A DNA stretch of 64,000 nucleotides, from contig NC_133619.1 in NCBI RefSeq assembly GCF_048593235.1, forward strand, positions 165,678,454 through 165,742,453. Direction: 5' to 3'. Numbering within the stretch: position 1 is the stretch's first letter; each line of letters opens with the position of its first letter. The position numbers were made by a program, and so were the translations under genes. The notes beneath the pieces are model-generated. The model searched no databases. It had not been told where the DNA came from and was given only the letters and a program-made list of their open reading frames with translations. The stretch comes from Sminthopsis crassicaudata (lineage: Eukaryota). Below are positions 1 to 64,000 of this stretch, in pieces.

Positions 1-284
1 GGGCCAGACACAGACTCAGAAGGAATACAGAGACAGATTCATTCTATCTTCATCAGGCTCCTGGTGGCAGGCTCTCCTCCTTTACTTCTCCACTAAAACC
101 AAAACTTCTGAAAGGTTCTCCATTAAGCTGGCCCAGGGCCCCAGGCCAGGAAACTAGATTGTGAAGGAGATAATAAAGGATTTGAAATTTAACACCTGAC
201 TATTCTTGAGGTGATTACTTAGTTAAAAAGAAGGCTGCTGCTCCAAAGACCTCCAGAGACCCCTAGAAAACACAAACAAAAACA
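1..284 (+). mobile_element. 3' part of an ERV LTR (cut by window edge)
   Basis: AATAAA at 172-177 followed by U5-like sequence ending ...AAACA at ~284; resembles marsupial LTR ends from memory; 5' end not visible. Confidence 0.5.
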
Positions 285-1624
285 TTTCAGAGACCTGATG
301 AAGACCTTAGTTACAAAAGATCAAGATCTCCCATTTCATCCAGGGCCATCTCCAGTGGACCAGATCTATGCCTGGCCAATGGACCCACATGGCTTTGAAT
401 GGGAAAATGAGGCAGGTGACTTTGCATAGCATATTTATGCATAGCAAAGGCTGACTTCCCAATGCTAGGAATACACTTCTTTTACCAGTCTAGCTTTTCA
501 GGTTCATATATTCCTTTACAAAGGACCTCTGCACCACCAGAAGGGGTTCCCACAATTCCCTACCCTGTGCCTAATCCTAGGGGAATTTAAGAGAGCCAAA
601 TCTCTTCATTTGGTTCCCTGAACACCGAACCTGCCACTAAAGTCATCATTTAATTCTCTGACCACCAGGAGCCCCAATGGCATCATTAGCACATTGTTGC
701 TGTAAAATGTTCTCTTGGTTAGGCTCAATTCAATTTGCTTGAATTCCTGTAAGTCTTTCCAAGTTTTCTGTAACTTCCTGCTTGTCATTTCTTAAAACAC
801 TCTAATATTTGATTACATTCATAAACCATAACTTTAAAACTGCTTATTTAAAATAAATGATGAAAATTTGATTTGACTATAGCCAATAATGTATTCAACA
901 AGCAATTAAAAGAAAACTGAGAAAACTCTTTTTGAAAGGCTACTTCACTCTTTTGATTTCTGTTGTTTTCTTCTATCCATTTCCTGTATTCTTGGAATTG
1001 AGACCAAGAGTTTAGACAAAGTGTTAGAAATTCTAAGTAGGGCTTTAGACAGCAAACAGAATGTAACAATATCAGAATTTAGGCAAAGCCAAATGGAAGA
1101 TATGCCATGTGTATGCCTACCTCCTGCTATGTTGGGGTCTTTTTACTAAGGTGATGCCATGTATAAAATCACTTTAATTCCCAAAGGATCAAACCTCTGG
1201 CCTGAGGATCCCTCATGCATTGCTCACCAATGTCCACAGCTCCCAGCTATTTGAGGAGTTAATACTGCCCCATTACTACAATAAAACTCTGGAAAAGGAT
1301 TAAAATAATTGCTCTCTATCTTCAGTTTATCTTCCTGTCTGACTCCACTTTTTCAGTGATTCAGAATCTTCAACTGGGATAAAAGCTCTCTCTCTTTTTT
1401 TCCTTCTAATTTCCTCTATTCTATTCTTTAGCCAACTAAAACTTACCACTCACTAGTCACTTTTCTCCTTTCCTTTTCATTTCCATTGTGCCATGTAAAA
1501 ACATTTCCTTTGACCTCTGCTTTCACACCTTACTTTTCTTGGTTTCACAAAACTGATTCTTCAAATGATTCTGATTCTCCAGTGCTAGTAGTACCATTTT
1601 CATTTAAATTTTTTTCTTGTTTAT

Positions 1625-1968
1625 TGTTGTGACCACATTAGTACCCTGGATATCTTAGAAGCAGCTGGAGTCAGGATAAGCAAAAGCCTTTATTCTTTGT
1701 GTTTTGGAGTTGCTGTCAGGGGATTAGATATAGGAATCTCCACATCTCCTTTCTCTCTCTCCACCACCAAAGAATGATCCTGCTTGTCCTACTCCACCCT
1801 CTTATCTCTCTTCCCCTTCTTTGTCCACATCCAGAGATCCAGCCAGCACAGAGTTGAGTAAGGTCATCCTCCAAGCATATGTTAATAAAGAATTGTCCAA
1901 TTGGTAATTAGCCTTAAGTGCTAGGTTACCTTACCTTAAGTGCATCTGCTCCATTCTAGCCCTTTACA
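1625..1968 (-). mobile_element. solo ERV LTR
   Basis: TG...CA termini (tgttgtg...ctttaca); perfect 6-bp TSD GTTTAT at 1619-1624 and 1969-1974; AATAAA on the minus strand near 1690. Confidence 0.85.
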
Positions 1969-2338
1969 GTTTATGATCATAACAAACAACACATTTGAGT
2001 ATTTTAATGTCCAAAGAAAATAAAAGGAGATTATATATGAACCTGTGAACTTCTATTAGATATAGTTTTAAAGCATGTATTAAATTATACACTAAAACTT
2101 CTCTTCTAGTTTCCCTTCAAAGCTTCCCTCTGCCTTTCTGTATATTTTCACTGATGTTCCTTTCTTGCTTTTTTTCCATCACTATCACTATCAGTTCTCC
2201 TAATAATTTTCTCTGGAGACAAATAAGCTTAACAAGACAAATATACAAACAACAACAAAACAATGCCTTGGGCAGTCTCCAAATAAATGTTTCATTCTGT
2301 ACCTTTCTTTATCATTTCTGGGTTTCTTTCTTTCCTAG

Positions 2339-2484
2339 AGGGACAGCTAGGTGGAGCAGTGGATAGAGCACAAGCCTTGAATTCAAGAGGACCCGAATTC
2401 AAATGTGATCTCAGACACTTAACAGTTCCTGGCTGTGTGACCCTGGGCAAGTCACTTAACAACAGCCTCAGAGGGGAAAAAAAA
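2339..2484 (+). mobile_element. tRNA-derived CORE SINE (WSINE1/SINE1-like)
   Basis: A-box/B-box-like head (gctaggtggagcagtggatagagc...gaattcaaat), CORE gctgtgtgaccctgggcaagtcacttaac, A-rich tail. Confidence 0.85.
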
Positions 2485-2660
2485 GATAAAGTCCTAGAGA
2501 GATGAGTTTGGAAAGTCAATGCCAGTAAAGGGATGAGGGCAGTGAAAATGTTTATGCTTTTAGAGCCATAGTTTCCTGCTTATCAGCCCCCGAGCACAAG
2601 GACCACCAAGTCCTTCCCCTGGAGACAGCAGCTGACAAGTGCAAGAACACGCTCCTGGAG

Positions 2661-3632
2661 ATGTGGAGGATCTTACAAACCAAAGAAGGGAAACTTCAAA
2701 TTTCACTGGGCACATTGAGAAGAAGAGAGGCACAATTCAGAGAGAGTTCCTACACTTTCAAAGAGTCAGCTAATACTGAATATGGGAAAATTCACCAGTC
2801 TTGGAGGGATGAAGAATGTCAACACCTGGAAAGGCTGGAGCAGCGATCCCGAGACTATCTGGTCAACCTGGAGGAGAAGGAGAATGAGCTGTCCCAACAA
2901 ATCCAGCATCTACAAGAAATGCTGTTCCAGGTAGAAGAGAATTTGGACAAGATGCCTTTGGCAATGATCCAGGATATGCCAGGCACTTTGAAAAACAAGG
3001 AAGAGCTCCTACTTAACAAACCAGAGCTTTCTTACATTTCCTGGCCTGTCTGCCCTGTCACAGGCATGAGAGAAATGCTCATGAGTTTCTACAGAGATAT
3101 AACTTTTGATCCTGAATCAGCCCATCCTCATCTCATCCTGTCTGAAGATTTGAAGAGGGTCCAGTATGGAAGCATCTGTCAAGACCTGCCTGACAACAAA
3201 GGGAGATTTGACGCTTCTCTTGTGGTTTTGGGAGCCCAGAAATTCACCTCAGGAAAACACTATTGGGAAGTGGGCTATAAGACAGAGTGGGAATTGGGCA
3301 TCTGTAAAGATTCAGTCAGGAGAAAGGGCCTGATCTCCTCCTCCTCCTCTGGGGATATAAGTACCCTCATGGGCTTCATATGTGGCAATGGATTCTTCCT
3401 CTGGGATTCAAAAAAAGACTGTCAATGCAGCTTACCTGTGCAAAAATTGGGCATTTTTCTGGATTATGAAATGAGCACTATAGCATTTTATGATGTCATC
3501 GACAGATCCCTTATCTACAGTAACTCAAACATAGATTGTGAAGGACCTCTTTGCCCTTATTTCTCGCCTTACCTTCTCTGTGGAGAAAGCACCACTGGTT
3601 CACTCATCATTTGCCCCAAGAGTCCACAGTAG
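2661..3632 (+). CDS. TRIM type A, 5'-truncated: coiled-coil + PRY-SPRY ORF, 323 aa (gene or young pseudogene)
   Basis: Real ATG at 2661; ITFDPESAHPHLILSED, GAQKFTSGKHYWEV, GIFLDYE, PYFSP motifs; TRIM homology starts at ~2574 in the middle of the B-box; AATAAA at 3739-3744. Confidence 0.75.
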   Translation: MWRILQTKEGKLQISLGTLRRREAQFRESSYTFKESANTEYGKIHQSWRDEECQHLERLEQRSRDYLVNLEEKENELSQQIQHLQEMLFQVEENLDKMPLAMIQDMPGTLKNKEELLLNKPELSYISWPVCPVTGMREMLMSFYRDITFDPESAHPHLILSEDLKRVQYGSICQDLPDNKGRFDASLVVLGAQKFTSGKHYWEVGYKTEWELGICKDSVRRKGLISSSSSGDISTLMGFICGNGFFLWDSKKDCQCSLPVQKLGIFLDYEMSTIAFYDVIDRSLIYSNSNIDCEGPLCPYFSPYLLCGESTTGSLIICPKSPQ

Positions 3633-4355
3633 AAGGCTATCACAGATGTTAATTACTATGGATGATCCTCTCTGACAAATGAGTAAATATGATACTGACA
3701 GTGACATTCTATTTCTTTGAATTCCTGTTTAAATGGTCAATAAAGTGATGTGTCATTAGTAAAACCAAATGAAATAGAATCTGTCTTCTTTTTACTTCTA
3801 CTCATAAAAACTGACAGGTTATTTTTTTCCCTTGCTGGCTGATTTGTAGCATCTCAAGTGGAAGGAAAAGCAGAGAGAAAAAAGGAGGAAAGGACTAAAA
3901 AAAGGAAAATAGGAATCAAAAATTTCCAAATATTTTAGGAGGAAGAGCAAAATCTCAAATGCTAAATTATCTTATGTATGAACAACAAATAAGCAACTCA
4001 GCTAAAAAGAAAAAAACAGTCAAAAAAAAGAATGAATGAATGAATAAGGAAAAGGGTGAAATTTTCTCTTGTCCTAGGGAAGTGGGAATGGAAAGACTAT
4101 TGTTCTGAGTTTGAAACAAGTTCAGCTTGAGGAACATAGTCAAATCAAGGATCTTCTACTGAAGAAAGTGATATAAGACACTACAGACATAAACGTCTTG
4201 TGAACGAGTGTAATACATTAGTCTTCAACTATGTAAAACATGAAAGGAAAATATTTTCGCAAAAATACTTTCATTTTTATCTTCTGTTTTTGGCCTTTCC
4301 CTTGTAGAATTTTTGTCCCTCTTTTTGGAGCTATTGTAAAATGCAATATAGATAT

Positions 4356-4438
4356 GGGCAGCTAGGTGGCATAGTGGATGGAGCCCCAGCCCTGAAGTCA
4401 GGAGGACCTGAGTTCAAATATGGAATCAGACACTTCCT
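4356..4438 (+). mobile_element. CORE SINE 5' part, running into an assembly gap
   Basis: gggcagctaggtggcatagtggat...gagttcaaat head; full paralogous copy at 33732-33872. Confidence 0.8.
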
Positions 4439-4585
4439 NNNNNNNNNNNNNNNNNNNNNNNNNNNNNNNNNNNNNNNNNNNNNNNNNNNNNNNNNNNNNN
4501 NNNNNNNNNNNNNNNNNNNNNNNNNNNNNNNNNNNNNNNNNNNNNNNNNNNNNNNNNNNNNNNNNNNNNNNNNNNNNNNNNNNNN
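4439..4585. other. assembly gap (147 N)
   Basis: Run of N. Confidence 1.
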
Positions 4586-5189
4586 ATACTGTCACCATGT
4601 CTCCAATTAAAATTCCAATTTAATTTAAATCCAGTTACAACTGTTTTGAAAGAATGAAGGTGTAGACAATCTTCTTCTGAAGTGCCTAGATGTGAATGTC
4701 ATTTCAAATCTTGAGGCCCTTAATTCTAAAAAAGGAACAATTTGAGAACACAGCCCCATTGCAGAGACAGAAGCACTTTGTGAAGCAGGAGTTCTCACCT
4801 TTTGAGTAGTAAAAAGAAGGAGAGAAAGGGACAAAGTAGGGAAAAAAAAGACACCAGCAGCTGTGGTAAACTCATGAGGATAATATTAAGGGATAGATCA
4901 GTTCTCTGAGAGCCTCCACAGCTGTGGTTCATAACATCTGAAGGAGTTCCAAGGCAGACTTAGCTGTCACAGGTGTTGATGGCTGGGAATGAGATAAACT
5001 AGAGCCAGAGGGAAGAGGAGAAATTGGGACAATGCAAGGGCCTCTCAGTCAGGGAGATCAGACAACAGCAACTGCCTGTCACCTTGTATCATCCTCTCAA
5101 AGGAAGAGATGCATTCTGGGTAGGAACTCCAGCAGTCATTGTCAGATAGCTTCCATGTATTCCAACAGGAAAAAACTTATCTCATGTTT

Positions 5190-5380
5190 GAATTTAATAG
5201 CTATGAAAAAAGTCAGTTTCAAAATGGTAAATGTTCTTGATTATGAAAAGGGACATTCATCATTTTATAAAGATAGATGCCTATTATACAGTTTGTCAAA
5301 GAAAAGCCTCTGAGTCCTTGCTCCTCTACTATTGAAGTACTCCTGGCTTATTCATTATCTTCCCCAAGAATAATCACTGA
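5190..5380 (+). pseudogene. decayed TRIM SPRY C-terminus (older third type)
   Basis: Translates VLDYEKGHSSFY-KDRCLLYSL, matching FLDYE...FYDV.DRSLIYS of neighbouring copies; followed by gtactcctggcttattcattatcttccccaaga (cf. gcacccctggttcactcatcatttgccccaaga) and a diverged copy of the TRIM 3' flank to ~5930. Confidence 0.65.
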
Positions 5381-6343
5381 GGGCTGTCAATGATACTATG
5401 GGAGATTTTCCCTGAGTAGTGATTGAATGTGACCCTGAAAAAGACTTTCTGTTTATTTGAACTTATTTTGACATGGTCAATAATACGATGCATGATTATC
5501 AAAACCAATGAGAATAAAGTCTCTCTTGTTTATACTTGGTATAAAAAAAAAAAAAGATTTGGGGGTTTATTTGTTCGGTTTTTGTTGTTGTTGTTTCTAA
5601 TGGCAGCTGATTTTTAAGTACCTAAGTTGGAGATCTGCTCAATAGAAGACAGAAAAGGATTGGGAAAGAAGAGCTAAAGGCAGAGGAAAAGGGAGAAAAA
5701 AATTTACAAGTACTGCTGGAGGAAGAATTAGATGAAAGAATAAATAAAAAAAATAAACTCAAAATAACACCTAGTAAGTGTTATGTTAAGTGTTAAATGG
5801 ATTAGTATGGGTCAAGGAAAGAGAGAATGGTTCTTTGAGATAATGTCTTAGAGAGATGGGTGTGGAAAGTTGATGCCAATAAAGGGATGAGGGCTGTGAA
5901 AATGTTTATGCTTTTAGACCCATAGTTTTATAATCATTTTTTTTATGAATTTAATGGGATTGTATGGTATGTTGGTATTATTAAGGTAGGTTCTGGTTTC
6001 CTTTTGTAAATTTATCAGAAAAGCTCAAGAAGTTCTCTCTTTTAAATTCTGGGACTATAAAAATCTTTCTTCAAAGCTGGTGAAAGCTAGTCCTTAATTG
6101 CCTTAAACTATGAGGACCACATCCCCCCTTTTTCTTCTAAGAATTGGCAATGAAAAAGTTCAGGCCAACCTAGGGAGGCCAATTGCAAGTCTGAGAGCAT
6201 GGTGAGAGGGAGAATGAGCAAAGAGGAAAAAATCTTCATAAATCTAATGATTGTGAAAAAAGTCATAGGTGTTGATTCAGAATATGTCTTCCAAATAACT
6301 GTCAGTAACAGATAGGGAATGTTTATTTAGCATGCACCACACT

Positions 6344-6505
6344 TGTAATGCCAGAGAAACTGAGGCAAGATAGAGATTAGAGAGTATTTAACTTTTTATT
6401 GAATAGGGAGTGATTGGGACCAAATGGATCCAGGGTTTGGATCCAGGGCTGAATGAGAATCATCTCCAAGAATCCAGAAAACAACGTGAGTTCTCAATCA
6501 CATAT
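6344..6505 (-). mobile_element. LTR fragment (U5 end)
   Basis: Reverse complement ends ...ctctatcttgcctcagtttctctggcattaCA; TTTATT at ~6394 gives a minus-strand AATAAA; no TSD recognised. Confidence 0.45.
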
Positions 6506-6508
6506 ATT

Positions 6509-6660
6509 CATGGGTATGGCAAGTCTATTGCTCTGAGTGAGAGAGATCTACTGGAGGATCATAGCAGACTCAAATATCTTGCATGAAATAAGAAAATATA
6601 AGAGAGCTATAGGTAGAAAGGGTTGCAAAAAATTGCAATAAATTAGTTCTCATTTAGTAG
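6509..6660 (+). repeat. isolated fragment of the array unit 3' flank
   Basis: aagtctattgctctgagtgagagagatctactggaggatcatagcagactcaaa... matches ~10775-10915 and equivalent positions in each unit. Confidence 0.85.
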
Positions 6661-7912
6661 GGGACCAGCAGAGAAGTTGGAGCCTGGGGTAGGTATTCTG
6701 AGTGACACCAAAGCCCAAGAGGGTCTGACTGTGCTCACCCAGGACCATAACATAGATCCAGCATTTAGGCAGTGAGGTGCTCATGCTGGGGGGGGGGGGG
6801 GGGGGGGAGGTGGCAGTCACACACAGCAGGGGCACAACCCAAGGCAGCCTCTCATCTGTATAGTGAGGGGCTACCCAGGGATAATGGAATTTCCTCAGCC
6901 CAAGATTGCTCCCCCAGGCAAGGACACTTCCGGTTCCATGAAGGACAAGACGATTATACTCAAAGCAGGCTTTTTTTATCTAGGGGGGGGGGGGGGAGCA
7001 GTGATAACTTTGCTCCTTAACCACTATCCCAAGGAGGTCACTAATCCTCACAGTGGGGCTCCTCAAAGGGCACTTACACAGCCTAGCCCGTGATACCCAG
7101 GCACAATTACTTCCCCATGGAGCTCTTCCCAGAGCCCTCCCGCAGCTCGGCCTTTCCTTGCAGCCCATTGAGAGGGCAAATACTGTCCTTAAACACATTC
7201 TTGCTCTGCTGAGGAAGCTGGGAATCTCCTTGTCTGAGGGCAGGCCCTGAAGGCTTTAAAAAAAATAAAATGAGAAAAAAATGAAGAAAACAATTGAAAG
7301 CTTCTATGCAGAAAAAGAGTCGGTTTCCAAACCTTGAGGAGGCTGATAGCAGACAGCCTCCAGACAATTCCCCAAATAACGCTCTCCTACAAGAAACTAT
7401 TAAAAATCTGAAGAGAGAATTAGAAGAAAAATGTGGAAAGGAAAGAGAAACTATGCTAGAGAATAACAATGTCCTGAAATGTGAATTGGAAAAGGTAAAG
7501 AATTCACAGGAAGTACAGGGCAACAGAATTCAGGAGTTGGAAAAGGTAAAGAAATCACAGGAAAGTAGGATCTGTGAATTGGAAAAGAAAAAGATCTCCC
7601 AAGAAAGTAGGATTTGTGAATTGGAAAAAGAATAATTCCTAAAAAAACAAATTTAGTGAAATGGAAAAAAATTCCATGGAGCAAAACAACTCATTTAAAA
7701 ACTCAATTGGACACATACAAAAAGAAGTTAAAAAAAGCTAATGAAGAAAATAACTCATTAAAAATCAGAACTGAACAAATAGAAACGAATGATTCACTGA
7801 GACACCAAGAATCAGTCAAGGAAAGCCAAAAAAATTAAAATCTGCAGAAAAATGTCAGCTATCTACTTGCCAAAATGACAGACCTGGAAAATAGATCTAG
7901 GAGAGACAATCT
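6657..7912 (+). mobile_element. L1 5' UTR and disrupted ORF1 (3' part missing)
   Basis: G-rich UTR; ORF1 coiled-coil repeats (ELEKVKKSQESRICELEK) split by frameshift and stop; ends at LENRSRRDNL, the start of the conserved ORF1 RRM region. Confidence 0.8.
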
Positions 7913-7924
7913 GTATTACAGAGT

Positions 7925-8641
7925 GAGCATACCCTTTGACGCAGCAGTACTACTACTGGGCTTATATCCCAAAGAAATACTAAAGAAGGGAAAGAGACCT
8001 GTATGTGCCAAAATGTTTATGGCAGCTCTTTTTGTTGTAGCTAGAAACTGGAAGATGAATGGATGTCCATCAATTAGAGAATGGTTGGGTAAATTATGGT
8101 ATATGAAGGTTATGGAATATTATTGCTCTGTAAGAAATGACCAGCAGGAGGAATACAGAGAGGCTTGGAGTGACTTACATCAACTGATGCTGAGTGAAAT
8201 GAACAGAACCAGAAGATCTCTGCATACTTCATTGTTGTGTGAAGATGTATTCTGATGGAAGTGGATATCTTCAACATAAAGAAGATCCAACTCACTTCCA
8301 ATTGATCAATGATGGACAGAAATAACTACACCCAGAGAAGGAACACTGGGAAGTGAATGTAAATTGTTAGCACTACTGTTTATCTACCCAGGTTACTTAT
8401 ACCTTCGGAATCTAATACTTAATGTGCAACAAGAAAATGGTATTTACACACATATATTGTATCTAGGTTATATTGTAACGTATGTAAAATTTATGAGATT
8501 GCCTGTCATCAAGGGGAGGGAGTAGAGGGAGGGAGGGGAAATTTTGGAAAAATGAATACAAGGGATAATTTTATATTTTTTAAAAAATTACTCATGCATA
8601 TATACTGTGGAAAAAAATTTCTAAATAAAATTTTATAAAAA
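7925..8641 (+). mobile_element. 5'-truncated L1 (ORF2 C-terminus + 3' UTR)
   Basis: [14 protein letters not shown]...WYMKVMEYY motif; A-rich tail; direct repeat GTATTACAGAGT at 7913-7924 and 8642-8653. Confidence 0.9.
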
Positions 8642-9269
8642 GTATTACAGAGTAAAAGTATGATTTTTTTCTCCCATTATTAGATATGACTCTAAAAAGA
8701 GTTTAAGCAATTTTTAAAATTTTGAATTCTACTTTCACTTCAATTAGCAGTAACAGTTTGGAGCTGCTTATTTAATTTGTGAGCTTTAATAGCCATTGAA
8801 TCTTAACTACATCCCATAAATTTGCATATTCTTGGCCACCCTATGAACTAGGAAACAAACCCTTCAATGGATTAGGGGTGGAAGGAAAGGAAATTCTTTC
8901 TAAAACGTCTCCAGGCAGGCCTTTTGGTGATTATGAATCCTTTGGTAATGCAAAATAATTCTTTGAATTCCAAGATCCAAAGACACTTTCTCTACTTGCT
9001 CTTAGCCTCAACTTCACTAGTAGAGATGAGATTGATCTGGTTCAGGGGAGGACTTCAGGGATAACTGAGTACAACCCTTTTGCTTTATAGACTAAGAAAA
9101 TGGAGTTTAAGGAAATTAAGGTCTAGAGGTAGTGTCAGAGATTAGAGTTGAAGCTAGTTTCTCAGACCCCATTACTGTTGTTTCCACTCTTCCACACTGT
9201 CCTTCTCTCTTCCCATAAATCTTGAAGTTTCTTAAGTCCTCAGGAGCCATCTGTGAACCCCCTATCCAG

Positions 9270-9650
9270 TACTGGTAGAATACTGTAGTAGACCACTATG
9301 CTACAGCATACCAGTATACTACAGTATATATACTTTGGATAAACCAGTACATTGCAACATATCAGTATACTGTAGTATACAATTGATATAGTAAAAAAGT
9401 GGTGTAGTATAGTAGTTTATTGTAGTGTGGCAGTAAACTATAATATATTACTATAGTACACCAATACACTATAATATACTATTAAATCATGCCAATGTAC
9501 TCTAATATACTACACAATACATGTAATAAATATGTACATACATATATGATATAGATAGTATATAATCTGCATATAGGTTACATTATCGACTACATAATAT
9601 CCTATATGTAAGATAGGACACCAATAGTGTGCTTTATTACTGTTGTACTA
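9270..9650. repeat. degenerate low-complexity (TAC/GTA/TATA) tract
   Basis: Dense agtatac/tactac/tatagta words with very few G/C runs. Confidence 0.7.
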
Positions 9651-9659
9651 TGGTATACT

Positions 9660-9777
9660 TCTAATGCTAGATTTGTCATCTGTAAAATGAGTTGGAGAAG
9701 GAAATGGAAAACCACTCCAGTACCTTTGTCAAGAAAATGCGAAATGGGATCATGAAGAGTCAGACATGACTTGAAAT
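9660..9777 (+). mobile_element. MAR1-like SINE (CORE + RTE-type tail), interrupted by an LTR
   Basis: catctgtaaaatgagttggagaaggaaatggaaaaccactccagta...gagtcagacatgact; tail resumes at 10262 (aaatgaatgaacaa). Confidence 0.7.
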
Positions 9778-10261
9778 TGATGGGGGTTGAGGTCCCTTTA
9801 AGATTCCTCTCTGACTGCCCAACCCCCATGGCTGACCTTGATTCACAAATCCTGGTCAAAAGCACCCTTTTGAATATCCAGGCCTAACCCCACCATCTGC
9901 TCAGCTTCCCCCAGGCCCCACCAGATCTGAGCTAACTGAAAAGCCTGCCAAGGACTTGGGGGTACCACCAACAATCTTTTAGGTATCAAATAGCCAGGCA
10001 GAGGTTTCTCTTGACAGGAGCCCTCCCCTCCAACACATGTTATCATTCTGACCATGTAAGGGTTCCTGCCCGCCCAGTGGCCACCTCTGGCCCTGGCATC
10101 TTTCTAACTGAACTTTACTTCCAAATTCCTACAATAAACCTTTTTTACCAATCAAGGTTTTAAAGCCTGGAAATTCATTTACAGGGGACACTGGGCCTAA
10201 AGGGATTATCTGACTATCTATGCGCCCACAAACGGGGTTCCCCCTTTCTTTTCCCTCATTA
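9778..10261 (+). mobile_element. solo ERV LTR
   Basis: Imperfect inverted termini tgatggggg...ccctcatta; 4-bp TSD AAAT (9774-9777, 10262-10265) that restores the host SINE tail; AATAAA at ~10133. Confidence 0.75.
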
Positions 10262-11382
10262 AAATGAATGAACAATAAAATAGTAAATAAAGCATATAAA
10301 CATTGTAAGTGCATACCCATTTGTGGCAAAGGGATTGGCGTTATTCTGAGCACCCAGAATCTGGGGCTTGCTTCTTGCTCTGTTCTTCAGCAGTATGAAT
10401 TTAGAATTAAGAGTGCTAACTTTTCAGGAAGACTATGAATCTGAGAGCCTTTTATTTAAACCAAGAAAACTCTGGCTACATTGTTAATCCTTCTTACCAT
10501 AAAAAGGAGAAGTCATGTTTTTTTTCCTTTGGTGACTAATCTTCCAGCACCTAATTGGGAAGGGGAGGCTGTTAGAAGAATAGGAGAAGAAACCTGAGGA
10601 AAATAAAAGAGAAGGAAAAAACTTCCAAGTACAAAAGGAGGAAGAGCAAAATTTGGAATGCTAAATCGCAGTAGGAATATCTAAACAACCAAGCAGATAA
10701 GGAAGCAAAGATATAAAGAAAGAAAAGGAAGAAGCCTTTTCTTGGTTGAAAGTCTAGGCAGATGGGTAGGGAAAGTCTATTGCTCTGAGTGAGAGGGATC
10801 TACTGGAGGATCATAGCAGACTCAAAGATCTTGCAGGAAATAAGAAAATATAAGAGAGGTACAGGTAGAAAGGTGTTGTGAAGGATTGCAATAAATTAGT
10901 CCTCAATTGAGTAGGAAATTGAGCCAGACGTTTTGCCAAATATGCTTTCATTTTTTCTCTTGTACAAGTTTCTGTACCTCTTCTCAGAGCTATCCCATTA
11001 TGGAATACAAGCTAGAACATGGGTGATACCGTCACCATGTGTCTGTGTTAAAGTCCCATTTTTAAAGCCAATTAAACACAAGTTGCAATGTTTTGAAATT
11101 TTGAAGAGTAAAATCACTGTGGTCTAAAGTGCCTAGGTGTGAACAGCATTGTGTATCTGTAATTTCATTGGAGTATTTTTAAAAGGGGACCAATGGTGAC
11201 AACACAGCCCCAGGGAAGACAGTTGAAGCACTATGCAAAGTGGGAGTTCTCACCTTCTGAGCAGTAAATAAAAGAACCTGGATGAGGCAAACAATGAAAA
11301 ATAAATGATAGGAACTCACTTCTCACTTCTTTGTGGCAAGAACCAAAAAGAGAACGCAATCTTTTTTCTCAGTTGAATATCT

Positions 11383-12286
11383 TTTTTTTTTTTTTTAGTT
11401 AAAATTTTTTTATTATAGCTTTTTATATACAAAACATATGCATGGGTAGTTTTTCAACATTGACCCTTGCAAAATTCTTTGTTTTAACTTTTCCCCTCCT
11501 TCCCTCCACCCTCTCCCCTGGATAGCAGGTAGTCCCATACATCTTAAATATGTTAAATTATATGTTTTGTTTTATAATATTATCCCTTGTATTCATTTTT
11601 CCAAATTATCCCCCCCTCCCTCCACTCCCACCCCTAGATGACAGGCAATCCCATACATATTACATGTGTTACAATATAACCTAGATACAATATATGTGTG
11701 TAAATACCATTTTCTTGTTGCACATTAAGTATTAGATTCTGAAGGTATAAGTAACCTGGGTAGAGAGACAGTAGTGCTAACAATTTACATTCACTTCCCA
11801 GTGTTTCTTCTCTGGGTGTTGTTATTTCTGCCCATCATTGATCACCTGGAAGTGAGTTGGATCTTCTCTATGTTGAAGATATCCACTTCCATCAGAATAC
11901 ATCTTCATACAGCATTAAAGTGTACAGCGATGTTCTGGTTCTGTTCATTTCACTCAGCATCAGTTGATGTCAGTCTCTCCAAACCTCTCTATATTCCTCC
12001 TGCTGGTCATTTCTTACAGAGCAATAATATTCCATAACCTTCATATACCATAATTTACCCAACCATTCTCCAATTGATGGGCATCCATTTGTCTTCCAGT
12101 TTCTAGTTACAACAAAAAGAGCTGCCACAAACATTTTGGCACATACAGGTCCCTTTCTGCTCTTTAGTATTTCTTTGGGATATAATTCCAATAGCAGTAA
12201 TGCTGGGTCAAAGGGTATGCACAATTTGATAACTCTTTGGGCATAGTTCCAAATTGCTCTCCAGAATGGCTGGATTCTTTCACATG
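11383..12286 (-). mobile_element. 5'-truncated L1 with two different 3' ends (unit copy 1)
   Basis: ORF2 C-terminal motif on minus strand; TSD AGTTGAATATCT at 11371-11382 and 12287-12298. Confidence 0.9.
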
Positions 12287-12841
12287 AGTTGAATATCTAA
12301 AAAGAAAGGAATCAGAAATAATGTCCTCCTAAAAAATCTTTTATAAATATAAATGTGTCTTAATCTGATGATTGAGTCATAATTATAAAATGAGGCAAAA
12401 AATGTGAAATAAGGGGGTTGATATAACAAAGGTTGATACTTGTTTTCTTCATGAAAGCCATGGGTGGGAAGCAATTTCTGAAAAAAAAGATTTTGTTTGG
12501 GGTGGGGGAGGAAGGATGGTGTGGGGGGAGGGTGTGGGTGTTGTGGTTGGGGGGGGGGGATTTTTCGTTGCCATGTTTCCATCTCAGCACATCAGAGAGG
12601 TGATGTGTTGAGGCTTACAAATGAGAATGTCATTGCTAAGTGACCCAATAAGGAGATGTCTCCAAATTCAAGGAGGGAGGGAAGGAGTTTTCTTCTCAAG
12701 AGTTGCTGACTCTGAAGGGTGGGATTAGAAGGAAGGTGAGAACTCAGCCCTCAAGCAGAGAGTGGAAATCCTCTCAAAAGACAAGAGTTCTCACCTTGTT
12801 GGGGGTGGAGTTAAGAGAAGGGCTAAGCAGAGGAAGAGAGA

Positions 12842-12848
12842 TATAAAA
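12842..12848 (+). promoter_or_regulatory. candidate TATA box of the array TRIM gene (also 16831, 20819, 24807, 28794)
   Basis: TATAAAAG consensus ~105 bp upstream of the relic ancestral start and ~330 bp upstream of the first in-frame ATG; not verified by transcript data. Confidence 0.55.
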
Positions 12849-12949
12849 GGCTCAACCAGCTCAGTGCCAAGGTCTTTTGCTGCCAGAGCACAAGGGCTGG
12901 AGCTAGCTCTCTCCCTACCTGAAAAGGAAGGAATCAGAGCTTTAGGAAC

Positions 12950-13174
12950 ATACATGCAAGAGTGTCATTAAAAACCTGCAGCTAGGTCTCACTTCCTTGC
13001 ATCTGCCTGAACTTCCTCATTGACTGGGTGACTGAGAGTACAGAGTGTGTCTTCTCCAGGGCAGTGAGGGAGTCACTGAAACCTCAACCTGTGCAGAGGG
13101 CAGGGGAGTCATTCATCAGACAGGCTGACTTGCTGCTGAGCAGGAACCTGCATTCTCAGTGCACCACTGGCAAG
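12950..13174 (+). pseudogene. relic RING-coding segment in the 5' leader (repeated in every unit)
   Basis: Frame-hopping translation gives IKNLQLGLTC / ICLNFLIDWVT / TEC / LLQGSEGVTETSTCAE(G or C)RGVI / DLLLSRNL; the CxHxxC core is absent. Confidence 0.8.
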
Positions 13175-14365
13175 ATGCTCCAACCTCACCTGCTGCAGAA
13201 AGAGCTGGGCCTCAGCACCTGTGATCAACATGGAGAATGTGCGATGTTCTTCTGTGAGGAAGACCAGAGAGCCCTCTGTGATTCCTGCTTATCAGCCCCA
13301 GAGCACAAGGACCACCAAGTCCTTCCCTTGGAGACAGCAGCTGACAAGTGCAAGAACACGCTCCTGGAGATGTGCAGGATCTTACACACCAAAGAAGAGA
13401 AACTTCAAATTGCACTGGGCACACTGAGAAGAAGAGAGGCACAGGTCACAGAGCGTTCCAACACTTTGAAACAGTCAACTTTTTCTGAATTTTGGAAAAT
13501 TCAACAGTTCTTGAGGAATGAAAAATATGAATACCAAAAAAGATTGGTTAAGGTATCCAGAAGCAACCTGCTCCAACTAGAAGAGTATAAGAACAAGTTG
13601 TTCCAAGGAAAACAAAAGCTGCAACAAATGATGATAGAAGTGGAGGAGAATTTGGACAAGATGCCCTTGGAAATGATCCAGGCTGTGCCAGGCACTTTGA
13701 AAAAAAATGAAGAATTTGCACTCCAATGGCCAGTGTTTCCTCTCATTACCTGGCCTTTCTGCCCCATTACAGGCATGGCAGAATTTCTCATGAGTTTCCA
13801 CAGGGATATAACTCTTGATCCTGAATCAGCCCATCCTCATCTCATCCTGTCTGAAGATTTGAAGAGCGTCCAGTATGGAAGCATTCGTCAAGACCTGCCT
13901 GACAACAAAGAGAGATTTGATTCTGTTCTCGGGGTTTTGGGAGCCCAGAAATTCACCTCAGGCAAACACTACTGGGAAGTAGAGGTGGGAGACAAGACAG
14001 AGTGGGTATTGGGCATCTGTAAAGATTCAGTCAGGAGAAAAGGGAAACTCTCATTTGAGGAGATAATGACCATTGCAGCATTCAGAGCTGGAAATGCTTT
14101 CTTCTTCTGTACTTCAGACAAGAAATTTCAATTGGCCTGGCCTCTGCACAAAGTGGGCATTTTTCTTGATTGGGAAAACCAACAATTAGCATTTTATGAT
14201 GTCACACACAGATCCCTTGTCCACAGGCAATCAAACATCGATTTGGAAGGGCCTCTTCGCCCTTATTTCTCTCCTTGCCGTCCCAAGGAAAGAAGCACCC
14301 CTGGTTCACTCATCATTTGCCCCAAGAGTCCACAGGAGAGGCCTGCCACAGGGCCTAAATACTAA
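13175..14365 (+). CDS. TRIM type B copy 1: RING-less B-box2/coiled-coil/PRY-SPRY protein, 396 aa, intronless
   Basis: First in-frame ATG (AAGATGC) at 13175; B-box2 C-x2-H-x7-C-x2-D-x4-C-x2-C-x5-H-x2-H; ITLDPESAHPHLILSEDL; FTSGKHYWEVEVG; PLRPYFSP. Confidence 0.9.
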   Translation: MLQPHLLQKELGLSTCDQHGECAMFFCEEDQRALCDSCLSAPEHKDHQVLPLETAADKCKNTLLEMCRILHTKEEKLQIALGTLRRREAQVTERSNTLKQSTFSEFWKIQQFLRNEKYEYQKRLVKVSRSNLLQLEEYKNKLFQGKQKLQQMMIEVEENLDKMPLEMIQAVPGTLKKNEEFALQWPVFPLITWPFCPITGMAEFLMSFHRDITLDPESAHPHLILSEDLKSVQYGSIRQDLPDNKERFDSVLGVLGAQKFTSGKHYWEVEVGDKTEWVLGICKDSVRRKGKLSFEEIMTIAAFRAGNAFFFCTSDKKFQLAWPLHKVGIFLDWENQQLAFYDVTHRSLVHRQSNIDLEGPLRPYFSPCRPKERSTPGSLIICPKSPQERPATGPKY

Positions 14366-14444
14366 GGGTGGCCCTTTATGAAAAGTGAATGAGTGTAACA
14401 CTGCCAGTGACACTCACTTTCTTTGTATTCCTGTTGAAATGATG

Positions 14445-14450
14445 AATAAA
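14445..14450 (+). terminator. polyadenylation signal AATAAA of the array gene (also 18434, 22422, 26410, 30397)
   Basis: AATAAA 80 nt after the stop; the equivalent site is kept in type A copies (3739, 33121). Confidence 0.6.
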
Positions 14451-15374
14451 GTGTGATGATTTAAACCCAGAAACTCTGTCTATTTTGTTAATCCTTCTTT
14501 CCATAAAAAGGACAGCTCATTTTTTCTTCCCTTTGGTGGCTGATCTTCCAGTACCTAATTGGGAAGGGGAGGCTGTTGGAAGAATAGGAGAAAAGAAAGG
14601 AGAAGGAAAAAACTTCCAAGTACAAAAGGAGGAAGAGCAAAATTTGGAATGCTAAATCGCAGTAGGAATATCTAAACAACCAAGCAGATAAGGAAGCAAA
14701 GATATAAAGAAAGAAAAGGAAGAAGCCTTTTCTTGGTTGAAAGTCTAGGCAGATGGGTAGGGAAAGTCTATTGCTCTGAGTGAGAGGGATCTACTGGAGG
14801 ATCATAGCAGACTCAAAGATCTTGCAGGAAATAAGAAAATATAAGAGAGGTACAGGTAGAAAGGTGTTGTGAAGAATTGCAATAAATTAGTCCTCAATTG
14901 AGTAGGAAATTGAAGCCAGACGTTTTGCCAAATATGCTTTCATTTTTTCTCTTGTACAAGTTTCTGTACCTCTTCTCAGAGCTATCCCATTATGGAATAC
15001 AAGCTAGAACATGGGTGATACTGTCACCATGTGTCTATGTTAAAGTCCCATTTTTCAAGCCAATTAAACACAAGTTGCAATATTTTGAAAATTTGAAGAG
15101 TAAAATCACTGTGGTCTAAAGTGCCTAGGTGTGAACAGCATTGTGTATCTGTAATTTCATTGGAGTATTTTTAAAAGGGGACCAATGGTGACAACACAGC
15201 CCCAGGGAAGACAGTTGAAGCACTATGCAAAGTGGGAGTTCTCACCTTCTGAGCAGTAAATAAAAGAACCTGGATGAGGCAAACAATGAAAAATAAATAA
15301 TAGGAACTCACTTCTCACTTCTTTGTGGCAAGAACCAAAAGGAGAAAGCAATCTTTTTTCTCAGTTGAATATCT

Positions 15375-16274
15375 TTTTTTTTTAATTAAAATATTTTATA
15401 TTATAGCTTTTCATATACAAAACATATGCATGGGTAGTTTTTCAACATTGACCCTTGCAAAATTCTTTGTTTTAACTTTTCCCCTCCTTCCCTCCACCCT
15501 CTCCCCTAGATAGCAGGTAGTCCCATACATCTTAAATATGTTAAATTATATGTTTTGTTTTATAATATTATCCCTTGTATTCATTTTTCCAAATTATCCC
15601 CCCCTCCCTCCACTCCCACCCCTAGATGACAGGCAATCCCATACATATTACATGTGTTACAATATAACCTAGATACAATATATGTGTGTAAATACCATTT
15701 TCTTGTTGCACATTAAGTATTAGATTCTGAAGGTATAAGTAACCTGGGTAGAGAGACAGTAGTGCTAACAATTTACATTCACTTCCCAGTGTTTCTTCTC
15801 TGGGTGTTGTTATTTCTGCCCATCATTGATCACCTGGAAGTGAGTTGGATCTTCTCTATGTTGAAGATTTCCACTTCCATCAGAATACATCTTCATACAG
15901 CATTGAAGTGTACAGTGATCTTCTGGTTCTGTTCATTTCACTCAGCATCAGTTGATGTCAGTCTCTCCAAACCTCTCTATATTCCTCCTGCTGGTCATTT
16001 CTTACAGAGCAATAATATTCCATAACCTTCATATACCATAATTTACCCAACCATTCTCCAACTAATGGGCATCCATTTGTCTTCCAGTTTCTAGCTACAA
16101 CAAAAAGAGCTGCCACAAACATTTTGGCACATACAGGTCCCTTTCCGCTCTTTAGTATTTCTTTGGGATATAATTCCAATAGCAGTAATGCTGGGTCAAA
16201 GGGTATGCACAATTTGATAACTCTTTGGGCATAGTTCCATATTGCTCTCCAGAATGGCTGGATTCTTTCACATG
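15375..16274 (-). mobile_element. 5'-truncated L1 (unit copy 2)
   Basis: Same element; TSD at 15363-15374 and 16275-16286. Confidence 0.9.
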
Positions 16275-17163
16275 AGTTGAATATCTAAAAAGAAAGGAAT
16301 CAGAAATAATGTCCTCCTAAAAAATCTTTTATAAATATAAATGTGTCTTAATCTGATGATTGAGTCATAATTATAAAATGAGGCGAAAAATGTGAAATAA
16401 GGGGGTTGATATAGCAAAGGTTGATACTTGTTTTCTTCATGAAAGCCATGGGTGGGAAGCAATTTCTGAAAAAAAAGATTTTGTTTGGGGTGGGGGAGGA
16501 AGGGTGGTGTGGGGGGAGGGTGTGGGTGTTGTGGTTGGGGGGGGGGGGATTTTTCGTTGCCATGTTTCCATCTCAGCACATCAGAGAGGTGATGTGTTGA
16601 GGCTTACAAATGAGAATGTTATTGCTAAGTGACCCAATAAGGAGATGTCTCCAAGTTCAAGGAGGGAGGGAAGGAGTTTTCTTCTCAAGAGTTGCTGACT
16701 CTGAAGGGTGGGATTAGAAGGAAGGTGAGAACTCAGCCCTCAAGCAGAGAGTGGAAATCCTCTCAAAAGACAAGAGTTCTCACCTTGTTGGGGGTGGAGT
16801 TAAGAGAAGGGCTAAGCAGAGGAAGAGAGATATAAAAGGCTCAACCAGCTCAGTGCCAAGGTCTTTTGCTGCCAGAGCACAAGGGCTGGAGCTAGCTCTC
16901 TCCCTACCTGAAAAGGAAGGAATCAGAGCTTTAGGAACATACATGCAAGAGTGTCATTAAAAACCTGCAGCTAGGTCTCACTTGCTTGCATCTGCCTGAA
17001 CTTCCTCATTGACTGGGTGACTGAGAGTACAGAGTGTGTCTTCTCCAGGGCAGTGAGGGAGTCACTGAAACCTCAACCTGTGCAGAGGGCAGGGGAGTCA
17101 TTCATCAGACAGGCTGACTTGCTGCTGAGCAGGAACCTGCATTCTCAGTGCACCACTGGCAAG

Positions 17164-18354
17164 ATGCTCCAACCTCACCTGCTGCAGAAAGAGCTGGGCC
17201 TCAGCACCTGTGATCAACATGGAGAACGAGCGATGTTCTTCTGTGAGGAAGACCAGAGAGCCCTCTGTGATTCCTGCTTATCAGCCCCAGAGCACAAGGA
17301 CCACCAAGTCCTTCCCTTGGAGACAGCAGCTGACAAGTGCAAGAACACGCTCCTGGAGATGTGCAGGATCTTACACACCAAAGAAGAGAAACTTCAAATT
17401 GCACTGGGCACACTGAGAAGAAGAGAGGCACAGGTCACAGAGCGTTCCAACACTTTGAAACAGTCAACTTTTTCTGAATTTTGGAAAATTCAACAGTTCT
17501 TGAGGAATGAAAAATATGAATACCAAAAAAGATTGGTTAAGGTATCCAGAAGCAACCTGCTCCAACTAGAAGAGTATAAGAACAAGTTGTTCCAAGGAAA
17601 ACAAAAGCTGCAACAAATGATGATAGAAGTGGAGGAGAATTTGGACAAGATGCCCTTGGAAATGATCCAGGCTGTGCCAGGCACTTTGAAAAAAAATGAA
17701 GAATTTGCACTCCAATGGCCAGTGTTTCCTCTCATTACCTGGCCTTTCTGCCCCATTACAGGCATGGCAGAATTTCTCATGAGTTTCCACAGGGATATAA
17801 CTCTTGATCCTGAATCAGCCCATCCTCATCTCATCCTGTCTGAAGATTTGAAGAGCGTCCAGTATGGAAGCATTCGTCAAGACCTGCCTGACAACAAAGA
17901 GAGATTTGATTCTGTTCTCGGGGTTTTGGGAGCCCAGAAATTCACCTCAGGCAAACACTACTGGGAAGTAGAGGTGGGAGACAAGACAGAGTGGGTATTG
18001 GGCATCTGTAAAGATTCAGTCAGGAGAAAAGGGAAACTCTCATTTGAGGAGATAATGACCATTGCAGCATTCAGAGCTGGAAATGCTTTCTTCTTCTGTA
18101 CTTCAGACAAGAAATTTCAATTGGCCTGGCCTCTGCACAAAGTGGGCATTTTTCTTGATTGGGAAAACCAACAATTAGCATTTTATGATGTCACACACAG
18201 ATCCCTTGTCCACAGGCAATCAAACATCGATTTGGAAGGGACTCTTCGCCCTTATTTCTCTCCTTGCCGTCCCAAGGAAAGAAGCACCCCTGGTTCACTC
18301 ATCATTTGCCCCAAGAGTCCACAGGAGAGGCCTGCCACAGGGCCTAAATACTAA
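17164..18354 (+). CDS. TRIM type B copy 2, 396 aa
   Basis: As copy 1; differs by C->R in the B-box and P->T in SPRY. Confidence 0.9.
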   Translation: MLQPHLLQKELGLSTCDQHGERAMFFCEEDQRALCDSCLSAPEHKDHQVLPLETAADKCKNTLLEMCRILHTKEEKLQIALGTLRRREAQVTERSNTLKQSTFSEFWKIQQFLRNEKYEYQKRLVKVSRSNLLQLEEYKNKLFQGKQKLQQMMIEVEENLDKMPLEMIQAVPGTLKKNEEFALQWPVFPLITWPFCPITGMAEFLMSFHRDITLDPESAHPHLILSEDLKSVQYGSIRQDLPDNKERFDSVLGVLGAQKFTSGKHYWEVEVGDKTEWVLGICKDSVRRKGKLSFEEIMTIAAFRAGNAFFFCTSDKKFQLAWPLHKVGIFLDWENQQLAFYDVTHRSLVHRQSNIDLEGTLRPYFSPCRPKERSTPGSLIICPKSPQERPATGPKY

Positions 18355-19362
18355 GGGTGGCCCTTTATGAAAAGTGAATGAGTGTAACACTGCCAGTGAC
18401 ACTCACTTTCTTTGTATTCCTGTTGAAATGATGAATAAAGTGTGATGATTTAAACCCAGAAACTCTGTCTATTTTGTTAATCCTTCTTTCCATAAAAAGG
18501 ACAGCTCATTTTTTCTTCCCTTTGGGGCTGATCTTCCAGTACCTAATTGGGAAGGGGAGGCTGTTGGAAGAATAGGAGAAAAGAAAGGAGAAGGAAAAAA
18601 CTTCCAAGTACAAAAGGAGGAAGAGCAAAATTTGGAATGCTAAATCGCAGTAGGAATATCTAAACAACCAAGCAGATAAGGAAGCAAAGATATAAAGAAA
18701 GAAAAGGAAGAAGCCTTTTCTTGGTTGAAAGTCTAGGCAGATGGGTAGGGAAAGTCTATTGCTCTGAGTGAGAGGGATCTACTGGAGGATCATAGCAGAC
18801 TCAAAGATCTTGCAGGAAATAAGAAAATATAAGAGAGGTACAGGTAGAAAGGTGCTGTGAAGAATTGCAATAAATTAGTCCTCAATTGAGTAGGAAATTG
18901 AAGCCAGACGTTTTGCCAAATATGCTTTCATTTTTTCTCTTGTACAAGTTTCTGTACCTCTTCTCAGAGCTATCCCATTATGGAATACAAGCTAGAACAT
19001 GGGTGATACTGTCACCATGTGTCTATGTTAAAGTCCCATTTTTCAAGCCAATTAAACACAAGTTGCAATATTTTGAAAATTTGAAGAGTAAAATCACTGT
19101 GGTCTAAAGTGCCTAGGTGTGAACAGCATTGTGTATCTGTAATTTCATTGGAGTATTTTTAAAAGGGGACCAATGGTGACAACACAGCCCCAGGGAAGAC
19201 AGTTGAAGCACTATGCAAAGTGGGAGTTCTCACCTTCTGAGCAGTAAATAAAAGAACCTGGATGAGGCAAACAATGAAAAATAAATAATAGGAACTCACT
19301 TCTCACTTCTTTGTGGCAAGAACCAAAAGGAGAAAGCAATCTTTTTTCTCAGTTGAATATCT

Positions 19363-20262
19363 TTTTTTTTTAATTAAAATATTTTAAATTATAGCTTTTC
19401 ATATACAAAACATATGCATGGGTAGTTTTTCAACATTGACCCTTGCAAAATTCTTTGTTTTAACTTTTCCCCTCCTTCCCTCCACCCTCTCCCCTAGATA
19501 GCAGGTAGTCCCATAAATCTTAAATATGTTAAATTATATGTTTTGTTTTATAATATTATCCCTTGTATTCATTTTTCCAAATTATCCCCCCCTCCCTCCA
19601 CTCCCACCCCTAGATGACAGGCAATCCCATACATATTACATGTGTTACAATATAACCTAGATACAATATATGTGTGTAAATACCATTTTCTTGTTGCACA
19701 TTAAGTATTAGATTCTGAAGGTATAAGTAACCTGGGTAGAGAGACAGTAGTGCTAACAATTTACATTCACTTCCCAGTGTTTCTTCTCTGGGTGTAGTTA
19801 TTTCTGCCCATCATTGATCACCTGGAAGTGAGTTGGATCTTCTCTATGTTGAAGATTTCCACTTCCATCAGAATACATCTTCATACAGCATTAAAGTGTA
19901 CAGTGATCTTCTGGTTCTGTTCATTTCACTCAGCATCAGTTGATGTAAGTCTCTCCAAGCCTCTCTGTATTCCTCCTGCTGGTCATTTCTTACAGAGCAA
20001 TAATATTCCATAACCTTCATATACCATAATTTACCCAACCATTCTCCAATTGATGGGCATCCATTTGTCTTCCAGTTTCTAGCTACAACAAAAAGAGCTG
20101 CCACAAACATTTTGGCACATACAGGTCCCTTTCTGCTCTTTAGTATTTCTTTGGGATATAATCCCAATAGCAGTAATGCTGGGTCAAAGGGTATGCACAA
20201 TTTGATAACTCTTTGGGCATAGTTCCAAATTGCTCTCCAGAATGGCTGGATTCTTTCACATC
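19363..20262 (-). mobile_element. 5'-truncated L1 (unit copy 3)
   Basis: Same element; TSD 19351-19362 and 20263-20274 (extends to TCAGTTGAATATCT here). Confidence 0.9.
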
Positions 20263-21151
20263 AGTTGAATATCTAAAAAGAAAGGAATCAGAAATAATGT
20301 CCTCCTAAAAAATCTTTTATAAATATAAATGTGTCTTAATCTGATGATTGAGTCATAATTATAAAATGAGGCAAAAAATGTGAAATAAGGGGGTTGATAT
20401 AGCAAAGGTTGATACTTGTTTTCTTCATGAAAGCCATGGGTGGGAAGCAATTTCTGAAAAAAAAGATTTTGTTTGGGGTGGGGGAGGAAGGGTGGTGTGG
20501 GGGGAGGGTGTGGGTGTTGTGGTTGGGGGGGGCGGGATTTTTCGTTGCCATGTTTCCATCTCAGCACATCAGAGAGGTGATGTGTTGAGGCTTACAAATG
20601 AGAATGTTATTGCTAAGTGACCCAATAAGGAGATGTCTCCAAGTTCAAGGAGGGAGGGAAGGAGTTTTCTTCTCAAGAGTTGCTGACTCTGAAGGGTGGG
20701 ATTAGAAGGAAGGTGAGAACTCAGCCCTCAAGCAGAGAGTGGAAATCCTCTCAAAAGACAAGAGTTCTCACCTTGTTGGGGGTGGAGTTAAGAGAAGGGC
20801 TAAGCAGAGGAAGAGAGATATAAAAGGCTCAACCAGCTCAGTGCCAAGGTCTTTTGCTGCCAGAGCACAAGGGCTGGAGCTAGCTCTCTCCCTACCTGAA
20901 AAGGAAGGAATCAGAGCTTTAGGAACATACATGCAAGAGTGTCATTAAAAACCTGCAGCTAGGTCTCACTTGCTTGCATCTGCCTGAACTTCCTCATTGA
21001 CTGGGTGACTGAGAGTACAGAGTGTGTCTTCTCCAGGGCAGTGAGGGAGTCACTGAAACCTCAACCTGTGCAGAGGGCAGGGGAGTCATTCATCAGACAG
21101 GCTGACTTGCTGCTGAGCAGGAACCTGCATTCTCAGTGCACCACTGGCAAG

Positions 21152-22342
21152 ATGCTCCAACCTCACCTGCTGCAGAAAGAGCTGGGCCTCAGCACCTGTG
21201 ATCAACATGGAGAACGAGCGATGTTCTTCTGTGAGGAAGACCAGAGAGCCCTCTGTGATTCCTGCTTATCAGCCCCAGAGCACAAGGACCACCAAGTCCT
21301 TCCCTTGGAGACAGCAGCTGACAAGTGCAAGAACACGCTCCTGGAGATGTGCAGGATCTTACACACCAAAGAAGAGAAACTTCAAATTGCACTGGGCACA
21401 CTGAGAAGAAGAGAGGCACAGGTCACAGAGCGTTCCAACACTTTGAAACAGTCAACTTTTTCTGAATTTTGGAAAATTCAACAGTTCTTGAGGAATGAAA
21501 AATATGAATACCAAAAAAGATTGGTTAAGGTATCCAGAAGCAACCTGCTCCAACTAGAAGAGTATAAGAACAAGTTGTTCCAAGGAAAACAAAAGCTGCA
21601 ACAAATGATGATAGAAGTGGAGGAGAATTTGGACAAGATGCCCTTGGAAATGATCCAGGCTGTGCCAGGCACTTTGAAAAAAAATGAAGAATTTGCACTC
21701 CAATGGCCAGTGTTTCCTCTCATTACCTGGCCTTTCTGCCCCATTACAGGCATGGCAGAATTTCTCATGAGTTTCCACAGGGATATAACTCTTGATCCTG
21801 AATCAGCCCATCCTCATCTCATCCTGTCTGAAGATTTGAAGAGCGTCCAGTATGGAAGCATTCGTCAAGACCTGCCTGACAACAAAGAGAGATTTGATTC
21901 TGTTCTCGGGGTTTTGGGAGCCCAGAAATTCACCTCAGGCAAACACTACTGGGAAGTAGAGGTGGGAGACAAGACAGAGTGGGTATTGGGCATCTGTAAA
22001 GATTCAGTCAGGAGAAAAGGGAAACTCTCATTTGAGGAGATAATGACCATTGCAGCATTCAGAGCTGGAAATGCTTTCTTCTTCTGTACTTCAGACAAGA
22101 AATTTCAATTGGCCTGGCCTCTGCACAAAGTGGGCATTTTTCTTGATTGGGAAAACCAACAATTAGCATTTTATGATGTCACACACAGATCCCTTGTCCA
22201 CAGGCAATCAAACATCGATTTGGAAGGGACTCTTCGCCCTTATTTCTCTCCTTGCCGTCCCAAGGAAAGAAGCACCCCTGGTTCACTCATCATTTGCCCC
22301 AAGAGTCCACAGGAGAGGCCTGCCACAGGGCCTAAATACTAA
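21152..22342 (+). CDS. TRIM type B copy 3, 396 aa
   Basis: Protein identical to copy 2 in the ORF track. Confidence 0.88.
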   Translation: MLQPHLLQKELGLSTCDQHGERAMFFCEEDQRALCDSCLSAPEHKDHQVLPLETAADKCKNTLLEMCRILHTKEEKLQIALGTLRRREAQVTERSNTLKQSTFSEFWKIQQFLRNEKYEYQKRLVKVSRSNLLQLEEYKNKLFQGKQKLQQMMIEVEENLDKMPLEMIQAVPGTLKKNEEFALQWPVFPLITWPFCPITGMAEFLMSFHRDITLDPESAHPHLILSEDLKSVQYGSIRQDLPDNKERFDSVLGVLGAQKFTSGKHYWEVEVGDKTEWVLGICKDSVRRKGKLSFEEIMTIAAFRAGNAFFFCTSDKKFQLAWPLHKVGIFLDWENQQLAFYDVTHRSLVHRQSNIDLEGTLRPYFSPCRPKERSTPGSLIICPKSPQERPATGPKY

Positions 22343-23350
22343 GGGTGGCCCTTTATGAAAAGTGAATGAGTGTAACACTGCCAGTGACACTCACTTTCTT
22401 TGTATTCCTGTTGAAATGATGAATAAAGTGTGATGATTTAAACCCAGAAACTCTGTCTATTTTGTTAATCCTTCTTTCCATAAAAAGGACAGCTCATTTT
22501 TTCTTCCCTTTGGGGCTGATCTTCCAGTACCTAATTGGGAAGGGGAGGCTGTTGGAAGAATAGGAGAAAAGAAAGGAGAAGGAAAAAACTTCCAAGTACA
22601 AAAGGAGGAAGAGCAAAATTTGGAATGCTAAATCGCAGTAGGAATATCTAAACAACCAAGCAGATAAGGAAGCAAAGATATAAAGAAAGAAAAGGAAGAA
22701 GCCTTTTCTTGGTTGAAAGTCTAGGCAGATGGGTAGGGAAAGTCTATTGCTCTGAGTGAGAGGGATCTACTGGAGGATCATAGCAGACTCAAAGATCTTG
22801 CAGGAAATAAGAAAATATAAGAGAGGTACAGGTAGAAAGGTGCTGTGAAGAATTGCAATAAATTAGTCCTCAATTGAGTAGGAAATTGAAGCCAGACGTT
22901 TTGCCAAATATGCTTTCATTTTTTCTCTTGTACAAGTTTCTGTACCTCTTCTCAGAGCTATCCCATTATGGAATACAAGCTAGAACATGGGTGATACTGT
23001 CACCATGTGTCTATGTTAAAGTCCCATTTTTCAAGCCAATTAAACACAAGTTGCAATATTTTGAAAATTTGAAGAGTAAAATCACTGTGGTCTAAAGTGC
23101 CTAGGTGTGAACAGCATTGTGTATCTGTAATTTCATTGGAGTATTTTTAAAAGGGGACCAATGGTGACAACACAGCCCCAGGGAAGACAGTTGAAGCACT
23201 ATGCAAAGTGGGAGTTCTCACCTTCTGAGCAGTAAATAAAAGAACCTGGATGAGGCAAACAATGAAAAATAAATAATAGGAACTCACTTCTCACTTCTTT
23301 GTGGCAAGAACCAAAAGGAGAAAGCAATCTTTTTTCTCAGTTGAATATCT

Positions 23351-24250
23351 TTTTTTTTTAATTAAAATATTTTAAATTATAGCTTTTCATATACAAAACA
23401 TATGCATGGGTAGTTTTTCAACATTGACCCTTGCAAAATTCTTTGTTTTAACTTTTCCCCTCCTTCCCTCCACCCTCTCCCCTAGATAGCAGGTAGTCCC
23501 ATAAATCTTAAATATGTTAAATTATATGTTTTGTTTTATAATATTATCCCTTGTATTCATTTTTCCAAATTATCCCCCCCTCCCTCCACTCCCACCCCTA
23601 GATGACAGGCAATCCCATACATATTACATGTGTTACAATATAACCTAGATACAATATATGTGTGTAAATACCATTTTCTTGTTGCACATTAAGTATTAGA
23701 TTCTGAAGGTATAAGTAACCTGGGTAGAGAGACAGTAGTGCTAACAATTTACATTCACTTCCCAGTGTTTCTTCTCTGGGTGTAGTTATTTCTGCCCATC
23801 ATTGATCACCTGGAAGTGAGTTGGATCTTCTCTATGTTGAAGATTTCCACTTCCATCAGAATACATCTTCATACAGCATTAAAGTGTACAGTGATCTTCT
23901 GGTTCTGTTCATTTCACTCAGCATCAGTTGATGTAAGTCTCTCCAAGCCTCTCTGTATTCCTCCTGCTGGTCATTTCTTACAGAGCAATAATATTCCATA
24001 ACCTTCATATACCATAATTTACCCAACCATTCTCCAATTGATGGGCATCCATTTGTCTTCCAGTTTCTAGCTACAACAAAAAGAGCTGCCACAAACATTT
24101 TGGCACATACAGGTCCCTTTCTGCTCTTTAGTATTTCTTTGGGATATAATCCCAATAGCAGTAATGCTGGGTCAAAGGGTATGCACAATTTGATAACTCT
24201 TTGGGCATAGTTCCAAATTGCTCTCCAGAATGGCTGGATTCTTTCACATC
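23351..24250 (-). mobile_element. 5'-truncated L1 (unit copy 4)
   Basis: Same element; TSD 23339-23350 and 24251-24262. Confidence 0.9.
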
Positions 24251-25139
24251 AGTTGAATATCTAAAAAGAAAGGAATCAGAAATAATGTCCTCCTAAAAAA
24301 TCTTTTATAAATATAAATGTGTCTTAATCTGATGATTGAGTCATAATTATAAAATGAGGCAAAAAATGTGAAATAAGGGGGTTGATATAGCAAAGGTTGA
24401 TACTTGTTTTCTTCATGAAAGCCATGGGTGGGAAGCAATTTCTGAAAAAAAAGATTTTGTTTGGGGTGGGGGAGGAAGGGTGGTGTGGGGGGAGGGTGTG
24501 GGTGTTGTGGTTGGGGGGGGCGGGATTTTTCGTTGCCATGTTTCCATCTCAGCACATCAGAGAGGTGATGTGTTGAGGCTTACAAATGAGAATGTTATTG
24601 CTAAGTGACCCAATAAGGAGATGTCTCCAAGTTCAAGGAGGGAGGGAAGGAGTTTTCTTCTCAAGAGTTGCTGACTCTGAAGGGTGGGATTAGAAGGAAG
24701 GTGAGAACTCAGCCCTCAAGCAGAGAGTGGAAATCCTCTCAAAAGACAAGAGTTCTCACCTTGTTGGGGGTGGAGTTAAGAGAAGGGCTAAGCAGAGGAA
24801 GAGAGATATAAAAGGCTCAACCAGCTCAGTGCCAAGGTCTTTTGCTGCCAGAGCACAAGGGCTGGAGCTAGCTCTCTCCCTACCTGAAAAGGAAGGAATC
24901 AGAGCTTTAGGAACATACATGCAAGAGTGTCATTAAAAACCTGCAGCTAGGTCTCACTTGCTTGCATCTGCCTGAACTTCCTCATTGACTGGGTGACTGA
25001 GAGTACAGAGTGTGTCTTCTCCAGGGCAGTGAGGGAGTCACTGAAACCTCAACCTGTGCAGAGGGCAGGGGAGTCATTCATCAGACAGGCTGACTTGCTG
25101 CTGAGCAGGAACCTGCATTCTCAGTGCACCACTGGCAAG

Positions 25140-26330
25140 ATGCTCCAACCTCACCTGCTGCAGAAAGAGCTGGGCCTCAGCACCTGTGATCAACATGGAG
25201 AACGAGCGATGTTCTTCTGTGAGGAAGACCAGAGAGCCCTCTGTGATTCCTGCTTATCAGCCCCAGAGCACAAGGACCACCAAGTCCTTCCCTTGGAGAC
25301 AGCAGCTGACAAGTGCAAGAACACGCTCCTGGAGATGTGCAGGATCTTACACACCAAAGAAGAGAAACTTCAAATTGCACTGGGCACACTGAGAAGAAGA
25401 GAGGCACAGGTCACAGAGCGTTCCAACACTTTGAAACAGTCAGCTTTTTCTGAATTTTGGAAAATTCAACAGTTCTTGAGGAATGAAAAATATGAATACC
25501 AAAAAAGATTGGTTAAGGTATCCAGAAGCAACCTGCTCCAACTAGAAGAGTATAAGAACAAGTTGTTCCAAGGAAAACAAAAGCTGCAACAAATGATGAT
25601 AGAAGTGGAGGAGAATTTGGACAAGATGCCCTTGGAAATGATCCAGGCTGTGCCAGGCACTTTGAAAAAAAAGGAAGAATTTTCACTCCAAAGGCCATTG
25701 TTTCCTTTCATTACCTGGCCTTTCTGCCCCATTACAGGCATGGCAGAATTTCTCATGAGTTTCCACAGGGATATAACTCTTGATCCTGAATCAGCCCATC
25801 CTCATCTCATCCTGTCTGAAGATTTGAAGAGCGTCCAGTATGGAAGCATTCGTCAAGACCTGCCTGACAACAAAGAGAGATTTGATTCTGTTCTCGGGGT
25901 TTTGGGAGCCCAGAAATTCACCTCAGGCAAACACTACTGGGAAGTAGAGGTGGGAGACAAGACAGAGTGGGTATTGGGCATCTGTAAAGATTCAGTCAGG
26001 AGAAAAGGGAAACTCTCATTTGAGGAGATAATGACCATTGCAGCATTCAGAGCTGGAAATGCTTTCTTCTTCTGTACTTCAGACAAGAAATTTCAATTGG
26101 CCTGGCCTCTGCACAAAGTGGGCATTTTTCTTGATTGGGAAAAGCAACAATTAGCATTTTATGATGTCACACACAGATCCCTTGTCCACAGGCAATCAAA
26201 CATCGATTTGGAAGGGCCTCTTCGCCCTTATTTCTCTCCTTGCCGTCCCAAGGAAAGAAGCACCCCTGGTTCACTCATCATTTGCCCCAAGAGTCCACAG
26301 GAGAGGCCTGCCACAGGTCCTAAATACTAA
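25140..26330 (+). CDS. TRIM type B copy 4, 396 aa
   Basis: Intact ORF; 8 residues differ from copy 3. Confidence 0.9.
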   Translation: MLQPHLLQKELGLSTCDQHGERAMFFCEEDQRALCDSCLSAPEHKDHQVLPLETAADKCKNTLLEMCRILHTKEEKLQIALGTLRRREAQVTERSNTLKQSAFSEFWKIQQFLRNEKYEYQKRLVKVSRSNLLQLEEYKNKLFQGKQKLQQMMIEVEENLDKMPLEMIQAVPGTLKKKEEFSLQRPLFPFITWPFCPITGMAEFLMSFHRDITLDPESAHPHLILSEDLKSVQYGSIRQDLPDNKERFDSVLGVLGAQKFTSGKHYWEVEVGDKTEWVLGICKDSVRRKGKLSFEEIMTIAAFRAGNAFFFCTSDKKFQLAWPLHKVGIFLDWEKQQLAFYDVTHRSLVHRQSNIDLEGPLRPYFSPCRPKERSTPGSLIICPKSPQERPATGPKY

Positions 26331-27339
26331 GGGTGGCCCTTTATGAAAAGGGAATGAGTGTAACACTGCCAGTGACACTCACTTTCTTTGTATTCCTGTT
26401 GAAATGATGAATAAAGTGTGATGATTTAAACCAAGAAACTCTGTCTATTTTGTTAATCCTTCTTTCCATAAAAAGGACAGCTCATTTTTTCTTCCCTTTG
26501 GTGGCTGATCTTCCAGTACCTAATTGGGAAGTGGAGGCTGTTGGAAGAATAGGAGAAAAGAAAGGAGAAGGAAAAAACTTCCAAGTACAAAAGGAGAAAG
26601 GGCAAAATTTGGAATGCTAAATCGCAGTAGGAATATCTAAACAACCAAGCAGATAAGGAAGCAAAGATATAAAGAAAGAAAAGGAAGAAGCCTTTTCTTG
26701 GTTGAAAGTCTAGGCAGATGGGTAGGGAAAGTCTATTGCTCTGAGTGAGAGGGATCTACTGGAGGATCATAGCAGACTCAAAGATCTTGCAGGAAATAAG
26801 AAAATATAAGAGAGGTACAGGTAGAAAGGTGTTGTGAAGAATTGCAATAAATTAGTCCTCAATTGAGTAGGAAATTGAAGCCAGACGTTTTGCCAAATAT
26901 GCTTTCATTTTTTCTCTTGTACAAGTTTCTGTACCTCTTCTCAGAGCTATCCCATTATGGAATACAAGCTAGAACATGGGTGATACTGTCACCATGTGTC
27001 TATGTTAAAGTCCCATTTTTCAAGCCAATTAAACACAAGTTGCAATATTTTGAAAATTTGAAGAGTAAAATCACTGTGGTCTAAAGTGCCTAGGTGTGAA
27101 CAGCATTGTGTATCTGTAATTTCATTGGAGTATTTTTAAAAGGGGACCAATGGTGACAACACAGCCCCAGGGAAGACAGTTGAAGCACTATGCAAAGTGG
27201 GAGTTCTCACCTTCTGAGCAGTAAATAAAAGAACCTGGATGAGGCAAACAATGAAAAATAAATAATAGGAACTCACTTCTCACTTCTTTGTGGCAAGAAC
27301 CAAAAGGAGAAAGCAATCTTTTTTCTCAGTTGAATATCT

Positions 27340-28239
27340 TTTTTTTTTAATTAAAATATTTTATATTATAGCTTTTCATATACAAAACATATGCATGGGT
27401 AGTTTTTCAACATTGACCCTTGCAAAATTCTTTGTTTTAACTTTTCCCCTCCTTCCCTCCACCCTCTCCCCTAGATAGCAGGTAGTCCCATACATCTTAA
27501 ATATGTTAAATTATATGTTTTGTTTTATAATATTATCCCTTGTATTCATTTTTCCAAATTATCCCCCCCTCCCTCCACTCCCACCCCTAGATGACAGGCA
27601 ATCCCATACATTTTACATGTGTTACAATATAACCTAGATACAATATATGTGTGTAAATACCATTTTCTTGTTGCACATTAAGTATTAGATTCTGAAGGTA
27701 TAAGTAACCTGGGTAGAGAGACAGTAGTGCTAACAATTTACATTCACTTCCCAGTGTTTCTTCTCTGGGTGTTGTTATTTCTGCCCATCATTGATCACCT
27801 GGAAGTGAGTTGGATCTTCTTTATGTTGAAGATTTCCACTTCCATCAGAATACATCTTCATACAGCATTGAAGTGTACAGCGATCTTCTGGTTCTGTTCA
27901 TTTCACTCAGCATCAGTTGATGTCAGTCTCTCCAAGCCTCTCTGTATTCCTCCTGCTGGTCATTTCTTACAGAGCAATAATATTCCATAACCTTCATATA
28001 CCATAATTTACCCAACCATTCTCCAATTGATGGGCATCCATTCGTCTTCCAGTTTCTAGCTACAACAAAATGAGCTGCCACAAACATTTTGGCACATACA
28101 GGTCCCTTTCCACTCTTTAGTATTTCTTTGGGATATAATCCCAATAGCAGTAATGCTGGGTCAAAGGGTATGCACAATTTGATAACTCTTTGGGCATAGT
28201 TCCAAATTGCTCTCCAGAATGTCTGGATTCTTTCACATG
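27340..28239 (-). mobile_element. 5'-truncated L1 (unit copy 5)
   Basis: Same element; TSD 27328-27339 and 28240-28251. Confidence 0.9.
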
Positions 28240-29126
28240 AGTTGAATATCTAAAAAGAAAGGAATCAGAAATAATGTCCTCCTAAAAAATCTTTTATAAA
28301 TATAAATGTGTCTTAATCTGATGATTGAGTCATAATTATAAAATGAGGCAAAAAATGTGAAATAAGGGGGTTGATATAGCAAAGGTTGATACTTGTTTTC
28401 TTCATGAAAGCCATGGGTGGGAAGCAATTTCTGAAAAAAAGATTTTGTTTGGGGTGGGGGAGGAAGGGTGGTGTGGGGGGAGGGTGTGGGTGTTGTGGTT
28501 GGGGGGGGGGGATTTTTCGTTGCCATGTTTCCATCTCAGCACATCAGAGAGGTGATGTGTTGAGGCTTACAAATGAGAATGTTATTGCTAAGTGACCCAA
28601 TAAGGAGATGTCTCCAAGTTCAAGGAGGGAGGGAAGGAGTTTTCTTCTCAAGAGTTGCTGACTCTGAAGGGTGGGGTTAGAAGGAAGGTGAGAACTCAGC
28701 CCTCAAGCAGAGAGTGGAAATCCTCTCAAAAGACAAGAGTTCTCACCTTGTTGGGGGTGGAGTTAAGAGAAGAGTTAAGCAGAGGAAGAGAGATATAAAA
28801 GGCTCAACCAGCTCAGTGCCAAGGTCTTTTGCTGCCAGAGCACAAGGGCTGGAGCTAGCTCTCTCCCTACCTGAAAAGGAAGGAATCAGAGCTTTAGGAA
28901 CATACATGCAAGAGTGTCATTAAAAACCTGCAGCTAGGTCTCACTTGCTTGCATCTGCCTGAACTTCCTCATTGACTGGGTGACTGAGAGTACAGAGTGT
29001 GTCTTCTCCAGGGCAGTGAGGGAGTCACTGAAACCTCAACCTGTGCAGAGTGCAGGGGAGTCATTCATCAGACAGGCTGACTTGCTGCTGAGCAGGAACC
29101 TGCATTCTCAGTGCACCACTGGCAAG

Positions 29127-30317
29127 ATGCTCCAACCTCACCTGCTGCAGAAAGAGCTGGGCCTCAGCACCTGTGATCAACATGGAGAACGAACGATGTT
29201 CTTCTGTGAGGAAGACCACAGAGCCCTCTGTGATTCCTGCTTATCAGCCCCAGAGCACAAGGACCACCAAGTCCTTCCCTTGGAGACAGCAGCTGACAAG
29301 TGCAAGAACACGCTCCTGGAGATGTGCAGCATCTTACACATCAAAGAAGAGAAACTTCAAATTGCACTGGGCACACTGAGAAGAAGAGAGGCACAGGTCA
29401 CAGAGCATTCCAACACTTTGAAACAGTCAGTTTTTTCTGAATTTTGGAAAATTCAACAGTTCTTGAGGAATGAAAAATATGAATACCAAAAAAGATTGGT
29501 TAAGGTATCCACAAGTAACCTGCTCCAACTAGAAGAGTATAAGAACAAGTTGTTCCAAGGAAAACAAAAGCTGCAACAAATGATGATAGAAGTGGAGGAG
29601 AATTTGGACAAGATGCCCTTGGAAATGATCCAGGCTGTGCCAGGCACTTTGAAAAAAAAGGAAGAATTTTCACTCCAAAGGCCATTGTTTCCTTTCATTA
29701 CCTGGCCTTTCTGCCCCATTACAGGCATGGCAGAATTTCTCATGAGTTTCCACAGGGATATAACTCTTGATCCTGAATCAGCCCATCCTCATCTCATCCT
29801 GTCTGAAGATTTGAAGCGCGTCCAGTATGGAAGCAAACGTCAAGACCTGCCTGACAACAAAGAGAGATTTGATTCTGTTCTCGGGGTTTTGGGAGCCCAG
29901 AAATTCACCTCAGGCAAACACTACTGGGAAGTAGAGGTGGGAGACAAGACAGAGTGGGTATTGGGCATCTGTAAAGATTCAGTCAGGAGAAAAGGGAAAC
30001 TCTCATTTGAGGAGATAATGACCATTGCAGCATTCAGAGCTGGAAATGCTTTCTTCTTCTGTACTTCAGACAAGAAATTTCAATTGGCCTGGCCTCTGCA
30101 CAAAGTGGGCATTTTTCTTAATTGGGAAAAGCAACAATTAGCATTTTATGATGTCACACACAGATCCCTTGTCCACATGAAATCAAACATCGATTTGGAA
30201 GGGCCTCTTCGCCCTTATTTCTCTCCTTGCCGTCCCAAGGAAAGAAGCACCCCTGGTTCACTCATCATTTGCCCCAAGAGTCCACAGGAGAGGCCTGCCA
30301 CAGGTCCTAAATACTAA
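29127..30317 (+). CDS. TRIM type B copy 5, 396 aa (most diverged)
   Basis: Intact ORF; 12 residues differ from copy 4. Confidence 0.9.
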   Translation: MLQPHLLQKELGLSTCDQHGERTMFFCEEDHRALCDSCLSAPEHKDHQVLPLETAADKCKNTLLEMCSILHIKEEKLQIALGTLRRREAQVTEHSNTLKQSVFSEFWKIQQFLRNEKYEYQKRLVKVSTSNLLQLEEYKNKLFQGKQKLQQMMIEVEENLDKMPLEMIQAVPGTLKKKEEFSLQRPLFPFITWPFCPITGMAEFLMSFHRDITLDPESAHPHLILSEDLKRVQYGSKRQDLPDNKERFDSVLGVLGAQKFTSGKHYWEVEVGDKTEWVLGICKDSVRRKGKLSFEEIMTIAAFRAGNAFFFCTSDKKFQLAWPLHKVGIFLNWEKQQLAFYDVTHRSLVHMKSNIDLEGPLRPYFSPCRPKERSTPGSLIICPKSPQERPATGPKY

Positions 30318-31007
30318 GGGTGGCCCTTTATGAAAAGTGAATGAGTGTAACACTGCCAGTGACACTCACTTTCTTTGTATTCCTGTTGAAATGATGAATA
30401 AAGTGTGATGATTTAAACCCAGAAACTCTGTCTATTTTGTTAATCGTTCTTTCCATAAAAAGGACAGGTCATTTTTTCCATTTTGGTGGCTGATCTTCCA
30501 GTACCTAATTTGAAAGGGGAGGCTGTTAGAAGAATAAGAGAAAAGCCCTGAGCAAAATAAAAGAGAAGGAAAAACTTCCAAGTACAAAAGGAGGAAGAGC
30601 AAAATTTGGAATGCTAAATCGCAGTAGGAATATCTAAACAACCAAGCAGATAAGAAGCAAAGAAATAAAGAAAGAAAAGGAAGAAACCTTTTCTTGGTTG
30701 AAAGACTAGGCAGATGTGTAGGGAAAGTCTATTACTCTGAGTGAGAGAGATCTACTGGAGGATCATAGCAGACTCAAAGATCTTGCAGGAAATAAGAAAA
30801 TATAAGAGAGATACAGGTAGAAAGGTGTTGTGAAGAATTGCAATAAATTAGTCCTCAATTGAGTAGGAAATTGAAGCCAGACGTTTTGCCAAATATGCTT
30901 TCATTTTTTCTTTCTGTTTTTCTAGGCTTCTCTTGTACAAGTTTCTGTACCTCTTTTCAGAGCTATCCCATTATGGAATACAAGCTAGATAGAACATTAG
31001 TGATACT

Positions 31008-31529
31008 TGATGAGTAATAAATGATAAGTAGTAAATGATGGTAAATTGTGGTTTAAACAGAGATGGATCTGTTTCCTTTTCTCTCTCTCCTTCCTTCCCC
31101 AAAGTAACCAATGGCGGGTTCAGCAGCAAAGGAATTTGCTACTTAATGCTGTATGGAAACATAGTCTTTATTGATTAGAATGGAAACACTGGAGAGCTGG
31201 TGGGCAAAATGGCTGCATGGTACAGGGCCATTTGCAAAGAGAAGATTCCCGTTCTCTCTTTTATGCAGTGATGTAGGGAGGTTCCTGAGAGTGATGTAAA
31301 TTAAGATAAGGATTCTCTTGTTATCTTTTGGGGACAGACAGAAATCTCTTCCCAAAAGGAATTTCCTGATGCCATTTGGTCTATCTGAGCAGATTAGAAT
31401 GGGGGCTGTAAAACCCTGGCCATCTCAGATAGCCCAAACTAGTTTGACCAGATCTTGTATCAAAGATCCAAGTCCCAAAGGAAGTTGGAGATCAAACAAA
31501 GAATACCAAAGGGGCTACCGCCCTCAACA
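31008..31529 (-). mobile_element. solo LTR (left member of an inverted pair)
   Basis: tgatgag...ctcaaca termini; 5-bp TSD ATACT at 31003-31007 and 31530-31534; removal restores the unit sequence gtgatactgtcacc. Confidence 0.9.
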
Positions 31530-31742
31530 ATACTGTCACCATGTGTCTAAGTTAAAGTCCCATTTTTCAAGCCAATTAAACACAAGTTGCAGTGTTTTGA
31601 AAATTTGAAGAGTAAAATCACTGTGGTCTAAAGTGGCTAGGTGTGAACAGTATTTGGTATCTGTAATTTCATTGGAGGGGACCAATGGTGACAACACAGC
31701 CCCAGGGAAGAGAGTTGAAGCACTTTGCAAAGTGGGAGTTCT

Positions 31743-32233
31743 TGTTGAGGGCGGTAGCCCCTTTGGTATTCTTTGTTTGATCTCCAACTGCATTTGGGAC
31801 TTGGACTTTGATGTGGTGAAACTAGTTTGGGCTATCTGAAGTGGCTGGGGTTTTACAGCCCCCATTCTAATCTGCTCAAACAGACCAAATGTCACAGAAG
31901 GGGAAGAGACTTCTGTCTCTACTCAAAAGAGAACAAGGGAATACTTATCTTAATTTACATCACTCTCAGGAACCTCCTTACATCACTGCATAAAAGAGAG
32001 AACAGGGATCTTCTCTTTGCAAATGGGCCTTGTACCATGCAGCCATTTTGCCCACCGGTTCCGGTGTTCCCATTCTAATCAATAAAGACTATGTTTCCAT
32101 ATAGCATTAAGTAGCAAATTCATTTGCTGTGAAACCCGCCATTGGTTACTTTGGGGAAGGAAGGAGAGAGAGAAAAGGAACTGACACATCTCTGTTTAGA
32201 CCACAATTTACTACTCATCATTTACTACTCATC
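31743..32233 (+). mobile_element. solo LTR of the same family (right member)
   Basis: Starts tgttgag; TSD GTTCT at 31738-31742 and 32234-32238; AATAAA at ~32081; reverse complement of 31008-31529 at roughly 85% by eye. Confidence 0.9.
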
Positions 32234-32444
32234 GTTCTCACATTTGGAGTAGTAAATAAAAGAACCTTCACGGGGCAAACAATGAAAAATAATAATAATA
32301 ATAATAGTAACTCACTTCTCAGATCTTTGTGACCAAACTTCCGGAGATAGGGAGAATCTAACAAGATTGAAAAACAAGGAAGAGCTCCTACTTAACAAAC
32401 CAGAGCTTTCTTACATTTCCTGTCCTACCTGCCCTGTCACAGGC

Positions 32445-33014
32445 ATGAGAGAAACGCTCATGAGTTTCCACAGGGATATAACTTTTGATCCTCAATCAAC
32501 CCATCCTCATCTCAATCTGTCTGAAGATTTGAAGAGTGTCCAGTATGGAAGCATCTGTCAAGACCTGCCTGACAACAAAGGGAGATTTGACGCTTCTCTT
32601 GTGGTTTTGGGAGCCCAGACATTCACCTCAGGAAAACACTATTGGGAAGTGGAGATGGGAGATAAGGCAGAGTGGGAATTGGGCATCTGTAAAGATTCAG
32701 TCAGGAGAAAGGACCTGATCTCCTCCTCATCTGGAGATATAAGTACCCTCATGGGCTTCATATCTGGCAATGGATTCTTCCTCTGGGATTCAGAAAAAGA
32801 TTGTCAATGCAGCTTACCTGTGCAAAAATTGGGCATTTTTCTGGATTATGAAATGAGCTATATAACATTTTATGATGTCATGGGCAGATCCCTTATCTAC
32901 AGTAACTCAAACATATATTGTGGAGGGCCTCTTTGCCCTTACTTCTCTCCTTACCTTCTCTATGGAGAAAGCACCACTGGTTCACTCATCATTTGCCCCA
33001 AGATTCCACAGTAG
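32445..33014 (+). CDS. TRIM type A, PRY-SPRY-only ORF, 189 aa from the first ATG (gene fragment or young pseudogene)
   Basis: TRIM homology starts abruptly at 32367 (TTG, not a real start); first ATG at 32445; full PRY-SPRY motifs; AATAAA at 33121. Confidence 0.6.
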   Translation: MRETLMSFHRDITFDPQSTHPHLNLSEDLKSVQYGSICQDLPDNKGRFDASLVVLGAQTFTSGKHYWEVEMGDKAEWELGICKDSVRRKDLISSSSGDISTLMGFISGNGFFLWDSEKDCQCSLPVQKLGIFLDYEMSYITFYDVMGRSLIYSNSNIYCGGPLCPYFSPYLLYGESTTGSLIICPKIPQ

Positions 33015-44834: not shown

Positions 44835-47800
44835 TTTTTAATTTAATTTTTATTTTATTTTATAATTATAACTTTTTTTTGACAGTACATATGCATGGGT
44901 AATTTTTTACAACATTATCCCTTGCACTTACTTTTATTCAGATTTTTTCCCTTCCTCCCCCAACCCCCTCCCCCAGATGGCAGGCAGTCTTATACATGTT
45001 AAATATATTACAGTATATTCTAGATACAATATATGTGTGTAGAACCGAATTTTTTGTTGCACAGGAAGAATTGGATTCAGAAGGTAAAAATAACAGTTTA
45101 CACTCATTTCCCAGTGTTCCTTTTCTGAGTATAGCTGATTCTGTCCATCATTAATCAATTGGAATTGGATTAGCTCTTCTCTATGTTGAAGATATCCACT
45201 TCCATCAGCATACATCCTCGTACAGTATCATTGTTGAAGTGTATAATGATCTTCTGGTTCTGCTCATTTCACTTAGCATCAGTTGATATAAGTCTCTCCA
45301 GGCCTCTCTGTATTTCTCCTGTTGGTCATTTCTTATAGAACAATAATATTCCATAACATTCATATACCATAATTTACCCAACCATTCTCCAATTGATGGA
45401 CATCCATTCATCTTCCAGCTTCTAGCCACTATGAAAAGGGCTGCCACAAACATTTTGGCACATACAGGTCCCTTTCCCTTCTTTAGTATTTCCTTGGGAT
45501 ATAAGCCCAGTAGTAGTATGGCTGGGTCAAAGGGTATGCACATTTTGATAACTTTTTGGGCATAATTCCAGATTACTCTCCAGAATGGTTGGATTCTTTC
45601 ACAACTCCACCAACAATGCATCAGTGTCCCAGTTTTCCCACAGCCCCTCCAACATTCATCGTTATTTGTTCCTGTCATCTTAGCCAATCTGACAGGTGTG
45701 TAGTAGTGGTATCTCAGAGTTGTCTTAATTTGCATTTCTCTGATCAACAGTGATTTGGAACACTCTTCATATGAATGGAAATAGTTTTAATTTCATCATC
45801 TGAAAATTGTCTGTTCATATCCTTTGACCATTTATCAATTGGAGAATGGCTTGATTTCTTATAAATTAAAGTCAATTCTCTGTATATTTTGGAGATGAGG
45901 CCTTTATCAGAACCTTTAACTGTAAAAATGTTTTCCCAATTTGTTACTTCTCTTCTAATCTTGTTTGCATTAGTTTTGTTTGTGCAGAAACTTTTTAATT
46001 TGGTGTAATCAAAATTTTCTATTTTGTGATCAATAATGGTCTCTAGTTCTCCCTTGGACACAAACTCCTTCCTCCTCCACAAGTCTGAGAGGTAAACCAT
46101 CCCATGTTCCTCCAATTTATTTATGATTTTGTTCTTTATGCCCAAATCTTGGACCCATTTTGATCTAATCTTAGTATGTGGCGTTAAATGTGGATCCATA
46201 TCTAATTTCTGCCATACTAATTTCCAGTTTTCCCAGCAGTTTTTGTCAAATAATGAATTCTTATCCCAAAATTTGAGATCTTTGGGTTTGTCAAAGATTA
46301 GATTGCTATTTTTATTCACTATTTTGCCCTGTGAACCTAACCTATGCCACTGATCAAGTAGTCTATTTCTTAGCCAATACCAAATGGTTTTGGTGACTGT
46401 TGCTTTATAATATAGCTTTAAATCAGGTACACTTAGACCACCTTCCTCTGACTTTTTTTTCATTAGTTCCCTTGCAATTCTCGACCTTTTATTCTTCCAT
46501 ATGAATTTTGTTGTTATTTTTTTCTAGGTCATTAAAATAGTTTCTTGGGAGTCTGATTGGTATAGCACTAAATAAATAGATTAGTTTGGGGAGTATTGTC
46601 ATCTTTATTATATTCGCTCGGCCTATCCAAGAGCACTGAATGTCTTTCCAATTATTTAAATCTGACTTTATTTTTGTGGCAAGTGTTTTGTAATTTTGCT
46701 CATATAATTCCTGACTCTCCTTTGGTAGATATATTCCCAAATATTTTATACTATCGACTGTTATTTTGAATGGAATTTCTCTTTGTATCTCTTGCTGTTG
46801 GATTGTGTTGGTAATGTATAAAAATGCTGAGGATTTATGTGGATTTATTTTGTACCCTGCAACTTTGCTAAAATTCTGAATTATTTCTAATAGCTTTTTA
46901 GCAGAGTCTTTGGGGTTATCTAAGTATACCATCATGTCATCTGCGAAAAGTGATAATTTGATTTCCTCATTTCCTAATCTAATTCCTTGAATCTCTTTCT
47001 CAACTCTTATTGCCGAGGCTAGAGTTTCTAGTACTATATTGAATAGTAATGGTGATAGTGGGCAACCTTGTTTCACTCCTGATCTTACAGGGAAAGGTTC
47101 TAGTTTATCACCATTACATATGATGTGTACTGAAGGTTTTAAATATATGCTCCTTATTATTTTAAGGAATAGTCCATTTATTCCTATACTCTCAAGCGTT
47201 TTTAGTAGGAATGGATGTTGGATTTTATCAAATGCTTTTTCTGCATCTATTGAGATGATCATATGGTTTTTATTAATTTGATTATTAATATGGTCGATTA
47301 TACTAATAGTTTTCCTAATATTAAACCAGTCCTGCATTCCTGGTATAAATCCCACTTGGTCATAGTGTATTATCCTGGGGATGATTTTCTGAAGTCTATT
47401 TGCTAATATCTTATTTAAGATTTTAGCATCAATATTCATTAAAGAAATTGGTCTATAGTTTTCTTTCTCAGTTTTCGATCTACCTGGTTTAGGTATCAGT
47501 ACCATGTCTGTGTCATAGAAGGAATTTGGTAGGACTCCTTCAATCCCTATTTTTTCAAATAGTTTATATAGCATTGGAGTTAGTTGTTCTTTAAATGTTT
47601 GGTAGAATTCACCTGTAAATCCATCTGGTCCTGGGGACTTTTTCTTAGGAAGTTGGTTAATAGCTTGGTCTATTTCTTTTTCTGAGATGGGACTATTTAG
47701 ACTACTTACTTCTTCCTCTGTTAATCTGGGCAAGCTATATTTTTGAAGGTATTCTTCCATTTCATTTAAGTTATCGAATTTATCGGCATAAAGCTGAGCA

Positions 47801-48373
47801 AAGTAGCTCCTAACTATTGTTCTAATTTCCTCTTCATTAGTGGTGAGTTCACCCTTTTCATTTTCAAGACTAACAATTTGCTTTTTCTCTTTCCTTTTTT
47901 TAATCAGGTTTACTAAGGGTTTGTCCATTTTGTTGGTTTTTTCATAAAACCAACTCTTAGTTTTATTAATTAATTCAATAGTTTTTTTACTTTCAATTTT
48001 ATTAATCTCACCTTTTATTTTTTGAATTTCAAGTTTTGTGTTTGTCTGGGGGTTTTTAATTTGCTCCTTTTCTAGCAATTTTAGTTGTAAGCCCAATTCG
48101 TTGGCCCTTTCTTTCTCTATTTTATGCAAGTAGGCCTGTAGAGATATAAAACTTCCCCTTATTACTGCTTTGGCTGTATCCCAGACATTTTGGTATGATG
48201 TCTCATTATTGTCATTTTCTTGGGTGAAGTTATTAATTATGTCTATGATTTGCTGTTTTACCCAATCATTCTTTAGTATAAGATTATTTAGTTTCCAATT
48301 ATTTTTTGGTCTATTTTCCCCTGGCTTTTTATTAAATGTAATTTTGAATTGCATTATGGTCTGAAAAGGATGA
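44835..48373 (-). mobile_element. 5'-truncated L1 (3.5 kb), ORF2 broken into three frames, nested in an L2 remnant
   Basis: RT motifs ([27 protein letters not shown]); begins in the endonuclease end (SDHNAI); 13-bp TSD CTTCTTGTGTTTT at 44822-44834 and 48374-48386; flanks join into an L2-like 3' end. Confidence 0.95.
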
Positions 48374-49784
48374 CTTCTTGTGTTTTAGATACAATGTTAA
48401 GTGTTGAAGATACAAAGGTACCCAGATCTCAAAGAGGTTACAAGCTAATGGGTGGGACAACATGTAAATATGTATAAACAACCTATGTAAATTATAAATA
48501 AGAGTTAAAACATTAGAACTAAGGGAAAGTTTCCTGTGAAAGGTGACATTTTAGCCAGCAGTTGAAAGAAGCCAGGGAAGCCAAAATCTAGAGATAAGAA
48601 GGTAGTGAAATCTATGTACAGGAGATACCAATGAGATGGCATAGAATTTGCTCTACTGTACTATATTATAGTCAGAAGAGATTTTAGGGATTTTCTAATC
48701 TAATCTCAACATTTTACAGATAAGAAACAGGTTTAAAAAGATTAATTAGTTTGTCTAAGGTCATATAGATAGTGATAGTGGTGAGACTTGAAAAAATAAA
48801 AGACGTGTTTAGAGAAAGTCCTAAATCTGGAGCCCCGAGTTCAAACTGTCTCAAGTACTCAGTTGTGCAAGTTTGGGCAAGGTATTTAACTTCCACTTAT
48901 TTCAGTTTCCTCAAATGTAAAATAGGGACAGTGATAGCACCTTTATCACAGAATTGTTACAAGCTCTTAACATAATGATTAACACAGTAGGTACTTAATA
49001 AATGCTTGTTTCCTTTCCTTTCCCTGAATTCTAGTCTAGTGTTCTTTTTACTATACTTAGTTGCCTCTTATTAGGTAGGAAAGTGTGTCAGAATCAAAAG
49101 TCATTGAGCAAGGGGGATTTTATTGACCACATATTTTATGTTGATTATGTTTATTATTGACCACATATCTCTTAAAATTTCTTTGAGACTATTTCCCTCA
49201 ATTCAATTAGTATGTTTAAACTTTTAAAACTAATTCATGAATCCCATTTTACTCTGGTATATTATCTTATCTCTAAAATGCAATTAGTTTAAAGCAAAGG
49301 CTTTAAAGTCAAAATTGATATGGTATAGTAAGACAAATAGCAATATCTCTCCCATAAATCTGGGGATCACTTTTCTATAAATATGTACTGTGTAAATGGA
49401 AAGAGTAGTCACCAAGTTCACCAGTGGAGAGATACATATGTAGATAATATATGTGGTTAAGGCTTATGGAAAAAAAACTACTTATGTCATCAATACTATA
49501 GCATGATAGATATTTTTTCACTGTCCCCACTGACTTTGCCATTTTTGCTGCATGATTGCTTTTGACTATATATCAGCTGTAGTCTATACCAGCTCCAATT
49601 TATGGCTCTGCTGAAATGCTATTCTAGGACTTTTTTTATTTTTTATTTTTTTGAGGCAATCAGATTAAGTGACTTGCCCAGGCCCTCATTTGAACTCAGG
49701 GATTCTATTCACTTCATCACCCAACTATTTCTATTCTCCCAACCTGACAATTCTGATATGAACTTTCTAAAGAACTAGCACCTT

Positions 49785-50590
49785 AAGATGATGGGAAAGA
49801 TAATGATAAATATTGTTGGGGATATGGGGAAAACTGGGACATTAATACATCACTGATAGGATTGTGAAATGATCCATCCATTCTGGAGAGCAACTTGGAA
49901 CTATGCCCAAAGGGTGTCTCTACTGGATCTGTATCCCAAGGAGATCATAAAAGAGGAAAAAGAACCCACACGTGCAAAAATATTTGTGGCAGTTCTTTTT
50001 ATAGTGTCAAGAAACTGGAAATTGAGTGAATGTTCATCAGTTAGGAGGATGGCTGAATAAGTTATGGTATATGAATGTAATGGAATATTATGATTTCATA
50101 AGAAATGATGCGCAGGCTCTTTTCAGAAAAGCCTGGAGTTACAAGAACTGATGCTAAGTGAAGTGAGCAGAACCAAGAGAACATTGCATATGTTAAGATA
50201 TTGCATATGAGGAGATATGGTATGATCAACTGTGATGAACTTGTCTTTTTTCAACAATGAGGTGATTCAAGGAAATACCAATAAACTCATGATGGAAAGT
50301 GCCATCTGCATCCAGAGAGAGAACTATTGAGACTAAATGTGAATCAACGCATAGTTTTTTCACTTTTGTTGTTATTTGTTTTCTTGGGTTTTTTTTCCAT
50401 TCTTGTGCAGGATGATGAATATGGAAATATGGAAAAAGTAGACAAATTGAACATATTTAACCTATATCAGATTGCTAGCTGTCTTAGGATAGGGGAAGAG
50501 GGAGAAAATTTAGAGTATAAGGTTTTGCAAAGGTGAATGTTGAAAATGATTTTTGCATGTATTGGGGAAAATAATATTAATAATAAAAAT
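49785..50590 (+). mobile_element. old degenerate L1 3' fragment
   Basis: HPFWRATWNYAQR...YPKEIIK...ARNWKL-like remnants and L1 3' UTR. Confidence 0.75.
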
Positions 50591-51216
50591 AAAGGGATAG
50601 CACTTATACTTCAATACTAACAGAGACCATGGCTCTGAGGCGTTCTGTCTTCCGAGCAGGACCCCATAATGGTGTCTCATAACTAAATGTGGGGGAATCA
50701 TGAAATTATGACTTATTGATTTGTATAACTATTTTATCTAATATATATTTCTACCTATATATAGATGTAAAAATTTCTTGGGCAAAAAGGGGTCACAAGT
50801 GGTACAAATTTAAGAAGTCCAAGCAACAGTCTTTCTGTTCTCTTTGTTAATCAATCTTAACTTCTCTGCAGTTAGTCTCTTGATTGGACAATGTCATGTG
50901 TTTTCACTACAAATCACCATTACTGAAAAGGTAGAGGAGTGACAAAGATATCTTCTTCCTTTCACCCCTGTACTTTTCTGTATTCTTCTCTTAGTAATTT
51001 TATACCAGGGTTAATTAATCTTTATGTTAATCCTCATTTCTTTACCCCTAGATATTTCCTTACTTCATCAAGATTCCATTTACCCAATGATTTATTGGCC
51101 AAAGGAAAAAAAAAAAAAAAAACCTGCATAGACAGAAAAAAATAAAACTCCATTTGATCAATTAATTCTATTTCTTTTTAAAGGCTTTAAATCCATGTAT
51201 GGATATTCATCCTTTT

Positions 51217-51372
51217 TAGGTAGTACAGTGAATAGAGCACCAGCCCTGAAGTCAGAAAGACCTGAGTTTAAATCTGACCTCTGATACTTAATACTTCCTC
51301 GCTGTGTGACCCCAGGCAAGTCACTTAACTCCAATTGTCTCAGCAAAATAATAATAATAATAATAATAATAA
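51217..51372 (+). mobile_element. CORE SINE with (AAT)n tail
   Basis: tRNA-like head, CORE gctgtgtgaccccaggcaagtcacttaac. Confidence 0.8.
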
Positions 51373-53824
51373 GTCCTTTAGTATTTTGATGAAACAATTC
51401 ATATATTGTTAAATTTCAAGTACTGGTACTTGTATAGGTACAAGAAATGATCCGTGAAGCCTGATGCATACTTCTTTATATAAATTGCCTAACTTATCAA
51501 AATACATATCCATATCCCTCAAATAAATGGTTTGGCTGTAATGCCAACTAGTGAGCTGGTATTACCAGAACCAAAACATTCCAGGATAATAATTCATAGT
51601 CAATAAACATTTATTGTGTACTTTGTATCCCAACAAAAACTTTGTAAATACTATTTAACTCAAATCCTAGCCATATAAGCAAGCAGGTAATGACCACCTA
51701 TTTTTTATAGAGGAAGCTAACAAGCTTTAAGGCTGATAGTTTATGCTGAGGGTAAATTAGTTGCCTTAGGAGTAATGTAAGCTTCTTTCCCATTGTATTC
51801 CAGATGGTTTCTGGCAAATATCTTACCCTGGGTCTTTTGGTGGAGGTTTCTTTCTTCAAATATACTTCTTTCTTTCTCATCCCAGCTAATATTATGTGTC
51901 TATACTTTATCATTTCCAAATAACATGCAGAAAGTGCATGTCTTAGCAAAGAAAAAACAATTCATTGTCCATTTTGCTGTCCCTTAACAATAACTTGTAC
52001 AGCATCATGTTGCTCCTGTTAAGGATATGGAAAGGAAAGTTTTAAAGACCTAAGTAAGGACAGATGGAAGTGTATGCCTTATTTTGCACAATAGATAACA
52101 TTCTAGGAAATTTAATCTTTTAAGTTGAATCATACTTGTACTCTAGGAGTGCATTAAGGAGTGCACTAAAATCTTCTTAAAGTGAAAAATCTTAATTGTG
52201 AATAATACTACAATTTATATTTCATTAAGACAGATTTTCATACAGCAAGTTATAATGTGATAGGAACAATATCCTGATTCTCCAACAAATTTGACTAAAA
52301 AAAAAATCTTGATTGTTTCAGGGGACTGAAGGGTCAGCCTGCTGACATCACTTCATGGTTACCTGAATGCACAGAAGTTACAAAGAGCTCCATAATATTC
52401 TGATGCTTAGTTGGTGGATTACTATGGACAAGCAAGAAAGTTTTAGCTTAGTTGAATCAGCTTGAGATATCCCCAATGTCTATTCTTATTGAATGTCCTT
52501 CTCCTCCTATGGCTAATAAAACTTTTTATTAACTCTTGAATGAACTACAAGTGTTTGAACTATAATTACCAGAGAACTGCTCTGAGTCAGGCCCAACTCA
52601 AAGCAAGTAACAATCCACTGATGCATGTGCCATTGCACATCCTTCCTTGTACAACCTGGGGAGATTTGATTGATTGTCCTTTTGTGGAGATGAAAGGATG
52701 GCTCTGATCTCACAGTCAAGATTATAAGAGGGGGCAAGTCCCATATATCAATTAATATTTTAATTAATTAATTTTAATTAACTAATTCTCAAAGAAGGGA
52801 ATGATCATCCACATTTGAACATCAACCCATTTTTCACAATATCCAATTGTAATAGTCTTCAACTACCCAGGCCCCTGACTTTCTTGCTTATCATTAGTTT
52901 TTCCCTTCTCACTGAGGTCACAGGTTTTACTTGTATGTGTCACTGTTAATAAACTCATCTGGCTTGGAGAACTACCTCACCTTCCCTTTATTGCATTTTG
53001 CTTGCCACACTTTCCTTATTCCTCTCTCCCACTCTATAAATTTCTGTATATTTACTTTACATATTATCATATACCTTGTATAATTTGTGTTTACTTATTT
53101 GACTTCATGCTATTTATGTTACCATTTGCTTATGATATGCTTACTTCTCTCATAATAGAAGGATTGGTGAAATGTATAGAGGGCTGAACTTGGGAATCAG
53201 GAAAGACCCGAGTTTGAATCCTGCCTCTGATCCTTAATAGCTATGGGACCCCTGGAAAATTGCTTAATCTCAGTTTTCACATCTATTATTGTGACTTATG
53301 TTATTGAAATGAGATAACATATGTAAAAGTGCTTTGCAAACCTTAAAGCTCTATGTAAATGTTAGCTGCTAAATACCTCTATGCTAAATTGGGACTATTT
53401 TTTTTTCTCTGCAAAACATGCTTAATAAATACTTGAATGAATGACCCTTCAAATCTCTAAAGACAGCAACTATGTTCCTCCTAAATCTCTAGAATAAATA
53501 TATTTAAATATTTGAGTTGATCTGTATATGACAATTTCATCTTTTCCCTGTTCTGATTATCCTCTTTTAGATAAAGGTCAGCTTGTCAAAACCCTACCTA
53601 CCTAGTGGCATTTATAACTGAAAATTCTTCAAATATGTTTTGACCAATAATCTGTATTCTGGGGATTTGTATTACCTCTCTTGTTTTATTTTAATAATGT
53701 AACCTGATTATATTTTATTTTAATGCACATGATTTATGAGTTTGCAGTTTACTAAAAGCCACAGGATTTTTTTTGTTTGTTTGTTTAGACATATCTTTCC
53801 CATATAGTCCTTATATAATTATTA

Positions 53825-53870
<46 letters not shown>

Positions 53871-53889
53871 ACCTTACACTTTTAATGTT

Positions 53890-54075
53890 TCCCCATCATA
53901 ATTCTAGCTTGCAAAAATCTTTTCAGACCCCAGTTCTGATATCCAATGTATTATCTCTCCCAGTTTCCTATTATCTATAAATTTGAAAAGTCTGCCATCT
54001 ATGGCTTCATTCAAGTTACTGTTAAAAACATTGAAGACAACTTCCAATTTAAGGAGGAGACTCAAACTAAAGATT
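53890..54075 (-). mobile_element. ancient CR1/L3 LINE reverse-transcriptase remnant
   Basis: Minus ORF reads VFNVFNSNLNEAIDGRLFKFIDNRKLG, matching the CR1 RT pattern LFNIFINDL...KFADDTKLG. Confidence 0.6.
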
Positions 54076-54232
54076 CTTTCATCCTTCTCCACGCTGCATT
54101 GCTGACCCATACTCAACATTTTCTCTTTTATGCTGGCATACCTATATACTGGCCACTTTTTCCTCACTTTCCCATTTTCGGCTTCTTTTTACATAATATC
54201 TTCTCCCCATTGGAATGCAAGTTTCTTTAGGA

Positions 54233-54236
<4 letters not shown>

Positions 54237-54312
<76 letters not shown>
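54237..54312. repeat. (CT)n microsatellite, ~38 units
   Basis: Direct reading. Confidence 0.95.
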
Positions 54313-54316
<4 letters not shown>

Positions 54317-54410
54317 AATTTTATAAAAAGTCTACTTTAGCTAATCTTATGTAAGAAAATTAAATATTTATTATAGAAATTTTTATGTCCTTTTATAATA
54401 CAGGACATAA

Positions 54411-55225
54411 CATATGAAAAAGTACTCCAAATTGATCAGAGAAATGCAAATTAAGACAACTCTGAGATACCACTACACACCTGTCAGATTGGCTAAGATG
54501 ACAGGAAAAGATAATGAAAAATGTTGGAGGGGATGTGGAAGAACTGGGACACTAATACATTGGTGGAATTGTGAATGGATCCAACCATTCTGGAAAGCAG
54601 TTTGAAAATATGTTCAAAAAGTTATCAAACTGTGTATACCTTTTGACTTCGCAGTGTTTCTACTGGGCTTATATCCCAAAGAGATCTTAAAAGGACAGAA
54701 AGGGACCCACATGTGCAAAAATGTTTGTGGCAGCCATTTTTGTAGTGGCAAGAAACTGGAAACTGAGTGAATGCCCATCAATTGGAGAATGGCTTAATAA
54801 ACTGTGGTATATGAATGTTATGGAATATTATTGTTCTGTAAGAAATGACCAGCAGGATGATTTCAGAGAAGCCTGGAGAGACTTATATGGACTGATGCCA
54901 AGTGAGATGAGCAGAACCAAGCGATCACTATACATGGCAATAAGAACATTATACAACAATCAATTCTGATGAACACTCTCTTCAAAAAGAAGATGATTCA
55001 AACTAGTGCCAATTGTTCAGTGATGAAGAGAGCCATCTACACCAGAGAGAGAACTGTGCAAACTGAGTGTGGTCCACAACATAGCATTCTCACTTTCTGT
55101 TGTTGTTTGCTTGCATTGTGTTTTCTGTCTCAGTTTTTTTTCTTCCTTCTTGTGCAGCAAGATAACTGTATAAATATGTATACATATATTGGATTTAACA
55201 TATATTTTAACATTTTAAAAAAAGG
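54411..55225 (+). mobile_element. 5'-truncated degenerate L1 3' end
   Basis: [22 protein letters not shown] and FVAAIFVVARNWK...WYMNVMEYY remnants. Confidence 0.85.
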
Positions 55226-55481
55226 AAAATGGAGTTCCTGAAAGGAACAGACCAATATTTGACTCATTTCTTTTTCTTAGCTTAATCTCAGAAGATTATG
55301 TAGGTCATACTGAAAAACATGAGATAAATGGGAAAAAAATTCTAGCTGTTGTCTGACTCAACTGAGTCAGACTTATCAGTGTTAAATCAAGATAATAGGG
55401 TTATGCTTTCAATATTAGTTTAATATAATAATTAATACAGATATTGGATTTTTTGCTCTGCTTAAATAAACATCTCATAGA

Positions 55482-55526
<45 letters not shown>

Positions 55527-56823
55527 AATACAGAATATAAGGTCATCCCTCCTGCAAATTTTAAGTATCTGCCTTTTTGTCCACATTAACCTCACCTGAT
55601 GAATACATGCTCCATGGGATGTCAAAATTTACTTAAAGCCTAAAAATGTCTTAGATAAGAAGTCTGTTTGACTTGGTTAATGCACGAAATTATGACTTTA
55701 ACTAAATTTATTCAACTTTCATGACACCAAAAACAAATAAATAAATAAATAAAAACAACCAGGGATTATGGATCTATCTTCTTTTACTATTATGGCCTAG
55801 GAGGAATGCAAGATTCATTATATAAAAGAATTATTTTTGTCACTGTGACATAATTTTACCTCTAAAAAACTTTTTTAGACTCATAATGGGAGCACAAGTT
55901 TTCTCTGAGGTAAACCAATATTTAAGCATAATAATAAAACCTAATATTTTTTACCTCTTTAATTTCTATGTTGTAAATATATTTTAGCAGCAGTTACTTA
56001 TTTCTTCTGTAACATCTCTACAGAAGCACCCTTATTTCTTTATTTGCATTTTCATTACCACCACCTTAGTTCAGATCCTTTAACTCTTCCTTGTATGACA
56101 AATTGTAAGAATCCTATTTGGTCTGGCTTCTTCCAATGTCTTCTCTCCTCTCTAATTCTTCACACACATTTCTGCAATTTTAAGCCACCCAGTGAAACAC
56201 AATTTATATATTAATTCCTCTCTAAAAATTGCCTAATGCTCAATAAAACCTCTTGAATAAAATTTAAATTATCATGGAATTCAATGGAAAAAATATAAAT
56301 ACTTGTCTTGTACTATTCCTCTTTAATTATGTTTCAGTCTATCATACTCCACATGACAGGAATTCAGTTCCTTCCTCCCTTAACTACTTCTGTGAGAAGC
56401 CTTTGACCACAGTACCTTCTGCTTGAAATATGTTCTCTGCACCTTCATCTGTTGAAATCCTACCCATCCTTTAAGGTAGAATTCAGATGACTTCTCACCA
56501 TTTCCTTATTCTAAAGCAATTTCTTTTCTGAGACTTTCTTATGCACTTGTATTTTAATTTATTCATTTTTATGTGCCTCACCTTTCCTGTTAGATTGTAA
56601 GCTCCTTGATGACAATGTTAATATTTTATTAATCCTTCCATTTTCATCAGAATCTAGTATGATACTCTGACCCATAGTAGGTGTGTGATAAATTTGTGTT
56701 GAATTTAATTAATTTGACATAAAAAAGTGGAATTAGACTTAATTTAGCTAATATGTTGCTTAAGACAATAGTACATGTGGTTGTCTAAAATTTAGTGATT
56801 ACTCTGAACAATACATCATTTTA

Positions 56824-56969
56824 TTTATTCATTTTTGAGGCTGGGGTTAAGTGACTTGCCCAGGGTCACATAGCTAGGAAGTGTTAAGTGTCTGAGACAG
56901 ATTTGAACTCGGGTCCTCCTGAATTCAAGACTGGTGCTCTATCCACTGTGCCACCTAGCTACCCCTCTA
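56824..56969 (-). mobile_element. CORE SINE with TSD
   Basis: Reverse SINE; 14-bp TSD AATACATCATTTTA at 56810-56823 and 56970-56983. Confidence 0.9.
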
Positions 56970-57032
56970 AATACATCATTTTAAATCAAAATGTCAACAA
57001 GGTTTTTTTTTTTTCTGCAAAAGACCATATAC

Positions 57033-57038
57033 TTTATT
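57033..57038 (-). terminator. candidate LIG4 polyadenylation signal
   Basis: AATAAA on the minus strand ~1.0 kb after the stop, at the end of an AT-rich, repeat-free 3' UTR-like stretch. Confidence 0.45.
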
Positions 57039-58065
57039 TAAATAAATACAACAAAAGCATATGACATCATTATTTCTAAAATATTTATGAGATGTTTATC
57101 ATTACCATCTGTACTGATTTTTAAATTGCATTTCCATCTTGTGATGAAAAAGCAGACTTTGCAAAACATTCAAAGATATTTAAAACAGTGTTCAGTCTCC
57201 CAAAATTGGTTATATAATTTAAAATATAATAAATAATACAATAATCTCCTTATAAAGTTCAAATATGAATGTTTTTAAAACAAAATGACAAAATAGCTTA
57301 TTTTGCTATAAAATGTAATACAAGTTTTTAATCTGATAATTCTGATTAATGCAGATAAAAATATCTTCTTAAAAACATAAGAAACAAAACTTTTGTTTAA
57401 AATTACAGATGTTTAATTTTATTATATCTAGATCCCAACTTTAATTATCCAAAATATTAAAGCTAACTCAGCTCTTTCTACTCTACCTAAAGCTTGGTGT
57501 CAACTTCTTAATGTAATGTACTGTCAACTTAAAATTAATGCCTATAGTTGGATATTATATTCTTATTGTAAGAAAGAATCCATGACCATCAACTAAGAAT
57601 TAAGAAAATCTGTAGTATTATATTCTTTCGTGTGTGAGATATATGCTAGTTCCAAAAGTGTATTTAAAAGCATAAAATAAAAAAGATACTTGTCATTTAC
57701 TTAGCAGCTATTATTTAAAATGTCATCTATTATTTCAGATATTTGAAAACATATTTTATTGCTACATAATTAAACTTCTAGTTCTCTTGAATTATGGTCT
57801 GTAATCATCTTTAACAAGCAGTAATTATTTTGTTTTGATCATAAAAATCACTAAATGCTAATTTGCTGAAGATATTTATTCCTTCATCGTTTAATCATCC
57901 AGTTACCTTTCAATTTCTGAAAAAATTTCTGCTACATCTATTAATGCTCTGTAAGTACAGGTTTTGAACTTGTAAACATTAAAGATACATTGAATAAGCT
58001 AGCTACACCTACCTCAGTGAATCCTCTTGGGCAAAATGAAGGGCTTTGCTTATCAGGAAAACATT

Positions 58066-60801
58066 TCAGATCAAGTAACAATTTTCTTCCTGCAAATTAC
58101 CCTCTTTCAAAGAATTGGTCACCCAAAGGTCTTGTAAGATTTTATATTTTTTCTTAAGAGTCCTACGAAAAGCTTTAAATTCCTCAACACGACTGTGATC
58201 TTCCCCAATGATTACATGGGACACTCCTTCTTCTAAACATGAAATAACCTGTGCCCCATAAAATCGCAGTTCCAGAGCTTTAATAGACAGCCTGGTTCCC
58301 TGGATTTGTGTTGTGAGATCATTAATAACAGCATACATATCCACATATATGACACATTGTCGGAACATACTAAGAGGGCTATTGTCCCAAGAATAACGAT
58401 ACTCCAAATCTGTAATTACTGGAGACATTTCTTTAGGACTATTCTCCTTAACATTTTTAATTCTTGAGAATACTTCCTTCAGTTGTAGCAGATCTGTATC
58501 AGCAAAGTAACTGTCCCCATAGCAATCATATTCACAGGCAAAATGTTCTTTTGTGGATGGACACATGTGAATCATAAAGCAAGGCTGCCATGGAACATGC
58601 TCTTTGGCTTTAAAACATTCTAAGAGCCATTCTGCCTTTACCACATCATGCTTGTTTGAAGAGATGATATTTTTCACTCTCACATTTTCAGTACCTGCAA
58701 TTATACAATATGTGTATGGGCCAGGGTTCTGTACAATATAACCACCTAATTCCGCTATGCAATTTTCCAGATCGGGTTTTGAATGGCTGTCTGTTCCACT
58801 CATAACACAAAATTCCACATCTTCAAATACATTTGAAATTTTATTTATGTTTGAAAGATCAGGAGCCTTTAAGTGCTCAATAATTGTAAAAGCTTTCTTA
58901 ACCTTAACAGCTTTTCGTTTTTTTTCCTGTGGTTCTTCATCATCACCAGCTATAAAAAGGTGTTTAGTAGCAAGCTTTCCAGATGCTTTTCCTCTAAGGT
59001 TTTCTAATTCATTCAGAGTCATACACTCATACCACTCTTTATCTTCTCTTATCTTTTCAATGCGAGGGAAGCGTAGTGTACAATCAGTTTTATACATATC
59101 GCTGCTGACAATTTCTGCTGCTTTAATTTGAACAATGACAGAATTACAAGGCTCGATATAAACTTCTGGTTTCTCTGTACCACACAAGATACTATTTGGT
59201 GGACTTCTTTTATGAAAAGGTTTCCAGTGTTTGGATAATTTCAAACCAAGGTCATATAGTTCTTTCATAGTGTATCCAGAACCCACACGACAAAGAGTAT
59301 GAAATACAGAAGGTTTTTCACCAGGAGGGGGTGTTTCTGCTACTGCACACAAAAAATGAGACATCATTCCTCCTCGAGAACCTTTACCCCAATAACCACC
59401 AACAATTAAAATGTCCAATTCATCCATTAACCTATTTATATACTCTGGCTTAATTTTTAACCATCCTTCACCACGTTTATCTGGTTTGTAAATGGAAAAT
59501 GGATTTTTAATCACAATTCCCTCCTCACGTTTATCTATTGCTTCATTTAAGGCATCAATGACTTCTTTTTTAGTGTTAGCCTCTGTTTTTTGTACCACTT
59601 CTAGTCTACCTTTTATTGGTGTAAAAACACTATCAATAATTTCATACCTTTTTCTCAAGGTCTCATGTCCCAGTTTTTTATTATTGACCATTAGCACATC
59701 AAAAACACAATAACATGTCTGTAGTTCAGAATCTTCTACCATTTTTTTAATATCAAACTTACTTCCCTTCTGCATGAATGTTTGTGTGTTGGGATTATAG
59801 GCCATCATCTCGCCATCAAGAATACAGTTCTGTATGTTCATTTTGAATGCATTATGAATAAATGGTGTTAAAGAACCTTGAAGGGAAGAGTCACCAAATT
59901 GTTCGGTGTAATCATATCCATTTCGAGAAAAGAACTTATATACATCTCCATCTTTGTGCATTTGCATACGCTCACCATCTAGTTTTGTCTCTATATAGAA
60001 ACTCTGATGTTTCATGTCCTTTTCAATTCGCTGAATATCTGCCACAGCAGCCAGCATTGGTTTAAAAGCAGAAAATAATGTAATTGAAATATCACTGAGT
60101 CCAACTGAAGGATCATGAAGTTCCCTGCACACTTTTTCTAGATCAGTTGTAACATTATGCAACTCAGCAGCATCTCTGTGAAAAAGAGAAAATACAGTAT
60201 GTTGGCTAAAACCAAGTTTTAAGTCTTTTATAATCATTCGGATAAGCCATTTTTGTTCAAGAGCTGAACTCTGAGTTATGAGCTGAAGAAGGTTCTTCTT
60301 TACCAGATCCTTTCTATTAGCTGACTTGCTGCTAGCAATCAAGTCTAAAACATCATTGACTTGCTGTATGGTTAAGCTCCCTTGCTGTGGACACCGGGGC
60401 TTCAATACAAAATATGCAATCATTGCAAAGTCTCCAGCATCTCCACGAGTTCCAGTTGGTGTTCTGTAATTTAAAAGTTTCTGAGCATCTTTTCCTTCTT
60501 TTGGTAAATTAAGCAGCTCAATATAAAGTTTAGCAAACATGGTTTCTTTAATTCCATAGGCCATCCTTTCTCGTTCCAGTTGTGGAAGAATAAGTCTCAT
60601 GGCTGGATAAAAAGAGTCTGTGACTTCTTTTTCATTTTTATGAATAGCATCATGAAATTTCCGCCATGAATCTAAAAATTCCTTAAAGTATTTGATTTTG
60701 TCTGGACGGGATTTACTTTTTTGTATTCGTTCTAAAGTTGAACATAAATCTGCAAAAGGCACCTGTGATGCTACTGTTCGGGAAGGTTGTGAAGTGGCCA
60801 T
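58066..60801 (-). CDS. LIG4: DNA ligase IV, 911 aa, single coding exon
   Basis: N-terminus [28 protein letters not shown]; adenylation motif ETKLDGER; EGIVIK; WLKIKPEY; OB fold LRFPR; two BRCT domains; same length and one-exon layout as human LIG4. Confidence 0.99.
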
Positions 60802-60829
60802 TACAAAGTTAACAAATCCCTTGATTTAC

Positions 60830-60850
60830 CTATGGGGACAAAAACATAGT
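60830..60850 (-). promoter_or_regulatory. splice acceptor of the LIG4 coding exon
   Basis: Minus strand ttttgtccccatag|GTAAATC... 28 nt upstream of the ATG; upstream non-coding exon(s) not identified in the window. Confidence 0.7.
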
Positions 60851-61959
60851 TTTAAGAAGATAAAATCAGGCTATATGTTCATTACAGGTTCAACATCATG
60901 AGATTTCTTATTGTTCCTAGCAGTCAAGCCTATGTCATCAGTTGTTTCAATTTTAAACATCATAAACAAGTGTATATGTAGAGAGCCAGCTATAAGCCTT
61001 GCCAGAAGGACTGGTTGGTGATTTCATATATTTTGACAGAATTATAGTCACAATGTCATTATTCTTTTAAACTACAGCTGATTTTATATATATATGTTTT
61101 ATTAAATTACTTTTCTTTTTAATATACATTGATGGCATTCTTTCAAACTAATTTGTCTTCTCAATGTCAGTCATGAGATCTTTCTATTTTCATAAGAAAT
61201 CCATGACATTACATCCAAGATATTTTTCAAGATCTTAAAGGTGTTTTCAAATCTCTCATTCAACAAGCATTAAGTGACTACTGTGTACCAGACACTTGGA
61301 TACAAAGACAAAAATTAAACTTTTTTCTCAAGAAGTTTACATTTGTGGGGAGAGATAATATGTACACATGCTAGTATATATAAAATATATACAAAAGAAA
61401 TACAAACTAAATTTGTGGGAGGTTGAGAAAAACTAGCAGCTGGGAGATCTGGAAAGGCTTCAGAGGACTCAAAATTTGGGCTGAGCTTTGAAGGCAATTA
61501 GAGATAACAGTGGAAAGCAGACCAGGCATGAAGGAAAAATGGGGGAGGAATTTAATGTTGTGTGAAAGACTGCAAGAAGGGCAGTGTGGCTGGAGTATAT
61601 ATAAAGAGGAGTAACATCTAACAGGATTGGAAGTAGAACTTGAAGTAGGGTTTGGAACAATTTTAAAGTTAAACAGTGGAGTCTTATATTTGATTCTAGA
61701 GATTATAGAGAGCCACTAGAGTTTGAGTATGAGAATATCACATTCAGATCTGCATTCTGGGAATAATTTAGAAGCTTTATGGAGAAAGATGATATTGAGG
61801 ATAGACTCAACTATAGAAGGTCAATGCAGCAATACAAGAAAGATATTATGAAGGCATAACTTGATAATAGTGTGTTGTTTTTTTTTTTAGTAGAGAAAAA
61901 AGATAGATGCAAGAGAACTAATTAGGGCAAAATAAGATTTAATCAGAGATAAGAATAGA

Positions 61960-64000
61960 TATGTACACTATCACCATTACTATTCAATATTGTATTAGAA
62001 ATGCTAGCCTCGGCAATAAGAGTCGAGAAATAGAATAAAAGGAATTAGAGTAGGTAATGAGAAAACCAAACTATGACTCTTTGCAGATGATATGATGGTA
62101 TACTTAGAGAACCCCAGAGATTCCACTAAAAAACTATTAGAAATAATTCATAACTTTAGCAAAGTTGCAGGATACAAAATAAATCCACATAAATCCTCAG
62201 CATTTTTATGCATCACCAACAAAATCCAATAGCAAGAGATACAAAGAGAAATTCCAATTAAAATAACTGTCGATAGCATAAAATATTTGGGAGTCTATCT
62301 ACCAAAGGAAAGTCAGGAATTATAGGAGCAAAATTCACTTGCCACAAAAATAAAATCAGTTCTAAATAATTGGAAAGACATTAAGTGCTCTTGGATAGGC
62401 CCAACGAATATAATCAAGATGACATTACTCCCTAAACTAATCTATTTATTTAGTGTTATACCAATCAGACTCCCAAGAAACTCTTTTAATGATCTAGAAA
62501 AAATAACAACAAAATTCATATGGAAGAACAAAAGGTCAAGAATTTCAAGGGAATTGATGAAAAAAAAATCAAATGAAGGTGGCCTAGCTGTACCTGATCT
62601 AAAACTATATTATAAAGTAGCAGTCACCAAAACCATTTGGTATAAGAAATAGACTAGTTGATTAGTGGAATATGTTAGGTTCACAGGACAAAATAGTGAA
62701 TAACTGTAACAATCTAGTGTTTGACAAACCCAAAGATCTTAACTTTTGGGATAAGAATTCATTATTTGACAAAAACTGCTGGGAAAACTGGAAATTAGTA
62801 TGGCAGAAACTAGGCATAGACCCACAGTTAACACCACATACCAAGAGAAGATCAAAATGGGTCCATGTTAGGCATAAAGAACGAAATCATAAATAAATTA
62901 GAGGAACATAGGATAGTTTATCTCTCAGACTTGTGGAGGAGGAAGGAATTTGTGACCAAAGGAGAACTAGAAATCATTATTGATCACAAAATAGAAAATT
63001 TTGATTACATCAAATTAAAAAGTTTTGTACAAACAAAATTAATGCAAGCAAGATTAGAAGGGAAGTAACAAACTGGAAAAATATTTTTACAGTTAGAGGT
63101 TTTGAGAAAGGCCTTATTTCCAAAATATATAAGAACTGATGCTAATCTGTAAGAAATCAAGCCATTCTCCAATTGATAAATGGTCAAAGGATATAAACAG
63201 ACAATTTTCAGATGACAAAATTGAAACTATTTTCCACTCATATGAAAGAGTGTTCCAAATCACTATTGATCCATGAAATGCAGATTAAGACAACTCTGAG
63301 ATACCACTATACACCTGTCAGATTGGCTAAGGATGACAGGAAAAAATAATGATGAATGTTGGAAGGACTGTGGAAAAACTGGGACACTGATACATTGTTG
63401 GTGGAATCGTGAAAGAATCCAACAATTCTGAAGATCAATCTGGAATTATGCCCAAAAAGTTATCAAACTGTGCATACCCTTTGATCCAGCAGTGCTACTA
63501 TTGGGCTTATCTCCCAAAGAAATACTAAAGAAGGGAAAGGGACCTGCATGTGCCAAAATGTTTGTGGCAGCTCTTTTTGTAGTGGCTAGAAACTGGAAGA
63601 TGAATGGATGCCCATCAATTGGAGAATGGTTGGGTAAATTATGGTATATGAATGTTATGAAATATTATTGTTCTGTAAGAAATGATCAGCAGGAGGAATA
63701 CAGAGAGGCTTGGAGAGACTTACATGAACTGATGCTGAGTGAAATGAGCAGAACTAGGAGATCATTATACACTTCAACAACGATACTGTATGAGGATGTA
63801 TTCTGATGGAATTGGATATCTTCAACAAAGAGAAGATCTAATTCAGTTCCAATTGATCAATGATGGACAGAATCAGCTATACTCAGAAAAGGAACACTGG
63901 GAAATGAGTGTAAACTGTATGCACTTTTGTTTTTCTTCCCAGGTTATTTTTACCATTTGAATCCAATTCTTCCTGTGTAACAAAAAATTCGGTTCTGCAC
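61960..64000 (+). mobile_element. degenerate 5'-truncated L1 (ORF2 RT to 3' UTR), antisense in the presumed LIG4 intron
   Basis: [44 protein letters not shown] remnants with stops and frameshifts; runs off the window. Confidence 0.92.

Follow-up and report, generated by a model that had tools for sequence, protein, structure and literature searches.

The analysed window, a stretch of 64,000 nucleotides from the dunnart Sminthopsis crassicaudata, carries a tandem array that we read, at a probability of roughly 70%, as a young five-copy expansion of single-exon, RING-less genes of the TRIML1-like family, whose products have a putative role as non-catalytic binders acting through their SPRY domains. 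The array spans ~20 kb of CM109183.1 (~165.69-165.71 Mb) and lies ~28 kb from LIG4. What is new here is the very recent burst to five copies; the genes themselves belong to a known, annotated and fast-evolving marsupial gene family.

Array layout and the shared L1 insertion

Based on self-BLAST and MAFFT alignments, exactly five head-to-tail units with a period of ~3,988 bp were found between window positions 10455 and 30989, as the earlier note had described. The units are 98.1-100% identical to each other (pairwise substitutions 0.28-1.93%), and, by way of older homologous spacer that is ~90% identical, similarity reaches leftwards to position 10455 and rightwards to 30989. With a period limit of 500 bp, the five-unit array and its 3,988-bp period go undetected by TRF. 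The unit boundaries given below follow an arbitrary phase.

10455..30989, plus strand: whole tandem array region, five ~3,988-bp units with older homologous spacer at both edges
~10605 to ~30545, plus strand: segment putatively duplicated in the founding event, within the array region
10497..14499, plus strand: unit 1, its left 115 bp being original upstream spacer
14500..18488, plus strand: unit 2 (self-BLAST, MAFFT)
18489..22476, plus strand: unit 3, with the CDS of unit 2 and non-coding sequence identical to that of unit 4
22477..26464, plus strand: unit 4 (self-BLAST, MAFFT)
26465..30451, plus strand: unit 5, with the most diverged CDS (~12 private derived changes)
30452..30989, plus strand: post-array spacer, ~90% identical to the unit start

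A minus-oriented L1 insert of ~900 bp, whose poly(A) tail lies on the left, is shared by all five units and flanked in each of them by the 11-bp target-site duplication AGTTGAATATC. The uninterrupted empty site is seen in units from dunnart, Antechinus and Sarcophilus that are paralogous or orthologous to those of the array. The identical target-site duplication and the empty sites in relatives confirm that a single L1 insertion is common to the whole array.

11382..12286, minus strand: truncated L1 of unit 1 (5' part missing, 3' end retained), with AGTTGAATATC on either side
15374..16274, minus strand: same L1 insertion in unit 2
19362..20262, minus strand: same L1 insertion in unit 3
23350..24250, minus strand: same L1 insertion in unit 4
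27339..28239, minus strand: same L1 insertion in unit 5

Coding sequences, the lost RING and relatives

Each unit encodes one ATG-to-stop ORF of 396 amino acids, with no stops and no indels in any of the five copies, and with the architecture B-box2, long coiled coil, L2 linker and PRY-SPRY. The intact ORFs proposed beforehand are therefore upheld by the reading frames and by the Pfam domains (zf-B_box 14-52, PRY 212-260, SPRY 264-367), while the same scan gave no Pfam match for a RING.

13175..14365, plus strand: ORF 1, 396 aa, B-box2/coiled coil/PRY-SPRY, with R22C private to this copy
17164..18354, plus strand: ORF 2, 396 aa
21152..22342, plus strand: ORF 3, 396 aa, identical to ORF 2
25140..26330, plus strand: ORF 4, 396 aa
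29127..30317, plus strand: ORF 5, 396 aa, identical to P0001

ORF 1 and ORF 5 were scanned against Pfam; there the B-box2 matched PF00643 at residues 14-52 with E = 1.7e-9 and 7.1e-10, and its ligands C16, H19, C27, D30, C35, C38, H44 and H47 are identical across all copies. The PRY-SPRY region was recognised by PF13765 (E = 8e-22) and PF00622 (E = 2e-14), and the top matches among solved structures were the PRY-SPRY domains of TRIM11 and TRIM21 (E = 4e-44 to 1e-38). Among the traits of class IV TRIM proteins, the B-box2 and the C-terminal PRY-SPRY are hence present, and the long coiled coil forming an antiparallel dimer is seen in prediction only. An AlphaFold2 model (mean pLDDT 63, moderate confidence) shows the B-box, one helix (residues 52-159) and a beta sandwich. 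For residues 1-215 a homodimer was predicted with an ipSAE of 0.55 (best control 0.00), at least 79% contact agreement over three runs and a partner pLDDT of at least 76; the predicted contacts are antiparallel, e.g. 156 with 63 and 84 with 139. The pass mark applied was reached by 21/30 proteins solved as homodimers and by 0/23 solved as single chains, and the pass may stem from solved TRIM coiled coils that the model had memorised.

The N-terminal C3HC4 RING of class IV TRIM proteins is absent according to both the Pfam scan and the collinear region upstream of the present ATG, where a leader of ~300 nt houses its decayed remains. In this fossil RING most zinc-ligand cysteines and the histidine are gone, one degraded C-x-C remnant persists, and a stop interrupts the frame. 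In unit 2, a 5-codon uORF now begins at 16943 with what was the ancestral ATG. Further upstream, each unit carries the TATA motif GAGATATAAAAGG (at 12842, 16831, 20819, 24807 and 28794), whose conservation extends to dunnart paralogues, Antechinus and Sarcophilus, and each unit has an AATAAA (outside unit 2 at 14445, 22422, 26410 and 30397); the earlier note had reported both signals, and both were located in five of five units.

16831..16836, plus strand: TATA box of unit 2, ~333 bp 5' of the ATG
16943..17163, plus strand: fossil RING of unit 2, located in its 5' leader and collinear with the relatives' RING (starts in the other units: 12954, 20931, 24919 and 28906)
18434..18439, plus strand: AATAAA of unit 2

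A phylogeny including TRIML1, as suggested at the outset, placed the array in a marsupial TRIML1-like clade. In this 74-row maximum-likelihood tree, which was built without any TRIML2 sequence, the array falls within a dasyurid RING-less clade (14 rows, 100% SH-aLRT), with dunnart and devil present in both of its subclades; this clade is nested in a marsupial clade (58 rows, 99% support) that is sister to eutherian TRIML1. To judge from this tree, the array genes are members of the marsupial TRIML1-like family. At the protein level, they share 74% identity with the 389-aa RING-less genes that Antechinus and Sarcophilus carry, and 57-63% with RING-bearing members of 466-473 aa. All five genes are RING-less as claimed, but the loss is not specific to the array: the grouping of 14 dasyurid relatives in one RING-less clade and the same fossil RING in Antechinus copies indicate that it is old and predates the array. 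Across the tree, RING state changed at least eight times by parsimony, a count in which losses and gains are not separable.

The description as intronless holds in a similar way. A single tblastn HSP in one frame, running collinearly over residues 12-466 of the RING-bearing relatives, supports a single coding exon in the array genes, but gene span equals CDS length in dasyurid RING-less genes and in RING-bearing possum, opossum and devil genes alike. The single-exon state is thus a family trait shared with RING-bearing members; the basal marsupial relatives P0080 and P0062 have introns, with spans of 6.3 and 7.7 kb. The earlier note had raised the prospect that the array might already be annotated and old in related species, and this applies in part, to the type of array but not to the five-copy burst. 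Antechinus and Sarcophilus have L1-free tandem arrays of the same unit, and so has the dunnart itself at a distance of 1.45 Mb. Four distinct 396-aa proteins from the array contig match the array ORFs at NCBI and fall into a public 90%-identity cluster (NCBI, UniRef; representative P0001), whose neighbours are named 'putative TRIML1'. The array is nested inside the marsupial TRIML1 family, with which it shares the single coding exon, and differs from it in the missing RING and in an L1-tagged burst that, by its sequence, is specific to the dunnart lineage.

Alternative explanations and amplification history

It could be argued that the copies arose neutrally from instability of the tandem locus, are of no use (or none any longer) and have open frames merely through youth. 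We consider this unlikely, although several observations would fit. Within the array, 22 of the 25 variable coding sites change an amino acid; counted as mutational events, 23 of ~27 do so versus 79% expected by chance (P = 0.21-0.32), and the excess of amino-acid changes among the array copies is statistically neutral. In line with this, the within-array dN/dS of 1.3-2.2 falls short of significance, and the density of variable sites is alike in CDS (2.1%) and non-coding DNA (~1.9%). Birth-and-death turnover is also evident, since many neighbouring family members are pseudogenes: genes A and C in the window flanks and copies in L001, L002 and L003 are truncated or carry stops. Against this, the frame of the parent lineage has stayed open through 111, 153 and 159 observed substitutions, which happened in 0.8%, 0.14% and 0.12% of simulations, respectively. 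Indels between lineages in the CDS are all multiples of three (3, 9, 6, 6), whereas each pairwise alignment of the upstream region has 6-7 indels, almost all of lengths that would break a frame. On these grounds, the frame of the lineage has been held open under selection (P ~0.001-0.008). Furthermore, the five coding sequences of 1,191 bp contain no indel versus ~8 non-coding indel events, the B-box ligands and the PRY core are unaltered in all copies, and the TATA region and the leader with its single uATG are conserved across three species.

The dN/dS varies by domain: it is 0.3-0.4 for the B-box, 0.15-0.36 for the PRY, 0.5-0.6 for the coiled coil and ~0.75 for the SPRY, and reaches 1.6-1.9 in the linker (176-211). 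Variability maxima across the family lie at residues 111-150, 181-200 and 291-360.

An assembly artefact, by which at least one unit would be a mis-expanded repeat or stem from haplotypes placed in tandem, is clearly improbable in our view. The suspicion concerns chiefly the stretch from 16546 to 25442, where 4,909 bp are identical at a 3,988-bp shift, and near-identical 4-kb repeats are hard to count. However, there are four distinct unit types with private substitutions and indels, and their mosaic pattern fits unequal exchange. DNA-like runs of three studies, covering at least three samples, also contain the array sequence, similar arrays occur in the same assembly and in assemblies of two other genera, and an artefact would take away one unit at most.

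16546..25442, plus strand: perfectly periodic stretch, 4,909 bp identical at a 3,988-bp shift
14527..14596, plus strand: crossover zone of an interior junction, post-array spacer on its left side and pre-array spacer on its right

The junctions bear on a further alternative, namely an old array homogenised by gene conversion (concerted evolution) with no recent amplification. The tandem architecture of the unit is indeed older than the dasyurid radiation, the non-coding part of unit 1 is the oldest and most diverged (1.0-1.5% from other units) while its CDS is close to those of units 2 and 3, and a cluster of five substitutions lies within 35 nt. We nevertheless regard this scenario as very improbable: one and the same chimera of the two flanking spacers (left and right) recurs at each of the four interior junctions, with the same 13-bp deletion at the switch, all units share one L1 with one target-site duplication, and flank copies A and C, only 80% identical to the array units, escaped homogenisation. 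Conversion alone would have to spread the 900-bp insert and the junction to every unit, whereas a single founding duplication accounts for all of these features. The shared chimera thus points to one unequal crossover as the founding event, with the post-array spacer as its right-hand partner. A recent processed retrogene origin was rejected, as the copies do not each show their own poly(A) and target-site duplication with promoter and spacer missing, but contain promoter, spacer and L1 joined by one recombinant spacer junction. For the family as a whole, an ancient retrocopy origin is possible.

Taken together, the shared L1, the common chimeric junction and the near-identity of the units bear out the proposal of a young amplification at the DNA level that followed the L1 insertion. 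The sequence records the following course of events: an older array of ~3.1-kb L1-free RING-less units predates the dasyurid radiation; in the dunnart lineage, a 5'-truncated L1 inserted upstream of one promoter; the first duplicate arose by one unequal crossover between the ~90%-identical spacers flanking that gene; and later unequal exchanges among the units, which form a mosaic, raised the number to five, with the final exchange leaving no differences. The footprint of the newest duplication shows 0 differences across the periodic stretch. With its L1 tag, founding junction, unequal exchanges and zero-difference duplicate, the array offers a clean, datable record of the birth of a gene array.

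Proposed role and known counterparts

The TRIML1-like family is commonly tied to innate immunity and reproduction, and antiparallel coiled-coil dimers are typical of TRIM proteins. The array proteins would dimerise in the same way and engage targets through the hypervariable SPRY surface and the L2 linker. Because the RING is absent, they are not expected to ubiquitinate by themselves; we therefore propose a non-catalytic role, probably that of a dimeric, SPRY-mediated binder. For the same reason, the name 'E3 ligase' is misleading for these genes. Such a protein might serve as a sequestering or decoy factor, a substrate adaptor or a dominant-negative partner of RING-bearing relatives, probably in a fast-moving conflict in a germline/embryonic or an antiviral/anti-retroelement setting; from the sequence, decoy, adaptor, antiviral or reproductive roles are plausible. 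Gain of copies could raise dosage and give the copies room to diversify. ORF words were found in small RNA-like runs (57-119 million letters, the RNA label being a guess), in which ORF sequence is better represented than that of its flanks. If the genes are expressed, the dunnart would provide a laboratory marsupial for testing dosage and diversification of non-catalytic TRIM binders.

Taken alone, the array is another lineage-specific TRIM expansion with genes annotated already. Previous work regarded RING-less TRIML genes as a eutherian invention and multiple marsupial TRIML1 genes as possible artefacts, marsupial TRIML1 being said to retain the RING (PMC6993854); the dasyurid data contradict both the eutherian-only view and the artefact view. 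Eutherian TRIML2, which is related to TRIML1 and lacks a RING, has a fast-evolving PRY-SPRY and is presumed to act independently of ligase activity (PMC6993854, PMC12007913). TRIML2 is a single gene without B-box2, whereas the dunnart genes form an array and have an intact B-box2. Orthology with TRIML2 was rejected on account of this B-box and the nesting of the array among marsupial genes in the tree without TRIML2, and the resemblance appears to be convergent domain loss.

The primate TRIM43/48/49/51/64/77 clusters are young and copy-number-variable (PMC3228819), and 'group 2' SPRY TRIMs are fast-evolving (PMC2533329). In the primate clusters as in the dunnart array, class IV TRIM genes have undergone tandem or segmental amplification in particular lineages, turn over by birth and death, and evolve rapidly in the SPRY. 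However, the primate genes have introns and lie in large segmental duplications, while the dunnart unit is a compact 4 kb with one intronless gene and the RING gone. More broadly, and rather doubtfully, marsupials may have stripped an intronless TRIML1-derived gene of its RING time and again, giving compact, self-promoted tandem cassettes that grow and shrink within less than 1 million years; the dunnart array would then be copy-number-polymorphic and expressed in germline or early embryo, its products being non-catalytic binders engaged in an arms race against retroelements, viruses or reproductive partners, as an independent counterpart of eutherian TRIML2 and the primate TRIM43/48/49/64 clusters.

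TRIM14 and other RING-less B-box/coiled-coil/PRY-SPRY proteins act as adaptors, not ligases, and are single-copy and conserved. The dunnart genes share this domain set with them as distant kin. Macrosatellites such as D4Z4/DUX4 and RS447/USP17 consist of kb-sized head-to-tail units, each with an intronless ORF and its own promoter, that expand and contract through unequal exchange. This unit structure is matched by the dunnart array, albeit with only five copies, and the zero-difference duplicate suggests that exchange within the array is ongoing.

Structure, surroundings and annotation of the array

Comparison of one period with the whole window by self-BLAST recovered five full head-to-tail copies at 98.4–100% identity, together with older partial matches to the unit at both array edges and in the flanks, and aligning the five units with MAFFT gave substitutions of 0.28–1.93% between unit pairs. 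TRF did not detect the array, because the unit period exceeds its 500-bp limit.

Array units as delimited by self-BLAST
10497–14499, unit 1
14500–18488, unit 2
18489–22476, unit 3
22477–26464, unit 4
26465–30451, unit 5

Each of the five units carries a 396-aa ATG-to-stop ORF free of stops and indels, and the proteins from units 2 and 3 are identical. Pfam assigned a B-box to residues 14–52, PRY to 212–260 and SPRY to 264–367, with no RING match in the ORF; among solved structures, the closest relatives are found in TRIM11 and TRIM21 (PRY-SPRY domains). A TATA motif, surrounded by a promoter block that is kept across three genera, precedes each ATG by ~333 bp, and AATAAA lies ~80 bp past every stop codon. 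The earlier note had described five units with intact RING-less ORFs, TATA and AATAAA, and self-BLAST, MAFFT and Pfam bore out this description and its coordinates.

Features on either side of the array
2573–5037, flank copy A, truncated TRIML1-like; 323-aa ORF at 2661–3632 with coiled coil and PRY-SPRY, B-box absent
4439–4585, run of 147 N just downstream of flank gene A
7924–8644, L1 fragment
31023–31530 and 31742–32233, ~500-bp insertions splitting the post-array spacer, in opposite orientation, with 88% mutual identity
32367–34376, flank copy C, truncated TRIML1-like; 215-aa ORF at 32367–33014 with PRY-SPRY only
36806–36905, two perfect tandem copies of an AT-rich 50-bp unit
44844–48354, minus strand, L1 fragment
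45744–46463, minus strand, 239-aa L1 ORF
46489–48354, minus strand, 621-aa L1 ORF with a reverse-transcriptase domain
49863–50175, 54570–54934 and 63409–63988, L1 fragments
58066–60801, minus strand, LIG4, single-exon and intact (911 aa), with the full LIG4 domain set and both BRCTs

The two flank copies share only ~80% identity with the array gene but 93% with one another across ~2 kb that includes downstream DNA, and they suggest an older, larger duplication in which two gene types alternated. No further copies of the ~500-bp spacer insertions were found in the window.

An exact look-up placed ORF 5 at CM109183.1:165,707,580, so that the window corresponds to ~165.678–165.742 Mb. LIG4, ~28 kb beyond the array on its right side, offers a conserved anchor for synteny comparison with other marsupials. 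The array genes are already annotated: their products make up a cluster at 90% identity that comprises four distinct 396-aa proteins from NCBI and UniRef, as many as the different proteins from the five ORFs. The same chromosome bears two more young dunnart clusters, one of 6 and one of 8 distinct members, whose XP numbers are consecutive. Among the assembled run contigs in the protein index the full-length ORF was absent, the genome record being its sole carrier.

RING decay and the intronless state

RING-bearing marsupial relatives (466–473 aa) match every unit from residue 12 to the end in one tblastn segment and one frame, and the whole ancestral coding region is therefore intronless in the unit. 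The RING-collinear stretch, which sits upstream of the present ATG, has lost most zinc-ligand cysteines and the histidine, keeps only a degraded C-x-C remnant and is interrupted by an in-frame stop. The ancestral start codon (16943 in unit 2) now begins a 5-codon uORF and is the sole upstream ATG of the predicted leader. P0002, a dunnart paralogue, shows the same decayed RING motif, as do the Antechinus copies.

In a phylogeny of 74 rows with SH-aLRT support, 14/14 dasyurid relatives formed one RING-less clade (100% SH-aLRT), in which dunnart and devil genes are present in each of two RING-less subclades. P0002 and P0021, both dunnart paralogues, formed the sister group of the array, and Antechinus/Sarcophilus genes were in turn sister to all of these. 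The earlier note had proposed a lineage-specific RING-less expansion. Judged from clade membership and the placement of the array, the parent gene of the array did arise in the dunnart lineage, whereas the RING loss is older than the dasyurid radiation.

Parsimony required at least 8 changes of RING state across this tree. RING-less proteins (P0052, P0011/P0012, P0016/P0018, P0022, P0033/P0043, P0058, P0060, P0068/P0082 and P0077) are included in it, and such proteins are interspersed with RING-bearing ones in Dromiciops, possum, wombat, koala and Gracilinanus. P0052 is full length at 466 aa and yet has no RING match; some of the scattered cases may be gene-model artefacts.

CDS length equals gene span in the dasyurid RING-less genes and in RING-bearing possum, opossum and devil genes (P0015, P0028 and P0057 as inner-clade examples). 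P0080 and P0062 (Vombatus), which are TRIML1-like marsupial genes of more basal position, have spans of 6.3 and 7.7 kb, and a span of 6–8 kb implies introns in these basal genes. The intronless state is thus an old trait of the marsupial TRIML1-like family, and the pattern suggests that the whole single-exon expansion derives from one ancient intronless, possibly retroposed, copy.

A previous study held that all marsupial TRIML1 genes keep the RING and that multiple marsupial TRIML1 genes are possibly artefactual (PMC6993854); the dunnart array contradicts both statements. Tandem TRIM expansions confined to one lineage are a known kind, as are RING-less TRIMs, and the array is a marsupial parallel to the RING-less TRIML2.

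Coding constraint, predicted protein and possible function

The main rival to a functional reading treats the array copies as neutral by-products of locus instability. In all, 25 coding sites vary between the five copies, 22 of them with a change of amino acid, and dN/dS between copies is 1.3–2.2. Positive selection within the array was rejected, since the non-synonymous share (~23 of 27 inferred events vs 79% expected by chance) fits the neutral expectation (P = 0.21–0.32, not significant). An excess of coding over non-coding divergence in unit 5 (P = 0.003) was gone when the deepest non-coding divergence was used, because the units are mosaics, with coding parts identical in units 2 and 3 and non-coding parts identical in units 3 and 4. 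Variable-site density is alike in coding and non-coding parts, and the copies are too young for constraint to show. Five amino-acid changes fall within codons 178–190 of the L2 linker, three derived in units 1–3 and two in units 4–5. Their clustering gave P = 0.0003 for unit 3 vs unit 4 and P = 0.076 over all 25 sites, and no gene-conversion donor was found, neither variant occurring in any sampled paralogue or orthologue.

On a longer timescale, comparison with relatives provides good evidence of function. The frame has remained open despite 111 substitutions separating it from the dunnart paralogue, 153 from the Antechinus gene and 159 from the Sarcophilus gene, an outcome seen in only 0.8%, 0.14% and 0.12% of simulations, respectively. 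All coding indels are multiples of three; the upstream region shows 6–7 per pairwise alignment, of which almost none keeps the frame. dN/dS is 0.64–0.66 against other genera and 1.08 against the nearest dunnart paralogue, with domain values of 0.3–0.4 for the B-box, 0.15–0.36 for PRY, 0.5–0.6 for the coiled coil, 1.6–1.9 for the linker (176–211) and ~0.75 for SPRY. Within the family, variability is highest in the middle of the coiled coil, in the linker and at SPRY residues 291–360, and this combination of conserved scaffold and variable surface resembles fast-evolving class IV TRIMs (PMC2533329, PMC3228819).

An AlphaFold2 model of the ORF protein, built with 42 relatives, reached moderate confidence (mean pLDDT 63, with the linker and several SPRY loops <50) and comprises the B-box, one helix (52–159), short helices in L2 and a beta sandwich. 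For residues 1–215, a homodimer was predicted with an ipSAE of 0.55, compared to 0.00 for the best of three controls, with at least 79% contact agreement between runs and a partner pLDDT of at least 76. The pass mark used is reached by 21/30 proteins solved as homodimers and by 0/23 solved as single chains. With its antiparallel contacts (e.g. 156 with 63 and 84 with 139), the predicted homodimer is similar to solved TRIM dimers, and its pass may stem from the model's memory of these.

The structural and historical account of the array is well supported. Based on domain content and evolutionary pattern, we infer that the array protein is a RING-less, dimeric, SPRY-mediated binder, which would serve as a decoy, sequestering factor or adaptor in germline or immune conflict. 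Two opossum family members were reported to be testis- and ovary-restricted (PMC6993854); the array genes go unmentioned in papers on dunnart transcriptomes and embryos. Between 50 and 71% of sampled words occurred in DNA-like sequencing runs from at least three samples (three studies). Several very small runs, which at 57–119 million letters are too small for genome assemblies and whose RNA labels are guesses, contained ORF words more densely than flank words (shares of 0.34 vs 0.26 in run X13 and 0.64 vs 0.50 in X11, with the DNA-like X4 flat at 0.70–0.71). This enrichment is only a hint of expression.

Origin and age of the array

Related units at an Antechinus locus (L001), a Sarcophilus locus (L002) and a dunnart locus 1.45 Mb off (L003) form tandem arrays too, with a unit of ~3.1 kb that is 76–89% identical to that of the window. 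A ~900-bp insert present in every array unit is absent from the homologous units of all three loci, where the uninterrupted insertion site is retained. The insert begins with a T-run and is bounded on each side by AGTTGAATATC, its 11-bp target-site duplication; its minus strand codes for the C-terminal end of L1 ORF2, and it also matches the 3' end of the window L1 whose adjoining ORF has the reverse-transcriptase domain. The common insert, its duplication and the empty sites in relatives therefore place a single L1 insertion before amplification, as had been claimed earlier. This L1 piece is 75–92% identical to other L1 fragments of the window.

The four interior junctions are identical chimeras, which carry the states of the post-array spacer (30452 onward) up to ~unit position 96 and beyond it those of the spacer preceding unit 1, the switch lying in a brief mosaic stretch with a 13-bp deletion private to these junctions. 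Such junctions are the signature of one unequal crossover between ~90%-identical spacers flanking a single gene; the crossover generated the first duplicate, from which the other copies were derived. At a 3,988-bp shift, 4,909 bp are perfectly identical (16546–25442), so the newest duplication is without any accumulated change; if the assembler miscounted, no more than one unit would be lost. A recent retrogene origin of the copies is ruled out by the recombinant spacer junctions between units.

Between dunnart and Antechinus or Sarcophilus genes dS is ~0.2. With a split ~25–35 Myr ago assumed, the non-coding differences of 0.6–1.5% between units would date the older duplications to roughly 1–2 Myr and the last one to within ~0.1 Myr, both of which inter-unit conversion would turn into underestimates.

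The three related loci each hold at least three tandem units with a period of ~3.0–3.3 kb, in which intact 389-aa genes are mixed with stop-riddled copies. Two adjacent genes of the second dunnart locus are only 2 coding substitutions apart, and very young duplicates thus recur in the family.

Follow-up and report, generated by a model that had tools for sequence, protein, structure and literature searches.

Remains of a RING domain in the 5' leader of tandemly amplified TRIML1-like genes of the dasyurid Sminthopsis crassicaudata

Results

Organization of the locus

We analysed a stretch of 64,000 nucleotides of the Sminthopsis crassicaudata genome (contig NC_133619.1, hereafter the window). 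It contains a tandem array of five head-to-tail units, each composed of one gene and a spacer of ~2.4 kb with a high-copy repeat (Table 1). Units 2 to 4 share 99.1-99.4% of their sequence with unit 1; for unit 5 the value is 96.9%. The reading frame of copy 1 is uninterrupted from 13028 to 14365, and its first ATG is at position 13175. Pfam searches with the 396-residue ORF identified B-box (PF00643, 2e-9), PRY (PF13765, 5.5e-22) and SPRY (PF00622, 2.1e-14) domains. No RING family of Pfam matched the translated ORF, which lacks the eight ligands of a C3HC4 RING. The ligand spacing of B-box2 is intact (C-x2-H-x7-C-x7-C-x2-C-x5-H-x2-H), and a putative coiled-coil region of ~160 residues, which aligns to the family, separates the B-box from PRY. 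As in RING-bearing relatives, which are single-exon genes (e.g. 1407 and 1410 bp for 468 and 469 residues), the coding region is intronless. The proteins of the five copies differ at 20 residues, from the B-box to SPRY, against very few silent changes.

Truncated, older members of the family flank the array at 2573-4278 and 32367-33654, with 73-75% DNA identity to the unit. One of them begins inside the B-box (ORF 2661-3632 with PRY/SPRY), and the other holds the PRY/SPRY part only (residues 254-466). On the minus strand, an uninterrupted ORF of 911 residues (58066-60801) harbours the full domain set of DNA ligase IV, namely the ligase N, adenylation and C domains, BRCT and the DNA_ligase_IV linker. 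It probably represents the LIG4 gene, in which case the array adjoins LIG4 and does not lie at a demonstrated locus of TRIML1. LIG4 is the only conserved neighbour found in the window, and dozens of marsupial 'TRIML1' paralogues exist; the published work names another, single marsupial TRIML1 orthologue group (PMC6993854).

The spacer segment at 11300-12358, like the same part of each unit, is a very high-copy repeat (summed contig depth of about a million in three runs), and related pieces are found at 7924-8575, 44857-45603, 49863-50187, 54570-54919 and 63409-63987. A reverse-transcriptase ORF of 621 residues (45205-48354, minus strand; RVT_1, 2e-49) is followed downstream on the same strand by two more open frames, as in a fairly intact retroelement.

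Table 1. Features of the array, of the decayed RING sequence of copy 1 and of its gene. All are on the plus strand.
Feature	Position	Remarks
Tandem array	10454-31007	five head-to-tail units of 3987-3989 bp
TATA box, copy 1	12842-12849	TATAAAAG; ~108 nt upstream of the old ATG; ancestral promoter
RING fossil and linker, copy 1	12950-13174	5' leader; from alignments and profile search
Former start codon	12950-12952	ATA; ATG in intact genes
Upstream ORF	12954-12971	ATG CAA GAG TGT CAT TAA; five codons; arose in the wreck of the old start
1-bp deletion	near 12962/12963	after AAGAG; DNA alignment
Cys1 codon	12994-12996	TCC
1-bp insertion	12997-13000	in TTGC; DNA alignment
Cys2 codon	13004-13006	TGC
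16-bp deletion	between 13038 and 13039	C-G-H core lost, with zinc ligands Cys3 and His4
Cys5 codon	13039-13041	TAC
Cys6 codon	13048-13050	TGT
Cys7 codon	13090-13092	TGT
Cys8 codon	13099-13101	GGC
4-bp TCAT duplication	13109-13116	returns reading to the frame of the retained ORF
Coding sequence, copy 1	13175-14365	396 residues; B-box2, coiled-coil region, PRY, SPRY; no RING
Polyadenylation signal, copy 1	14445-14450	AATAAA; read in the sequence
Copy 2	16939-18354	RING fossil 16939-17163; coding sequence 17164-18354
Copy 3	20927-22342	RING fossil 20927-21151; coding sequence 21152-22342, identical to copy 2
Copy 4	24915-26330	RING fossil 24915-25139; coding sequence 25140-26330
Copy 5	28902-30317	RING fossil 28902-29126; coding sequence 29127-30317 (protein P0001)

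The leader aligns to RING codons

A preliminary description of this DNA had proposed that a broken RING is still spelled upstream of the ATG. Sequence comparisons confirmed this reading: the segment 12950-13174, like its counterparts in the other four copies, is what decay has left of the RING codons of an intronless, immune-type TRIML1-like gene. When copy 1 was aligned with the genomic DNA of Dromiciops P0026 (L005) and Antechinus P0040 (L006), whose RING is intact, its leader matched the 5' UTR, the start codon and then the RING codons of these genes. The local alignment of 12950-13115 with the Dromiciops RING codons scored 78, compared with 18.3 +/- 2.5 for 300 dinucleotide-type shuffles (z = 24). 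The N-termini of eleven relatives with a RING also served as tblastn queries against the leader. In one frame, CICLNFLIDWVT aligned to CSICLGYFTDPVT, and in another CLLQGSEGVTETSTCAEGRGVI aligned to CLLQCKEEDDETFTCPECRGVI, the latter match covering the C-terminal half of the RING with E = 1.6e-5 in the small leader database; a gap is present at the expected place of KCGHSFC.

Next to these alignments, an hmm profile built from 33 RINGs of the family was run against 4273 stop-free pieces from the six frames of the window. The five leaders ranked first and were the sole significant matches (E-values of 6.4e-6 in copy 5 and 6.7e-4 in the other four), and no intact RING-like piece was detected with this profile on either strand of the 64 kb. 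The match of the leader to RING sequences, whose absence would have spoken against the preliminary description, was significant with all three approaches. Pfam returned zero matches for the stop-free leader pieces even at E = 10; they are too short and broken for it, and DNA alignment and a profile specific to the family were needed.

The alignments located the individual lesions (Table 1). At the old start, copy 1 reads ATA CAT GCA, as had been noticed, where the intact genes have ATG GAT GTA. The peptide fragments quoted in the preliminary description are visible in the three-frame translation of 12950-13180, and the single-base insertion that it mentioned is present in TTGC. The shortage of about 18 nt that it placed at the RING core is real, but its size is 16 bp in the DNA alignment. 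Similarly, the LTC motif that it read holds for copies 2-5 (TGC), but not for copy 1, which has TCC (Ser) at position 12995. Its observation on the last RING cysteine stands: the codon is TGC in copy 5 only and GGC in copies 1-4 (position 13099, equivalent to 29051). The net length change of the fossil in copy 1 is -12 nt, and because the indels sum to this value, the frame is open again from 12986.

Three of the eight zinc-ligand codons are kept in copy 1 (Cys2, Cys6 and Cys7), in two different frames and all upstream of the start, and five of the eight are kept in copy 5. The five leaders, of 331 nt each, carry identical lesions and differ at positions 12995 and 13099 only. Outgroup paralogues have TGC at both of these sites, indicating that TGC is ancestral there and that the fossil of copy 5 retains the ancestral codons for Cys1 and Cys8.

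The RING was lost long before the array formed

All five lesions are common to copy 1, to two Sminthopsis paralogues outside the window (L001) and to Antechinus P0004. The two Sminthopsis paralogues lie at a 170 Mb-scale distance on the chromosome record. Sarcophilus P0005 shows three of them, namely the ATA and both single-base indels; the sites of the 16-bp deletion and of the TCAT duplication fall within its own, larger deletion and are unreadable there. In a maximum-likelihood tree computed with the B-box-to-SPRY columns only, the twelve RING-less dasyurid genes form one clade (SH-aLRT 100) nested among RING-bearing genes of Dromiciops, Trichosurus and Vombatus, and two subclades each contain Sarcophilus and Sminthopsis genes. 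As the lesions are shared across genera and the RING-less genes form a single clade, these sequence comparisons show that the RING had already been dismantled when Sminthopsis, Antechinus and Sarcophilus diverged.

The amplification is far more recent, since the array copies have dS values of 0.004-0.014 and their leaders differ at 2 of 331 positions. The divergence of the fossil is about 0.2 between genera compared with 0.009 within the array, and by these estimates the loss of the RING is older than the amplification by at least an order of magnitude. The intronless coding region recalls a processed retrogene, but the homology among paralogues extends upstream of the TATA box; because it spans the promoter and the array unit is genomic, the recent spread took place by DNA duplication. 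The preliminary description had the gene lose its RING, restart, keep the rest open and then become amplified. This order fits our tests, and the lesions do precede the amplification, as all five copies carry them in identical form and other genera share them; however, the loss is far older than a recent prelude to the amplification, a scenario ruled out by the shared lesions, the tree and the fossil divergence.

Part of the lesion sharing must be read with care. Between a Sminthopsis paralogue (L001:10480-10890) and the window (12850-13260), the promoter and leader differ by K = 0.086 only. The same P0008-like paralogue has 63% protein identity to the window gene and a coding dS of 0.28. Gene conversion thus seems to have made the 5' ends of distant paralogues alike, unless the genes are mosaic. 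Since such conversion would move leaders between paralogues, sharing of lesions within one genome is weaker evidence for dating; the sharing across species stands despite conversion within Sminthopsis.

The fossil drifts while the downstream frame is retained

We compared the divergence of the fossil with that of synonymous sites. The values are 0.216 and 0.207, respectively, between the window and Antechinus, and 0.101 and 0.103 between the window and Sminthopsis P0002, showing that, by this measure, the fossil drifts at the synonymous rate, as unconstrained DNA would. Although it is five times shorter than the coding part, the 225-nt fossil has gained additional frame-breaking indels in single lineages, and none was found in the 1.2-kb coding part of the compared dasyurid genes. 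We then placed the observed substitutions randomly, with 5000 trials per comparison. In the four deeper comparisons, the ORF remained open by chance in 0.6%, 0.12%, 0.04% and 0% of trials, and the B-box/coiled-coil/PRY-SPRY frame is on this basis under selection. The earlier proposal that the rest of the gene was kept open is thus borne out against the neutral expectation. The ratio dN/dS is 0.39-0.69 between genera and about 1.0 to the nearest paralogue, P0002; such high values suggest that the protein is weakly constrained, or that constraint and diversifying selection act on it together.

These data bear on the alternative that the whole branch of the family is dead, with the loss of the RING as the first step of pseudogenisation and the frames open only because the array is young. 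Several features are compatible with it: the dN/dS ratio to P0002, the ratios of 1.5-2.1 within the array (copy 5 versus the rest, based on few changes), the truncated family members on either side of the array and the openness of the array frame, which would persist by chance in 29% of trials with its 24 substitutions and is thus uninformative. We nevertheless regard it as improbable, because the coding frame is open over dS values of 0.1-0.3 in genes of Sminthopsis, Antechinus and Sarcophilus, with no frame-breaking indel compared with several in the much shorter fossil, because dN/dS is below 1 between genera and all B-box ligands are intact, and because a close paralogue is represented by an mRNA-like contig (see below).

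Promoter and start codon of the retained gene

The TATA box lies in a promoter block that shows homology between genes with and without a RING, in four genera. This homology suggests that the gene still depends on its old promoter and that the RING wreck has become its leader by descent. Transcription is predicted to start near 12870-12880. The only ATG between this site and the main one is that of the upstream ORF, whose context is weak (T at -3), whereas the main ATG has A at -3. This upstream ORF is present in Antechinus and Sarcophilus and absent from the two Sminthopsis paralogues. The restart at a methionine of the linker, as proposed in the preliminary description, agrees with the ancestry of this residue: RING-bearing relatives read GKMLRPHLLQ at the same place, and independent RING-less lineages are annotated with their start at that same Met.

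In run X5, RNA-like coverage is confined to 12922-14330 and stops before the AATAAA signal. The corresponding contig of 1086 nt is mRNA-like, unspliced and colinear from the fossil into the coding part; being only 95% identical to copy 1, it must derive from a different allele or a paralogue. Because runs X1-X3 extend over the spacers as well, and may include DNA, we did not use them as evidence of expression. We infer that the array copies are transcribed, from the predicted start site, and translated from 13175.

A very unlikely alternative is that translation begins at a non-AUG codon upstream of 13175 in the frame open from 12986 (e.g. GTG at 13028), yielding an N-terminal extension that consists in part of RING sequence read out of frame. 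As the indels sum to -12, 63 open codons do precede the ATG. In addition, the annotated Sminthopsis proteins P0002 (L001:6001-6150) and P0022 start at a new ATG inside the fossil, and NCBI annotates such extensions, e.g. MNETAESVFSRAV..., which carry frame-shifted RING remnants (...SVFSRAVRESLKPQ...). These N-termini are probably annotation artefacts, a point of practical relevance for annotators, as some database proteins of the family would bear a false N-terminus derived from the fossil. However, ATG is absent from that stretch in the window copies, and the extension lacks any Pfam match, diverges at a neutral rate and could not form a RING, since it is missing Cys3 and His4 and the codons of Cys6 to Cys8 are in another frame.

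That an intact RING exon located elsewhere is spliced onto the B-box, the fossil being a bypassed old exon, is an explanation that the preliminary description had named as fatal to its proposal and that we rejected as barely conceivable, since the five fossils are the only RING-like coding pieces on either strand of the 64 kb, the RING-bearing relatives encode the RING in one exon with the B-box and immediately upstream of it, the ancestral TATA box lies just upstream of the fossil and the X5 contig is colinear through it.

RING erosion is recurrent in the marsupial family

The closest proteins to the window gene are dozens of marsupial entries named 'probable TRIML1'. Many of the relatives of 464-473 residues have a RING, and many of those of 376-400 residues lack it. 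On the tree of marsupial TRIML1-like proteins, the RING state changes at least six to eight times. Dromiciops P0012 (L004:2680-3090) is RING-less by an 11-bp deletion of its own and a parallel change of ATG to ATA; its gene lies 28 kb from that of the RING-bearing P0026, which is its sister on the tree. A common origin of the Dromiciops and dasyurid losses was ruled out, as the other lesions differ and P0012 joins the RING-bearing Dromiciops gene. Half of the RING survives in Phascolarctos P0036 and in Vombatus P0033, where it is the second half and is in frame. Given the number of state changes and the separate cases in Dromiciops, Vombatus and Phascolarctos, RING erosion is, as far as sequences tell, a recurrent fate in this family.

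Discussion

The reading that we favour, and consider very likely, is that the 5' untranslated leader contains a true RING fossil, that the surviving frame restarted at the linker Met and that the array arose later. An ancestral single-exon gene for a RING/B-box/coiled-coil/PRY-SPRY protein lost its start codon and accumulated four frame-breaking indels in the RING. With its promoter and TATA box retained, the wreck is still placed for transcription as a leader, and the next usable ATG is that of the pre-existing Met in the linker that joins RING to B-box. Ribosomes may scan past the five-codon upstream ORF, or reinitiate after it, and start at 13175. The fossil then drifted neutrally, and the 396-codon frame was kept open in many paralogues, the protein evolving fast. 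The five-copy array represents a much later amplification at the DNA level.

With Cys3, His4 and the start codon gone and the frames shifted, no RING can be made, and the product is expected to be devoid of the E2-binding module. It may act as a non-catalytic TRIM protein, with dimerisation through the coiled coil and target binding via the rapidly changing SPRY surface. Such a protein might serve as a stoichiometric binder, sequestrator or decoy; alternatively, it might be a modulator and mix, through the coiled coil, with paralogues that have a RING, by analogy with the mode proposed for TRIML2 (PMC6993854). More speculatively, and with considerable doubt, the RING-less TRIML-type lineage that dasyurids evolved independently of TRIML2, and that has since expanded into many fast-evolving tandem copies, could act without catalysis against TRIML1-like ligases that have a RING, or against a target from a pathogen or retroelement, as their antagonist or decoy. 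If so, it would contradict the published view of RING-less TRIML proteins as a eutherian speciality tied to placentation.

In the one paper dealing with marsupial TRIML1, its proteins were reported to have a RING, and RING-less TRIML proteins were called eutherian-specific (PMC6993854). The many marsupial TRIML1 annotations were also held to be possibly artefactual, in part through assembly error (PMC6993854), a statement repeated later (PMC12007913). Our literature search found no paper on the marsupial TRIML1-like expansions or their loss of the RING. By sequence and phylogeny, the dasyurid clade is an undescribed, independent RING-less TRIML-type lineage, and the published view has to be corrected in that at least twelve RING-less genes from three dasyurid genera form one clade. 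The erosion of the RING in Dromiciops, Trichosurus, Vombatus and Phascolarctos also runs counter to it. The locus provides a dated example of domain loss, in which the old start codon, four indels and most RING ligand codons are still readable in the leader.

Comparison with known systems

The best non-marsupial matches of the window gene are eutherian TRIML1 proteins (~41% identity, E about 1e-74). TRIML2 is a RING-less TRIML1 paralogue without a B-box, proposed to act as a non-catalytic modulator (PMC6993854). As in the window gene, the RING of eutherian TRIML2 was lost after duplication, the coiled coil and PRY/SPRY were kept, and the SPRY-bearing part evolves fast. In contrast with TRIML2, the window gene has an intact B-box2, is intronless and massively duplicated and adjoins the probable LIG4 gene. 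It nests in the marsupial clade with eutherian TRIML1 as the outgroup, in a tree computed without TRIML2 sequences; this position and the presence of the B-box place it outside TRIML2. Its loss of the RING is an independent event inside the marsupial TRIML1-like radiation, and the parallel with TRIML2 drawn in the preliminary description is fair as an analogy between independent losses, except that the B-box is kept here.

The closest architectural counterparts are the RING-bearing, single-exon marsupial genes (Trichosurus P0010 and P0015, Vombatus P0019 and Dromiciops P0026), whose products are 56-63% identical to those of the window genes from the B-box to SPRY. They share with the latter the single-exon layout, a homologous promoter and 5' UTR and the linker Met, and differ by their intact C3HC4 RING (Pfam 1e-10 for P0010), of which the window genes have only the wreck. 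Among the RING-less members outside dasyurids, Dromiciops P0012 and P0013, Trichosurus P0016, P0017 and P0021, Vombatus P0033 and Phascolarctos P0042 start at or near the linker Met and keep the B-box to SPRY part; their losses are separate from the dasyurid one.

Loss of the RING after duplication is common among TRIM genes, and RING-less members such as TRIM14, TRIM16, TRIM20/pyrin, TRIM29 and TRIM44 are old, single and conserved genes. The window genes likewise lack the E3 module, but unlike these TRIMs they have RING codons that can still be read and are part of an active tandem amplification.
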